Part shown: positions 1-64,000 of the stretch, piece by piece | Layout of the letters: every line of letters starts with the position of its first letter | How positions within the stretch are numbered: position 1 is the stretch's first letter | NCBI GenBank assembly: GCA_038087875.1 | Contig: JAXLNO010004250.1 | Location: 248,001-312,000 of the forward strand | Length of the DNA stretch: 64,000 nucleotides | DNA from: Malacoraja senta | Taxonomy: Eukaryota | Direction: 5' to 3' | Made by a program: the position numbers and the translations under genes | The notes under the pieces: model-generated | The model's database searches: none | Told to the model about the DNA's origin: nothing | The model's input: the letters and a program-made list of their open reading frames with translations, nothing else

Positions 1-388
1 TGATTTGACGAACTGTACACTACAAGGGCCAGGAAGCGAGTGGGCAAGATCATCTCTTACCCCTCTCACCCTGGCCACAAACTCTTTGAATCACTTCCCA
101 CTGGAAGGCGACTCCGGACTTTCAAAGCTGCCACAGCCAGACATAAAAACAGCTTTTTTCCACGAGTAGTAGCTCTACTCAATAACCAAAAATCTGTAGC
201 CTCCTTTTGCTCTGGTATTTTATTTTATTCACATGTTTAATCAATAATGTTTAATTATTAATGTTTAATGTTTTATGTGTCATTCATAACTATCAATGTA
301 TGTCATGTTGTCACTTGTGGGCGAAGCACCAAGGCAAATTCCTTGTATGTGAATACTTGCCCAATAAACTTATTCATTCATTCATTCA
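1..388 (+). mobile_element. Rex1/Babar-type LINE, 3' end
   Basis: ORF 40-240 (LPTGRRLRTFKAATARHKNSFFPRVVALLN) resembles the C-terminus of the Rex ORFs at 19.3 kb and 25.5 kb; followed by AATAAA and a (TTCA)n tail. Confidence 0.75.
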
Positions 389-446
389 TAACATGGGCCA
401 CGGAACCGGGTGCTGCAGCCCCCCACTTTTTTAGCTAGACATGTTT

Positions 447-1861
447 CATAGATACATAGATACATAGAAAATAGGTGCAGGAGTAGGCCATTCGGCCCTT
501 CGAGCCTGCACCGCCATTCAATATGATCATGGCTGATCATCCAACTCAGTATCCCGTACCTGCCTTCTCTCCATACCCCCTGATCCCTTTAGCCACAAGG
601 GCCACATCTAACTCCCTCTTAAATATAGCCAATGAACTGGCCTCAACTACCCTCTGTGGCAGAGAGTTCCAGAGATTCACCACTCTGTGTGAAAACGTTT
701 TTCCTCATCTCGGTCTTAAAGGATTTCCCCCTTATCCTTAAGCTGTGACCCCTTGTCCTGGACTTCCCCAACATCGGGAACAATCTTCCTGCATCGAGCC
801 TGTCCAACCCCATAAGAATTTTGTACGTTTCTATAAGATCCCCTCTCAATCTCCTAAATTCCAGCGAGTATAAGCCAAGTCTATCCATTCTTCATATGAA
901 AGTCCTGACACCCCAGGAATCAGTCTGGTGAACCTTCTCTGCACTCCCTCTATGGCTATAATGTACTTCCTCAGTTTGGAGACCAAAACTGTACGCAATA
1001 CTCCAGGTGTGGTCTCACCAAGACCCTGTACAACTGCAGTAGAACCTCCCTGCTCCTATACTCAAATCCTCTTGCTATGAAAGCCAGCATACCATTCGCT
1101 TTCTTCACTGCCTGCTGCACCTGCATGCCTACTTTCAATGACTGGTGTACCATGACACCCAGGTCTCGCTGCATCTCCCCATTTCCTAATCGGCCACCAT
1201 TTAGATAATAGTCTGCCTTCCCGTTTTTGCCACCAAAGTGGATAACCTCACATTTATCCACATTATACTGCATCTGCCAAACATTTGCCCACACACCCAG
1301 CCTATCCAAGTCACCTTGCAGTCTCCTAGCATCCTCGTCACAGCTAACACTGCCTTAGTGTCATCTGCAAACTTGGAGATGTTGCTTTCAATTCCCTCAT
1401 CCAGCTCATTAATATAAATTGTAAATAGCTGGGGTCCCAGCACTGAGCCTTGCGGTATCGCACTAGTCACTGCCTGCCATTGTGAAAAGGACCCGTTTAC
1501 TCCTACTCTTTGCTTCCTGTTTGCCAGCCAGTTCTCTATCCACATCAATACTGAACCCCCAATACCGTGTGATTTAAGTTTGTATCCTAATCTCTTATGT
1601 GGTACCTTGTCGAAAGCCTTCTGAAAGTCCAGATACAACACATCCACTGGTTCTCCCCTATCCAGTCCACTAGTTACATCCTCGAAAAATTCTATAAGAT
1701 TCGTCAGACATGATTTACCTTTCGTAAATCCATGCTGACTTTGTCCAATGATTTCACCACTTTCCAAATGTGCTGCTATCCCATCTTTAATAACTGACTC
1801 TAGCAGTTTCCCCACTACCGTTGTTAGACTAACTGGTCTGTAATTCCCCGTTTTCTCTCTC
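447..1861 (-). mobile_element. CR1 LINE, 5'-truncated, 3' part (RT domain and tail)
   Basis: ORFs 1201-1863, 971-1309 and 643-888 give CR1 RT motifs ([49 protein letters not shown]) broken by frameshifts; CATAGA-type microsatellite tail at 447-470. Confidence 0.95.
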
Positions 1862-2824
1862 AAGTAATCAAGTCAAGTCAAGTAATCAAGTTTCCTTTAT
1901 TGTCATTCAGACCTTTCGGTCTGAACGAAATTGTGATGCCTGCAGTCATACACAGAACCAATAATAACAAAACATACAATAAACACAAATTAAACATCCA
2001 CCACAGTGAGTTCACCAAGCACACCCTCACTGTGATGGAGGCAAAGTCTTAGTCTCTGTCTCTTCCCTCCTTGTTCTCCCTCTGCGCTGAGGCGATCGAT
2101 CCAGGCCGAAGATCCCGCCCTCCAGTCCAGCGGACCTCCGTGGTGATGTCGCCGCCGCCGCCGAAAGCCGGAACGCCGTCTCCGCTGCGAGACGGCCCGC
2201 CACAGCATCAGCTCCGGGTCCCGCAATCTCTGCTCCAGGCCGCTGCACCAGCTCCGGGTCCCGCAGTCTCCGCTCCGAGCCGCCGCCCCAGCTCCAGGTC
2301 CCGCAGTCTCCGCTCTGGACCCCGCTGTATCAGCTCCAGGTCCCGCAGTCTCCGCTCCGGACCCCGCTGTATCAGCTCCAGGTCCCGCAGACTCCGCTGC
2401 GGACCCCGCTGTATCAGCTCCAGGTCCCGCAGTCTCCGCTCCGGACCCCGCTGTATCAGCTCCAGGCTGCCGCCGAAAGCCAGAACGCCGCACCAGCAAG
2501 TCGGGCCACCGCTGCCTCAGCCCCGAAGACGGCCAGCCTCTCGTTGGTATGTCCTGGCTGGCTCTGACTCCGTAGCCTCGGGGTTGGTCGCAGGATGGAG
2601 GCGGCCAGCTCCGCCATTAGGCCTCACGGCAGACGGAGGCAGGGAAGGGGGGATACGACACGAAAAAGTCGCATTCCCCCAAAGGAGGAGACAGAGGACA
2701 TGTTTCTCCCCCCCAAACACAACCCAACAAACTAAAACTTAACAAAACAAGACAAAAAAAAACAACAGAAAAAGTAAAAACAGACGGACTGCAGGCGAGC
2801 CGCAGCCGATTAAAAGCGCCGCCA
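1862..2824 (-). mobile_element. Non-autonomous LINE-derived (Rex-like tail) insertion splitting the CR1
   Basis: CR1 sequence stops at 1861 and resumes at 2825 (ttctctctc|cctccc) with a CTC duplication; the insert ends in GACAATAAA plus a (CTTGA)n tail; related sequence occurs at 35.4-35.9 kb and 43.4-44.2 kb. Confidence 0.75.
2206..2466. repeat. 42-bp GC-rich tandem repeat (about 6 units)
   Basis: Unit GTATCAGCTCCAGGTCCCGCAGTCTCCGCTCCGGACCCCGCT; produces the 14-aa repeats in ORFs 1990-2499 and 2071-2742. Confidence 0.9.
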
Positions 2825-2964
2825 CTCCCTCCCTTCTTAAAAAGTGGGGTTACGTTTGCTACCCTCCAATCCTCAGGAACTACTCCAGAATCTAAAGAGT
2901 TTTGAAAAATTATCACTAATGCATCCACTATTTCTGGAGCTACTTCCTTAAGTACTCTGGGTAC
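2825..2964 (-). mobile_element. CR1 LINE, 5' continuation of the 447-1861 copy
   Basis: Encodes RVLKEVAPEIVDALVIIFQNSLDSGVVPEDWRVANVTPLFKKG, contiguous with the RT fragment once the insert is removed. Confidence 0.9.
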
Positions 2965-2983
2965 TTCCTTAAGTACTCGTCCA

Positions 2984-3465
2984 AATGTCTCTGCCTTTGG
3001 ACGAGACGCTGCTGTGCTCTGAGCAACCTGGTCGTGGGTGTTGGAGAGCCGGGGCGGAGGGAGGGATGGATGGAAGCAGAAGCAGCGGCGTGGGGCAGAT
3101 GCGGACGGGGAGCCGGGGCTGGCGAGTGTTTGCCGGGCTGGCGAGTCGCTCGCTGCAGCTCCGGACATGGAGCAGCCTCAGTGCAAGAATCCCGTGCCAT
3201 TGGAGGCGTTGTGCCACTGCCGTGAGAGTCTCTGCGCCCAATTCGCCCTGGTGACCGGCATGGACCAGGCTGCGGCTCTATCTTCCACTGCTTCTACCCA
3301 GTGCTTGGTACCTACTACCAGCAGCCACTGGTTGTCCTCCAGGATGCACGGAGCCGCAGCCTGGTCCATGCCGGTGACCGGGGCGAATTCATATAATAGT
3401 GGCCTTCAAATGGGGGTGGTTGCAGAAAGCATCCTGCTTGCCTGCTAGATTTTCACTTACTGTAA
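2984..3465 (+). pseudogene. Rearranged copy of TDP2-like first exon (UBA-like) plus intron start
   Basis: ATG at 3167 gives MEQPQCKNPVPLEALCHCRESLCAQFALVTGMDQAAA; the rest of the exon (CILEDNQWLL|gtaggt) is inverted at 3278-3351; the region is an inverted paralog of 5885-6378. Confidence 0.55.
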
Positions 3466-3905
3466 CTGCAGGAAAAAATGTTCCGGATGTTGGGGGAGTC
3501 CAGAACCAGGGGTCACAGTTTAAGAATAAGAATCTGTGGAATTCCCTGCACAGAAGGCAGTGGATGCCAATTCACTGGATGTTTTCAAGAGTGGTGGAGG
3601 TATAATGTAGTCAAAGAGTGATACAGTGTGAAAACAGGTCCTTCGGCCCAACTTGCCTACACCCGCCAACATGTCCCAGCTACACTTACCTGCTTTTGGT
3701 CCATATCCCTCCAAACATGTATCAGTCTAACTGTTTCTTAAATGCTGGGATAGTCCCTGCCTGAACTACCTCCTCTGGCAGCTTGTTCCATACACCCACC
3801 ACCCTTTGTGTGGAAAAAGGTACCCCTCAGATTCCTATGAAATCTTTTCCCCTTCACCTTACATCTGTCCTCTGGTCCTCGATTCACCTACTCTGGGCAA
3901 AAGAC
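3466..3905. mobile_element. Mosaic of short CR1 3' fragments
   Basis: CR1 3' motifs (gatgttgggggagtccagaaccaggggtcacag; ggatagtccctgcctgaactacctcc) in both orientations. Confidence 0.8.
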
Positions 3906-4589
3906 TCACTGCATTGAAATGGATATTTCAAATGCATTTTAGATTTCTCGAAAGTGCTACTTTTAAAAAAGTTACGTTTCCACAAACATATACCCCCTTT
4001 ATTAATGTCATGGTTTGATGATTCTAAATTCAAATCAAAATGAAATTTACATCAAAACAAGAACGCATACTTTTAAAATACTCCGATTTTTTCCACGTGC
4101 AAAACATAATTTGTATGACTTTGCAAAATCAGGATATGTTATGATTATTTCTTCTCCCTTTTTCCAACTACAAACAAAAAAAAAACACTTGAAATTATAA
4201 CACATTTTTTAAAAAAGTGTCAACATTTCTGTACCGTGGAAGGCACTGGCGTCGATCTGGGGGGGAGGGGGGATGGGGGATCCCCCCCCCGACACTTTTT
4301 GAGGTGGGGGATGGCCTGTATTATTATTCCCCAGTTTTTGGAGGTCGAGCAATAACAAAAATAATAATCACCTGCTCCTACCTCTCCTCTCATGAGGGCC
4401 CTACATTATCTTAAAAATACTTTAAAAAAAAACATTGAAATCATACTTCTACAATGCACTAAAACATGATTTTAATACATCAAATTTCAAAAAGTCCCTC
4501 CTGTGGGAGGGGGGGGGGGGGTGTGCCCCATCCCACACCCTCCACCCAATGCTTCAAAATCAAATGGTCGAGATTTATTGCCATATATA

Positions 4590-4820
4590 CTCGCATAGAA
4601 ATATCGAAAATAGGTGCAGCAATAGGCCTTACGCCCTTTCGAGCCAGCACTCAATATGATCATGGCTGTTCATCTAAAATAAGTACCCCTTTCTTGTTTT
4701 TTCCCCCAATTCCCCTGATTTCACTAGCCCCAAGAGTGAAATGTAACTCTCTCTGGAAAACATCCAATGAATTGGCCTCCACTGCCTTCTGTGGCAGAGA
4801 ATTCCACAGATTCACAACTG
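4590..4820 (-). mobile_element. CR1 3' end fragment
   Basis: Same 3' UTR and tail as the 447-660 copy (aaaataggtgcagc...ggcagagaattccacagattcac). Confidence 0.8.
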
Positions 4821-4834
4821 TGTCCTCATCTCAG

Positions 4835-5875
4835 TCCACCATCCAGTGGATGTTGTCTATATGGACTTCAGTAAGGCCTTTGACAAAGTTCTACATGGAA
4901 GGTTGATTAAGAAGGTTCAATTGTTGGGTATTAATAGTGGAGTAGCAAGATGGATTCAACAGTGGCTGAATGGGAGATACCAATGAGTAATGGTGGATAA
5001 CAAGTAGATTTTCAAAGTCTACAGAGAGATTTAGGGCATTTGGAAGTGGGCTGAAAGATGGCAGATGGAGTTTAATGCTGATAAGTGTGAGGTGCCAAAT
5101 CTTGGCACGACAAATCAAAATAGGACGTACATGGTAAATGGTAGCGAATTGAGGAATGCAGTTGAACAGAGGGATCTAGGAATAACTGTGCATAGTTCCC
5201 TGAAGGTGGAATCTCATGTAGATAGGGAGGTAAAGAAAGCTTTTGGTGTGCCTTTATAAATCAGAACATTGAGTATAGAAGTTGGGATGTAATGTTAAAA
5301 TTGTACAAGGCATTGGTGAGACCAATTCTGGAATATGGTGTACACTTTTGGTCGCCAAATTATAGGAAAGATGTCAACAAAATAGAGAGAGTCCAGAAGA
5401 GATTTACTAGAATGTTGCCTGGGTTTCATTGCCTAAGTTACAGAGAAAGGTTGAACAAGATAGGTCTTTATTCTTTGGAGTGCAGAAGGTTAAGGGAGGA
5501 CTTGATAGAGGTCTTTAAAATTATGAGAGGGATAGACAGAGTTGACGTGGATAAGCTATTTCCATTGAGAGTGGAGAAGATTCAAACAAGAGGACATGAT
5601 TTGAGAATTAAGGGACAAAAGTTTAGGGGTAACATGAGGGGGCACTTCTTTACTCAGAGAGTGGTAGCTGTGTGGAATGAGCTTCCAGTGGAAGTGGTGG
5701 AGGCAGGTTCGATTTTATCATTTAAAAATAAATTGGATAGGTTTATGGACGGGAAAGGAATGGAGGGTTATGGTCTGAGTGCAGGTAGATGGAACTAGGT
5801 GAGAGTAAGTGTTTGGCACAGACTCGAAGGGCCGAGATGGCCTGTTTCCGTGCTGTAATTGTTATATGGTTACAT
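4835..5875 (+). mobile_element. CR1 LINE (second subfamily), 5'-truncated
   Basis: ORF 5292-5798 (LYKALVRPILEYGVHFWSPNYRKDVNKIERVQKRFTRMLPG...) with upstream RT remnants (VDVVYMDFSKAFDKV). Confidence 0.9.
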
Positions 5876-6052
5876 GGCCTACCCCTTATTCTTAAACTGT
5901 GACCCCTGGTTCTGGACTCCCCCAACATAGGGAACATTTTTCCTGCAGTTACAGTAAGTGAAAATCCTGCAGGCAAGTATGATGCTTTCTCCAACCACCC
6001 CCATTTGAAGGCCACTATCTTCCACCGCTTCTACCCAGTGCTTGGTACCTAC

Positions 6053-6199
6053 TTCCAGCAGCCACTGGTTGTCCTCCACGATGCACCGAGCCGCAGCCTG
6101 ATCCATGCCGGTCACCAGGGCGAATTGGGCGTAGAGACTCTCACGGCAGCGGCGCAACGTCTCAGACGGCCCGGGACTCTTGCACTGAGGCTGCTCCAT
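6053..6199 (-). pseudogene. TDP2: TDP2-like exon 1 (UBA-like N-terminal domain): intact ATG, ORF and splice donor, no downstream exons seen
   Basis: gccATGG start; 49 codons MEQPQCKSPGPSETLRRCRESLYAQFALVTGMDQAAARCIVEDNQWLLE followed by a phase-0 GTAGGT donor. The pattern FAxVxxxDxAxAxCxxxxNxWxxE matches the TDP2 UBA-like domain as recalled (human RRLLCVEFASVASCDAAVAQCFLAENDWEME); not database-verified. Confidence 0.55.
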
Positions 6200-6480
6200 G
6201 GCCGGAGCTGCAGCGAGCGACTCGCCAGCCCGGCAAACACTCGCCAGCCCGGGCTCCCCGTCCGCATCTGTCCCCCGCCGGTGCTGCTGCTTCCATCCAT
6301 CCATCCGCCCCCGCTCTCCAACACCCACGACCAGGTTGCTCAGAGCACAGCAGCCTCTCGTCCAAGGCCGGAGACATTGAAGTATGTCTCGCCAAAAATG
6401 TGTGTGTGTGTGGGGGGCTGCAGTCCCCGGTTCCGCGGCCCATGTCCATATTCTGGACTCCATCTCCCATGATTCTCAGT

Positions 6481-6508
6481 CTGAAGAAGGATCTCGACCC
6501 GAAACGTC
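6481..6508 (+). ncRNA. Minimal type I hammerhead-ribozyme-like motif of a Penelope-derived SINE end (one stem II mismatch)
   Basis: CTGAAGA-AGGATC-TC-GACCC-GAAA-C-GTC: CUGANGA core, stem II, GAAA and a GUC triplet. Confidence 0.5.
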
Positions 6509-6512
6509 ACCC

Positions 6513-7297
6513 TGTAGCGGCCCCTAGTGGCTGAACTGTGTATTAGAGAACCCTCGTCAGATGCCGGGTCTGTCACGTGACAGGGTTGGTGCGCGGGGCC
6601 GGGCCTCTCACGTGACAGGGTTGGTGCGCGGGGCCGGGTCTGTCATGTGACAGGGTTGGTGCGCGGGGCCGGGTCTGTCACGTGACAGGGTTGGTGCGCG
6701 GGCTTTTGACAGTTGACGGTTGACGGTTGGTGTTTGACAGTTGACGGTTGGTGTTTGACGGTTGACGGTTAACAGTTGGCGGTTGGTGTTTGACGGTTGA
6801 AGGTTGACAGTTGACGGTTGACGGTTGACGGTTAACAGTTGAAGGTTGACAGTTGACGGTTGGTGTTTCTACGTGGACCAAGGAACCGCAAGTCGCTTAA
6901 TTCCTCGCCTCCAACAAGCGCCGGCCGAAGGCAAGTACGAGGGCCTAAAGGTACCGCTGCTGCGGACTTTCGGGCTCAGCCGCCGCGACCGGGCCTCCAT
7001 GATCCTGCACATGGACGGCCTCGGCGTGAACTGATGAGCGAAATGTTCTCGCTGATGGACGGTCACCGGCCTCGTCTTCTCGTTGACCAGGCGTTCGGCA
7101 GCGACTTCACCGGCCCCCTGCAACTCGCCGAGGGAGATGTCGAGCTGTGGCAAGACAAGCAGCAACATGGCGGCGCTTCCATCAGCCGGGTGGGTGTCTG
7201 CAGCTCCATGACGGCCTCGACGGCCGATTCCACCAACAACTCAGCGTCGCAACCGGCAGCAGCAGATACCGGTAAGCTGCGTCTGTCTTGGTCCTAA
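6513..7297 (+). mobile_element. Gypsy/Ty3 LTR-retrotransposon remnant (possible LTR start TGTAG plus degenerate gag)
   Basis: Translations KYEGLKVPLLRTFGLSRRDRASMILHMDGLG and ELMSEMFSLMDGHRPRLLVDQAF...LQLAEGD...LWQDKQ resemble Gypsy gag (YxxLKxxLLxxFGLSxxERAxxLLHxxGLGDRKPSELMxEML). Confidence 0.6.
6570..6862. repeat. Two adjacent tandem arrays: about 33-bp unit (TGTCACGTGACAGGGTTGGTGCGCGGGGCCGGG, about 4 copies), then 7-bp TTGAC(G/A)G units
   Basis: Directly visible in the sequence. Confidence 0.9.
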
Positions 7298-7365
7298 TTC
7301 CTACCAAATTAGGAATGTTACAACATTTTAAGATTAAAAAAATCAAGTCTGTAATTTATTCCATT

Positions 7366-8561
7366 AGATAAAGCTTAAAAAGAACTTTAATTTGATACCA
7401 AATTCACTTTCATATCTTCAGTATTAAAAAAGTTATGGTCATTTTCATACTCGGACATTGGCATCTTGTTCCCTATTGCTTTTCCATTCACTTAACACAA
7501 AAGCTGTGATCCAGGACAGTCAAAAGCCCATAACTTTCTTAAAAATTAAGAGAACTGAGTGAAATTTTCAGTTATTATAGATTGAAGCATTCGGGAAACA
7601 AATATGATACATCTTACTTGGATGGCTTGAAATTAAAGTATATAATTAGTTAATTACCTAATTAAGTAGCTAAATACAAAATTTCCCGTTGTGACGGAAA
7701 TAGTAATAAACACCCAGACTGCCTTGAAAATTCAAAAATGTGATATTCTCAAGATCAGAACTTTAATATTATTGTAACGTTAAAACAAATATTAAATACC
7801 CAACAAAAAAATCATATTCATCAGTCATCAAATCAATTCAATTCACTAAATTCAATTACTAGATCTAAACATCTATCCCATTCTTAAGAACATCTATCCC
7901 ATTCTTTAATTAGGTAATGTATCCAAATAACAAACTGATCCCATTCACATAAGAATTCAGAATATACCATGATTTTTAAATCTCACTTTGTCATGAATGT
8001 CTATGCCAAATGTAAGGAATTGAATGTTTAATTCCCATAAATTTTACTCTTTCTCACTGCAGCAGGCAAAGGCATTTGTTCAAAATCCAGAAACATCCAC
8101 TCAAGATAATCAAAATCATTATTTTTTGCACGTCGGAGGATTATTTGTTGTATGTCATGGCAGGTAGGGTGGAAGGTGAGGACACATAATCCTCCATCAT
8201 TTTCGCCACCTCCAACGTGACCCCACCACTTGCCACATCTCCCCATCTCTTCCCCTGTCTGCTTTCCGCAGAGACTGCTCCCTCCGTATCTCCCTGGTCT
8301 CGATTACTGCAACTCCCTTTACACTGGCATCAGCCAATCTTCCCAGTCCCGCCTGCAACTGGTCCAAAACGCCGCAGCAAGACTCCTGATGGGCACCCGA
8401 AAAAGGGACCACATCACCCTGATTCTGGCCTCACTCCACTGACTCCCTGTGCTGTTTCGAATAAATTTCAAGATCCTTCTTTATGTTTACAAAGCCCTTA
8501 ACAGGCTTGCTCCCACCTACATCAAAAGTCTGCTTACCCACCACACCACCTCCAGGTCCCT
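7366..8561 (+). repeat. Direct repeat copy 1 (1196 bp) of the segment flanking the L1
   Basis: Matches 13024-14217 over its length; by eye about 8 substitutions and one 2-bp indel. Confidence 0.95.
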
Positions 8562-11500
8562 AAAGGCAGCGGGGCTAACGTCACAACATCTACGCCGGAA
8601 GCGATATAGATGTCGTACCCCACAGACGAGTGGGACACTCACTACGGTGTTGAAATCTCAGACACCGTACACTTATTTGATATAATTTTATTTTTTATTT
8701 TTATCACAATACGTCACATCTATGTGTTTTCTTTCCAAGGACAATCGCGGAGGAGAACTACCAAGGAAGTCTATAATAGAAATGCCCCCAAAATAACCAG
8801 AGTCCTGAGGTATGAATGCACCATAATAAATAAGATCAATAAAATTGGTAAAAATGTATGATGATAATCAAAAGAAAATGGGAGGAATCACACTATGTAG
8901 CTGGAATATAAGGGGTATTAATGAACCTATTAAAAGGAGCAAGGTACTAGCTCAGTTGAAATCATACAACACGGACATTTCGTTTCTACAGGAAACGCAT
9001 CTTAAACATCAAGATCAGACGAGACTGAGGGCAAACTGGATAGGACAAACATTTCACTCTTCATTCACCTCCAAATCTAGAGGCACTGCAATCATTCGTA
9101 AAGGAATTCCATTTAAATCAAAGAATACTATTTTAGATAAGGAAGGGAGATACCTTATAGTAGCAGGAGAGATCAATAATACGCCAATTACGCTGGTAAA
9201 TATATACGCGCCCAATTTCGATAACCCTCAATTTTTTAATAAAATTCTGAATATAATTGCAGAATTTAATTTTCAAAATGTTATAATTGGAGGAGACTTT
9301 AACTGTGTTTTAGACCCTTATCTAGATAAATCGATGCAAAAACAAAAAGGTAATATGAAATCTAAAACCAGTGAACTTTTACATACATATATGGAAAACA
9401 CAAATATAGCAGATGTGTGGAGGATTGCAAACCCGACGGGAAGGGATTATTCGTTTTATTCAACGGTGCATAAAACATACTCACGGATAGACTACTTTCT
9501 TGTGGATACAAAATTAATTCCGCACACTATGAACGCTAAATATCACACTAATGCGATCTCAGACCACTCTCCGTTAACTTTTGTTTTAAAATTAGAAGGA
9601 ATGTCTATGAATAAATCGTTCTGGAGGTTTAACTCGCAAATTTTAAAAGACCCACAAGGGAGTATATATCTAAAAAAACAGATGGATCTATTTTTTGAGA
9701 TAAATGATACACCAGATATTTCCCCCACGCTATTATGGGAATCCTTCAAAGCATTTATTAGAGGAGTCATTATTTCATTCCAAGCTTATCAAAATAAAAA
9801 GAATAAGAATGAACAAAGACACTTAGAAGAACAAATAAAAACAATTAGATACAGATAATGCTAAAGACCCAACTATGGATAAACATAATAAAATCCTACT
9901 ATTGAAATTCAAGCTAAATAAATTACTGTCAGAGAAAGTTATAACATTATTTCAAATCACAAAACAAGAACACTTCGAATTCGGGGACAAACCCCACAAA
10001 CTCCTAGCACGCCAACTGAAAAAACGGGAAAAAGAGAATGCAATATTAAAGATTAAATCAGACAGAGGGGAATTAATAACACTACCCAAGGAGATCAATA
10101 AAAGATTTGCTCAATTTTACCAGAATTTATACACATCTAAAACGTTAATAGATAATAATAAAATCTCAGAATTCTTAGATAACTGTAACCTACCACAATT
10201 AGAACTGAGGGAACAAGAGGAACTGGGAGCACAAATCACTCCTAAGGAGATAGAAGACACAATAAAAACACTAAAGAATGGAAAAACACCAGGACCAGAC
10301 GGATTCAGTAATGAATTTTATAAATCTTTTTATGACATAGTTACTCCACGATTACAGAAAATGTATACACATGCTTTTAAAGAGCAAAACTTACCAGAAA
10401 CACTAGCAGAATCAACGATTATATTAATACTTAAAAAAGATAAAAATATAGAAGAACCAGGATCATATAGAGCTATAGCTTTGTTAAATACGGATCAAAA
10501 AATAATAGCGAAAACACTAGCCAGTAGACTAAGCAGGTATGTTAGTAGACTAATAAATGAGGATCAAACAGGATTTATACCTAAGAGACATTCATTTAAT
10601 AATTTGAGACGTTTGCTCAACATAATGCACTCGCATAAATCTCAGGACCAAGAGTTATCTATCATCTCATTGGACGCAGAAAAAGCGTTTGATCAAGTAG
10701 AATGGGACTATATGTTTAAAGTATTGCAAAAATTCCAATTGGGAGAGAACTTCATTGCATGGATAAAACTATTATATAACAAACCTACGGCTAGAATACT
10801 AACTAATAATATATTATCCTCGAAATTTGAACTATCAAGGGGCAATAGACAAGGATGTTCATTATCACCGCTGTTATTTGCTTTAGTAATTGAACCCCTT
10901 GCTGAAAAAATAAGAACACACATGGATATTTACGGTTATAATACAAAATATTCAAATAACAAAATATCCTTATATGCCGATGACGTACTATTATACATCA
11001 CAAAACCACAAATTAGTATACCAAATATATTAAATTTAATTGAGGACTTTGGATCCTTTTCAGGATATAGAATAAACTGGAACAAAAGTGAAATTATGTC
11101 GATAAAACCAAAAGACTCAACACACCTCAGGAAATTCCCTTTTAAAATAGCCATAGAAAAATTCAAATATTTGGGAATTGAAATTACTAGAAATTACCAG
11201 GATATGTTTAAAGCCAATTATAATCCCTTACTTAAGAAATTAAATAATATGATTAAATTCTGGAAAACACTTCCGATGTCCTTAAGAGGCAGAATAAATG
11301 CTATAAAAATGATTTTCTTACCACAAATCCTATACCTATTTCAATCAATACCTATATATATCCCAAAAAAGTTTTTCAAAAAATTGGACTCAGACATTAC
11401 AAATTTTATATGGGATTATAAATCCCATAGAATACAAAGAGCACACCTTAATAAACGAAAAGAGTTGGGGGGTCTCGCGCTCCCTAACTTTATGTATTAT

Positions 11501-13023
11501 AAATGGGCAGTAAATATTAAAAATATGATTCACCTGCTGGACAATTCTGCCCAGCAGGTGGACTGGATTATAATGGAAAAAGAGGACTGTTCCCCGAGTA
11601 ATATAGGAGCGATTATTCTCTCTCCAATAAATTTGAATAATAAAAATTATAATAAAAACCCAATTATAAATAGCACAATTAGAACATGGAAACAAATAAA
11701 ACAGAATCTAAAATTAAGAAACCTATCTCTCTCAACACCAATAGTTAATAACCCATCGTTTAAACCTTCAACCATAGACAAATCATTTATACAATGGGAA
11801 AGAATGGGAATCAAAACGCTTGAAGATCTGTATGAACTGGGAAAATTACTATCATTTCAACAACTACAACTGAAATATAATCTGAAAAATAATCAATATT
11901 TTAAATATCTACAAGTTGGTGATTACCTAAAAAAACACACAAAAGACTATCATAATATGCCTTCCGACTTACTAGATGAAGCAATGAAGACAAAGGCGGA
12001 ATCAGCTAATCTAATATCGTACTTATATAATATCATTTTAAACATAGAAATACCCACAACAGATGGAATTAGAAGAGACTGGGAACAAGAATTAGCTATA
12101 AAAATTTCAAAAGAGAGCTGGGATAACCATTTACTACAGGTGCATAAATGTTCGATCAACGTATGACATACGCTCATCCAATTCAAAACATTACATAGAC
12201 TATATTATTCAAAAACTAAATTAAATAAAATCTTTCCTAATGTTTCACCAATCTGTGATAAATGTCTATGTCAAGAAGCTACCATAGCGCATTCTTTTGT
12301 TTTTTGTACAAAAATCCAAAATTTTTGGTATGAAATATTTGATATTTTCTCAAAATTAATTAAAATAAAACTGGTACCAAAACCAGAATGGATCATTTTT
12401 GGAATATCGGAAGGTATCCCTGAATTAAATGTGTACCAGAAGAACTTATTCAATTATGGGCTAATAATGGGTAAAAGGCTCATACTTAAATTCTGGAAAA
12501 ATGCGCCCACACCAACAATAAAAATGTGGACATCAAATATGTTGGAAACATTACATCTGGAAGAGATGAGATTCCTCTTAGCAGGGAAAGCAGACCAATT
12601 CCAAAAGACGTGGTCTACGTTTTTGGACCTATTACAAGCATGAGGTGCAATAGTAATTAAAAAAATAAATAAATAAAGAATGGTATCAGGACCTGGTAAT
12701 GGGAGGTAAAACAATAAAAACAGACTTGGTCGGTGGTTCCCTTTCTGCGATTGTTCCTACTTTCTTTTTCTTTCTTTTCTAGGATCTGCTTTCTTACTTT
12801 ACTTCCTTCTCTAACTTCTTTTCTAAGGGGCTTTCTTTTCACAACACTCTTTTGCACTTCACGACTCTTGCGCACTTTCTTTACTTTTCTTACTTCTATC
12901 TTTCTCTTAAAGCTAAAAAAAATGAAGCGGTATAAAAAATGTACTAAGATATAAATGTTGTGTATTACTGTAAATTACCGTACTTCTAATAAAAATAATT
13001 TAAAAAAATAAAATAAAAAAAAA
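8562..13023 (+). mobile_element. L1-clade LINE, 5'-truncated, with ORF2, 3' UTR and poly(A)
   Basis: APE endonuclease (SWNIRGIN, FLQETHL, NIYAPN, GGDFN, SRIDYF, SDHSP) and RT (GPDGF, SLDAEKAFD, GCSLSPLLF, YADD) motifs; CxxC...H...C knuckle; AATAAA near 12988 and an A-tail ending at about 13023. Confidence 0.97.
8845..12643 (+). pseudogene. L1 ORF2 (EN-RT-Cys domain) with one frameshift (about 9850-9875) and one in-frame TGA (12164-12166)
   Basis: ORFs 8845-9858, 9875-12166 and 12431-12643; reading through the TGA gives HTLIQFKTLHRLYYSKTKLNKIFPNVSPICDKC. Confidence 0.9.
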
Positions 13024-14217
13024 AGATAAAGCTTAAAAAGAACTTTAATTTGATACCAAATTCACTTTCATATCTTCAGTATTAAAAAAGTTATGGTCAT
13101 TTTCATACTCGGACATTGGCATCTTGTTCCCTATTGCTTTTCCATTCACTTAACACAAAAGCTGTGATCCAGGACAGTCAAAAGCCCATAACTTTCTTAA
13201 AAATTAAGAGAACTGAGTGAAATTTTCAGTTAGTATAGATTGAAGCATTCGGGAAACAAATGTGATACATCTTACTTGGATGGCCTGAAATTAAAGTATA
13301 TAATCAGTTAATTACCTAATTAAGTAGCTAAATACAAAATTTCCCGTTGTGACGGAAATAGTAATAAACACCCAGACTGCCTTGAAAATTCAAAAATGTG
13401 ATATTCTCAAGATCAGAACTTTAATATTATTGTAACGTTAAAACAAATATTAAATACCCAACAAAAAAATCATATTCATCAGTCATCAAATCAATTCAAT
13501 TCACTAAATTCAATTACTAGATCTAAACATCTATCCCATTCTTAAGAACATCTATCCCATTCTTTAATTAGGCAATGTATCCAAATAACAAACTGATCCC
13601 ATTCACATAAGAATTCACAATATACCATGATTTTTAAATCTCACTTTGTCATGAATGTCTATGCCAAATGTAAGGAATTGAATGTTTAATTCCCATAAAT
13701 TTTACTCTTTCTCACTGCAGCAGGCAAAGGCATTTGTTCAAAATCCAGAAACATCCACTCAAGATAATCAAAATCATTATTTTTTGCACGTCGGAGGATT
13801 ATTTGTTGTATGTCATGGCAGGTAGGGTGGAAGGTGAGGACACATAATCCTACGTCATTTTCGCCACCTCCAACGTGACCCCACCACTTGCCACCTCCCC
13901 ATCTCTTCCCCTGTCTGCTTTCCGCAGAGACTGCTCCCTCCGTATCTCCCTGGTCTCGATTACTGCAACTCCCTTTACACTGGCATCAGCCAATCTTCCC
14001 AGTCCCGCCTGCAACTGGTCCAAAACGCCGCAGCAAGACTCCTGATGGGCACCCGAAAAAGGGACCACATCACCCTGATTCTGGCCTCACTCCACTGACT
14101 CCCTGTGCTGTTTCGAATAAATTTCAAGATCCTTCTTTATGTTTACAAAGCCCTTAACAGGCTTGCTCCCACCTACATCAAAAGTCTGCTTACCCACCAC
14201 ACCACCTCCAGGTCCCT
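13024..14217 (+). repeat. Direct repeat copy 2 (1194 bp)
   Basis: Begins right after the L1 poly(A); unlike copy 1 it continues seamlessly into the remainder of the L2 (ggtccct|tagatcggccgac). Confidence 0.95.
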
Positions 14218-15230
14218 TAGATCGGCCGACTTACTGAACATCCCGCGGTCTAGGCATAAGCTCAGGGACGACCGTGCCTTTGCGGTTGCAGCTCCTAGAC
14301 TGTGGAACAGCATCCCTCTTCCCATCAGAACTGCCCCCTCCATCGACTCTTAAGTCGAGACTTAAAACTCATCTTTACTCTCAATCCTTTCTTGACATCC
14401 TCTGAGGGAGGGTTATATGTATGTATTTATGTATGTACTTAATCTATGAACCACTGTTGTATAACGTTAGTACCTCCACCAATGTAAAGCACTTTGGTCA
14501 ACGAGAGTTGTTTTTAAATGTGCTATAGAAATTAAAGTTACCTGACTTGACTTGGTCAATTCGTCCCTTCCCACCCAAACCACCCCTCTCCTGGCACTTT
14601 CCCTTGCGACGGCAGAAAATGCTATACTTGTCGCTTTACCTTCCCCCTTGACTCCATTCAAGAACCCAAGCAGTCGTTCCAGATGCGGCAGCGGTTCACC
14701 TGCACCTCCTCCAACCTCATCTATTGCATCCGATACTCTTGGTGTCAGCTGCTCTACATCGGTGAGACCAAGTGTAGGCTTGGCGATCACTTCGTCCAAC
14801 ACCTCCGCTCGGTTCGCAATGACCAAGCTGATCTCCCGGTGGCTCAGCACTTGAACTCCCCCTCCCATTCCCAATCCGACGTTTCTGTCCTGGGCCTCCT
14901 CCATGGCCAGAGTGAGGACCACTGTGAATTGGAGAAGCAGCACCTCATATTTCGCTTGGGCAGTTTGCACCCCAGTGGTATGAACATTGACTTCTTCAAT
15001 TTCAGGTAGTCCTTACTCTCTCCTCCCCTTCTCAGCTCTCCCTCAGCACACTGTCTCCGCCTCTTCCTTTCTTCTCCCCCCTCCCCCTCACATCAATCTG
15101 AGGAAGGGTCTTGACCCGAAACCACACCTATTCCCTTCGCTCCATAGATGCTGCCTCACCCGCTGAGTTTCTCCAGCAATTTTGTCTCCCTTCGACTTTC
15201 CAGCATCTGCAGTTCCTTCATAAACGTGTG
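13860..15230 (+). mobile_element. Penelope-like element 3' part (linker plus GIY-YIG endonuclease), interrupted by an L2
   Basis: FRHLQRDPTT...SAFRRDCSLRISLV (13860-13955) continues at 14553 (VNSSLPTQTT); ORF 14683-15009 has NLIYCI...LYIGETKCRLGDHF...LIFRLGSLHPSGMNIDF; a hammerhead-like end follows at about 15104-15130. Confidence 0.85.
13956..14552 (+). mobile_element. L2 LINE 3' end inserted in the Penelope element (TSD TGGTC)
   Basis: DYCNSLYTGISQSSQSRLQLVQNAAARLL...RINFKILLYVYKALN...RAFAVAAPRLWNSIP; (TGACT)n tail; TGGTC at 13951-13955 and 14553-14557. The 5' part is duplicated at 8300-8561. Confidence 0.9.
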
Positions 15231-15565
15231 GTTTAAATGTTGTTTTTACAATAACTATTTTATTCCACCCGTTTGAACTCGCTACAACCCATTCATTCTC
15301 TCTACACATGCTGCCTGTCCCGCGGATTTACTCCAGCATTTTGTGTCTTCCTTTGGTGTAAACCTGCATCTGCATTTCCTTCCTACACACAACCTCGCCG
15401 TTGCCATTCCGTTCCAGGCTGTGTCACTCCCAGCCTGTGCCGAGGCAGCAGTCTGCATTGTCAGTAACCCTTGAACTTCCCAGTAAAATCCCAGTCTGAG
15501 GGGCCGACTACTGACATTCCCGGTGTAAACCCTGGTGTGAACTATGTGCCTCCAGAGGGACTCAC

Positions 15566-15904
15566 CTTCAACCTGCAGATGCAGCGCCTCCTGGTTACTG
15601 GACGTGGGGGTGCTGATGGAACACGTGTAGATTCCAGCATCTGATACTTTGACCCTCTTCAGTTTAAGCGATGCGTTTCCACGGGGAAACTCTTCCCGAA
15701 AGAGTTCCGTCCTCCCTCGATAAGCCCTGTCCTGCATCTCAGCTCGGTCCTGGCCGCCGGTGTATAAATGTACCGGTGACCCCGGGCTCGTTGTAAACCA
15801 TCGGACCTCCAGAGCGTCCAGTGATGTATCCGGACATTCCAACATGGCATCTTCACCCACCATGGCCACCACCGGACAGTCCGGCACAATCACATAGAAC
15901 TCCT
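15566..15904 (-). CDS. Butyrophilin-like gene A, IgV exon (339 bp, phase 1-1)
   Basis: Acceptor tattttatttttccag, donor G|gtgagt; EEFYVIVPDCPVVAMVGEDAMLEC-PDTSLDALEVRWF...QDRAYRGRTELFREEFPRGNASLKLKRVKVSDAGIYTCSIS...LHLQVE carries the BTN/MOG-type V-set motifs. Confidence 0.9.
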
Positions 15905-16232
15905 CTGGAAAAATAAAATATTTAAACTTGAGCTTTTTACGTTGGCGAGTTGTGTAACTTTTCGGGGGTCGGGTGGCAGTTAAGCAAAAGCAGGTACATT
16001 TCCATTTTAGGGTTGCTAATTCTTCCAAAAATCATATTAGAATAACGTCACAATCTCTGTCGCTCTAATGCTCCAAATTGGGGTTTGAACCCACGACCAT
16101 CTGACCCAGGACTTTGTTAACAGCGTCTCTACTGACAATCGGAACTCATCGCATAGATCGGCTGAGGCAGTGAAGTAGCACAATATTCACAGCAAGGTGT
16201 ATGATAGTCGCGTCGATAATCCCATTACCTAC

Positions 16233-16287
16233 CCATGGTCAACGCATGAACAAGCAACAGCACAAAGATGCAGCCTGCTCCCTTCAT
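16233..16287 (-). CDS. Butyrophilin-like gene A, signal-peptide exon (coding part; exon 16233-16316)
   Basis: Acceptor gttctgtttccag; ATG at 16287 gives MKGAGCIFVLLLVHALTM+G; phase-1 donor gtaggt joins the IgV exon in frame. Confidence 0.8.
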
Positions 16288-16790
16288 CGTTGAAAGAATT
16301 CCTTCCTTGGTTTCACCTGGAAACAGAACATCGAGATAATGTTTAAAGGGGAAGCACTACCACACTGAAAATAAGTCCATGAACTAATTCTACGAATTCT
16401 ATTTTAACGGGTAATATAAAATAAATTATTGGCAAAACGCCACTGGGTATAACTTCTGACAAATACAGAAGGCGTGTGTCCAACATTATGCATAAGTTCG
16501 AGGCTGATCGTTTTTACTAGTTTTCTCCTTAGTGTTTTATGTTTGTTTTTGCAAAATACTATTAAACGCTAGTGCAGTTTGCAAACTGCACTTCAGTTTC
16601 AGAAAATTCAGAACATTACACAACGTTAATGCAGGGAGTGGAGGGAGGTGGATTGTGTGACAACAGTTAAGCATTGGTCTCTGCATCGTGTTCGGCACAG
16701 ACATTGTGGGCCGAGGCTCACGTTCCTGTCTTGTTCTGTGTTCTATGTTCTATTGTGCACTGAGCCTAGCTGCAGAGAAATGGAGACGAG

Positions 16791-18243
16791 GACAATAGCA
16801 ATAGACAATAGGTGCAGGAGTAGGCCATTCGGCCCTTCGAGCCAGCACCGCCATTTAATGTGATCATGGCTGATCATCCCCAATCAGTACCCCGTTCCTG
16901 CATTCTCCACATATCCCCAGCATATGACAGTCCCGCCATCCCGGGAATTAACCTACGCTGCACTCCATCAATAGCAAGAATGTCCTTCCTCAAATTAGGG
17001 GACCAAAACTCCACACAGTACTCCAGGTGTGGTCTCACTAGGGCTCTGTAAAACTGCAGAATGACCTCTTTGCTCCTATATTCGTTTCCTCTTGTTATAA
17101 AGGCCAACATGCCATTCGCTTTCTTCACTGCCTGCTGTACCTGCATGCTTACTTTCATAGACTGATGAACAAGGACCCCCAGATCCCATTGTACTTCCCC
17201 CTTTCCCAACTTGATGCCATTTAGATAGTAATCTGCCTTCCTGTTTTTGATACCAAAGTGGATAACCTCACGCTTATCCACATTAAATTTCATCTGCCAT
17301 ACATCTGCCCACTCCCCCAACCTGTCCAAGTCACCCTGCATTCGCAGAGCATCCTCCTCACAGTTCACACTGCCACCCAGCTTTGTGTCATCTGCAAATG
17401 TGCTAATGTTACTTTGAATCCCTTCATCCAAATAATTGATGTGTATTGTAAATAGCTGCGGTCCCAGCACCGAGCCTTGCGTTACCCCACAAGTCACTGC
17501 CTGCCATTCTGAAAGGGACCCGTTAATCCCTACTCCTTGTTTCCTGTCTGCCAACCAATTTTCTATACATGTCAGCACGCTACCCCCAATATCATGTGCC
17601 CTAATTTTGCCCACTAATCTCCTATGTGGGACCTTATCAAATCCTTTCTGAAAGTCCGGGTGCACTACATCCACTGGCTCTCCCTTGTCCATTTTCCTAG
17701 TTACATCCTCAAAAAATTCCAGAAGATTTGTCAAGCATGATTTCCCCTTCGTAAATCCATGCTGACTCCGACCGACCCTGTTACTGCTATCCAAATGTGC
17801 AGCTATTTCATCTTTTATAATTGACTCGAGCATCTTCTCTACCACCGATGTCAGGCTAACTGGTCTATAATTCCCTGTTTTCTCTCTCCCAACTTTCTTA
17901 AAAATTGGGATTACATTAGCTACCCTCCAATCCACAGGAACTGATCCTGAGTCTAGAGAACATTGGAAAATTGTCAACAATGCATCCACGATTTCTAGAG
18001 CCACTTCCTTAAGTACCCTGGGATGCAGACCATCAGGCCCTGGGGATTTATCAGCCTTACATCCCATCAGTCTACCCAACACCATTTCCTTCCTAATGTG
18101 GATTTCCTTCAGCTCCTCCGTCACCCCAGATCCTCTGGCCACTACTATATCAGGAAGATTGTTTTTGTCCTCCTTAGTGAAGACGGATCCAAAGTACCTG
18201 TTCAACTCATCTGCCATTTCCTTGTTCCCCATCATAAATTCCC
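16791..18243 (-). mobile_element. CR1 LINE, 5'-truncated, with 453-aa open RT fragment
   Basis: ORF 16874-18235 with full CR1 RT motif set; internal deletion before the 3' UTR; (CTATTGT)n tail. Confidence 0.95.
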
Positions 18244-18589
18244 TGATAAAGATTCAGGCTAAGAGAACTGATAAAGATTCAGGCTAAAATCATAAAGGAA
18301 TCCAAAGGTCTGAACGAGATAAAAGGGAGTCCAAAGGGCTTTTACTGCACATTAACAATCGAAGGACTGTGGGGAGGCACTGAGACGACGAACAACCAAC
18401 GTTGGGAATAAGGTAGGGACATTTCTACACTTCTAACTTGTTTCCTATAACTGTGGCCATACTGCAACAAAACTGACCAATGTGAACATTAGAACAATCT
18501 GAAGTTGTGTGCAACTCTGTATTAATGCCATTTGGCGGAATAAACTGTCTCATGATGTGTCGTTAAAGAATCACCAAAACAGGAGAGTC

Positions 18590-19010
18590 GACAAAGAAGT
18601 CAGTGGATGTTATTTACTTGGATTATCAGAAGGATTTTGATAAGTTGCCACACGCGAGGCTGCTAAACAGGATTGGAGCTCCTGGTATTTGAAGCAAGGT
18701 TCCAGCATGGATAGTAGATTGGTTGACGGGCAGAAGCAACGAGTGAGAATAAAGGGGGGCATTTATGGTTGGCTGCTGGTGACCAGTGGTGTTCCACGGG
18801 GGTCGGTGTAGGGGCCGCTACTTTACACCTCATGTGTTAATCATCTGGATGGGAGAATTGGTGGCTTTGTGGACAATTTTTCAGACGATACGAAAAGAGG
18901 TGGAGGGGGCAGTTGTGTCGATGAAGCATGGAGGCTGCAGAATGAGGTGGACAGGTTGGGAGAGAGGGCAAAGAAGTGGAACATGGAATACAGCAGGTTG
19001 CTGTGTTTGA
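18590..19010 (+). mobile_element. Old degenerate CR1 RT fragment
   Basis: Decayed gtggatgttatttacttggat...tttgataagttgccacac...accagtggtgttccacggggg motifs. Confidence 0.6.
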
Positions 19011-19158
19011 CTGAGAGTTGATAGTCTAAAATATCTGTTTCCCGCCACGCCCTGGCACTGATAAGGACAAGCGCAGTGAACTGCTCAGAGACATCTTCTG
19101 AATCCCCCGATATCTCACGATCGATCTCTCCAGTCGGTTCCTGTTTAACTCCACTCAC

Positions 19159-19300
19159 CTTTCTCCAGCAGCCGATCCCCGCTGAGAGTCCAACCATCCC
19201 CAAAGTAGATTATGTTTGGGACTCGCGTCACACTTTGAATCTGACCGCGGATATCCCACCTCCCCACAATACGTGAGCACTTCCACGTCGGCTGCTGCTG
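19159..19300 (-). other. Candidate non-coding first exon of BTN-like gene A
   Basis: Strong donor AAAG|gtgagt at 19158-19153 in unique, CpG-containing sequence upstream of the signal exon; the 5' boundary is a guess. Confidence 0.4.
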
Positions 19301-19339
19301 AAAACGTTCACTGTTTCTGGAAGGACAGGTTGAGTGAAG

Positions 19340-20465
19340 GTGAGAATGCTGTTCATCGATTACAGCTCAGCATTCAACACCATCATACCCTCTAAACTGA
19401 TCACCAAACTCGGTGACCTGGGCATCGACCCCTCCCTCTGTAACTGGATACTGGACTTTCTGACCAACAGACCCCAGTCTGTTAGGTTAGACAAGCACAC
19501 CTCTTCAACCCTCACCCTGAACACCGGCGTTCCACAGGGCTGTGTGCTGAGCCCCCTCTACTCCCTCTTCACCTACGACTGCACACCTGCACATGGTACT
19601 TACACCATCATCAAGTATGCAGATGATACAACGGTGATTGGCCTCATCAGCAACAACGATGAGTCGGCCTATAGGGAGGAGGTCCAGCTCCTAGCAGCAT
19701 GGTGCGCTGACAACAACCTGGCTCTTAACTCCAAGAAGACCAAGGAGCTCATTGTAGACTTCAGGAAGTCTAGGGGCGGCACGCACACCGCCATCCACAT
19801 TAACGGGATGGAGGTGGAACGTGTTTCCAGCTTCAGGTTCCTGGGGGTCAACATCTCCAATGACCTCTGTTGGACCCACAATACCTCAACTCTGGTCAAG
19901 AAGGCTCACCAGCGTCTCTTCTTCCTGAGGAGACTAAAGAAGGTCCATCTGTCTCCTCAGATTCTGGTGAACTTCTACCGCTGCACCATCGAGAGCATCC
20001 TTACCAACTGTATCACAGTATGGTATGGCAACTGTCTCCGACAGGAAAGCAGTGCAGAGGGTGGTGAAAATTGCCCAACGCATCACCGGTTCCTCACTCC
20101 CCTCCATTGAGTCTGTCCAAAGCAAGCGTTGTCTGCGAAGGGCGCGCAGCATCGCCAAGGACTGCTCTCACCCCAACCACAGACTGTTTACCCTCCTACC
20201 ATCCGGGAGGCGCTACAGGTCTCTCCGTTGTTGGACCAGCAGGTCCAGGAACAGCTTCTTCCCTGCGGCTGTTACACTACTCAACACTGTACCTCGGTGA
20301 CTGCCAATCACCCCCCCCCCCCCCCCCGGACACTCCTCCCACCAGGATTTATTAGCTTTATTTATTGCTCATATTTATGTCGCTCTTCTAGGGAGATGCT
20401 AACTGCATTTCGTTGTCTCTGTACTGTACACTGCACAATGACAATAACGCTGAATCTGAATCTGA
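19340..20465 (+). mobile_element. Rex1/Babar LINE, 5'-truncated
   Basis: ORF 19334-20110 ([20 protein letters not shown]...[10 protein letters not shown]...IIKYADD); (CTGAAT)n tail. Confidence 0.92.
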
Positions 20466-20922
20466 GCTGCTCCAGATCGGTGGCGCTTTGCTGGTCCGTT
20501 ACTGGACCCTGGGAGGGGCAGCTCTGTTGTCCCAGTGGTAGAAGAAGGGCAACAAATGTCATTCTGTATAATCAGGTCACAACTACTCAAACCTGGACCG
20601 TACAATGGAACAGGGGAGGCGACCACCTGGACCAGGCGGTTATTCCGTGTTGACTCTACACTGCCCCCTGCGGCCAGGTGTGTGTTGGGATGGTCAGCCC
20701 TGGAGCTGCAAATCCCCTCGTTCCCTCCGCTTCTTTCACCAATGACCTCAGCCCGAGTCCTCCGCTCACGGCCCTCCGTCCACAGGGCCCACTTTCCCCT
20801 CCTTCACCGGGGCAACCCGTCCCCATTCTGAACCCCTCCATTCAAATCCTACCCCACCTCACCTTCCCCAGCTCACACACACACCTATCCCGGATCACAG
20901 AACAACCCCAGCCTCCCTGCTG

Positions 20923-21180
20923 GGCGGCACGGAGGCGCAGCGGTAGAGTTGGTGCTTCACAGCGCCAGAGACCCGGGTTCGATCCTGACGACAGGTGTTG
21001 TATGTATCGAGTTGTACGTTCTCCCGCGACCGCGTGGGTTTTGCCCGAGTGCTCCAGTTTTCTTCTATAATCCAAAGACGGCCAGGTTTGTAGATAAATT
21101 GGTGTCGGGGAAATTTGTAAAATTGTCCCTCGAGTGCAGGATCGTGCTGGTGTACAGGGTCATCTCTGGTCGTCGGGAGA
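20923..21180 (+). mobile_element. tRNA-derived SINE (HE1/V-SINE-like)
   Basis: A box (GGCGCAGCGGTAGAG) and B box (GGTTCGATCC) followed by the body cgttctcccgcgaccgcgtgggttt; related copies at 41.2, 61.6, 62.7 and 63.4 kb. Confidence 0.8.
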
Positions 21181-21342
21181 GAAACAAGAGCAAATGAGAG
21201 AATAGAGACCTGGGAGGCATCGTTCACTGTTTATTCCACTGGACAATATAATCTCACCCCCTGATTATTTTTTATTGTTCCGGCATCTTTTGGCTTCAGA
21301 ATCATTTTTTGTCCTTTGACAGGTTTGATGATGGGTGACTGA

Positions 21343-21543
21343 AGAAATTCCCGGGAGAAGGTTTGTCCTGGACCCGACCCCCGTGACAGGAGACTCAAGG
21401 AACAGATTCTAAAGGGAGCCGGGGTCTCGGTGCGGAGCCTGGAGTCCTTTGGCCACCGGTTGCCCTTGGCTACCCCGCACAAGGCGTGACTTTTCACCCG
21501 CACAAGGTGTGACCTTTCACCCCGCACAAGGTGTGACCTTTCA
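21343..21543. promoter_or_regulatory. Candidate shared regulatory region: NF-kB-like site and three 23-bp tandem units
   Basis: AGAAATTCCC at 21343-21352; units CCCGCACAAGGTGTGACCTTTCA at 21474, 21497 and 21521; units 2 and 3 contain AGGTGTGA (T-box) overlapping TGACCTTT (NBRE on the reverse strand). Function is inferred only. Confidence 0.35.
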
Positions 21544-21683
21544 CCCCCTGGTCAACAGTGAGGGGGTGGTCGACACCGGCAGCGGGGTCGGAGGGGAAGG
21601 GGGGGATCACAGCTTCCCGCCCATCACGGGTCTAACACTTCTCTCTCTCTCTCTCTCCCTCAGGCACTGACCCCTCCACTGGG

Positions 21684-21741
21684 ATGGGAATGGTTCACTG
21701 CGCTGTGTTGTTACTGCACGGGATCCTCAGCTCAGTCCACG
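21684..21741 (+). CDS. Butyrophilin-like gene B, signal-peptide exon (exon starts 21664)
   Basis: Long (CT)n tract and cag acceptor at 21661-21663; MGMVHCAVLLLHGILSSVH+G; in-frame joining to the IgV exon requires a GC donor at 21742-21743. Confidence 0.7.
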
Positions 21742-22139
21742 GCAATGACCACAACATCTGGTCTGATTTATATTTATTTATCTCATGGAGGAGGCTTCAT
21801 CGAGTCAGAAGATTCATATTTTAAAATCGCTCATTTTAATGCAGTTGTCCACATCACTTAATACGATCAGGTAGGAGTTTCTTCCTCCCTCTGTGGGCGA
21901 TGATGGGGTCTGCAGGAGTAGGAGGCAACTTCATTTTTCGTGGATAATCAGGATAGCAGGAAGCAGAGAGTGGGTGCCGATCGTTTTTCTCTCTGGGTGG
22001 CAAGATGTAAGGAGTGGTGTCCCACGGGGATTGGTGTTTGAGACCCCAACATTACATTAAAAATAAATCGTGAACAACCAGTGAAAATGTTCATATATTG
22101 TTTTCATCCCTGGATTATAAGGTTATAAGTGATAGGAGC

Positions 22140-23200
22140 AGATGAATGTCATTCCGCCCATCAAGTCTACTCCGCCATTCAATCATGGCTGATCTATCTC
22201 TCTCTCCCTAACCCCATTAGAGTCATAGAGTGACACAGTGTGGAAACAGGCCCTTTGGCCCAACTCGCCCACACTGGCCAACAATTTCCCCGCGGCACTA
22301 TTCCCACCTGCCTGCGCTTGGTCCATATCCCTCTAAACCTGTCCTATCCATGTACGTGTTAAACGATGGGGTAGTCCCAGCCTCAACAACCTCCTCTGGC
22401 AGCTTGTTTCATACACCCGGCACCCTTTGTGTGGAAACGTTGCCTCTCGGATTCCTATTAAATCTTTTCAATTAATTAAATCTATAAAATTTGATATCTA
22501 TTCAGCTATCTCTCCTTGGATCCCATGCGATCTAACCTTCCAGAGCAGCCTACCATGCAGAACCTTCTCGAACGCCTTATTGAAATCCATGTACACAACA
22601 TCTAGAGCTCTGCCTTCATCAACCTGCGTGGTCACGTCTTCAAAAAAGTCAACCAGATTTGTGAGACGTGCTCTCATGTACAAAACCGTGCTAACTGTCC
22701 CCAATCAGCCCTTGCCCATCCAAATGCTTGTATATCCTATCCCTCTACAGATGTTAAGCTCACCGGCCTATAGTTCCCAGCATTTTATCTGCAGCCCTTC
22801 TTGAAAAGAGGTACAACGTTTGCCATCCTCCAGTCTTCCGGCACCTCTCCTGATTTTATGGACGACTCGTAAATTACAATCAGGGCTCCCGCAATTTCCT
22901 CTCCAGTTTCCCACAATATCCTCGGATATATCAGATCATTCTCCTGCCTTCTTCCCATTACCCCTGACACCCGTACTAATCAAGAATCTCTGTCTGAAAA
23001 ATATCTATTGACTTGACCTCCAGAACCTTCTGTGGCAATGAATTCCACACATTCACCACCCTCTGCTTAAGAAATCCATCCTCAAACCCCTCCTAAATGA
23101 ATGTCCTTTAATTCTGAAGCTATGACCTCGAGTCGTAGACTCTCCCACTGGTGGAAACATCACAATACTCCAAATACGGCCAGACCTGCGCCTTATAGAG
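22140..23200 (-). mobile_element. Mosaic of CR1 fragments
   Basis: ORFs 22498-22704 (TNLVDFFEDVT...DVVYMDFNKAFEKVLH) and 22785-22970 (PEDWRMANVVPLFKKG) plus CR1 3' UTR pieces. Confidence 0.8.
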
Positions 23201-23368
23201 CCTCAGCATTACATTCCTGTTTTTGTATTCTAGCCCTCATGAAATAAATGCGATTGGTCTTTGTGCGTACAGAACGATGCAAACTTTACTAACATTAATT
23301 TTGTTTTCTATTTTTCTGTATTGATTCCTTAAATAATCGTGTTTTCACTGATTTGAATTGACACGCAG

Positions 23369-23716
23369 GTGAATTTGTCGTAATTGTACCGGGCAATGGT
23401 TTTGTAGCCACTGTAGGTTCAGATGTGGTGTTGGAATGTCAGCTTGTCCCAAATATATTGACCAGTAACATGGTCGTGCAGTGGAGGAAGTCAGGTCTCA
23501 CCTCGCCAGTCCTCGTGTACAGACAGCAACAAAATGAAGCCCTCGCTCAACACCAGGATTACAGAGCAAGGGCCGAACAGTTTAAAGATGAAGTTACCAA
23601 AGGGAACATTTTCCTCAGAATAAAGAATGTAAGAAGGTTTGATGAAGGGGAATATACATGTTCAGTTACAGAGGGAACCGAGTATGAAGCATCTCCAGCC
23701 CAACTGCGAGTTCGAG
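23369..23716 (+). CDS. Butyrophilin-like gene B, IgV exon (348 bp, phase 1-1)
   Basis: acacgcag acceptor, G|gtgagt donor; EFVVIVPGNGFVATVGSDVVLECQLVP...VQWRK...QDYRARAEQFKDEVTKGNIFLRIKNVRRFDEGEYTCSV...QLRVR; 348 bp is the typical BTN IgV exon size. Confidence 0.92.
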
Positions 23717-24054
23717 GTGAGTAAGTAAAATCATTGCTATTATTAACATTAAAGAAATGCGATTGTCTTTATAAATCGCTTCTCATGGTTTAAAGATAGA
23801 ATTGCTGTACCGTTGGCACAATATTCACAATATTTCAAGAGTCTTACACTTTCTCTGCTCCTAGGGGTGAGACAGTGAATTCCTCAGGATCAGGATATTG
23901 TATCCAGTGATAGTGGCTGGTTACACATGGAGTGCATGTGCAAAACACCGATTGTTGGACGATAAATGTAAAAATAACAGTTTGTTAAGGGCGTTCAATC
24001 AACAATGTTGATTTATAATTACATAATTACAAATGCTTTCAGAAAGCATTTGAT

Positions 24055-25216
24055 AATGTCCCACAGGAGATCAGTGGGCAAAATGTGGGCACATGGTATT
24101 GGCGGTAGAGTGCTCTACATGGATAGAAAATTGATTGGCAGACAGGAAACAAAGAGTAGGGATTAACGGGTCCCTTTCAGAATGGCAGGCAGCGACTAGT
24201 GGGGTACCGCAAGGCTCGGTGCTGGGACCGCAGCTATTTACAATATACATCAATGATTTTGATGAAGGGATTCAAGGTAACATTTGCAAATTTGCAGATG
24301 ACACAAAGCTGTGTGGTAGGGTGAACTGTGAGGAGGATGCTATGAGAATGCAGGGTGGCTTGGACAGGTTGGGTGAGTGGGCAAATGCATGGCAGATGCA
24401 GTTAATGTGGATAAATGAGAGGTTATCCACTTTGGTAGCAAAAACAGGAAGGCAGATTATTATCTAATGGTGTCAAGTTGGGAAAAGAGGAAGTACAAGC
24501 AGATCTGGGGGTCCTTGTTCATTAGTTAATGAAAGGAAGCATGCAGGCACAGCAGACAGTGAAGAAAGCGAATAAGAAGTTGGCCTTAATAAGAAGAGGA
24601 GTTGAGTAGAGGAGCAAAGAGGTCCTTCTGCAAGTGTATAGTGCCCTAGTGAGACCACACCTGGAGTATAGTGTGCAGTTTTGGTACCATTATTTGAGGA
24701 AAGACATTCCTGCTATTGAGGGAGTGCAGCGTAGGTTCACAAGGTTAATTCCCGGGATGGCAGGACTGTCATATGCTGAGAGAATAGAGCGGCTGGGCTT
24801 GTATACTCTGGAATTTAGAAGGTTGAGAGGGGATCTTATTGAAACATATAAGATTATTAAGGGTTTGGACACGCTAGAGGCAGGAAACATGTTCCCGATG
24901 TTGGGGGAGTCCAGAACCAGAGGCCACAGTTTAAGAATAAGGGGTAAGCTATTTAGAACAGAGATGAGGAGAAACTTTTTCACCCAGACAATTGTGAGTC
25001 TATGGAATTCTGTCTCAGAGGACGGTGGAGGCCGGTTCTCTGGATACTTTCAAGAGAGAGCTTGATAGGTCTCTGAAAGATAGCGGAGTCAAGGGATATG
25101 AGGAGAAGGCAGGAACGGGGTACTGATTGTGGATGATTAGCCATGATCACATTGAATGGCGATGCTGGCTCGAAGGGCCAAATGGCCTATTTCTGCACCT
25201 ATTGTCTATTGTCTAT
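24055..25216 (+). mobile_element. CR1 LINE, 5'-truncated
   Basis: ORFs 24135-24467 ([13 protein letters not shown]) and 24634-25065; (CTATTGT)n tail. Confidence 0.92.
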
Positions 25217-25350
25217 AATTAAGAACATGCTGTTGCAATGTTTATATTGAGAAGTAACTTGAGTAAATGGAGGGCAGCCATGGTAATGTGTTTCACCGGA
25301 GTTCCATCACAACTGTCCCAGAGTTTTTAATTGAGGGGAATGGAGAATGG

Positions 25351-27527
25351 ATTCAGATTCAACTTTATTGTCATTGTGCAGTGTACAGTACAGAGACAAC
25401 GAAATGCAGTTAGCATCTCCCTAGAAGAGCGACATAAATATGAGCAGTACATAAATCTAATAAATCCTGGTGGGAGGAGTGTCGGGGTGGTGGGGGGCGG
25501 GGGGCAGTGATTGGCAGTCACCAAGGTACAGTGTTGAATAGTGTAACAGCCGCAGGGAAGAAGCTGTTCCTGGACCTGCTGGTCCGGCAACGGAGAGACC
25601 TGTAGCGCCTCCCGGATGGTAGGAGGGTAAACAGTCTGTGGTTGGGGTGAGAGCAGTTCTTGGCGATGCTGAGCGCCCTTCGCAGACAACGCTTGCTTTG
25701 GACAGACTCAATGGAGGGGAGTGAGGAACCGGTGATGCGTTGGGCAATTTTCACCACCCTCTGCAGTGCTTTCCGGTCGGAGACAGAGCAGTTGCCATAC
25801 CATACTGTGATGCAGTTGGTAAGGATGCTCTCAATGGTGCAGCGGTAGAAGTTCACCAGAATCGGAGGAGACAGATACACCTTCTTTAGTCTCCTCAGGA
25901 AGAAGAGACGCTGGTGAGCCTTCTTGAACAGAGTTGAGGTATTGTGGGTCCAAGAAAGGTCATCGGAGATGTTGACCCCCAGGAACCTGAAGCTGGAAAC
26001 ACGTTCCACCTCCGTCCCGTTAATGTGGATGGGGGTGTGCGTGCTGCCCCTAGACTGCCTGAAGTCTACAATGAGCTCCTTGGTCTTCTTGGAGTTAAGG
26101 GCAAGGTTGTTGTCAGCACACCATGCTGCTAGGAGCTGGACCTCCTCCCTATAGGCCGACTCATCGTTGTTGCTGATGAGGCCAATCACCGTTGTATCAT
26201 CTGCATACTTGATGATGGTGTTAGTACCATGTACAGGTGTGCAGTCGTAGGTGAAGAGGAAGTAGAGGAGGGGGCTCAGCACACAGCCCTGTGGAACACC
26301 GGTGTTCAGGATGAGGGTTGAAGAGGTGTGCTTGTCTAACCTAACAGACTGGGGTCTGTTGGTTAGAAAGTCCAGTATCCAGTGGCAGAGGGAGGGGTCG
26401 ATGCCCAGGTCACCGAGTTTGGTGATCAGTTTAGAGGGTATGATGGTGTTGAATGCTGAGCTGTAATCGAGGAACAGCATTCTTACGTAAGTGTCTCTGT
26501 TGTCGAGGTGGGAGAGGGCGGAGTGAAGTGCCGTTGAGATGGCATCCTCCGTACTCCTGTTCTTGCGGTAGGCAAACTGATAGGGATCCAATGTGGGGGG
26601 TATGCAGCCTTTGAGGTGTGCCAGGACCAGCCTCTCGAAGCACTTGGTGATGGTGTGAGTAAGTGCAACTGGGCGGAAGTCGTTGAGGCTTGCCGCAGTG
26701 GAGTGTTTTGGCACTGGCACCATGGAGGTGGTTTTAAGGCACGTGGGCACAACTGCTTGGGCAAGTGACAGGTTGAAGATGTCAGTCCAGACGTCTGTCA
26801 GCTGCGCAGCACAGGCCCTGAGGACGCGCCCGGGGATGCCATCAGGGCCAGCAGCCTTACGTGCATTAGTCCTACTCAGTGCCACGTACAAGTCGTAGGG
26901 GGTGAGTGTGAGGGGCTGGCGATCGGATGGGAGCACCGCCTTGATGGCCATCTCTAGATTGTCCCTGTCAAAGCGGCCATAGAAGTGGTTAAGCTCCTCA
27001 AGGAAGGAGGCGTTGCTGGATGTGGTGTTGGTGGGTCTAAAGTCTGTGATGGCCTGGATGCCTTGCCACATGCGTCGGGGGTCGGAGTTGTTGTTGAAGT
27101 GCTCCTCAATCCTGAGCTTATGGCAGCTTGGCCTTCTTGACTGACCTGAAAGCGGTGTCCCATGCTAACTGTTCATCCATGGCTTCTGATTCGGGAATAT
27201 GGTCACCCGTTTGAGGGAGGTGACACTGTTGATGGTGGAGTTTATAAAGTCCAGAACAGAGGATGTATAGGAGTCAATGTCCGTGTGTGAGTCAAGGGTG
27301 GCCTGGGCTGCAAACGCCTTCCAGTCAGTGTTTCCAAAACACTGCTGAAGTGTGGAGTCCGCCTCCTCTGACCAGACTTTAACAGTCCTCACAGTCGGTT
27401 TAACCCGTCTGATGAGTGGGGAGTACTTTGGGAGCAGGAACAATGAGAGGTGATCAGACTGTCCAAGGTGGGGGAGGGGGACGGCTTTGTAAGCTTCAGC
27501 CATGTTAGTGTAGACTTTGTCCAGTGT
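25351..27527 (-). mobile_element. Rex1/Babar LINE, 5'-truncated, with 517-aa RT ORF
   Basis: ORF 25518-27071 ([36 protein letters not shown]) and upstream EN/linker ORF 27165-27548; close to the 19340-20465 copy. Confidence 0.95.
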
Positions 27528-28079
27528 CATGTTGGGAAGCCTCATCACAGTTGTACAGGACGTTGGTGAGACCTCACTTGGGGCACAGTGTACAGCCTCA
27601 TCACAGTTGTACAGGACGCTGGTGAGACCTCACATGGGGCACAGTGTACAGTCTTTGTCTGCCTACTGAAGGAAACGTGTACTCGCCATGGAGTTAGCAC
27701 GATGAATATCCCCTCGGTTGATTCCTGGGTGAAGGAGTCGTCTTGTGAGGAGGTTTACTGGTGTTGCTTGGGAGGGATTAATCCTGCGTGACAGGGGGTG
27801 GGGAGTGAACAACAGATCAGCAAGAGGAGGGATTGAGAGAAATATGGAGGTTGGGTGAAGTAAGTCTGGAACTAAGGTCGGGCAGGGCCAAGTTAATGAA
27901 CACGGTGGGGCTGAAATGCTGGTTTATTTATTTTGTTAAAGGCATATTATAGTAAGGCAGATGAACTTGGTGCATGAACCATAAGATTGTGGCCATGACA
28001 GAAACTTGTTCAAGACTTGGTGGAGAAAAGGGCAGGACTGCAATTCATCATTCCAGGTTTCAGATTTTCAGACATGATA

Positions 28080-28560
28080 GAGAGAGATGTAAAAGAGGCT
28101 GTGTGTTTCATTACTGATCAGGAAGAATGTCACTGAATTTCTTAATGAGGACATCCTGGAGGGTTCGTCTACTGAGGCAATATGGGAGAAAGTCAGGAAT
28201 AAGAAACGTGCAGTAGGATGATGAGGTTACAGCGTAGGAGTCGTTAAAGACAGGTATGTGGGTAGATTGTGGAAATATGTAAAAACAACAGATTGGTTGT
28301 AGAGGATTAATTTCCCCAATATTCACCGTGAGTGCCCTAGGGGCAAGGGTTTAGATGTGGCAGCATTTGACTGCATCCAGGAGGGTTTTCTGACACATTA
28401 TGCAGTTAATCTAACCCTGGATTGGACTATACTGGACATTGATTTGGGAAATGAGCGCAGCCAGGTGGAGTTTCAAAGGGAGAGCATGTTGACAACAGTG
28501 ATCACAATTCAATAAATGTTCAGCAAGTTGTGGAAGTGATAAGACTGGACCTCGATAATG
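28080..28560 (+). mobile_element. Old CR1 endonuclease-region fragment
   Basis: Degenerate gaggcaatatgggagaaagtcaggaataagaaa...ctggattggactatactgg...gtgatcacaattc motifs. Confidence 0.5.
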
Positions 28561-28607
28561 CTTAATTAGGAAAAGGCAATTTTCAACAGTAACAGGCTGG
28601 ACACAAA

Positions 28608-28805
28608 ATGTTGGAGTAACTCAGCGGGTCAGGCAGCATCTCTGGAGAGAAGGAATGGGTGACGTTTCACAGAGTGCTGGAGTAACTCAGCGGGTCAGGC
28701 AGTATCTCTGGAGAGAAGGAATGGGTGACGTTTCACAGAGTGCTAGAGTAACTCAGCGGGTCAGGCAGCATCTCTGGAGAGAAGGAATGGGTGACCCTTC
28801 TTCAG
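28608..28805 (-). repeat. Tandem triplication of a Penelope-SINE end segment (66-bp unit)
   Basis: gctggagtaactcagcgggtcaggcagcatctctggagagaaggaatgggtgacgtttcacaga repeated about 3 times. Confidence 0.85.
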
Positions 28806-29545
28806 TATCAGGCTGGAGTTGTGGAGAGTAGATTTCGAGAAGTCAATATCAGACTAATGAAGGTTGTTAAAGACCAGTAATCAGAATGCAGGAGCAACAT
28901 GTTATTGTGAGGAAGAAAGACAACGATGGATACATCTGAGAACTTGGATGACAAGACATGTTGCAAATTTGGTCAAATGGGAAATAAAGGAAGCATATGA
29001 AATGTTCAGGTCATCCCAAAGCTTCCTTGGCTCCTTGAGAATCTTTTCTGAACCCCTTTCAGCTTGAGGGCAGTCTTCCTCTGGTCAGGTGAGCAGAACT
29101 ATGGACAGTTTTCCATGTGATGCCTTGTACAGTTGGACCACAACATCCCGACTCTTGTCCTCAATGCCCTGACCGATGGAGGCAAGCATGACAAACACCT
29201 TCTTCACACTTTGTCGCTTGTTGTTGCTACTTCCAGTTAGCCATATACTCGGACCCCTTGATATCTCCGTTCCACCACACTCTCCAGGGCCCAGCCATTT
29301 ACTGTGTAACCCCCACCCTGGCTTAATTTACCAGGATGCTGAAAACATTCAGCAGGTCAGGCAGCATCTGGGGAGAGAGAAGCAGAGTTGACATTTCTGC
29401 TCAATGACTTTCCATTGGAACTAGAAATAATTAGAAATTGTGTAAGTATTGTTGCAAGAGGTTTGAGTACTTGAACAAAATGCTGTTTGGTCCAAGTTGC
29501 TATTCTTCCTGACTATTGTTATTTCTATATCTGTCAATGTTGCAG

Positions 29546-29827
29546 CTTTGGGGAGTTTGATCCGGATTCGGTTGCAGGGATACCAGGGAGATGGAATCCA
29601 GCTCGTGTGTAAGTCCGGTGGATGGTATCCTGGACCAGAGATGCTGTGGTTCGGTGAGGATGGACAGGTTTTACCACAAGCTGAAACAATGTACCATATA
29701 GATACGGAGGGTCTGTTAAATGTGGAGAGCAACGTGACAGTAATGAGGCGATCAACAAACAAGTTCAAGTGTGTTGTTCAATACACATGGTTAAACATAC
29801 AACGTGAGACAATTGTTAAAATATCAG
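29546..29827 (+). CDS. Butyrophilin-like gene B, IgC exon (282 bp, phase 1-1)
   Basis: tgttgcag acceptor, G|gtttgt donor; ALGSLIRIRLQGYQGDGIQLVCKSGGWYPGPEMLWFGEDG...NVESNVTV...FKCVVQ...ETIVKIS carries the BTN IgC motif CxSxGWYPxPxxxW. Confidence 0.92.
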
Positions 29828-30407
29828 GTTTGTAAATGTTTCTGTTTGATCATTGAAGTATAAAGGTGATTTACATTCCATTAAAACCCCGACTGCCCAG
29901 AATGCTCACTGAGGTGCTCACATGTTTCTCAGTGATACTTTATCCACATCTCACTTCTGTGGGGAAATGATCACTGATTTTTAAAGACGGTTTACTATAT
30001 GCTCCGATCCTGTTGCTTTGCTGCCTTTTAAATCTGTAACTGCATGAAAGGCCAACTGAGTCCACAACTTCTCCAACCAGGTTGGGCATTTGCACAAATA
30101 CTTTCAAATCCCTGACGCTCTTCTAAAGAGTCTTAAATGGACAAACCATGAGCACTCCCAGAGCATTGGCACGCACGGCCCTGTCACATTGACCACATGG
30201 GAACTATTGACACCACTAGGACTGGGATGAAGGTTCTACTGAAGGAGACGTCATGGTCCGATTACAAAGCAGAACCGTGAAAGAAACGGTGTGTGGATGA
30301 CTACCCGAGACCTGTGTAAATTGGCACCGGGCGAATGAGGTCATGTAGTTACCATATGTGTCCACAATCATTGTGGGAGAAATGAGTTCCAATTCCTGAG
30401 GTGGAAG

Positions 30408-31327
30408 TCAATAGAAAATAGGTGCAGGAGTAGGTCATTCAGCCCTTCAAGCCAGCACCACAATTCAATGTGATCATGGCTGATCATACCCAATCAGTAC
30501 CCCGTTCCTGCCTTCTCACCAAATCCCCTGACTCAGCTATTTTTGAGCCCTATCTTGAAAGCATCCAGAGAACCTGCCTCCACCGCCCTCTGAGGCAGAG
30601 AATTCCACAGACTCACCACTCTCTGTGATAAAAAGTGTTTCCTCGTCTCCGTTCTAAAAGGCTTACTCCTTATTCTTAAACTGTGGCCCCTGGTTCTGCA
30701 CTCCCCCAACATCGGGAACATGTTTCCTGCCTCTTGTGTGTCCAAGCCCTTAACAATCTTATATGTTTTAATGAGATATCCTCTCATCCTTCTAAACTCC
30801 AGAGTGTACAAGCCCAGCTGCTCCATTCTCTCAGCATATGACAGTCCCGCCATCCCGGGAATTAACCTTGTAAACCTACGCTGCACTCACTCAATAGCAA
30901 GAATGTCCTTCCTCAAATTAGGGGACCAAAACTGCACACAATACACCAGGTGTGGTCTCACTAGGGCTCTGTACAACAGAAGAAAGACCCCTTTGTTGCT
31001 ATATTCGATCCCTCTTGTTTTAAAGGTCAACATGCCATTCGCTTTCTTCATTGCCTGCTGTACCTGCATGCGAACTTTCATAGACTGATGTACAAGGACC
31101 CCCCCAGATCCCGTTGTACTTCCCCTTTTCCCAATTTGACGCCATTTAGATAGTAATCAGCCTTCCTGTTTTTGCTACCAAAGTGGATAACCACATTTAT
31201 CCGCATTAAACATCATCTGCCCACTCCCCGAACCTGTCCAAGTCACCCTGAATTCTCATAGCATCCTCCTCACAGTTCACACTGCCACCCAGCTTTGTGT
31301 CATCTGCAAATTTGCTGATGTAACTTT
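30408..31327 (-). mobile_element. CR1 LINE, 3' part (split by L1 insertion)
   Basis: ORFs 30533-30886 and 30887-31081 are the CR1 C-terminus; continues at 33465. Confidence 0.9.
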
Positions 31328-33464
31328 TTTTTTTTTTTTTGAAAATATTTTTTATTGGAGATAAGTACACAACCTATTAACATCATTACAGTCTTACATT
31401 TTTGAATTGATAATATTGTCAATTATTATTACATTGTCTCCAATACCTTTTGCCTTTTTTTTTTTTAAACTAGATAGAACTAAAAAGATAGATGAAGTAA
31501 AGAAAGAAAAGAGAGAGAAGAAAAAAAAAAAAAAAAAAAAGAGAAAGATAGTTAAAGAAGAATGGAAAAATTTATTAAAATAAAAAACTTAATTCGAGAT
31601 ATATTCGTACATTTCAGAGTATAGCATTTCATCCATTCTTTAGCCCGAGTGTTAGTCAGGTTCCTGTGCTGAACCATTCTGACCCTTTAAATAATCAATA
31701 AAGGGAGACCATGTTCCAACGAATAATTCCTGTTTGTCCAACAGGGAAAATCTGATTCTTTCCACGTTTAAGGTCTCCGTCATTTCTATAATCCACATTT
31801 TGATTGTGGGGGTTATAGGGCCTTTCCAAAATTTTAGAATTAATTTTTTTCCTGTTATTATACTATAATCAATAAAGTTTCTTTGTGTTGTTGTAAATGT
31901 TTGATTTAATTCTAATGTTCCGAGTATTATTAATTTTGGATCCGGGTCCAATTGTGTGCTGGTCACTTTAGATATACTAAAAATATTTACCCAGAATTTT
32001 TTAATTTTTATACAGTTTGCAAACATATGAAATAAGTTAGCTTCTAAATGTTGACATTTATCACATATAGGTGAGATATGTTGAAAGATTTTATGTAATT
32101 TTGTTTTTGAATAATGTAACCTATGTATTACTTTAAATTGTATTAAAGAATGTCTGGCATTTAATGAACATTGATGTATGTGTTGTAAACTTTCTTCCCA
32201 AGTATCTTTCATTATTATTTGATTTAATTCTTTTTCCCATGTTTGTCTGTGTAAGTCCGTCGATGGAATGTCACTGTCTAATAAGATATTATATATGTAA
32301 GATATTAATTTTTCTGTATTAGGATGTTTATTCCAACATTCGTCAAGAATTTCTGAATTTCTAATTCGAAAATTTTGAGTATTCGATTTTACATAATCTC
32401 TGAGTTGAAGATATCTGAAATAATCATTTCCTCGGAGTCCATAAGTCTGTTGCAACTCCTGAAATGTCAGAAAAGTGCCTTCCTTGTAAAGTTGTCCCAT
32501 ATTTTTAATTCCATAATTCTTCCATTGTGTAAAACCCCTGTCCAACCATGAGGGCTTAAACAAAGGGTTATTCACAATTGGAAGAAAAAGTGATAAATTA
32601 TCTAATTTTAATGTATTTTTTAATTGTTTCCAAATTCGTATAGCACTAAATATAGGGTTTTCCCTATAAATTTTTTTGTTTAATTTAGACGTAGCAAATA
32701 ATATCGAGCCGATATCAAAAGGTAAACAATCTTCCTTTTCCATTTTTAACCAATCTGGTTGTTGATCTATTTCTTCCAACCAGAAATTCATATTTTTAAT
32801 ATTAACTGCCCAAAAATAAAACAGAAAGTTGGGTAAAACCAAGCCTCCATTTATTTTTGATTTACACAAATGTCTTTTGTTTATCCTATGATTCTTATAA
32901 TCCCAGATAAAATCATTAATAATGGAATCCAATTTAAAAAAAAAGTTTTTTGACAAATATATCGGAATTGTCTGAAAAAGGTATAATATTTGCGGTAAAA
33001 AAAATCATTTTTATGGCATTAATTTTGGCAACCATTGAGATAGGAAGTGTTTTCCAGTATTGAATATTCTTACGTAGTTTGTTCAGTAATGGGGGAAAAT
33101 TTGCTTTAAATAATGATGTATATATCTTAGTTACATTAATACCTAGGTATTTAAATTTTTCATTTACTATTTTAAATGGAAATTGTTGTATTATCTGTTT
33201 GTTATGTTCCCTTATTGGCATAATTTCACTTTTATTCCAATTTATTCTGTATCCTGAGAGTGAACCAAATTGGGTTATTAGCTTTAATAAGTTTGGAATA
33301 CTAATTTCTGGTTTTGTAATGTAAATTAGTACATCATCAGCGTATAGAGAAATTTTATTCACTGTGTCCTTTGTGATATACCCATGTATTTCCGGATGAC
33401 CCCTAACTCTTTCTGCGAGTGGCTCAATAGCAAGCGCAAATAATAATGGAGATAACGGGCATCC
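31328..33464 (-). mobile_element. Second L1-clade LINE (different subfamily), 5'-truncated, with 15-bp TSD
   Basis: GCPLSPLLFALAIEPLAER...YADD (ORF 32934-33500) and ORF 31652-32956 with CDKC...HMFANC; poly(A) tail; TSD tgctgatgtaacttt (31313-31327) versus tgctaatgttacttt (33465-33479). Confidence 0.93.
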
Positions 33465-34010
33465 TGCTAATGTTACTTTGAATCCCTTCATCCAAATCAT
33501 TGATATATATTGTAAATAGCTGCGGTCCCATCACCGAGCCTTACGGTACCCCACTAGTCACTGCCTGCCATTCTGAAAGGGACCCATTAATCCCTACTCT
33601 TTGTTTCCTGTCTGCCAACCACTTCTCTATCCATGTCAGCACTCTACCCCCAATACCATGTGCCCTAATTTTGCCCACTAATCTTCTGAAAGTCCAGGTA
33701 CACTACTTCCACTGGCTCTCCCTTGTCCATTTTCCTAGTTACATCTTCAAAAATTCCAGAAGATTAGTCAAGCATGATTTCCCCTTCGTAAATCCATGCC
33801 GACTCGGACCGATCCTGTTACTGCTATCCAAATGTGCGGCTATCTCATCTTTTATAATTGACTCCAGCATCTTCCCCACCACCGATGTCAGGCTAACTGG
33901 TCCATAATTCCCTGTTTTCTCTCTCCCGCCTTTCTTAAAAAGTGGGATAACATTAGCTACCCTCCAATCTACAGGAACTGATCCTGAGTCTATAGAACAT
34001 TGTTAAATTA
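33465..34010 (-). mobile_element. CR1 LINE, 5' continuation
   Basis: ORF 33500-33907 on the opposite strand corresponds to CR1 RT (NYRPVSLTS...[14 protein letters not shown]). Confidence 0.88.
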
Positions 34011-34960
34011 TCTCCTCTCCCAGTGGAGGGGAGAGAGGAATTAGCTCCATTGGGTTGGGCTTCACTTGAATCACCCTGAGACCAGTGTCGGAGTGAATCA
34101 CATGACAGAGAATGTAGATGAAGCTTTGATCTGAATAGTTGTGGGGATGCGGTTTAAACAGAAGCGTTTACCTCCAACGTTGTCTTTTCACGACTAGTCC
34201 AAATTGAAGGCTCTCTGTCTAAGTCTACCAGGGTAACCCATGAATATCTAATTGCCCGTCACTTTAAACATCCATGCTCTGCCCGCTTAGAGAGCGAGGT
34301 TCCACATGTGCATGTCGGGATGCACCACATTGTAAACCACTGCTGCCATCCCATCGAAGGGAAGACCAACAATCTGTGGCGTTGTCCGGCATGGACCATA
34401 TTGGGGCAACATCTAGAACAAGTGGTTGGTTCGTTGCAACCATCCTGAAAACCCGTCCCAGCCTTTTTCTTAGATTAAATGTAATTTTGTTGCTCAGTGC
34501 CAGCGTTGGAACTCGTGCCTTTTCTCAGGCAGCTACAACCTAAACATCAGTGGCAGGGGAGAAGCCAACATTAGCTCCAACAGGCCTTTAGCAAACCCAA
34601 GCGCTGCCATTCCTGGATCTTCCAGTAAACCCTTACAAATTTCACGGCAGGATATATACCAATAAACATAGAGAGAGAGGGACAGTTAGATACCTGTTTA
34701 CATATCAGTATATATATACAGACACAAAATGCTGGAGTAACGCAGCGGGCGAGGCAGTATCTCTGGCTAGAAGGAATGGGCGACGTTTCGAGTCGAGACC
34801 CTCCTTCAGACTTCGGTCTGTTCTGAAGAGTTACTCCAGCATTTTCTGTCTCCCTTCAATCTAAACCAGCACCTGCAGTTATATATATATATATATGCTG
34901 ATACAGTATATATAGTGAGTTAAATACTGACATGTATACTGATATATACTGATATATATG

Positions 34961-35220
34961 NNNNNNNNNNNNNNNNNNNNNNNNNNNNNNNNNNNNNNNN
35001 NNNNNNNNNNNNNNNNNNNNNNNNNNNNNNNNNNNNNNNNNNNNNNNNNNNNNNNNNNNNNNNNNNNNNNNNNNNNNNNNNNNNNNNNNNNNNNNNNNNN
35101 NNNNNNNNNNNNNNNNNNNNNNNNNNNNNNNNNNNNNNNNNNNNNNNNNNNNNNNNNNNNNNNNNNNNNNNNNNNNNNNNNNNNNNNNNNNNNNNNNNNN
35201 NNNNNNNNNNNNNNNNNNNN
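34961..35220. other. N-run (260 nt) ending 13 nt upstream of the TM exon
   Basis: Directly visible; flanked by TA-rich microsatellite. Other N-runs: 38251-38393, 50364-50546, 56808-56939, 58129-58328. Confidence 1.
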
Positions 35221-35233
35221 CTTCACTCTGCAG

Positions 35234-35353
35234 ATTATATCTTCCCTAGAGTTCTTGACTGGGTCCTGCCGCTGGTCCTCACCATTTGTCTTCTTGTTGC
35301 CGCCCACTGTGCTGTGTTTTATTGGAACGTGAAACAAAACAGACGCATTAAAG
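35234..35353 (+). CDS. Butyrophilin-like gene B, transmembrane exon (120 bp, phase 1-1)
   Basis: ctctgcag acceptor, AAG|gtacgt donor; DYIFPRVLDWVLPLVLTICLLVAAHCAVFYWNVKQNRRIK is a BTN-like juxtamembrane segment (S-D-xx-FPR-xxxW), a hydrophobic span and a basic stop-transfer; in frame with the IgC exon. Confidence 0.88.
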
Positions 35354-35424
35354 GTACGTTAAACAACAGCGGAAGATGCAGGTCAGGAAATCCGGGCGGG
35401 ATTCTCCCAGATTCCCACTGTAAC

Positions 35425-35885
35425 TTCAGAATCAGAATGCTGTTTATTGTCATTTATACAAAGTTTCAAACAAAATTACGTTCTTGCAGACATAACAACA
35501 AAAATACAACAACACACAATTAACACAATTCCACATAAACATCCATCACAGTGAATCCCCAAACACTTCCTCACTGTGATGGAAGGCAAAAGTCCTTATC
35601 TCTTCCCTGTTCTCTGTTCTTATTCTTCTCCCGCAGTCAAACAGTCAAACTGCTGCATCGAGCTGATCGAGGCTCTACATGTTAGATGTTAGAGCCCCCG
35701 GCGGGCGATGGTAAGTCCCGCAGCCGTTTAAGCCGCGCCGGGCGATGTAAGGCCCGCTCCGGGTCGATTTAAACCCCTCGATTCGGGCAGGCGAAATTTG
35801 CCGTTGCGGGAGCTCCGAAAAGCGGTCTCCCACCAGGGACCTGCGAGCTCCCGATGTTACCGTCCACAGGGCCTGCAGCCGGAAA
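35425..35885 (-). mobile_element. Fragment of the same non-autonomous LINE-tail family as 1862-2824
   Basis: Shared aacatcca(c/t)cacagtga...cctcactgtgatgga(a)ggcaaa segment and tttattgtcatt tail. Confidence 0.6.
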
Positions 35886-36714
35886 AGGTGGAACACCAGA
35901 GCACTCTACGCGGGGCTTCGACCTTCCAGCGGTAACTGTTGCCTCTGGAGGGAGTATCAGTTTCCCGGGAGGTGGGGATAATGGGGTAAATGGGCAGATG
36001 TGACATCTGTGTGTGCATGAGGCGGTGCCGTGGGAGGAGATTTAACCGGACACAGAGTCACTTGGACTTGTCTCTGTTTCCTGTATTTGATCTCCACTGT
36101 GGAGAGATAGATCACAGATGAGGTGATCACTTGGATGAACATCTCTGTTCAGTTCCCCGTTGTCAACCTGAGGTTTCGCTCACTTGTCTCTTTCATTGCG
36201 TGTCCCGTCCCAGTGTGAGATCTCCCTCGCTCTCCTACACTGATCTACTGAGGCTGAGCAGCAGCTGGGGAACCGCCCGCCTTTGAATCCGGCATCTCGC
36301 AGCCTTCCACATTCAACATTGTCCTCAACCGTTTCACACAATGAGCACCATGTTCACATTTTCCTACAGCAACTGTTGGTCGTGGGTGAATCATTGAAAC
36401 GTCCCCGGATCCTCAGTGTATTTATTCACCTGATCCGTTCCTCGTCATTCTCCTCTCCTGCCCTTCACATGTTAGACATTTGTTTTCCCGCTACACTTGT
36501 CTCACACCTGTCACCATCTGACATTGTCCAGGCCTGATAAGACCCTGTCAACGTGAACCAGGAATTCCGTTCCTCTCTGCAGCTGCTTGACCCACGTGGA
36601 ACGTCCCTCATTGTTCTGCACTTATTTCTAGCCTTGTTTGGATTGACCTCTGACTCTGATAGTCATTGTCTCTGATGCTCATTGTTCAAATGTAACACTG
36701 GTTTCTCCTTCCAG

Positions 36715-36747
36715 AGCTGGAACGGCGCAAATCCATCGTAGAACATG
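36715..36747 (+). CDS. Butyrophilin-like gene B, cytoplasmic coiled-coil microexon (33 bp, phase 1-1)
   Basis: gtttctccttccag acceptor, ATG|gtaaga donor; (E)LERRKSIVEH in frame after the TM exon; short phase-1 cytoplasmic exons are typical of BTN/BG genes. Confidence 0.75.
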
Positions 36748-36969
36748 GTAAGAATTTAGTATTGAAACTAGACTAAGTGGGACATGTTGGGTCCCAGCTT
36801 CACACGGGAGTGCTGGTCCCCCAAAGCAATATTCCACCTCTCCATCAATTCCAATATTGCTGGCCAGTGTGGGGGGGGGGGGGGTTCTGGAGCGCTAGTA
36901 TGTGTTGTGGGTCAAAGGGACTTGTTTCCAGAGGGCTAGTATGGACATTGTGGGCCGAATGGATTCTTG

Positions 36970-37340
36970 GGCTGGCAGCTCAGTCACTCAGGCCAGGCTG
37001 CTCAGTCACTCAGGCCAGGCAGCTCCGTCACTCAGGGCAGGCAGCTCCGTCACTCAGGGCAGGCAGCTCCGTCCCTCAGGCCAGGCAGCTCAGTCACTCA
37101 GCCTGTTGTGCGCTGAAGGGACTGGTTTCCAGAGGGTTAGTATGGACATTGTGGACTAAATGGATTTTTGGACTTGCAGTTCAGTGACTCATGGCTGGTG
37201 GGCTGGCAGTTCACTAAGTCATGGCTGGTGGGCTGGCACTTCAGTCGCTTACAGCTGTTGGGCTGGCAGTTCACTTACTCATGGCTGGTGGGCTGGCAGC
37301 CCAGTCACTCACGGCTGGTGGTGGCAGTTCACTCAGTCAC
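36970..37340. repeat. Intronic minisatellites (about 22-bp GGCAGCTCAGTCACTCAGGCCA and about 29-bp TCACTCATGGCTGGTGGGCTGGCAG units)
   Basis: Directly visible. Confidence 0.8.
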
Positions 37341-37754
37341 CCCTCCTCCCTTCACCCCCCCTCTACTCCATGCCATTCCCCTCCCCCACACAAATTCAGT
37401 CCATCTCCCCTCAACCTCCCCACCCCCCATGCACTCTAAGTGGCTCTCCGACAGCGCAACCATTCCTGCCTATTAGGTTACAATTGTGATGGAAGAACAC
37501 GCAGGCATGGCAAGTGGAAAAAGGATTTATTAAAGTTTAAAATGTGAATGAATTAAAATATAACAACAATTTAAATGTTAAAGATGAGATTTATTAAGTT
37601 ATTTCTTGTTGTGTCTCTTGCTGTGTTCTGCTGCTCATTGCCTCTTGATAACACTTTGCTGTTGATATAAAAAAAGATACATTTTAATATAGAGAGATTA
37701 AGCAGTCAAATTTTAACAAAGAAAATCTGAGAATTTACCTCAAAAGTCAACATG

Positions 37755-38120
37755 GAGTGCAGGCCGCATGTCCAACCTCACAGCACTCCAAGCAGAGTGC
37801 AGGGCGCAAGTCCAATCTCACAGCACACCAAGCAGAGTGTAGGCAGCAAGTCCAACCTCACAGCACTCCAAGCCGAGTGCAGGCAGCAAGTCCAACCTCA
37901 CAGCACTCCAAGCAGAGTGCAGGCAGCAAGTCCAACCTAACAGCACACCAAGCAGAGTGCAGGCTGCAAGTCCAACCTCACAGCACTCCAAGCAGAGTGC
38001 AGGCAGCAAGTCCAACCTAACAGTACTCCAAGCAGAGTGCAGGCAGAAAGTCTGACCTCACAGCACTCCAAGCGGAGTGCAGCCCAGCAAATCCAATTTC
38101 ACAGCATTTCAAGGAGAGTG
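37755..38120. repeat. 40-bp tandem repeat (about 9 units)
   Basis: Unit GCAGGCAGCAAGTCCAACCTCACAGCACTCCAAGCAGAGT. Confidence 0.9.
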
Positions 38121-38659
38121 CACACACACACACACATACACAGACACTCACACAGACACACACACCCCCAAAGACACTCACACACATACAGACACACAGA
38201 CAGACAGACACACACACACAAAGACACACTCACACAGATATACACACAAANNNNNNNNNNNNNNNNNNNNNNNNNNNNNNNNNNNNNNNNNNNNNNNNNN
38301 NNNNNNNNNNNNNNNNNNNNNNNNNNNNNNNNNNNNNNNNNNNNNNNNNNNNNNNNNNNNNNNNNNNNNNNNNNNNNNNNNNNNNNNNNNNNNTGGCAGT
38401 AAAAATGTTTGAATACTCAAACGGCTCAGCGCGGCATCTCCACTGTGGGCCTTCTGCAGTCAGCAACACTTCTGCATTCAGCATGACCTCTGTACTCACC
38501 GGAAATGACACAATCAGCGTGACCTATCCACTAAGCGGAAATCACGAAATGAGCGGGACTTTTGCAGTAAACACGGTTGGACCTAATAAAGTGTTTATTC
38601 CTTCCAGGGACAGCTGTTGTAAAAGGCACAGCTGTTGCAAAATGCACAGCTGTTGCGAA

Positions 38660-39610
38660 AGGCACATTTCAAAAGCCACCTTTATTTCAAAGGCACCATT
38701 TCAAAAGCTACATTTATTTCAAAAGCCACATTTCTTGCAAAAGCCACATTTGTTTCAAAAGCCACATTTCAAAAGCCACATTTATTTCAAAAGCTACATT
38801 TCAAAAGCCACATTTATTTCAAAAGCCACACACATTTCAAAAGCCACTTTCATTTCACGCCACATTCATTTCAAAAGCCACATTTCACAAGACACATTTC
38901 ACAAGCCACATTCATTTCAAAAGCCACATTTCAAAAGCTACATTTATTTCAAAAGCCACGTTTCAAAAGCTACATTTATTTCAAAATACACTTTTCAAAA
39001 GCCACATTTATTTCAAAAGCCACATTTCAAAAGCTACATTTCTTTCAAAAGCCACACCTCAAAAGTCACATTTATTTCAAGCCACACCTCAAAAGCCACA
39101 TTTCTTTCAAAAGCCACGTTCACTTCAAAAACCGCATTCCAAAAGCCACATTTCAAAAGCTACATTTATTTCAAAAGCCACATTTCAAAAGCTACATTTC
39201 AAAATCCACGTTTCAAAAGCTACATTTATTTCAAAAGCCACATATATTTCAAAAGCCACATTTCAAAAGCTACATTTCCAAAGCCATATTTATTTCAAAA
39301 GCCACACCTTAAAAGCCACATCTATTTCAAGAGCCACGTTTATTTCAAGAGCCACATTTATTTCAAGAGCCACATTTATTTCAAAAGCCACATTTCAAAA
39401 GCCACATTTCAAAAGCCACACCTCAAAAGCCACATTTATTTCAAAAGCCACATTTATTTCAAAAGTCACACCTCAAAAGCCACATTTATTTCAAAAGCCA
39501 CATTTATTTCAAAAGCCACATTTATTTCAAAAGCCACATTTATTTCAAAAGCCACATTTCCTTCAAAAGCCACATCTCAAAAGCCACATCTCAAAAGCCA
39601 CATTTATTTC
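38660..39610. repeat. AAAAGCCACATTT(ATTT)C minisatellite (14/18-bp units, about 950 bp)
   Basis: Directly visible; explains the stop-free ORFs 38405-39652, 38577-39791 and 38635-39312. Confidence 0.95.
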
Positions 39611-40203
39611 ATCGGTGTATACCAGCATCTGCAGTTCCTTCCCACCGATTAAATGCTTTCTGCGGCGCATATGTAGATTAGTAAGGGCGTCAGAGGCAGG
39701 CGAATGGGGTTGGGATGGATACGCAGATAAGCGAAGATGGAATAGCGGAGCAGACTTAATGGGCCGAATGACTAATTCTGTTCCTATCTAATGATCTAAA
39801 ATGGGACTTTCAGTTCATAGTCCGGGACAGTTGTAATGCCGGTTGCAACCAGGAAATGGTGATGACGAGCTGTCCAGAGCTCAGTACAGTTTGACGGTGC
39901 TGCACAACCCACCTGCTGCTGGCAGCCGGTACTGCGGGGAGAACAGGGACACAAAACTCGGCTGGTCGGACAGGGCAGGCAGCAGTCGAAATATACCAAT
40001 ATTTTAAAAAAACAGACAGGTACATGGATGGGAAAGGTTCAGAGGGATATGGGCCAAATGCGGGCAGGTGGGACAAGAGTAGATGGGGCATCGTGGTCGG
40101 TATGGACGAGGTGGGCTGAAGGGCCTGTTTCCCCGTTGAAAGAATGTCTATTGGGCACCTTGCACTGAGTCACCCCGTTGGGAGAGACGATGCCAAGGAA
40201 ATC

Positions 40204-40558
40204 AGAGTGCTGGAGTAACTCAACGGGTCAGGCAGCATCTGTGGAGAACATGGATAGGTGACGTTTCAAAGAGTGCTGGAGTAACTCAGCGGGTCAGGCA
40301 GCATCTGTGGAGAACATGGATAGGTGATGTTTCACAGAGTGCCGGAGTAACTCAGTGGGTCAGGCAGCATCTGTGGAGAACACGGAAAGGTGACGTTTCA
40401 CAGAGTGCTGGAATAACTCAGCGGGTCAGGCAGCATCTGTGGAGAACATGGATAGGTGATGTTTCACAGAGTGCTGGAGTAACTCAGCAGGTCAGGCAGC
40501 ATCTGTGGAGAACATGGATAGGTGACGTTTCACAGAGTGCTGGAGTAACTCAGCGGGT
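40204..40558 (-). repeat. 66-bp tandem array of a Penelope-SINE end segment (5 units plus a partial)
   Basis: Unit AGAGTGCTGGAGTAACTCAGCGGGTCAGGCAGCATCTGTGGAGAACATGGATAGGTGACGTTTCAC. Confidence 0.9.
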
Positions 40559-40574
40559 TATTTACACCTTACAG

Positions 40575-40648
40575 TAAAACCTATCGAGGAAGGGAGTATT
40601 AGAGGGAGTGAATATATGCATGACTGTTCGAATGATTACACTACATAA
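40575..40648 (+). CDS. Tentative terminal coding exon of BTN-like gene B
   Basis: ttatttacaccttacag acceptor; phase-1 reading (V)KPIEEGSIRGSEYMHDCSNDYTT-stop; AATAAA at 40726-40731 with a downstream T/GT-rich tract. No homology support. Confidence 0.3.
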
Positions 40649-41191
40649 CATTGATAAACGAACCGAATAACAAGGATTACTTCAACATTTTTTTGTTATT
40701 TTCACCAATGAATCTCTGTGCTAACAATAAATGGGGCTGTACAGAACATGTATTTTGTTTTTGACACCTTACACAAAGCTTTACAAAGGCTGAGACTTGT
40801 GGTTAGATGTGTTTGAGCTTGAAATGTGCAGGTTTGTGTTTAGGATCAGTTTTATTGATGTCACCTGTACTGAGGTACAGTGAAAAGCATTGATTAGCTT
40901 GCTGTCCAAAACAGATCCGTTCTACCGCACATAGATGCAATCAGGTCAAACTCAGGTACAATCGGTAGAGCAAAGGGGAAGATACAGAGTGCAGAATATA
41001 GTTCTCAGCATTGTACCGCATCAGTTCCAGAGACAAAGTCCAATGTCTACAATGGGGTAGAGGTGAATCGGACAGTACCCTAGCTTATGGAAGGACCATT
41101 CAGAAGCCTGATGACAGAGGGGAAGAAGCTGTTCCTGAGTCTGGTGGTGTGCACTTTCAAGCTTCTGCCGACAGGAGCGCGGAGAAGAAGG

Positions 41192-41345
41192 TGCCTCACA
41201 GCGCCAGAGACCCAGGTTCGATCCTGGCTACAGGTGCTTGCACGACTACCGAGTTTGTACGTTCTCTCTGTGACAGTGTGGGTCTCCTCCGGGTGCTCCA
41301 GTTTCCTCCCACACTCCAGAGGTACCGGTTTGTAGGTTAATTGGC
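41192..41345 (+). mobile_element. HE1/V-SINE-like fragment
   Basis: cacagcgccagagacccaggttcgatcctg...cgggtgctccagtttcctcccacactcca. Confidence 0.75.
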
Positions 41346-41719
41346 CCTCTGTATCTCTGACCTAAAGAAAAGTAAACATTAGCAAAGTTGGGAAAATCTT
41401 CTCAACCCTCGGTTGTCAGGGTTCCAGTGAATGGCCATCACAGCTGTGTTTCACTTTGGTGTGAAATCGATCCTCAGACTCTGAAGATGAAGCAAAAAGC
41501 TTTAGCTGGGGTTGACTGCAGACAGGGTGAGGGCAGATTCCAGACACTGATGGTAACTCCAGCCGGAAACAACAGCGAGGTGAAGCTGCATCCTCCACTT
41601 CTGCAACCGTGCTCTCTGCCAGCTTCCATCCATGGCTGTATCCTCAGCCACTGCCCCCCCCTCCCCGGGGAACACACACATATATGTACAGATATATATA
41701 TACATACACACATATACAT

Positions 41720-42072
41720 AATGATAATGATGATAATGGATTGGATTTATATAGCGCCTTTCTAATACCCAAGGCGCTTTACATCGCATTATTCATTCAC
41801 TCCTCAGTCACACTCGGTGGTGGTGAGCTACTTCTGTAGCCACAGGTGCCCTGGGGCAGACTGACGGAAGCGTGGCTGCTAATCTGCGCCTACGGCCCCT
41901 CCGACCACCACCAATCACTCACACACATTCACACACATTCACACGCAGGCAAAGGTGGGTGAAGTGTCTTGCCCAAGGACACAACGACAGTATGCACTCC
42001 AAGCGGGATTCGAACCGGCTACCTTCCGGTTACCAGCCGAACACTTAGCCCATTGCGCCATCTGTCGTCCAG
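41720..42072 (-). mobile_element. Full-length tRNA-derived SINE of teleost AFC/CORE-like type
   Basis: Head TGGCGCAATGGGCTAAGTGTTCGGCTGGTAACCGGAAGGTAGCCGGTTCGAATCCC resembles tRNA-Asn; body gtgtccttgggcaagacacttcaccc...gtcagtctgccccaggg...gtggctac; L2-like tail gtaaagcgccttggg...aaaggcgctatataaat. Confidence 0.75.
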
Positions 42073-43360
42073 GGACGACAGATGGCGCATATTTCTGTGT
42101 ATGTACACACATACACAGAAATACATATACATAGATACACATATATATATATACACACACACGTATATACACAGAGAACATATATACATAGAGACAAATA
42201 TATCCTCACACCCACATACACACAAATATATATACACACATAAATATATATAAACACACATACACGTGCACACACACCACACACATATGTGCGTGTATGT
42301 AAGAAAGACGATAGACTCGGCTTGTACTCGCAAGAATAGTAAGATTAAATGAGAACTTACCAGTTTGAAGTTTGATCTTTATTTTATGAGGAGTTACGAT
42401 GAGGAGTGAAGAAGGCCGTCCAGGCACATGCGCGTCAATCTTCAAAGCAGCGGTGTGAAATCACAGATAACAGTAGTTGAACTAACATAGTGATTAGAGA
42501 AGACTAGAACTACCGGGTGATCTTTATGATAGAGGGTTGGGAGTGGAGGGCACGTAATCGCTCATCGTAACTCCTCATAAAATAAAGATCAAACTTCAAA
42601 CTGGTAAGCTCGTTTAATCTTACTATTTTACTTCGGAGTCACGTGAGTGACTACGTGAAGACTTTGAAGCTCTGTAGTTCCATGCCGTGGAAAAACGAGT
42701 CCACACAAGCACGACTGCAGTTTACCACAGATAAGGGAAAACATTATTAATGCATACAGACATGACATAGATTTAAAACATGCTGAGGCTGATAAATGAA
42801 CAAATAATAACATTAGTAACCCCTCTCATCCGGGGGGAATGCTATGAAATAGAACCTAAAATAGAGTAGGCAAATACCTCTGGTCTGGCAATGGGTTAAA
42901 ATAAAATGTTTGGAAACTCGTACGTTAGACCATCCTGCAGTCGGCAGAATGTGGTCCAGAGGACCGTACATAACCCTTGCTGCTGATATAGTAGCAGCCC
43001 TAGTGGATTGAGATTAGAAAATTAGTATCTGTATAAGCCAGAACCCTGTTTTAACCACCTGGAGGTGCTCTGAACTGATACCTTGTTATGAGGTTATTAG
43101 TAACTAACTACATAGGTAGTATGAGAGCCTCTAAGGCTCTAGGTGACCTTGACGTAATGTAAATGTGTGGCCACACATAAACGAAGGTGCATGGGGTATG
43201 CCATGAGAACTAGTTTGAGACCTGACATCCCTGGGCTGCCCTGCGTAACTAAATCGTAAACATGAAATATATTATTAGCAGGTATAACCATCCTGTCCAG
43301 TCGCAATTTATGTAATGACTGGACCCGTTGCGCTGAGAATAGCGCCAAGGGGATAACTAG

Positions 43361-44197
43361 AAGATACATTTATTTGTCACATGTACCAGTTGGTACAGTG
43401 AAATGTGTGGTTACCATACAGCCATACAATAAAATAAAGAACACAACACACGATAAGAGTCCAACATAAAACATCCCCACACAGCAGAATCAAATGTTTC
43501 CCACTATGAGGGAAGGCACCAAAGTCAGTCATCTTCCTCTGATGTTTCTCCGTGGTCGGGGCCTCTGGAGCCCTCCTCAGTCACCGCTATGGGTGTCCCG
43601 TCGCTCAGGCCCGCTCGCCGGGATGTTGGAACTCCGACGTCGGAACGGGAGGCCAACCCCAGCGGCTTGGACCTACGAATCGGCCGCTACCCACCAGAGT
43701 CTGCGACTCCCGAAGTTCTCTGGCCGCGCTGGGCGGGGATTCACACACTCGGCCCTCGGCAAAGGACCCCAGGGACTCCCCGATGTTGTTCAGCGCCGCC
43801 CGCGCTGTGTGCTCCACGACCCACAGCTCCGTGATGTCGACGCTGCACGCCCAACGCTCCGGAGCTTCAAACGGCGATCCAGGTAGGCATCGCTCGCTCC
43901 GTGGTGAATCCAGCGCCGCTCCGCCACAACACTGGTCCGGTCCCCGGTCTCCGGTAGGAAAGGCCGCTCCGATCCAGTTGGTAGGCCGCGTGGAGAGGTG
44001 CAAGGACGCGACTCGGAGAAATAGTCGCATCCTCGCCAGGAAGCGACTGGGAAGCGGTTTCCCCCTTACCCTACCCCCCTTCCCCACAAAAAAATCTAAA
44101 GAATTCCCAAAACAAACTGGTCAGACAAACTAAAATTTAAAAAAGCTAGGAAAAAACGAACAGACTGTAGGCAGAGGCTGCCTTCAATGCGGCGCCC
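43361..44197 (-). mobile_element. Non-autonomous Rex-like element nested in the DIRS YR gene (TSD CTAG)
   Basis: CTAG at 43357-43360 and 44198-44201; removing the insert restores LMGLVIPLALFSAQR; Rex-type tail ...catgtgacaaataaa. Confidence 0.75.
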
Positions 44198-46129
44198 CTA
44201 GCCCCATAAGACCCTACCTTATGAGAGCCGAGCCAAAAATAGGGATATAGCTGGAGCCCCCTGGTGAAGTAGTGTTAACACAATGTCAATATCGCATACT
44301 TCCGTGTACTTGGGTCTGGGAGAACTTGTGTAAAGATATCCTTAATAAACTGGATATCAGAGGGTGAGACCCGACAGAGCAGGTCCCGCTCGCTGCAGCA
44401 AATATGACGAGAAAGCAGGTTGGGCACAGTTAATGGGACTATAACTTTATTTGTTGTCAAGGGCCCATAGAAAATGAACTCTAAGATGTCAGTGTCCATG
44501 CCGTATTATATGTAACATAGTATTTAAACAGAACGCTTCCCATCTCCTGAAGAGGAAATGTACTGCTTTTTTGGTGCTATCGCTGCACTCTGCAGTGAGC
44601 ACACACATGGATCGGTCTGCCACCCCGAGCCGCAGGAGCGGTCTTCTCAGATTCTGTAAGGCAATGAATTGATTAATCATGCAGATGCTGGTTCCCCCAA
44701 GTCCCAGGCTGAACCAGCAAAGTTTTATGTTTAGAAACCCCATATAAGGCTCTACTATGATTCCTAACATTTGCAAGATACCATGGCTACATAGGCCAGT
44801 CAGACAGTATGAAAACCCTGAAGCAGGATCTTGCTGAATTTATTGCAAGACCCTACTGATGAGGCAAACTGGAGCAACGACATAAAAGAACATTCCTCCC
44901 CCATGTAGCAAGAATGTTTCTTTCACCATTGTGATGCCACATGTCTTTACAACCGGTGACTGAGCCTGGATGCAAACATATCGATATTCGGTGTTCCATC
45001 GAGCCATAATGTCATAAAATACTTTGTGATCCAACATCCATTCTGTGTTGTCATTGATTTTACGTGATGATACACCAACGCCAAATAAGGTTGGGTAAAT
45101 TATGACAGGATACTTTGGCTTGATTGCACCCATGTGACCAACATATGCCAGCACCACAGTGTACCAACCTGGAACTCAGCATGCATATCCGCACAATAAC
45201 CCTTTAACCCATAGTATGCACCTAGTGTCTATAGGTAGTTGATACCAATAACTGAAGAATTGGTAATTCATGCAAATCCCATTCACCTCCGTAACTGAAG
45301 ATGGCATTCGTAATTTCCCATCTTAGAGCACTAGCATCAGTCTGTAATAACTGAAGATTTATTGACCAAAAACGACTGGAGCAATGCTGAATATTGTTCG
45401 TCCACCATTGTGACTTTGATGGCTTCAGCTGGTAAAAGCATAGATCCGTTAACAATGACCTATATGGCACTTGAGAGGTTACTACTTTGCACGTTGAAAG
45501 TTCAGATAAAGCAAAGACCCAATTGCACAGCTGAAACACAGTGTAATTGGCACTATTCATCAAGTGCCAATTACACTTGATGAATAGAAGATTGCTTGAT
45601 AACAAGGTTGTTACAGGCTTCTATTGATTCCAATCTCTTGCCCGAGGGCGGAGTCACAGATAATTAATAGTTAAAGGTAAAACCGAATAATCAAACTAGT
45701 TGGTATCAACTTAAATTTAACTGGAGGAAACCTCAATTTCTCAAGTATAGTTGCGGCTGAAACAGTTGATTTTAGCAAAACACAGCGTTTAGAATATCAT
45801 TCAGTTCAGCCATAACAAGTGTTTTTGAGCTGTAAGCAGTTTAGTAATTTGGTAGATGACCTGGGAGCTGAAGTTAGCCCATTTGCAACGCATTAACTGT
45901 TATCATTGCCCCATCCAGAAAAATTCCAAATGTCTCCTGGGATCTCTGTGAATGGGACCTGAATAATATTCAACTTTGAAATCGATGCATGCCATAAAGA
46001 TCCTAAGGAAATCATTTTGTTAGACAGTAACGAAGTTCCATATACTGAAAAACCTATGTTGCACATGCTAGTTAAATACATTTTAAACCAACATCCTCCA
46101 TCTTTCACAATTAACAGGCCACGCCTGCC

Positions 46130-46320
46130 ATAATTTCATGCCTGCCTTGAATGACAACTCTGGCCAGATTTCCGAGCCTGTCTTGAAAGGTGTTCCTGGT
46201 CATAATACTGAGCCTGCCTCGAAAGACAACTCTGGCCATAATACTGGGCCTGCCTTGAAAGGCTACTCCGGCCATAATTCTGAGCCTGCCTCGAAAGACA
46301 ACTCTGGCCACAATTCCAAG
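46130..46320. repeat. 36-bp tandem repeat (about 5 units) inside DIRS between gag and RT
   Basis: GCCTGCCTCGAAAGACAACTCTGGCCATAATACTGA units. Confidence 0.85.
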
Positions 46321-47890
46321 CCAAGCTTGGTACCCTTGTATACTGTGCAATAATAACCCAATCTCATGTTATCATTTTAGTATATAACTGATCTGAATCG
46401 CATGTTATCATTGTAATTTGTACATATTACCAACTTGTAAATGGTCCACTACCCCATGTTTCAGAAGAACCAAACCCACCTACCTCCATGGTTACCAGTG
46501 GTCTATGGTAAGCCCAGCGGCCCCTGATTCCCCTCCTTGGTTGGAGAGTATGAATGGTAGTGTATGTGGATTCCATATTCCATGAGACCGGCTTGGACCT
46601 TGGCCTCTGCCCAGCTTTCAGGCTGCGACCAGTTTCAGTGAACTGCTTACTGCCGATGAGGTGTGGGATGTGTCGTCGCCGAACGATGAAGCTTTGTTCG
46701 TCGTTGGTACCTTGATTAGTCCGACAGCTTTTGCTTCCTCATCCAGGTATACCTGTTGGATAAGTCTTACCTGAAGAGAAGATTCGGCGGCTGGTTTCAT
46801 ATCCTCCAATGTCACCCCTGATAGCGCTGTTCACTGCCGGCACTTGTAGCATGAGGGCAAACTCTGGCCCCTTCCGGGTATTCTGCCAACGGCTGGAATC
46901 AATTTATCCGGCAGTAACCCCTTCAATTGCGAGTATTTCATCGCATTCCCCTCCACAGAGAGGGAGATTCATAGGCAGCCCTGAAAACAGGTGCTGCCGC
47001 AGGCCCCTGAGGATACCTGCGCTGATATGGCCCCTCCAACGGACCTATGTCATGATTGAGCATCACATTCGTAGGCAGCCCTGAAAACTGGTGCTGCCGC
47101 AGGCCCCCAACGATACCTGCGCTGACATGGCCCCTCCTACGGACCTATATCAGGATTTTTGCTCCGAGTCAGACAGGAACTGACCCCAAATGCTCCCCTC
47201 CTCAGGGATGGAGACATTGTACAGCCTTGTAACAGGTGCCGTTGCCATGGGCCCCCGAGGAGACCCGCGGTGATAACTCCCTCCTTTGGAGTATATCATT
47301 GTGGAGCAACTCTCAATCAGGTGCTCCATGTGGGTTTGAACGTTCAAAGACGTTACCATGAAGGAGGGGATCCTCTCCATCAGGAATCCTCCTGGTCCGA
47401 CACGTTTGAGTCAACTGGCCGTACAGACTTTCTTCGTGGCTACCCTCCAAGCGGGGTTGCCTAGGTTCTACCGGCACCAGTCTGAAGCCGCTGGCTCCAC
47501 CGCCAGCGACTCGAAAGGCGAATTTGACCGCCGCCCGTTACCCGCACTTCCGAGGTCTCAGTAGCGAGTTCCCCGCGGTCCGTTTCCGGGATTCCCCGAG
47601 GTCATGACCGGGATTCCTTGTGGTCCGTGACTGGGCTTCCCCGCAGTCCATAAAGGTTCCCCTGCGGCCCGTCCAGACTTCGCCCCGAAATTCTGCAGGA
47701 AAACTGTAGAGAATCCTGCAAAAGAAAACATAACCTGTGAATAAGTTTCAAACTTACCTTGAGGTTTAAACTTACCGCTGGCAGGAGCAGCGCGCCTGCC
47801 AGTCCGACTTTGCGCAATGCTATAGGCGTAATGACGGGCATGCGCCTGGACGGCCTTCCTCACGTAGTCACGCACGTGACTCCGAAGGAA

Positions 47891-48298
47891 GTTAAATTTA
47901 GAAGATTGAGGGGGGATCTTATAGAAACTTACAACATTCTCAAGGGGTTGGACAGGTTAGATGCAAGAAGATTGTTCCCGATGTTGGGGAAGTCCAGAAC
48001 AAGGGGTCACCGTTTAAGGATAAGGGGGAAGCCTTTTAGGACCGAGAAGAGAATTGTTTTTTTCACACACAGTGGTGAATCTGTGGAATTCTCTGCCACA
48101 GAAGGTAGTTGAGGCCAGTTCATTGGCTATATTTAAGAGGGTTAGATGTGGCCCTTGTGGCTAAAGGGATCAGGGGGTATGGAGAGAAGCCAGGTACAAG
48201 ATACTGAGTTGGACGATCAGCCATGATCATCTTAAATGGTGGTGCAGGCTCGAAGGGCCGAATGGCCTACTCCTGCACCTTTTTTCTATGTTTCTATG
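47891..48298 (+). mobile_element. CR1 3' end
   Basis: FRRLRGDLIETYNILKGLDRLDARRLFPMLGKSRTRGH; (CTATGTTT)n tail. Confidence 0.9.
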
Positions 48299-49156
48299 TA
48301 TGTATATGCGCGTATATATATATGTGTGAGAGTGTTTGTATGTGTATATGTATGCGTGAATATGTGTGTGTATATATCCACACATGTACACATATACCTA
48401 TACATATATATATATGTATATTTATATCCACATATTAGAAACAGTTAGTTGGGACTTGGTTGTGAGGGGGACAGGATTCGCAGCTCAATGTTCCAGGGGT
48501 CCGCTGTTTCAGATGTGATGGAGAGGGAGGTGACAGAGATGGAGGAACGACTCCACTGCTCACGCCTGCACCCAGAGAGGACACACGGGAGGGTTTGTTT
48601 GCTGGGGCGGTGCGGGTCGAGGCTGCCCTTGGCGTGGGTGCGTTCACACCAGCGGCCTCACTCCCAGTGAGGCGAGCGCTGCTCTGTGGCGCTGTGGAAT
48701 GTGTAGAGACTTCACCACGGGTCCCAGCACCGACCACTGCGCCTGCCTGTTCCTGTCTTTCCCTGAAGTGCTGCCTCCACATCTGCAAAGTCGTTTTATT
48801 CTCACACTTCCCTCAGCCTCCAGGAATGTTTGATCTCTCCACGGTCAACAACCACTAACCGCTTGTGCTGGTGCAAGTTCACAAGTTACAGGAGCAGAAT
48901 TAGGCCATTCGGCCCACCGAGTCTACTCCACCATTCATAGCTAATCTATCTATCTCTCCATCCCAACCCCTTTCTCCCGCCTTCTCCCTATAACTTCTGA
49001 CATCGACACTAATCAAAAATCTGTCAATCTCTCTATTAAAAATACGACAGGCTTTGAAAATTAAAACGATGTACATTTTCCCGCTGGGATGAATCGTGGA
49101 ACTGTGGCGTCTAATGTCAATTCGTGCAGTTAATTGGCCGTCTGAAGAAGGGACCC

Positions 49157-49794
49157 AATAGGCAATAGACAATAGGTGCAGGGGTTGTCCATTCGGCCCT
49201 TGAAGCCAGCACCGCCATTCAATGTGATCATGGCTGATCATCCCGAATCAGTACCCCGTTCCTTCCTTCTCCCCATATCCACTGACTCCGCTATCTACAA
49301 GAGCACTGTCTAGCGCTCTCTTGAAAGTTTCCAGAGAACCTGCCTCCACCGCCCTCTGAGGCAGATAATTCCACAGACTCACAACTCTGTGAGAAAAAGT
49401 GTTTCCTCCTCTCCGTTCTAAATGGCTTGCCCCTTATTCTTAAACTGTGGCCCCTGGTTCTGGACTCCCCCAACATCGTAAACATATTTCCTGCCTCTAG
49501 CGTGTCCAAACCCTTAATAATCTTATATGTTTCATTAAGATCCTGGATGAAAATACCTTTCCACCCAGAGAGTTGTGAATCTGTGGAATTCTTTGCCTTA
49601 GAAGGCTGTGGAGGCCAAATTCTCTGGAGGCTTTCAAGAAATAGAGCTCTTAAAGATAGCAGAGTAAAGGGATATGGGGAGAAGGCAGGAACGGGGTACT
49701 GATTGGGGATAATCAGCCATGATTACATTAAATGGCGGTGATGGCTCGAAGGGCCGAATGGTCTACTCCTGCACCTATTGTCTGTTGTCTATTG
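49157..49794. mobile_element. Two CR1 3' ends joined head-to-head (minus 49157-49545, plus about 49560-49794)
   Basis: Both outer ends carry the (CTATTGT)n tail; flanked by the two halves of a Penelope-SINE end. Confidence 0.75.
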
Positions 49795-50599
49795 TGTCTA
49801 TCTTCGGTGTAAACCAGCATCTGCAGTTCCTTCCTGCACAGAGGAAGACACACAGATTGCCAAGAACCCTTCACCCTACCTACAGAGCACGGGCGATATG
49901 AAGACGTGAGCTGATCTAAGCTGGAAGCTGACCCGCAGTTGGACGCGGGCCTGTTCTCTGAGCAAGTTACTCACCGCTGAAGCTCCTGGCACTAACAGGA
50001 GTAGGTTGGACATTCCAGGGATGAAATGAAGAGGCCCGAGGAACTTGGGCTCTGCACGAATGAGGCAGCACAATAGCCGGTCGGGAAAGGGAGAGAAAAA
50101 AACAACTGATTTTGAAAGTCTCGGGTTCCCAGTTCTGGGACCCAGTCCCGATGGCAACAGTGGCAGGGGGGGGGGGCAGCTCCGGTATTTTGAACCAAGC
50201 GGACTACACATGATTTAGACCCAGCGAGTCATCCAGTGCATAAAAACGCATCTCTGGGTTGGCGGAGCTTGGAACTGAGCCACTGGCCATGACTTCATTA
50301 AAATTTATCCTCTACAAAGTCTTCTTGGAGATCTCCAACTGATATTCATCATGCTCTCTCTCTNNNNNNNNNNNNNNNNNNNNNNNNNNNNNNNNNNNNN
50401 NNNNNNNNNNNNNNNNNNNNNNNNNNNNNNNNNNNNNNNNNNNNNNNNNNNNNNNNNNNNNNNNNNNNNNNNNNNNNNNNNNNNNNNNNNNNNNNNNNNN
50501 NNNNNNNNNNNNNNNNNNNNNNNNNNNNNNNNNNNNNNNNNNNNNNTCTCTCCCTCTCCCTCTCCCTCGCTCCATCCCTCTCTCTTTCTCTCTGTCTCA

Positions 50600-50790
50600 A
50601 TAGACAATAGGTGCAGGAGTAGGCCATTCGACCCTTCGAGCCAGCACTCCCATTCACTGTGATCACGGCTGGTCATCCACGTTCCTGCCTTCTCCCCATA
50701 TCCCCTGACTCGGCTATCTTTAAGAGCTATACTCTCTCTTGAAAGCATCCAGAGAATTGGCCTCCACTGCATTCTGAGGCAGAGAATTCC
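50600..50790 (-). mobile_element. CR1 3' end fragment
   Basis: aatagacaataggtgcaggagtaggccattcgaccc...ctgaggcagagaattccac. Confidence 0.85.
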
Positions 50791-51181
50791 ACATACAACT
50801 CTCTAGGTGCAAACATCTCTCTCTCTCTCTCTTTCGCTCTCTCTCGCTCTCTCTCCCTCTCCCTCTCTCTCTTTCTCCCTGAAAGAAAGCTATAGTTTGA
50901 GATGGTTCCTTGCACAGGAATTTCCAGGAACATGGTTATTTTGGTGACAGCAACTCAGCCCTGTGTTTACTGAAGACTCCATCCATCCAGACTTTGCTCA
51001 GTAACCTTGTGGCAGCGACTAGTAAACCAGGCCGCCATTGAGCCCTGTCTGATTCTGGATCTGCATCTTCTGTCTAGTCTCCACGTCCATAGCTTGTTCC
51101 GGGGCACCACTCACCAGCCACTCATCACCAAATCTGCAAGTGGACACAAGGAACTGCAGGCGTGGTTTACAAAAAAAACAC

Positions 51182-51368
51182 AGAGTGCTGGAGTAACTCA
51201 GTGGGTCAGGCAGCATCTGTGGAGAACATGGATAGGTGACGTTTCACAGAGTGCTGGAGTAACTCAGCGGGTCAGGCAGCATCTGTGGAGAACATGGATA
51301 GGTGACGTTTCACAGAGTGCTGGATTAACTCAGCGGGTCAGGCAGCATCTGTGGAGAACATGGATAGG
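51182..51368 (-). repeat. 66-bp tandem triplication of the Penelope-SINE end segment
   Basis: Same unit as 40204-40558. Confidence 0.85.
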
Positions 51369-51529
51369 TCGATAGATGGATTCATGCATCGTCAAGTCCC
51401 ACAATCGAGTGCAGAGGCACGCACGGTTTCCATCAGTCCTGTCTGGGCTACCTGACGTGCAGGTACAGTCCCTCATTCACCCACATGCTATTTAGCAATT
51501 GTCTGTGTGAATGAAAACCTCCTTATGAG

Positions 51530-52388
51530 TTCTCTTGAAGATAGCGGAGTCAGGAGATATGGGGAGAAGGCAGGAACGGGGTACTGATTGGCGATGATCA
51601 GCCATGATCACATTGAATGGAGGCACTGGCTCGAAGGGCCGAATGGCCTACTCCTGCACCTATTGTCTATTGAACAAGCAGTTTGATTTTTGTTATTTTT
51701 TCTGATTGTCAATTAACCTGAGAAAAAGTTAATTTTTGCTTAAACCAGTGATCAGAAAAATATATTATGTTTGCCTTTAAGTTTATGAAAGAGAAAGAAA
51801 GAGATAGACAATAGACAATAGGTGCAGGAGTAGGCCATTTGGCCCTTTGAGCCAGCACCACCATTCAATGTGATCATGGCTGATCATCCCCAATCAGTAA
51901 CCCGTTCTTGCCTTCTCCCCATATCCCCTGACTCCGCTATTTTTAAGCGCCCTATCTGCTCTCTCTTGAAAGCATCCAGAGAACCTACCTCCACCGCCCT
52001 CTGAGGCAGAGAATTCCACAGACTCACAACTCTCTGTGAGAAAAAGTGTTTCCTCGTCTCCGTTCTAAATGGCTTACCCCTTATTCTTAAACTGTGGCCT
52101 CTGGTTTTGCACTCCCCCAACATCGGGAACATGTTTTCTGCCTCTAGCGTGTCCAAGCCCTTAACAATCTGATATCTTTCAATAAGATATCCTCTCATCC
52201 TTCTAAACTCCAGAGTGTACAAGCCCAGCTGCTCCATTCTATCAGCATATGACAGTCCCGCCATCCCTGGAATTAACCTTGTAAACCTACGCTGCACTCC
52301 CTCAATAGCAAGAATGTCCTTCCTCAAATTAGGGGACCAGAACTGCACACAATACTCCAGGTGTGGTCTCACTAGGGCTCTGTACAAC
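51530..52388. mobile_element. CR1 3' fragments (plus 51530-51672; minus 51806-52388)
   Basis: ORF 51884-52651 contains LYRALVRPHLEYCVQFWSPNLRKDILAIEGVQRRFTRLIPG. Confidence 0.88.
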
Positions 52389-53149
52389 TGAGTGTACAGT
52401 GTACAATCTCTGAACAAGATGAATAAAGATGAATAATAATTTTTTAGGTAGGGGTTCCCTGAGACGTGAAAATAATTTTGAGGGTTCCTCAAAGGTGAAG
52501 AGGTTGATAAACACTGGTCTGGATCCTTGGCCACAGTGTGGAGTGTCTGAGCAAGGCCCAGTGCTGTTACTCTGGGCCTCTGGGCCTGTACACACAGGTA
52601 CGCTGGAGGCCCTTTGATACAAGCATGGTGCAAGGTACGGCCATAATGCAATCCTTGTTAGATGAAACCAGAGCCTGGCCCAATCTCCTTTTCATTAACA
52701 TACCGTGTTTACATTATTTTATTTAAAGGTGGCATGAAAGCAAACATCACAGAGGCCAAGAATGCAGGATATGGCCTTTTAAGCTGGGATAGAGGCCTGA
52801 TTATTTACAGCCGGGAGTTTAGCTGCTCCAACAGTGGCCCTTTCTGGCTCTCCCCGCCTGTAAGAAAGACCCAAGTTGTAGTCCAGATGCCGAGGTAATA
52901 ATATATCGTATTTTTCTTTCCCCGTGATGTCTGCCCCTCTTTCTTTCCCCATCTCCCTTGTCGGCCCTGGCCTTGCTGTGCTTGGTCCACCTCCAGCTCT
53001 GCCCAATAATAGCCCTCTCAGCATCCTGACAAGGGTTGGCTTTGTGGGTATTAGGGGTGGGCCTGACCTGCGAGACCCCCGCCTCAAGTCCCTGTGGTGA
53101 GGGGCGATCCCGCGCTGTACATCGCTGCTGTGTGTGAGTGTGTGTGGAG

Positions 53150-54620
53150 TGGCGGGCGTGGGCAATAGGCTGAGGTGTAGCCCCGCCAGGCACACTGCCT
53201 ACACACTCCCTCACCTCCTGCTCCCCCTCCCTCCCCCCCCCAAACTCCCATCCACCCTCTCTACGGGCGAGGGCAATAGGCTGAGGTGTAGTCCCGACAG
53301 GCACACTGCCTCCACACTCCCTCCCATCCTCCCCCTCCCACCCCCTCCATCCCCCCACCCTCCCATCCACCCTCTCTACGGGCGAGGGCAATAGCCTGAG
53401 GTACAGCCCCGCCAGGCACACTGCCTCCACACTCCCTCCCATCCTGCTCCCCCTCCCTCCCCCCCACCCTCCCATCCACCCTCTCCACGGGCGTGGGCAA
53501 TAGCCTGAGGTACAGCCCCGCCAGTCACACTGCCTCCACACTCCCTCCCATCCTGCTCCCCCTCCCTCCCCCCCCCACCCTCCCATCCACCCTCTCCACG
53601 GGCGTGGGCAATAGCCTGAGGTACAGCCCCGCCAGTCACACTGCCTCCACACTCCCTCCCCTCCTGCTCCCCCACCCTCCCATCCACCCTCTCTACGGGT
53701 GTGGGCAATAGCCTGAGGTACAGCCCCGCCAGGCACACTGCCTCCACACTCCCTCCCCTCCTGCTCCCCCTCCTCCCCCCCCACCCTCCCTCTCCACGGG
53801 CGTGAGCAATAGCCTGAGGTACAGCCCCGCCAGTCACACTGCCTCCACACTCCCTCCCCTCCTGCTCCCCCTCCCTCCCCCTCCTCCTCCCACCAGCCCA
53901 CCTTCTCTCCACCCTCTCTCCACCTCCTTCTCCCACCTCCCCCTCCCCTCTCTACGTGCTTGGGCAATCCCCTGAGATGCAGCCCCTCCAGCCTTCCTCC
54001 CTCCCCACCCCCTCCATCCACTCCCAACCTCCCCCTCCTTCTCCCTCCCATCCACCCACTCTACGGGTGTGGGCAATAGCCTGTGGTACAGTTCCGCCAG
54101 GCACCCTCCCTTCCTCCCCCCTCCTGCTCCCACCTCCACCCCCCCTCCCTCGAAGGGCCGAATGGCCTACTCCTGCACCTAATTTCTATCTTTCTACGGA
54201 CTCGGGCAATTCCCTGAGGTACTACCCCTCCAATGGCCCTCCCCCCACCTTCCCCCTTTGTCCCACATCCCCCAACCTCCACCTACCCCCTCCTGCTCCC
54301 CCTCCCTCCACCCACCCTCTCTATGGGCTTGGGCAATAGCCGGAGGTACAGCCCCTCCCCCCTCCCTCCCCCTCCTCCAACCTCCCTCCACCCCACCTGC
54401 TCCCACCTCCACCCCCACCCACCTTTCACTACAGCCTTGGGCAACCCTCTGAGGACCTGCTCCTCCAATGGGCCTCCCTTCCCCCTCCCCCAACCGCCCC
54501 CTCCCTCCCCTTCCTGCTCCCGCTCCTGCCTCCCCCCCCCTCTGCAGTCCTGGGCAATACCCTGATTTCCAGCCCCTACAATAGCCCTCCCTCCCCTCTC
54601 CCCCCAACCTAACTCTCCCC
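53150..54620. repeat. C-rich/G-rich VNTR, about 100-115-bp units, about 13 copies
   Basis: Conserved core GGGCAATAGCCTGAGGTACAGCCCCGCCAG(G/T)CACACTGCCTCCACACTCCC separated by C-run spacers. Confidence 0.9.
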
Positions 54621-54759
54621 CTCCCTGTGGAGAGGCTGTTGCCACTAGTGGGAGAGTCTAGGACCAGAGGGCAGATGTTTCCATCCTGGGTGAAAGGTTC
54701 TGACTGTCTATCCTATCTATGCCTCTCATCATTTTATCCACTTCTATCTGGTCTCACCA

Positions 54760-55001
54760 CAACCTCTGACGTTGCAGAGAAAATACATCCAAGTCTGAGC
54801 AACAGCTTTATTCCAAGAGCTATAGCGGCTCAGAACCGGCCCTGCTGAGTGCCCCCCCCCCCCCCCACCCACCCACCCTGGACAGTCTCCCTCGGATGGT
54901 CACGTCACTCAGCTTGCTTATTTAGTTATCTTACTTTTCTTGTACATCGGTGGAGCTGCATACTAAATCTCGTTGCACTGACGTGCAATGACAATAAAAG
55001 A

Positions 55002-55064
<63 letters not shown>
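54760..55064 (+). mobile_element. Rex-like LINE 3' end with (TAT)n tail
   Basis: SLSNSFIPRAI motif, then GACAATAAAAG and about 20 TAT units at 55002-55064. Confidence 0.6.
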
Positions 55065-55065
<1 letters not shown>

Positions 55066-55449
55066 ACGTTGAGTGCCAGAAGGAACTGCAGATGCCGCTT
55101 CTCCGGAGATGCTGTCTGACCCCACTGAGTTACTCCAGCTTTTTGTGTCTAACTTCAACTCAATGTTAAGGTGTAGGAAGGAACTGCAGATGCTGGTTCA
55201 AACCGACGATAGACACAAAACCTGGAGTAACTCAGACAGCATCTCTTGGGGAAAAGGAACATGTGACATTTACGGTCAAGATCCTTCTTCAGACTGCTCT
55301 GGAGTCTGAAGTCTGAAGTCTCCAGTCTGAAGAAGGGTCTCAACCTGAAACGCCACCTACTCCTTTTCTCCAGAGATGCTGTCTGACCCGCTGTTACTGC
55401 AACTTTTTGTGTCTATCTTCAAGTTAATATTAATCTGTGGGTTAAAACG

Positions 55450-56095
55450 CCCCATGAAAAATAGACAAAGAAGAACTTTTTTTATCAGAGGGTGGTGAAT
55501 CTGTGCAACTCATTGCCACAGAGGGCTGTGGAGGCCAAGTCAGTGATATTTTTAAGGCAGAGACAGACAAATTCTTAATTAGAACGGGTGTCAAGGCAGG
55601 AAAATAGGATTATGAGGCAGAGATCAGCCATGATTGAATGGTAGAGTGGACTCAATGGGCCGAATGGCCTAATTCTACTCCTATAACTTGTGAACGTGTC
55701 GACAGGTACATGGACAGTTAGTAGACAATAGACAATAGGTGCAGGAGTAGGCCATTCGGCCCTTCGAGCCAGCACCGCAATTTAATGTGATCATGGATGA
55801 TCATCCACAATCAGTACCCCGTTCCTGCCTTCTCCCCATATCCCCTGACTCCTCTATCTTCAAGAGCTCTATCTAATTCTCTCATGAAACTATCCAGAGA
55901 ACCGGCCTCCACCGCCCTCTGGGGCAGAGAATTCCACAGACTCACCACTCTCTGTGTGAAAAAGTGTTTCCCTCGTCTCGGTTCTAATTGGCCGACCCCT
56001 TATTCTTAAACTGTGGCCCTTGGTTTGGGACTCCCCCAACATCGGGAACATGTTTCCTGCCTCTGGCGTGTCCAAACCCTTAATAATCTTATATG
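55450..56095. mobile_element. CR1 3' fragments, tail-to-tail (plus 55450-55720; minus 55722-56095)
   Basis: CR1 3' UTR motifs in both orientations. Confidence 0.8.
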
Positions 56096-57130
56096 TTACA
56101 TGTGAGGTTGAGAGGGATGTGGGCCAAACACGGGCAGGTGGACCCATGTAGATGGGGCATGTTGGTCGGCATGGGCAAGTTTGTATTTGACTCTATGGAG
56201 GAGTTCCATAGAGTCAAATACTAGGAGTTGACAGGAGTTCCCCAGATTGCGATGTGGCCAATATGTGTCACCTCAAGTGGACCTGAGGGTTCTGTCACTG
56301 CTATTGCAACACTTCCCTAGACTGGGTCCATTCCCTTTGCTTAGGCTTTACCTGGCTGACCTGGAGTTATGCACCTGCCCCACCTGTTCAGGTGTCACGC
56401 TACCTGTCGCAGCAAGACAGGGCGAGCAGGAGTCTCGGCGCAGGTGGGGCGGGAGGAGCAGATGACCCTCAACTAGCACGCTGACTCCAAATCCGCTTGT
56501 TTCAGATAAAAACTCCCTTGTTCCCCAGCTGAGCACCAGCAGACATTTGGCAAGGGGAGCGGGCCACAAGCTGTAGTTTACTCGAATACCGCTCCGAATG
56601 TAAACATCTGCTTAAGAAAATAATCATGGTTGCGCTTGGTTCCAGCCTGGGCCCTGTCTCACACACATCTCTGTTCACGACACTCTACTTCTCCCTCTTC
56701 ACTCTCTCTCTCTCTCTTCTCTCTTCCTTCTCTCTCACTCGTTCTCTATCTTTCCTTCCCCCACACTCCCGCTCTCCCTCTCTCCCCCACACTCCCTCTC
56801 TCCCTCTNNNNNNNNNNNNNNNNNNNNNNNNNNNNNNNNNNNNNNNNNNNNNNNNNNNNNNNNNNNNNNNNNNNNNNNNNNNNNNNNNNNNNNNNNNNNN
56901 NNNNNNNNNNNNNNNNNNNNNNNNNNNNNNNNNNNNNNNCACCTCTCCCCACTCCCTTTCAGTTCTCTCTCTACCTCTCTCCCTCTCATTCTCCTTGTCT
57001 CTCTCCCCCCCTTTCCCCTCTCTCCTTCCCTCTCCGTCTCTCCCCCTTCCCCCTCCCTCTCCCCCTCTCTCGCTCCTTTTCCGCCTCCACTCTCTCTCTC
57101 CCCCCCTCTCTTTCTCCTTCCTGCTCTCTT

Positions 57131-57970
57131 TAAGAGGCGATCTTATTGAAACATATAAGACTCTTCAGGGTTTGGACACGCTAGAGGCAGGAAACATGTT
57201 CCCGATGTTGAGGGAGTCCAGAACCAGGAGCCACAGTTTAAGAATAAGGGGTAAGCCATTTAGAACGGGGATGAGGAAACACTTTTTCACCCAGAGAGTT
57301 GTGAATCTATGCCTTGGAAGGCAGTGGAGGCCGGTTCTCTGGATGCTTTCAAGAGACAGTTAGATAGAGCTCTTAAAGATCTCACAGTCAGGGGATATGG
57401 GGAGAAGGCAGGAACGGGGTACTGATTGTGGATGATCAGCCATGATCACAATGAATAGCGGTGCTGGCTCGAAGGGCCGAATGGTGATGAGGGGTGATCT
57501 TATATACATGAGAAGAATAGATCGAGTTGATGCACAGTCTCTTGCCCAGAGTAGGGGAATCGAGGAACAGAAGACATAGGTTCAAGGTGAAGGGGAAAAG
57601 ATTTAATAGGAATCCGAGGGGTAACGTTTGAACACAAAGGGTGGTGGGTGTATGGAACAAGCTGCCTGAGGAGGTAGTTGAGGCTGGGACTATCCCATCG
57701 TTTAAGAAACAGTTGGACAGGTACATGGATAGGACAGGTTTGGAGGGATATGGACCAAGCGCAGACAGGTGGGACTAGTGTAGCTGGGACATTGTTGGCT
57801 GGTGTGGACGTTGGGCCGAAGGGCCTGTTTCCACACTGTATCACTCTATGACTAGTGTAGATGGGACATTGTTGGCTGGTGTGGGCAAGTTGGGCTGAAG
57901 GGCCTGTTTCCACACTGTATCACTCTGTGACTCTATGACTCCTACACCTATTTTCTATGTTTCTATGTCT
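57131..57970 (+). mobile_element. Two consecutive CR1 3' ends (two subfamilies)
   Basis: LRGDLIETYKTLQGLDTLEAGNMFPML; then RVDAQSLLPRVGESR-type sequence and a (CTATGACT)n tail. Confidence 0.85.
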
Positions 57971-58379
57971 CTACTCTCGCCCTCTGCCAGTTCCGCTGAG
58001 AGGACTCGACTTAAAATATTTACTCCTTGAAGCTCGTAAATCTGAGCGAATGGTCTCCACCCGACAATGTGGCCTTGTGCGGTGAGAAGGCGGAGGAGTG
58101 GGTGGGCTGAGAGGTGTGGGAGGTGGACNNNNNNNNNNNNNNNNNNNNNNNNNNNNNNNNNNNNNNNNNNNNNNNNNNNNNNNNNNNNNNNNNNNNNNNN
58201 NNNNNNNNNNNNNNNNNNNNNNNNNNNNNNNNNNNNNNNNNNNNNNNNNNNNNNNNNNNNNNNNNNNNNNNNNNNNNNNNNNNNNNNNNNNNNNNNNNNN
58301 NNNNNNNNNNNNNNNNNNNNNNNNNNNNAAGGCGGAGGAGTGGGTGGGCTGAGAGGTGTGGGAGGTGGACAGAGTTCAC

Positions 58380-58510
58380 CAGTTCAGTCCAAACACCTTC
58401 CAAAGTTGCAGGGGAGAGTCAGAGTGACAGAGGCCCAGCGCAAATTGGAGGAACAGCACCTCATATTTTGCTTAAGGCAGCTTGCACCACAGCAGTATGA
58501 ACACTGACTT
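58380..58510 (+). mobile_element. Penelope GIY-YIG C-terminal fragment
   Basis: QRKLEEQHLIFCLRQLAP matches the 14.9-kb Penelope (ELEKQHLIFRLGSLHP). Confidence 0.55.
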
Positions 58511-58543
58511 AGTGTCCGAGAGTTATAGTCATAGATTAATACA

Positions 58544-59905
58544 ATAGACAATAGGTGCAAGGGTAGGCCATTCGGCCCTTCGAGCCAGCACCACCATTCA
58601 ATGTGATCATGGCTGATCATCCCCAATCAGTACCCCGTTCCTGCCTTCTCCCCATATCCCCTGACTCCGCTATCTTTAAGAGGCCTATATAGCTCTATCT
58701 TGAAAGTATCTAGATAGCCGGCCTCCACCGCCCTCTGAGGCAGAGAATTCCACAGACTCACAACTCTCTGTGAGAAAAAGTGTTCCCTCGTCTCCGTTCT
58801 AAATGGCTTATCCCTTATTCATAAACTGTGGCCTCTTGTTCTGGACTCCCCTAACATCGGGAACATGTTTCCTGCCTCTAGCGTGTCCAACACCTTAACA
58901 ATCTTATATGTTTCAATAAGATCCCCCCTCATCCTTCTAAACTCCAGAGTGTACAAACTCAGCCGCTCCATTCTCTCAGCATATGACAGTCCAGCCATCC
59001 TGGGAATTAACATTGTAAACCTACGCTGCACTCCCTCCATAGCAAGAATGTCCTTCCTCAAATTAGGGGACCAAAACTGCACACAATACTCCAGGTTTTG
59101 TCTCACTAGGGCCCTGTGCAACTGCAGAAGGACCTTTTTGCTCCTATACTCAACTCCTCTTGTTATAAAGGCCAACATGCCATTCACTTTCTTCACTGCC
59201 TGCTGTACCTGCATGCTTACTTTCATAGACTGATTAACAAGGAGGACCCCCAGATCTCGTTGTACTTCGCCTTTTCCCAACTTGATGCCATTTAGATAGT
59301 AATCTGTCTTCCTGTTTTGATAGCAAAGTGGACATCCTCACATTTAACCACATTAAACTGTATCTGTCATGCATCTGCCCACTCCCCCAAGCTGTCCAAG
59401 TCTCCCTGCATTCTCATAGCATCCTCCTCGCAGTTCACACTGTCACCCAGTGTGGAAGCAGGCCCTTCGGACCAACGTGCCCACACTGGCCAACAATGTC
59501 CCAGCTACACTAGTCCCATCTACCTGCGTTTGGTCCATATCCCTACAAACCTGTCCTATCCATATACCTGTCTAACTGTTTCTTAAACGATTGGATAGTT
59601 CCAGCCTCAACTACCTCCTCTGGCAGCTTGTTCCATACACCCACCACCCTTTGTGTGAAAACGTTACACCTCAGATTCCTATTAAATCTTTTCCCCCTCA
59701 CCTTAAACCTATGTCCTCTGGTTCTCGATTCCCCTACTCTGGGCAAAAGGCTCTGTGCATCTACCCGATCTATTCCTCTCATGATTTTATACACCTCTAT
59801 AAGATCTCCCCTCATCCTCCTGCGCTCCATGGAATAGACACCCGGCCTACTCAACCTCTCCCTATAGCTCACACCCTCTAGTCCTGGCAACATCCTCGTA
59901 AATGC
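58544..59905 (-). mobile_element. Two CR1 3' parts (58544-59445 and 59450-59905)
   Basis: ORFs 58819-59280 and 59543-59893. Confidence 0.9.
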
Positions 59906-59934
59906 TTTCTGAACCCTTTCAAGCTTTGCTTTTC

Positions 59935-61459
59935 CTCTTGCTCCATCCCCTCCCCCTTACCAAGCATAAGCTAAAGATGGCTGCAATACAGGCCTGGCAG
60001 AGCATCACCAGAGAAGACACCCAGCAACTGGTGATGTCCATGAATCGCAGATTCAAGCAGTCATTGCATGCAAAGGATATGCAACAAAATACTAAATATG
60101 ACTACTTTCATTTACATTGCTGTGTCCCAAACATTATGGTGCCCTGAAATGGGGGAGACAATGTATAAACACAGCTGTAATTTCTACATGGTGAAACCAA
60201 AATGTATTAAAAATACCCTTTAATAAAATCTGACAATGTGCACTTTAACTGCATCTACCCGATCTATTCCTCTCATGATTTTATACACCTCTATAAGATA
60301 AACGGGTCCTTTTCACAATGGCAGGCAGTGACTAGTGGGGTACCGCAAGGCTCAGTGCTGGGACCCCAGCTATTTACAATATATATTAATGAGCTGGATG
60401 AGGGAATTGAAGGCAATATCTCCAAGTTTGCGGATGACACTAAGCTGGGGGGCAGTGTTAGCTGTGAGGGGGATGCTAGGAGACTGCAAGGTGACTTGGA
60501 TAGGCTGGGTGAGTGGGCAAATGTTTGGCAGATGCAGTATAATGTGGATAAATGTGAGGTTATCCATTTTGGTGGCAAAAACAGGAAAGCAGACTATTAT
60601 CTAAATGGTGGCCGACTTGGAAAAGGGGAGATGCAGCGAGACCTGGGTGTCATGGTACACCAGTCATTGAAAGTAGGGATGCAGGTGCAGCAGGCAGTGA
60701 AGAAAGCGAATGGTATGTTAGCTTTCATAGCAAAAGGATTTGAGTATAGGAGCAGGGAGGTTCTACTGCAGTTGTACAGGGTCTTGGTGAGACCACACCT
60801 GGAGTATTGCGTACAGTTTTGGTCTCCAAATCTGAGGAAGGACATTATTGCCATAGAGGGAGTGCAGAGAAGGTTCACCAGACTGATTCCTGGGATGTCA
60901 GGACTGTCTTATGAAGAAAGACTGGATAGACTTGGTTTATACTCTCTAGAATTTAGGAGATTGAGAGGGGATCTTATAGAAAGTTACAAAATTCTTAAGG
61001 GGTTGGACAGGCTAGATGCAGGAAGATTGCTCCCGATGTTGGGGAAAACCAGGACAAGGGGTCACGGCTTAAGGATAAGGGGGAAATCCTTTAAAACCGA
61101 GATGAGAAGAACTTTTTTCACACAGAGAGTGGTGAATCTCTGTAACTCTCTGCCACAGAGGGTAGTTGAGGCCAGTTCATTGGCTATATTTAAGAGGGAG
61201 TTAGATGTGGCCCTTGTGGCTAAAGGGATCAGAGGGTATGGAGAGAAGGCAGGTACGGGATACTGAGTTGGATGATCAGCCATGATCATATTGAATGGCG
61301 GTGCAGGCTCGAAGGGCCGAATGGCCTACTCCTGCACCTCATTTCTATGTTTCTATGTTTCTATGTGATTTTTTTCTATTACAAATCTCAAATTGTGGAG
61401 TACAGAAGCAAATAAATAAATGATGAGTCTTTGTCCCAAACATTATGGAGGGCTCTGTA
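59935..61459 (+). mobile_element. Tc1/mariner right half (transposase C-terminus, IR/DR-type right end), split by a CR1
   Basis: KHKLKMAAIQAWQSITREDTQQLVMSMNRR...(AVIACKGYATKY); repeat TGTCCCAAACATTATGG at about 60122 and 61433; end ...GGGCTCTG followed by TA at 61458-61459. Confidence 0.8.
60300..61366 (+). mobile_element. Young CR1, 5'-truncated, with uninterrupted RT ORF
   Basis: ORF 60238-61266 has no stops across the RT C-terminal half; (CTATGTTT)n tail; close to the 447-1861 copy. Confidence 0.95.
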
Positions 61460-61614
61460 GGACTGTATAATGCTGTGATCATCTCTACCACTCTGTAATA
61501 CTAAGGGGACAGTGTAACGTTGGAGACGCTGTACTGAGGAATGGCCTCACTGCCGACAATGCTGTAAGTGAAAAGTTACTTTTCTTTTAGTTGAGTTTAG
61601 TGATTCACCGTAGA

Positions 61615-61862
61615 ATTAGGCCCCTTGGCCCACCAAGCTCGCGCCGACCAGCGATCCCCGCACACTAACACTATCCAACGCACACTAGGGATAATTTACC
61701 ATTTTACCGAGGCCAATTAACCTACAAACCTGGACGTCTTTCAAGTGTGGGAGGAAACCGGAGCACGCGGAGAAAACCCACGTGGTCACGGGGAGAACGT
61801 ACAAACTCTGTACAGACAGCACCCATAGTCAGGATCGAACCGGGGTCTCTGGCGCTGTGAGG
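61615..61862 (-). mobile_element. HE1/V-SINE-like element
   Basis: Reverse complement has cacagcgccagagaccccggttcgatcctgactatggg...cgttctccccgtgaccacgtggg. Confidence 0.8.
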
Positions 61863-62001
61863 GTGTAATGGGAACATGGTGCAGGGACTATACTCCATGC
61901 CAGTGTCTGCGACAGGCAACAGGGAGAGATCGGATTTACCATCTCAAGGCCACATTACCATGGGGTTTACCACCAGTAACTTGGACTGGAAAGTCAATAA
62001 A

Positions 62002-62375
62002 TTCTTAAGGGATTGGACAGGCTAGATGCAAGAAAAATGTTCCCCATGTTGGGGAAGCCCAGAACCAGGGGTCACACACAGTTTAAGAATAAGGGGCAGG
62101 CCATTTAGGACTGAGATGAGAATAAACATTTTCACCCAGAGAGTTGTGAATCTGTGGAATTCTCTGCCTCAGAAGGCAGCGGAGGCCAATTCTCTGGATG
62201 TTTTCAAGAGGGAGAGTCACAGTAGATTTAGCTCTTAGGGCTAAAGGAATCAAGGGATATGGGGAGAAGGCAAGAACGGGGTACTGATTGTGGATGATCA
62301 GCCATGAACACATTGAATGGCGGTGCTGGCTTGAAGGGCCGAATGGCCTACTCCTGCACCTATTTTCTATGTTTC
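62002..62375 (+). mobile_element. CR1 3' end
   Basis: ttcttaagggattggacaggctagatgcaag...cctactcctgcacctattttctatgtttctatg. Confidence 0.88.
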
Positions 62376-62832
62376 TATGTTTCAATACTGAGGCCCACTC
62401 TCAAATAAAAATGTCAATTGATATTTTGAACAGATTTCCACCGCTGCCATTTCCTGTTATGTTTGAAGAATTTAAGGTCTCTGTAGCAAGACAAAAGGGA
62501 AATGTTTAACCGTGGACTAAGCATTGTTGTCTGTGTTAATGTTCACGTTATTGTACTGACTGGCATCTATGCATCAGTGCTCAGCATTGCAAGGAACCGT
62601 GAACACTGCGGGAAAGCAGGGCAGGAAAGAAACAGCAGGCCCCCAAAACCAACATGGCAAGGGCTGACAGTTTAGTTCAGTTTAGTTCGGAGATACAGCG
62701 CGGAAACAGGCCCTTTGGCCCAATGAGTCCCCGCCGACCAGCGATCCCCGCACATTAGCACTATCCCACACCCACTAGGGACAATTTTTATATTTACCTA
62801 GCCAATGAACCTACAAACCTGTACGTCTTTGG

Positions 62833-63363
62833 ACAATAGACAATAGACAATAGGTGCAGGAGTAGGCCATTTGGCCCTTCGAGCCAGCGCCGCCATTCAA
62901 TGTGATCATGGCTGATCATCCCCAATCAGTACCCCATTCCTGCCTTCTCCCCATATCCCCTGACTCCGCTATTTTTAAGAGCCCTATCTAGCTCTCTCTT
63001 GAAAGCATCCAGAGAACCTGCCTCCACCGCCCTCTGAGGCAGAGAATTCCACAGACTCACCACTCTCTGTGAGAAAAAGTGTTTCCTCGTCTCCGTTCTA
63101 AATGGCTTACTCCTTATTCTTAAACTGTGGGCCCTGGTTCTGGACTCCCCCAACATCGGGAACATGTTTCCTGCCTCTAGCGTGTCCAAGCCCGTAACAA
63201 TCTTATATGTTTCAATGAGATCCCCTCTCATGCTTCTAAATTCCAGAGTGTACAAGCCCAGCTGCTCCATTCTATCAGCATATGACAGTCCCGCCATCCC
63301 AGGAATTAACCTTGTAAACCTAAGCTGCACTCCCTCAATAGCAAGAATGTCCTTCCTCAAATT
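62833..63363 (-). mobile_element. CR1 3' end inserted within a HE1-like SINE
   Basis: ORF 62926-63360; SINE tail sequence on both sides (62715-62832 and 63378-63640). Confidence 0.85.
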
Positions 63364-63377
63364 AAGGAAGAGTCCAC

Positions 63378-63640
63378 GACGACCAGTGATCCCCGCACAT
63401 TAACACTATCCTACTCACACTAGGGGCAATTTTTACATTTACACCAAGCCAATTAACCTACAAACCTGCACGTCTTTGGAATGTGGGAGGAAACTGAAGA
63501 TCTCGGCGAAAACCCACCCAGGACACGAGGGGAACATACAAACTCCGTACAGACAGCACCCGTAGTCGGGATCGAACCCGGGTCTCCGAAGCTGCATTGG
63601 CTGTAAGGCAGCAACTCTACCACTGCGCCACCGTGACTGC
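63378..63640 (-). mobile_element. HE1/V-SINE-like element
   Basis: Reverse complement: gtcacggtggcgcagtggtagagttgctgccttacagc...gacccgggttcgatcccgactacggg. Confidence 0.8.
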
Positions 63641-64000
63641 ACTAATGTTATAATATTCTTGCGTGAAGCAGGAGTTGAGATCATTGCAGTGTGTTGAGCT
63701 GAAACCTTGGCCATGCTATGTAACACCAGGGGAATGGTTGGCGGGTGCGGGCAAGTTGGGCTGAAGTCGCCGAGCCAGTCGCCGGTTTCTCTGCGACCTG
63801 CTATGACTGTGACAGTCGCCTGAAAAATCGCCCAAGTGGGACAGGCCTATTACCCTCAACGTGAACTTGAATCTGTTACAGTGCTCGAGGCCAAATGTCC
63901 TCCATCAGAATCTGGATAGGCATCATCCCCTCTCTTATATCTCTCCATCAATAGGCAGTGAAGAAAGCGAATGGTATGTTCGCATTCATAGCAAAAGGAT

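Follow-up and report, generated by a model that had tools for sequence, protein, structure and literature searches.

The window analysed here, a 64,000-nt stretch of the Malacoraja senta genome, contains exons of two butyrophilin (BTN)-type genes, gene A on the minus strand and gene B on the plus strand, that point away from one another, as a preliminary description of this DNA had proposed (Table 1). The leader (16233–16287) and IgV (15566–15904) exons previously given for gene A were confirmed, with ATG, splice sites and phase, as were all five exons described for gene B (signal at 21684, IgV, IgC, transmembrane (TM) exon and microexon). All seven coding exons of the two genes are in phase 1 with one domain per exon, every exon that we see is open, and the splice sites are usable except for the leader donor of gene B (21742–21743), which is GC, where L. 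erinacea and sawfish have GT. GC donors can work. The spliced product of gene B is open and 269 aa in length.

Table 1 Features of the divergent A/B locus (positions are those of the window; a dot marks features without an assigned strand).
Feature	Position	Strand	Details
Gene A IgV exon (A-type butyrophilin)	15566–15904	-	339 nt, phase 1-1; bounded by an AG acceptor and a GT donor
Gene A leader exon	16233–16316	-	CDS 16287–16233, phase 1
Non-LTR (CR1-like) retrotransposon fragment	16799–18260	-	RT ORF 16874–18235; RVT_1, 100 bits; DNA depth up to millions
Donor-like motif AAG/GTGAGT, earlier proposed as gene A UTR donor	19158–19159	-	Motif only
Non-LTR (Rex/CR1-like) retrotransposon fragment	19334–20579	+	ORF 19334–20110; RVT_1 and ALKBH8_N; DNA depth 5,000–80,000
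High-copy SINE-like repeat, directly 5′ of gene B's 5′ region	20780–21179	.	DNA depth 80,000–300,000
Gene B 5′ region, single-copy	21180–21664	+	Conserved with L. erinacea (21177–21478) and A. radiata L008 (from 21309)
Gene B leader exon	21665–21741	+	CDS from ATG 21684, phase 1
Gene B IgV exon	23369–23716	+	348 nt, phase 1-1; V-set match
Gene B IgC exon	29546–29827	+	282 nt, phase 1-1; Pfam C2-set_3 (PF22705), 78 bits
Transposon insert, ~5.2 kb, including assembly gap 34961–35220	30012–35220	.	Inside gene B IgC–TM intron
Gene B TM exon	35234–35353	+	120 nt, phase 1-1
Gene B juxtamembrane cytoplasmic microexon, ELERRKSIVEH	36715–36747	+	33 nt, phase 1-1

The assignment of both genes to the butyrophilin type stood up, with BTNL8, MOG, BTN3A, BTN2A1 and BTNL2 outranking single-V CD276, VTCN1 and PD-L1. 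Both IgV exons match V-set (52.6 bits in Pfam for gene A) and are N-terminal IgV domains of BTN/MOG type, the best solved matches being BTNL8/MOG/BTN for gene A and BTNL2/MOG/BTN1A1 for gene B. CD276 obtains the top score for gene A as a sum over two V domains, and single-V CD276 ranks lower. Gene B additionally encodes a BTN-family IgC domain (C2-set_3, BTN3A2-like), for which BTN3A2/3A1 and BTN2A1 are the best solved matches, and a single TM segment followed by a short heptad-type cytoplasmic exon; for gene A, neither such an IgC nor a TM plus heptad exon was found in the window. The microexon of gene B corresponds to an ELELRKSIVE/ELERRKSIVE segment in relatives. The C-terminal B30.2 (PRY/SPRY) domain that relatives carry was not found in the window. 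Most BTN members contain B30.2, but BTN3A2 and BTNL2 are without it.

A and B fall in separate BTN clades, each of which holds sharks and batoids, and identity between their IgV domains is 39%, in keeping with the earlier claim that these are quite diverged and not a recent copy; A and B are anciently diverged. The A clade includes shark members together with sawfish 'butyrophilin subfamily 1 member A1-like' (P0237), A. radiata P0181, the cDNA-derived P0002 and L. erinacea P0003. The leader and IgV of gene A are 78–81% identical to the skate A-type members (80–81% to P0002 and P0181) and 66% identical to that of sawfish, and the leader has 89% aa identity to its L. erinacea counterpart. The B clade includes P. 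pectinata 'butyrophilin subfamily 3 member A3-like' (XP_051899586; P0039), A. radiata P0228/P0257 and L. erinacea P0267, which have the same exon plan as gene B, that is, leader, IgV, IgC, TM and heptad-type microexon. Gene B shares 84–87% identity with the skate proteins and 70% with the sawfish protein (70% in the IgV exon and 76% in the TM exon, over P0039 residues 229–269), and its leader peptide is identical to that of P0267. BTN genes with PRY/SPRY are already annotated across elasmobranchs at NCBI, and published work already dates BTN genes to the origin of gnathostomes (PMC13262535).

Of an A-type BTN gene, gene A represents only the 5′ part, made up of leader and IgV. The leader begins with an ATG at 16287 and ends in a GT donor after 16233, and an AG acceptor at 16318–16317, just 5′ of the leader exon, suggests an upstream 5′UTR exon. 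The A-type relatives carry IgC, TM and usually B30.2, whereas no IgC, TM or B30.2 exon was found for gene A on the minus strand of positions 1–15565, the 15.5 kb downstream, and gene A was not confirmed as a whole gene. The L. erinacea counterpart has its IgC at 4.4 kb, TM at 6.2 kb and B30.2 at 10.5 kb after its IgV, and the IgV–IgC intron of relatives spans 0.4–8 kb. The missing exons of gene A could sit beyond the window start. The IgV of gene A has three residues fewer after the first Cys than all relatives, and a 9-nt indel is seen at 15832. We infer that gene A is non-functional in this copy.

Gene B likewise departs from its relatives. The window copy has the GC leader donor and an insertion with a gap before the TM exon, and whereas P0039 and the A. 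radiata locus L008 have a PRY/SPRY exon (~6.8 kb after the microexon in L008), no B30.2 exon was found for gene B from the microexon to 64 kb, that is, within 27 kb, nor was any B30.2-like exon found on either strand of the window in the sequence outside its gaps. The L. erinacea B copy likewise showed no B30.2 in the 13 kb after its TM exon. The IgC–TM intron is ~198 nt in relatives; homology to it is lost near 30012 and picks up again exactly at 35221, and the intervening block (30012–35220) stops 13 nt short of the TM acceptor, with the original branch-point region of the intron now 5.2 kb from that acceptor. The gap at 34961–35220 is intronic. It ends before the TM exon and its acceptor begin, and the reading phase is preserved (1 to 1). 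With its GC donor, 5.2-kb insert and gap, and lack of B30.2, this copy of gene B looks decayed.

The ATGs of genes A and B lie 5,396 bp apart. Most of this interval, in which the preliminary description had already placed a Rex LINE and a SINE, is transposon sequence, being taken up by reverse-transcriptase fragments and DNA at depths far above the baseline of 5–20 in single-copy bins (Table 1); a second copy of the Rex/CR1-like fragment lies at 25518–27071 on the minus strand. The UTR donor previously assigned to gene A at 19158 proved to be a motif alone. The read depth of the DNA around it is hundreds to thousands of times that of single-copy sequence, and it falls beyond the end (19083) of the block shared with L. 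erinacea. The spacing of 2.3–2.5 kb that had been given for the 5′ ends of the two genes was not confirmed because its only basis is this donor-like motif (19158/19159). The 5′ region of gene B starts near 21.2–21.3 kb and contains a TATA-like ATATAAT (21246–21252) and three tandem 24-nt units that bear donor-like motifs, as well as a conserved polypyrimidine-CAG acceptor whose last base is 21664, 5′ of the leader. There is no CpG island between the genes (CpG observed/expected of 0.2–0.8 across 16.6–21.0 kb), the sole inter-ATG bin above 1 that does not adjoin the gene A leader, 21000–21199, being almost all SINE-like repeat, and no close pair of start sites for A and B was found.

Positions 15438–36767 of the window are collinear with an L. 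erinacea contig at 87–93% (about 90%) identity, the two differing by transposon insertions, and the L. erinacea pair has the same head-to-head orientation, its ATGs being 15.1 kb apart. The head-to-head layout thus appears to be inherited, because it is common to this collinear contig. Within the 10-kb flanks covered at the sawfish (L004/L006), zebra shark (L007) and A. radiata (L008) loci, no divergent partner was found. The one A-type and one B-type sawfish loci examined are 14 Mb apart.

The RNA contigs that we used come from related skates (X10, X22 and X7); no RNA run from M. senta itself was found. These contigs cover 21320–21484 in the gene B 5′ region. Over the gene A leader exon, X10, X22 and X7 all have a depth of zero. 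A gene-A-like copy may be transcribed somewhere, because one of the X10 contigs lacks the 9-nt insert that marks the paralogues where it covers the gene A IgV exon. The X10 and X22 RNA runs contain A-type IgV as well as B-type 5′ sequences. We infer that A and B are transcribed independently. Estimates of dN/dS were 0.6–1.1 among B copies and 0.76–2.7 for A, a range in which decay and diversifying selection are not separated.

Taken together, our verdict is that A and B are ordinary members of the skate BTN cluster, and we think it probable that the window locus is one unit of this multi-copy cluster, with B a decayed-looking copy, A a 5′ fragment and the layout a product of cluster turnover. 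The remaining exons of gene A would either have been lost or now lie over 15 kb away, displaced by the insertion of transposons, and the head-to-head layout would have arisen by duplication or inversion in a fast-turning-over gene cluster and not from a dedicated bidirectional promoter. It seems rather unlikely that both genes are instead complete and functional, with transposon-swollen introns and separate promoters, the IgC, TM and B30.2 exons of A lying beyond the window start and the B30.2 exon of B lying beyond its end or being dispensable, as in short forms like BTN3A2 and BTNL2. Such a reading fits the open frames and consistent phases, the short-tailed relatives, of which P0002 (a 1,013-bp Logan contig) is a cDNA and P0267 and P0214 are gene models, and the RNA contigs of relatives over the gene B 5′ region and the gene A IgV exon; however, the IgV–IgC intron of gene A would need to exceed 15.5 kb, beyond the range in relatives, and the GC leader donor of gene B, the displaced branch-point region of its TM intron and the zero RNA depth over the gene A leader all speak against it. 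That the locus is in part an assembly artefact, in which a join at gap 34961–35220 or elsewhere stitched together different B-type copies or split A from its 3′ exons, is improbable. The base right after the gap is exactly where homology to relatives resumes, there are five gaps in the window, and several paralogues ~90% identical exist, but exon order and phases are consistent, as is identity to A. radiata L008 (92–93% to the left and to the right of the gap), the exons are collinear with those of the L. erinacea and A. radiata copies, and the single-copy parts of 15.8–21.8 kb agree almost perfectly with DNA contigs from this species.

The preliminary description had envisaged a co-regulated BTNL heterodimer module. 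We regard it as very improbable that A and B are co-regulated from a shared upstream region and that their products would form a BTN/BTNL-like heteromer engaging gamma-delta T cells: A is incomplete where both partners would be expected whole, B looks damaged, and the distance between the ATGs, the transposon content of the interval, the lack of a CpG island and of close start sites, the unsupported donor at 19158 and the absence of RNA depth on the A leader weigh against such a module, as do the wider spacing in L. erinacea, the separation of the sawfish loci and the lack of a divergent partner near the sawfish, zebra shark and A. radiata loci. A/B resembles bidirectional-promoter pairs in lying on opposite strands with 5′ ends facing, but differs from them in its ATG spacing (5.4 kb, and 15 kb in L. 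erinacea), CpG content and transposon-filled interval. In favour of a module are the retention of two anciently separated clades in both sharks and rays, which recalls BTN2A/BTN3A, the layout common to two skate assemblies, and the co-occurrence of A-type IgV and B-type 5′ sequences in X10 and X22. Mammalian pairs (BTN2A1–BTN3A1, BTNL3–BTNL8 and Btnl1–Btnl6) belong to the same protein superfamily as A/B by sequence and likewise set two diverged members side by side, whereas one skate partner is incomplete and the comparison is at superfamily level. In mammals the BTN/BTNL partner genes adjoin one another in tandem and are not arranged head to head, a further point against a paired module. There is likewise scant probability that the A- and B-type clades would be ancient heteromer partners, like BTN2A1/BTN3A1, kept head to head in repeated skate cluster units of which the window is one, possibly decaying. 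Were such pairing true, the biology of BTN heteromers, together with germline-encoded gamma-delta T-cell selection, would go back to the base of jawed vertebrates.

The more modest finding is that the skate BTN cluster is expanded, transposon-riddled and built from two old clades, with a head-to-head A/B unit that is common to at least two skate assemblies and is incomplete or damaged in the window copy. With BTN genes already annotated across elasmobranch genomes and dated to the gnathostome origin (PMC13262535), this will not surprise specialists. The result is of use for annotating the cluster and for picking better copies for tests, candidates being the B-type genes that are complete in Rhinoraja and Pristis, along with the A-type cDNA, which is expressed.

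Searches against solved structures group both IgV domains and the IgC domain of gene B with BTN3A, BTN2A1, BTN1A1, BTNL2/3/8 and MOG, with lower scores for the single-V comparisons to CD276, VTCN1, SKINT1 and PD-L1. CD276 (B7-H3) was rejected as the nearest relative of gene A, as the 118 bits of that match are the sum over two V domains and a single V domain scores 60.5 versus 75.6 for BTNL8. The gene B IgC domain matches Pfam C2-set_3 (BTN3A2-like Ig-C) with 78 bits, and the gene A IgV exon matches Pfam V-set with 52.6 bits. Relatives gathered with a stop-free ORF query, a HMMER search and a sawfish orthologue query form a different set for each gene. Those nearest to gene B are proteins of skates and rays, listed by NCBI under the name ‘butyrophilin subfamily 1/3 member A-like’ (Amblyraja radiata P0228, 87% identity; Leucoraja erinacea P0267, 85.5%; Rhinoraja longicauda, 76–80%; the sawfish Pristis pectinata P0039, 70%), and PRY/SPRY is present in most of them. 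Those nearest to gene A are A. radiata P0181 (81%), the cDNA-derived P0002 (80%), L. erinacea P0003 (78%), sawfish P0237 (66%) and shark proteins (54–60%).

The IgV domains of the two genes are 39% identical and fall in separate clades of a tree of 79 sequences and 116 columns, which bears out the view in the preliminary description that they are quite diverged and not a recent copy. The A clade comprises 12 sequences from sharks and 8 from batoids (SH-aLRT 95), and a shark clade is the sister group of the batoid B clade (SH-aLRT 99), so the A and B lineages diverged before the separation of sharks from rays. The tree covers elasmobranch sequences and separates two old clades among them. An origin of BTN genes at the base of gnathostomes has already been published (PMC13262535), and our literature search turned up no work on BTN pairs in skates or sharks. 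Genes A and B are unexceptional members of a family that is known and already annotated, and lie in a cluster rich in transposons. Values of dN/dS are 0.6–1.1 among B copies and 0.76–2.7 for the gene A IgV domain; because they are high across the whole family, dN/dS is uninformative as to pseudogene versus gene and does not separate decay from diversifying selection.

The region from 15438 to 36767 is collinear, at 87–93% identity, with L. erinacea contig JAMYXN010000515.1, the differences being transposon insertions. On that contig the counterpart of gene A (A′) lies on the minus strand and that of gene B (B′) on the plus strand, with their ATGs ~15.1 kb apart, which argues that the head-to-head unit was inherited, whether the two copies are orthologues or large segmental duplicates. 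The A. radiata B-type locus L008 is collinear with 21309–36767 (88–93%) and has no A-type exon upstream within its 10-kb flanks; at a second A. radiata locus (L002) neighbouring BTN genes are in tandem. In the sawfish, the examined A-type and B-type genes lie at 1.88 Mb and 15.8 Mb of the same chromosome, with no divergent Ig exon upstream of either within 10-kb flanks, and the zebra shark A-type gene is flanked only by a tandem neighbour, with no divergent partner within the same distance. The arrangement is present in L. erinacea and was not seen, within these flanks, at the sawfish, zebra shark or A. radiata loci examined.

Features of genes A and B and of the DNA between them (window positions)
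Feature	Position	Strand	Remarks
Gene A IgV exon	15904-15566	-	339 nt, phase 1-1, canonical AG and GT sites
Gene A leader exon	ATG 16287, end 16233	-	hydrophobic, 18 codons plus one base, GT donor next
RT-bearing non-LTR fragment	16799-18260		interval between genes A and B
RT-bearing non-LTR fragment	19334-20579		interval between genes A and B
SINE-like block	20780-21179		interval between genes A and B
Gene B leader exon	ATG 21684, end 21741	+	only in-frame (phase 1) end; intron begins GC, not GT
Gene B IgV exon	23369-23716	+	phase 1-1
Gene B IgC exon	29546-29827	+	phase 1-1
Assembly gap	34961-35220		within IgC-TM intron of gene B
Gene B TM exon	35234-35353	+	phase 1-1
Gene B cytoplasmic exon	36715-36747	+	33 nt, phase 1-1

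The two ATGs are 5,396 bp apart. The preliminary description had placed the 5′ ends 2.3–2.5 kb apart, with less than 1 kb of unique DNA between them, an estimate that is not borne out, as it rests on an unsupported motif at 19158 in repeated DNA. Contigs of X16, a DNA run from the species of the window, match the single-copy parts almost perfectly, and X16 depth is 5–20 in only four stretches of the interval (15780–16579, 18380–18579, 20580–20779 and 21180–21779); the remainder is repeat, with depths of hundreds to millions. The 19158 motif (AAG/GTGAGT) is a good donor-like string, and X16 depth is ~200 in its bin and ~5,500 in the next. It lies beyond 19083, where the block common to the window and L. 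erinacea stops, and no RNA supports it specifically. The interval between the genes contains no CpG island. One non-LTR element occurs twice in opposite orientation, between the genes (19334–20300, plus) and in the IgV–IgC intron of gene B (25518–27071, minus).

The 5′ region of gene B is better defined. A polypyrimidine-CAG acceptor just before the gene B ATG is conserved in both skate and sawfish, which implies a predicted upstream UTR exon. A TATA-like ATATAAT lies 5′ of the gene at 21246–21252; a scan for bacterial promoters and terminators, which in itself carries no weight in a vertebrate, pointed to it. At 21476–21545 there are three 24-nt units in tandem (…CGCACAAGGTGTGACCTTTCACC…), each with a donor-like CAAG/GTGTGA (GCGTGA in the first copy), and a related skate's RNA contig stops within them, at 21484.

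A search for sequencing runs matching the window turned up no RNA run from its own species, but only the DNA-like X16 and X18 and, with 4–12% of words, RNA runs from other organisms. Contigs of three of the latter, taken at ≥85% likeness and read at depth level only, with repeats swamping the joints, cover 21180–21779; an X22 contig aligns to 21320–21484 and X10 contigs span at least 21269–21391 (both runs being RNA of related skates). They also cover the start of the gene A IgV exon, where a 9-nt insert that marks paralogues is absent in X10 and present in X22, and have zero depth over gene A intron 1 and leader exon. This coverage bears on homologues, not on the locus in the window.

The exons first proposed for both genes proved correct in their coordinates, and those of gene B, when spliced, give an open product of 269 residues. 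Judged from its sequence, gene B nonetheless looks damaged, with three suspicious features: a GC donor, an insertion with a gap, and no B30.2 exon. The leader donor at 21742–21743 reads CACG/GCAATG, as against G/GTAATG in L. erinacea and sawfish, and no alternative GT gives phase 1. This GC may belong to a functional GC-AG intron, or it may reflect a disabling change, a polymorphism or a base error. Both the TM exon and the acceptor in front of it (CTTCACTCTGCAG, 35221–35233) lie entirely to the right of the assembly gap, with phase kept. A. radiata (L008) and L. erinacea (L005) have an IgC–TM intron of ~198 nt, whereas homology to it in the window ends near 30012 and restarts exactly at 35221; therefore transposon sequence plus the gap, ~5.2 kb, reach to 13 nt before the TM acceptor, from which the original branch-point region now lies 5.2 kb away. 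No B30.2 or further cytoplasmic exon was found up to 64,000, whereas A. radiata L008 has B30.2 ~6.8 kb after the microexon. Because short-tailed forms are known (P0267 and P0214, and P0002 for the A-type), this absence is not by itself disabling. Short tandem repeats at 37750–39800, roughly where relatives would carry the remaining cytoplasmic exons, give 400-aa repetitive pseudo-ORFs and enclose a gap at 38251–38393.

Within the window, gene A amounts to a 5′ fragment, though further exons may lie at a distance. An AG acceptor (16318–16317) 30 nt upstream of its ATG makes a 5′UTR exon likely. On the minus strand, tblastn over 1–15565 with A-type proteins and translated L. erinacea A′ exons detected no A-type exon for IgC, TM or B30.2, the sole IgC and TM matches being gene B's own, and the window 3′ of gene A contains transposon material only. 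In L. erinacea A′, IgC, TM and B30.2 lie 4.4, 6.2 and 10.5 kb after IgV, with B30.2 divided between two frames, and in the sawfish A-type gene the IgV–IgC intron is ~0.4 kb. A stretch at 15287–15452 was rejected as an anchor for the gene A IgC intron, being itself a repeat. Gene A also lacks three residues directly after the first Cys, where relatives have QKV or QKA. We consider a heterodimer module of genes A and B to be speculation, of low probability.

Alignment of the B30.2 exon of the L. erinacea A-type gene (L001:20858-21369) switches between two reading frames; this implies a frameshift and fits the short-tailed A-type cDNA form. Directly downstream of the gene A IgV exon, a plus-strand ORF (14683–15009) has no Pfam match at E ≤ 0.001 and carries what we take to be a GIY-YIG-like motif, as in Penelope-type retroelements. 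The CpG observed/expected ratio is 0.75–1.04 over the gene A exons and intron 1 (15600–16600), versus 0.50 across the window as a whole. At its 3′ end (L003:907-1013, tail and 3′UTR), the A-type cDNA contig matches 7089–7186 on the plus strand, opposite to gene A, at 86% identity; this end may represent a terminal exon derived from a repeat, or the contig may be chimeric there. The gene model for A. radiata P0181 (CM021395.1, 337 kb range) has three A-type IgV domains in series, followed by IgC, TM and B30.2, which suggests that several stand-alone A-type IgV exons, like the fragment in the window, are scattered through the A. radiata cluster.
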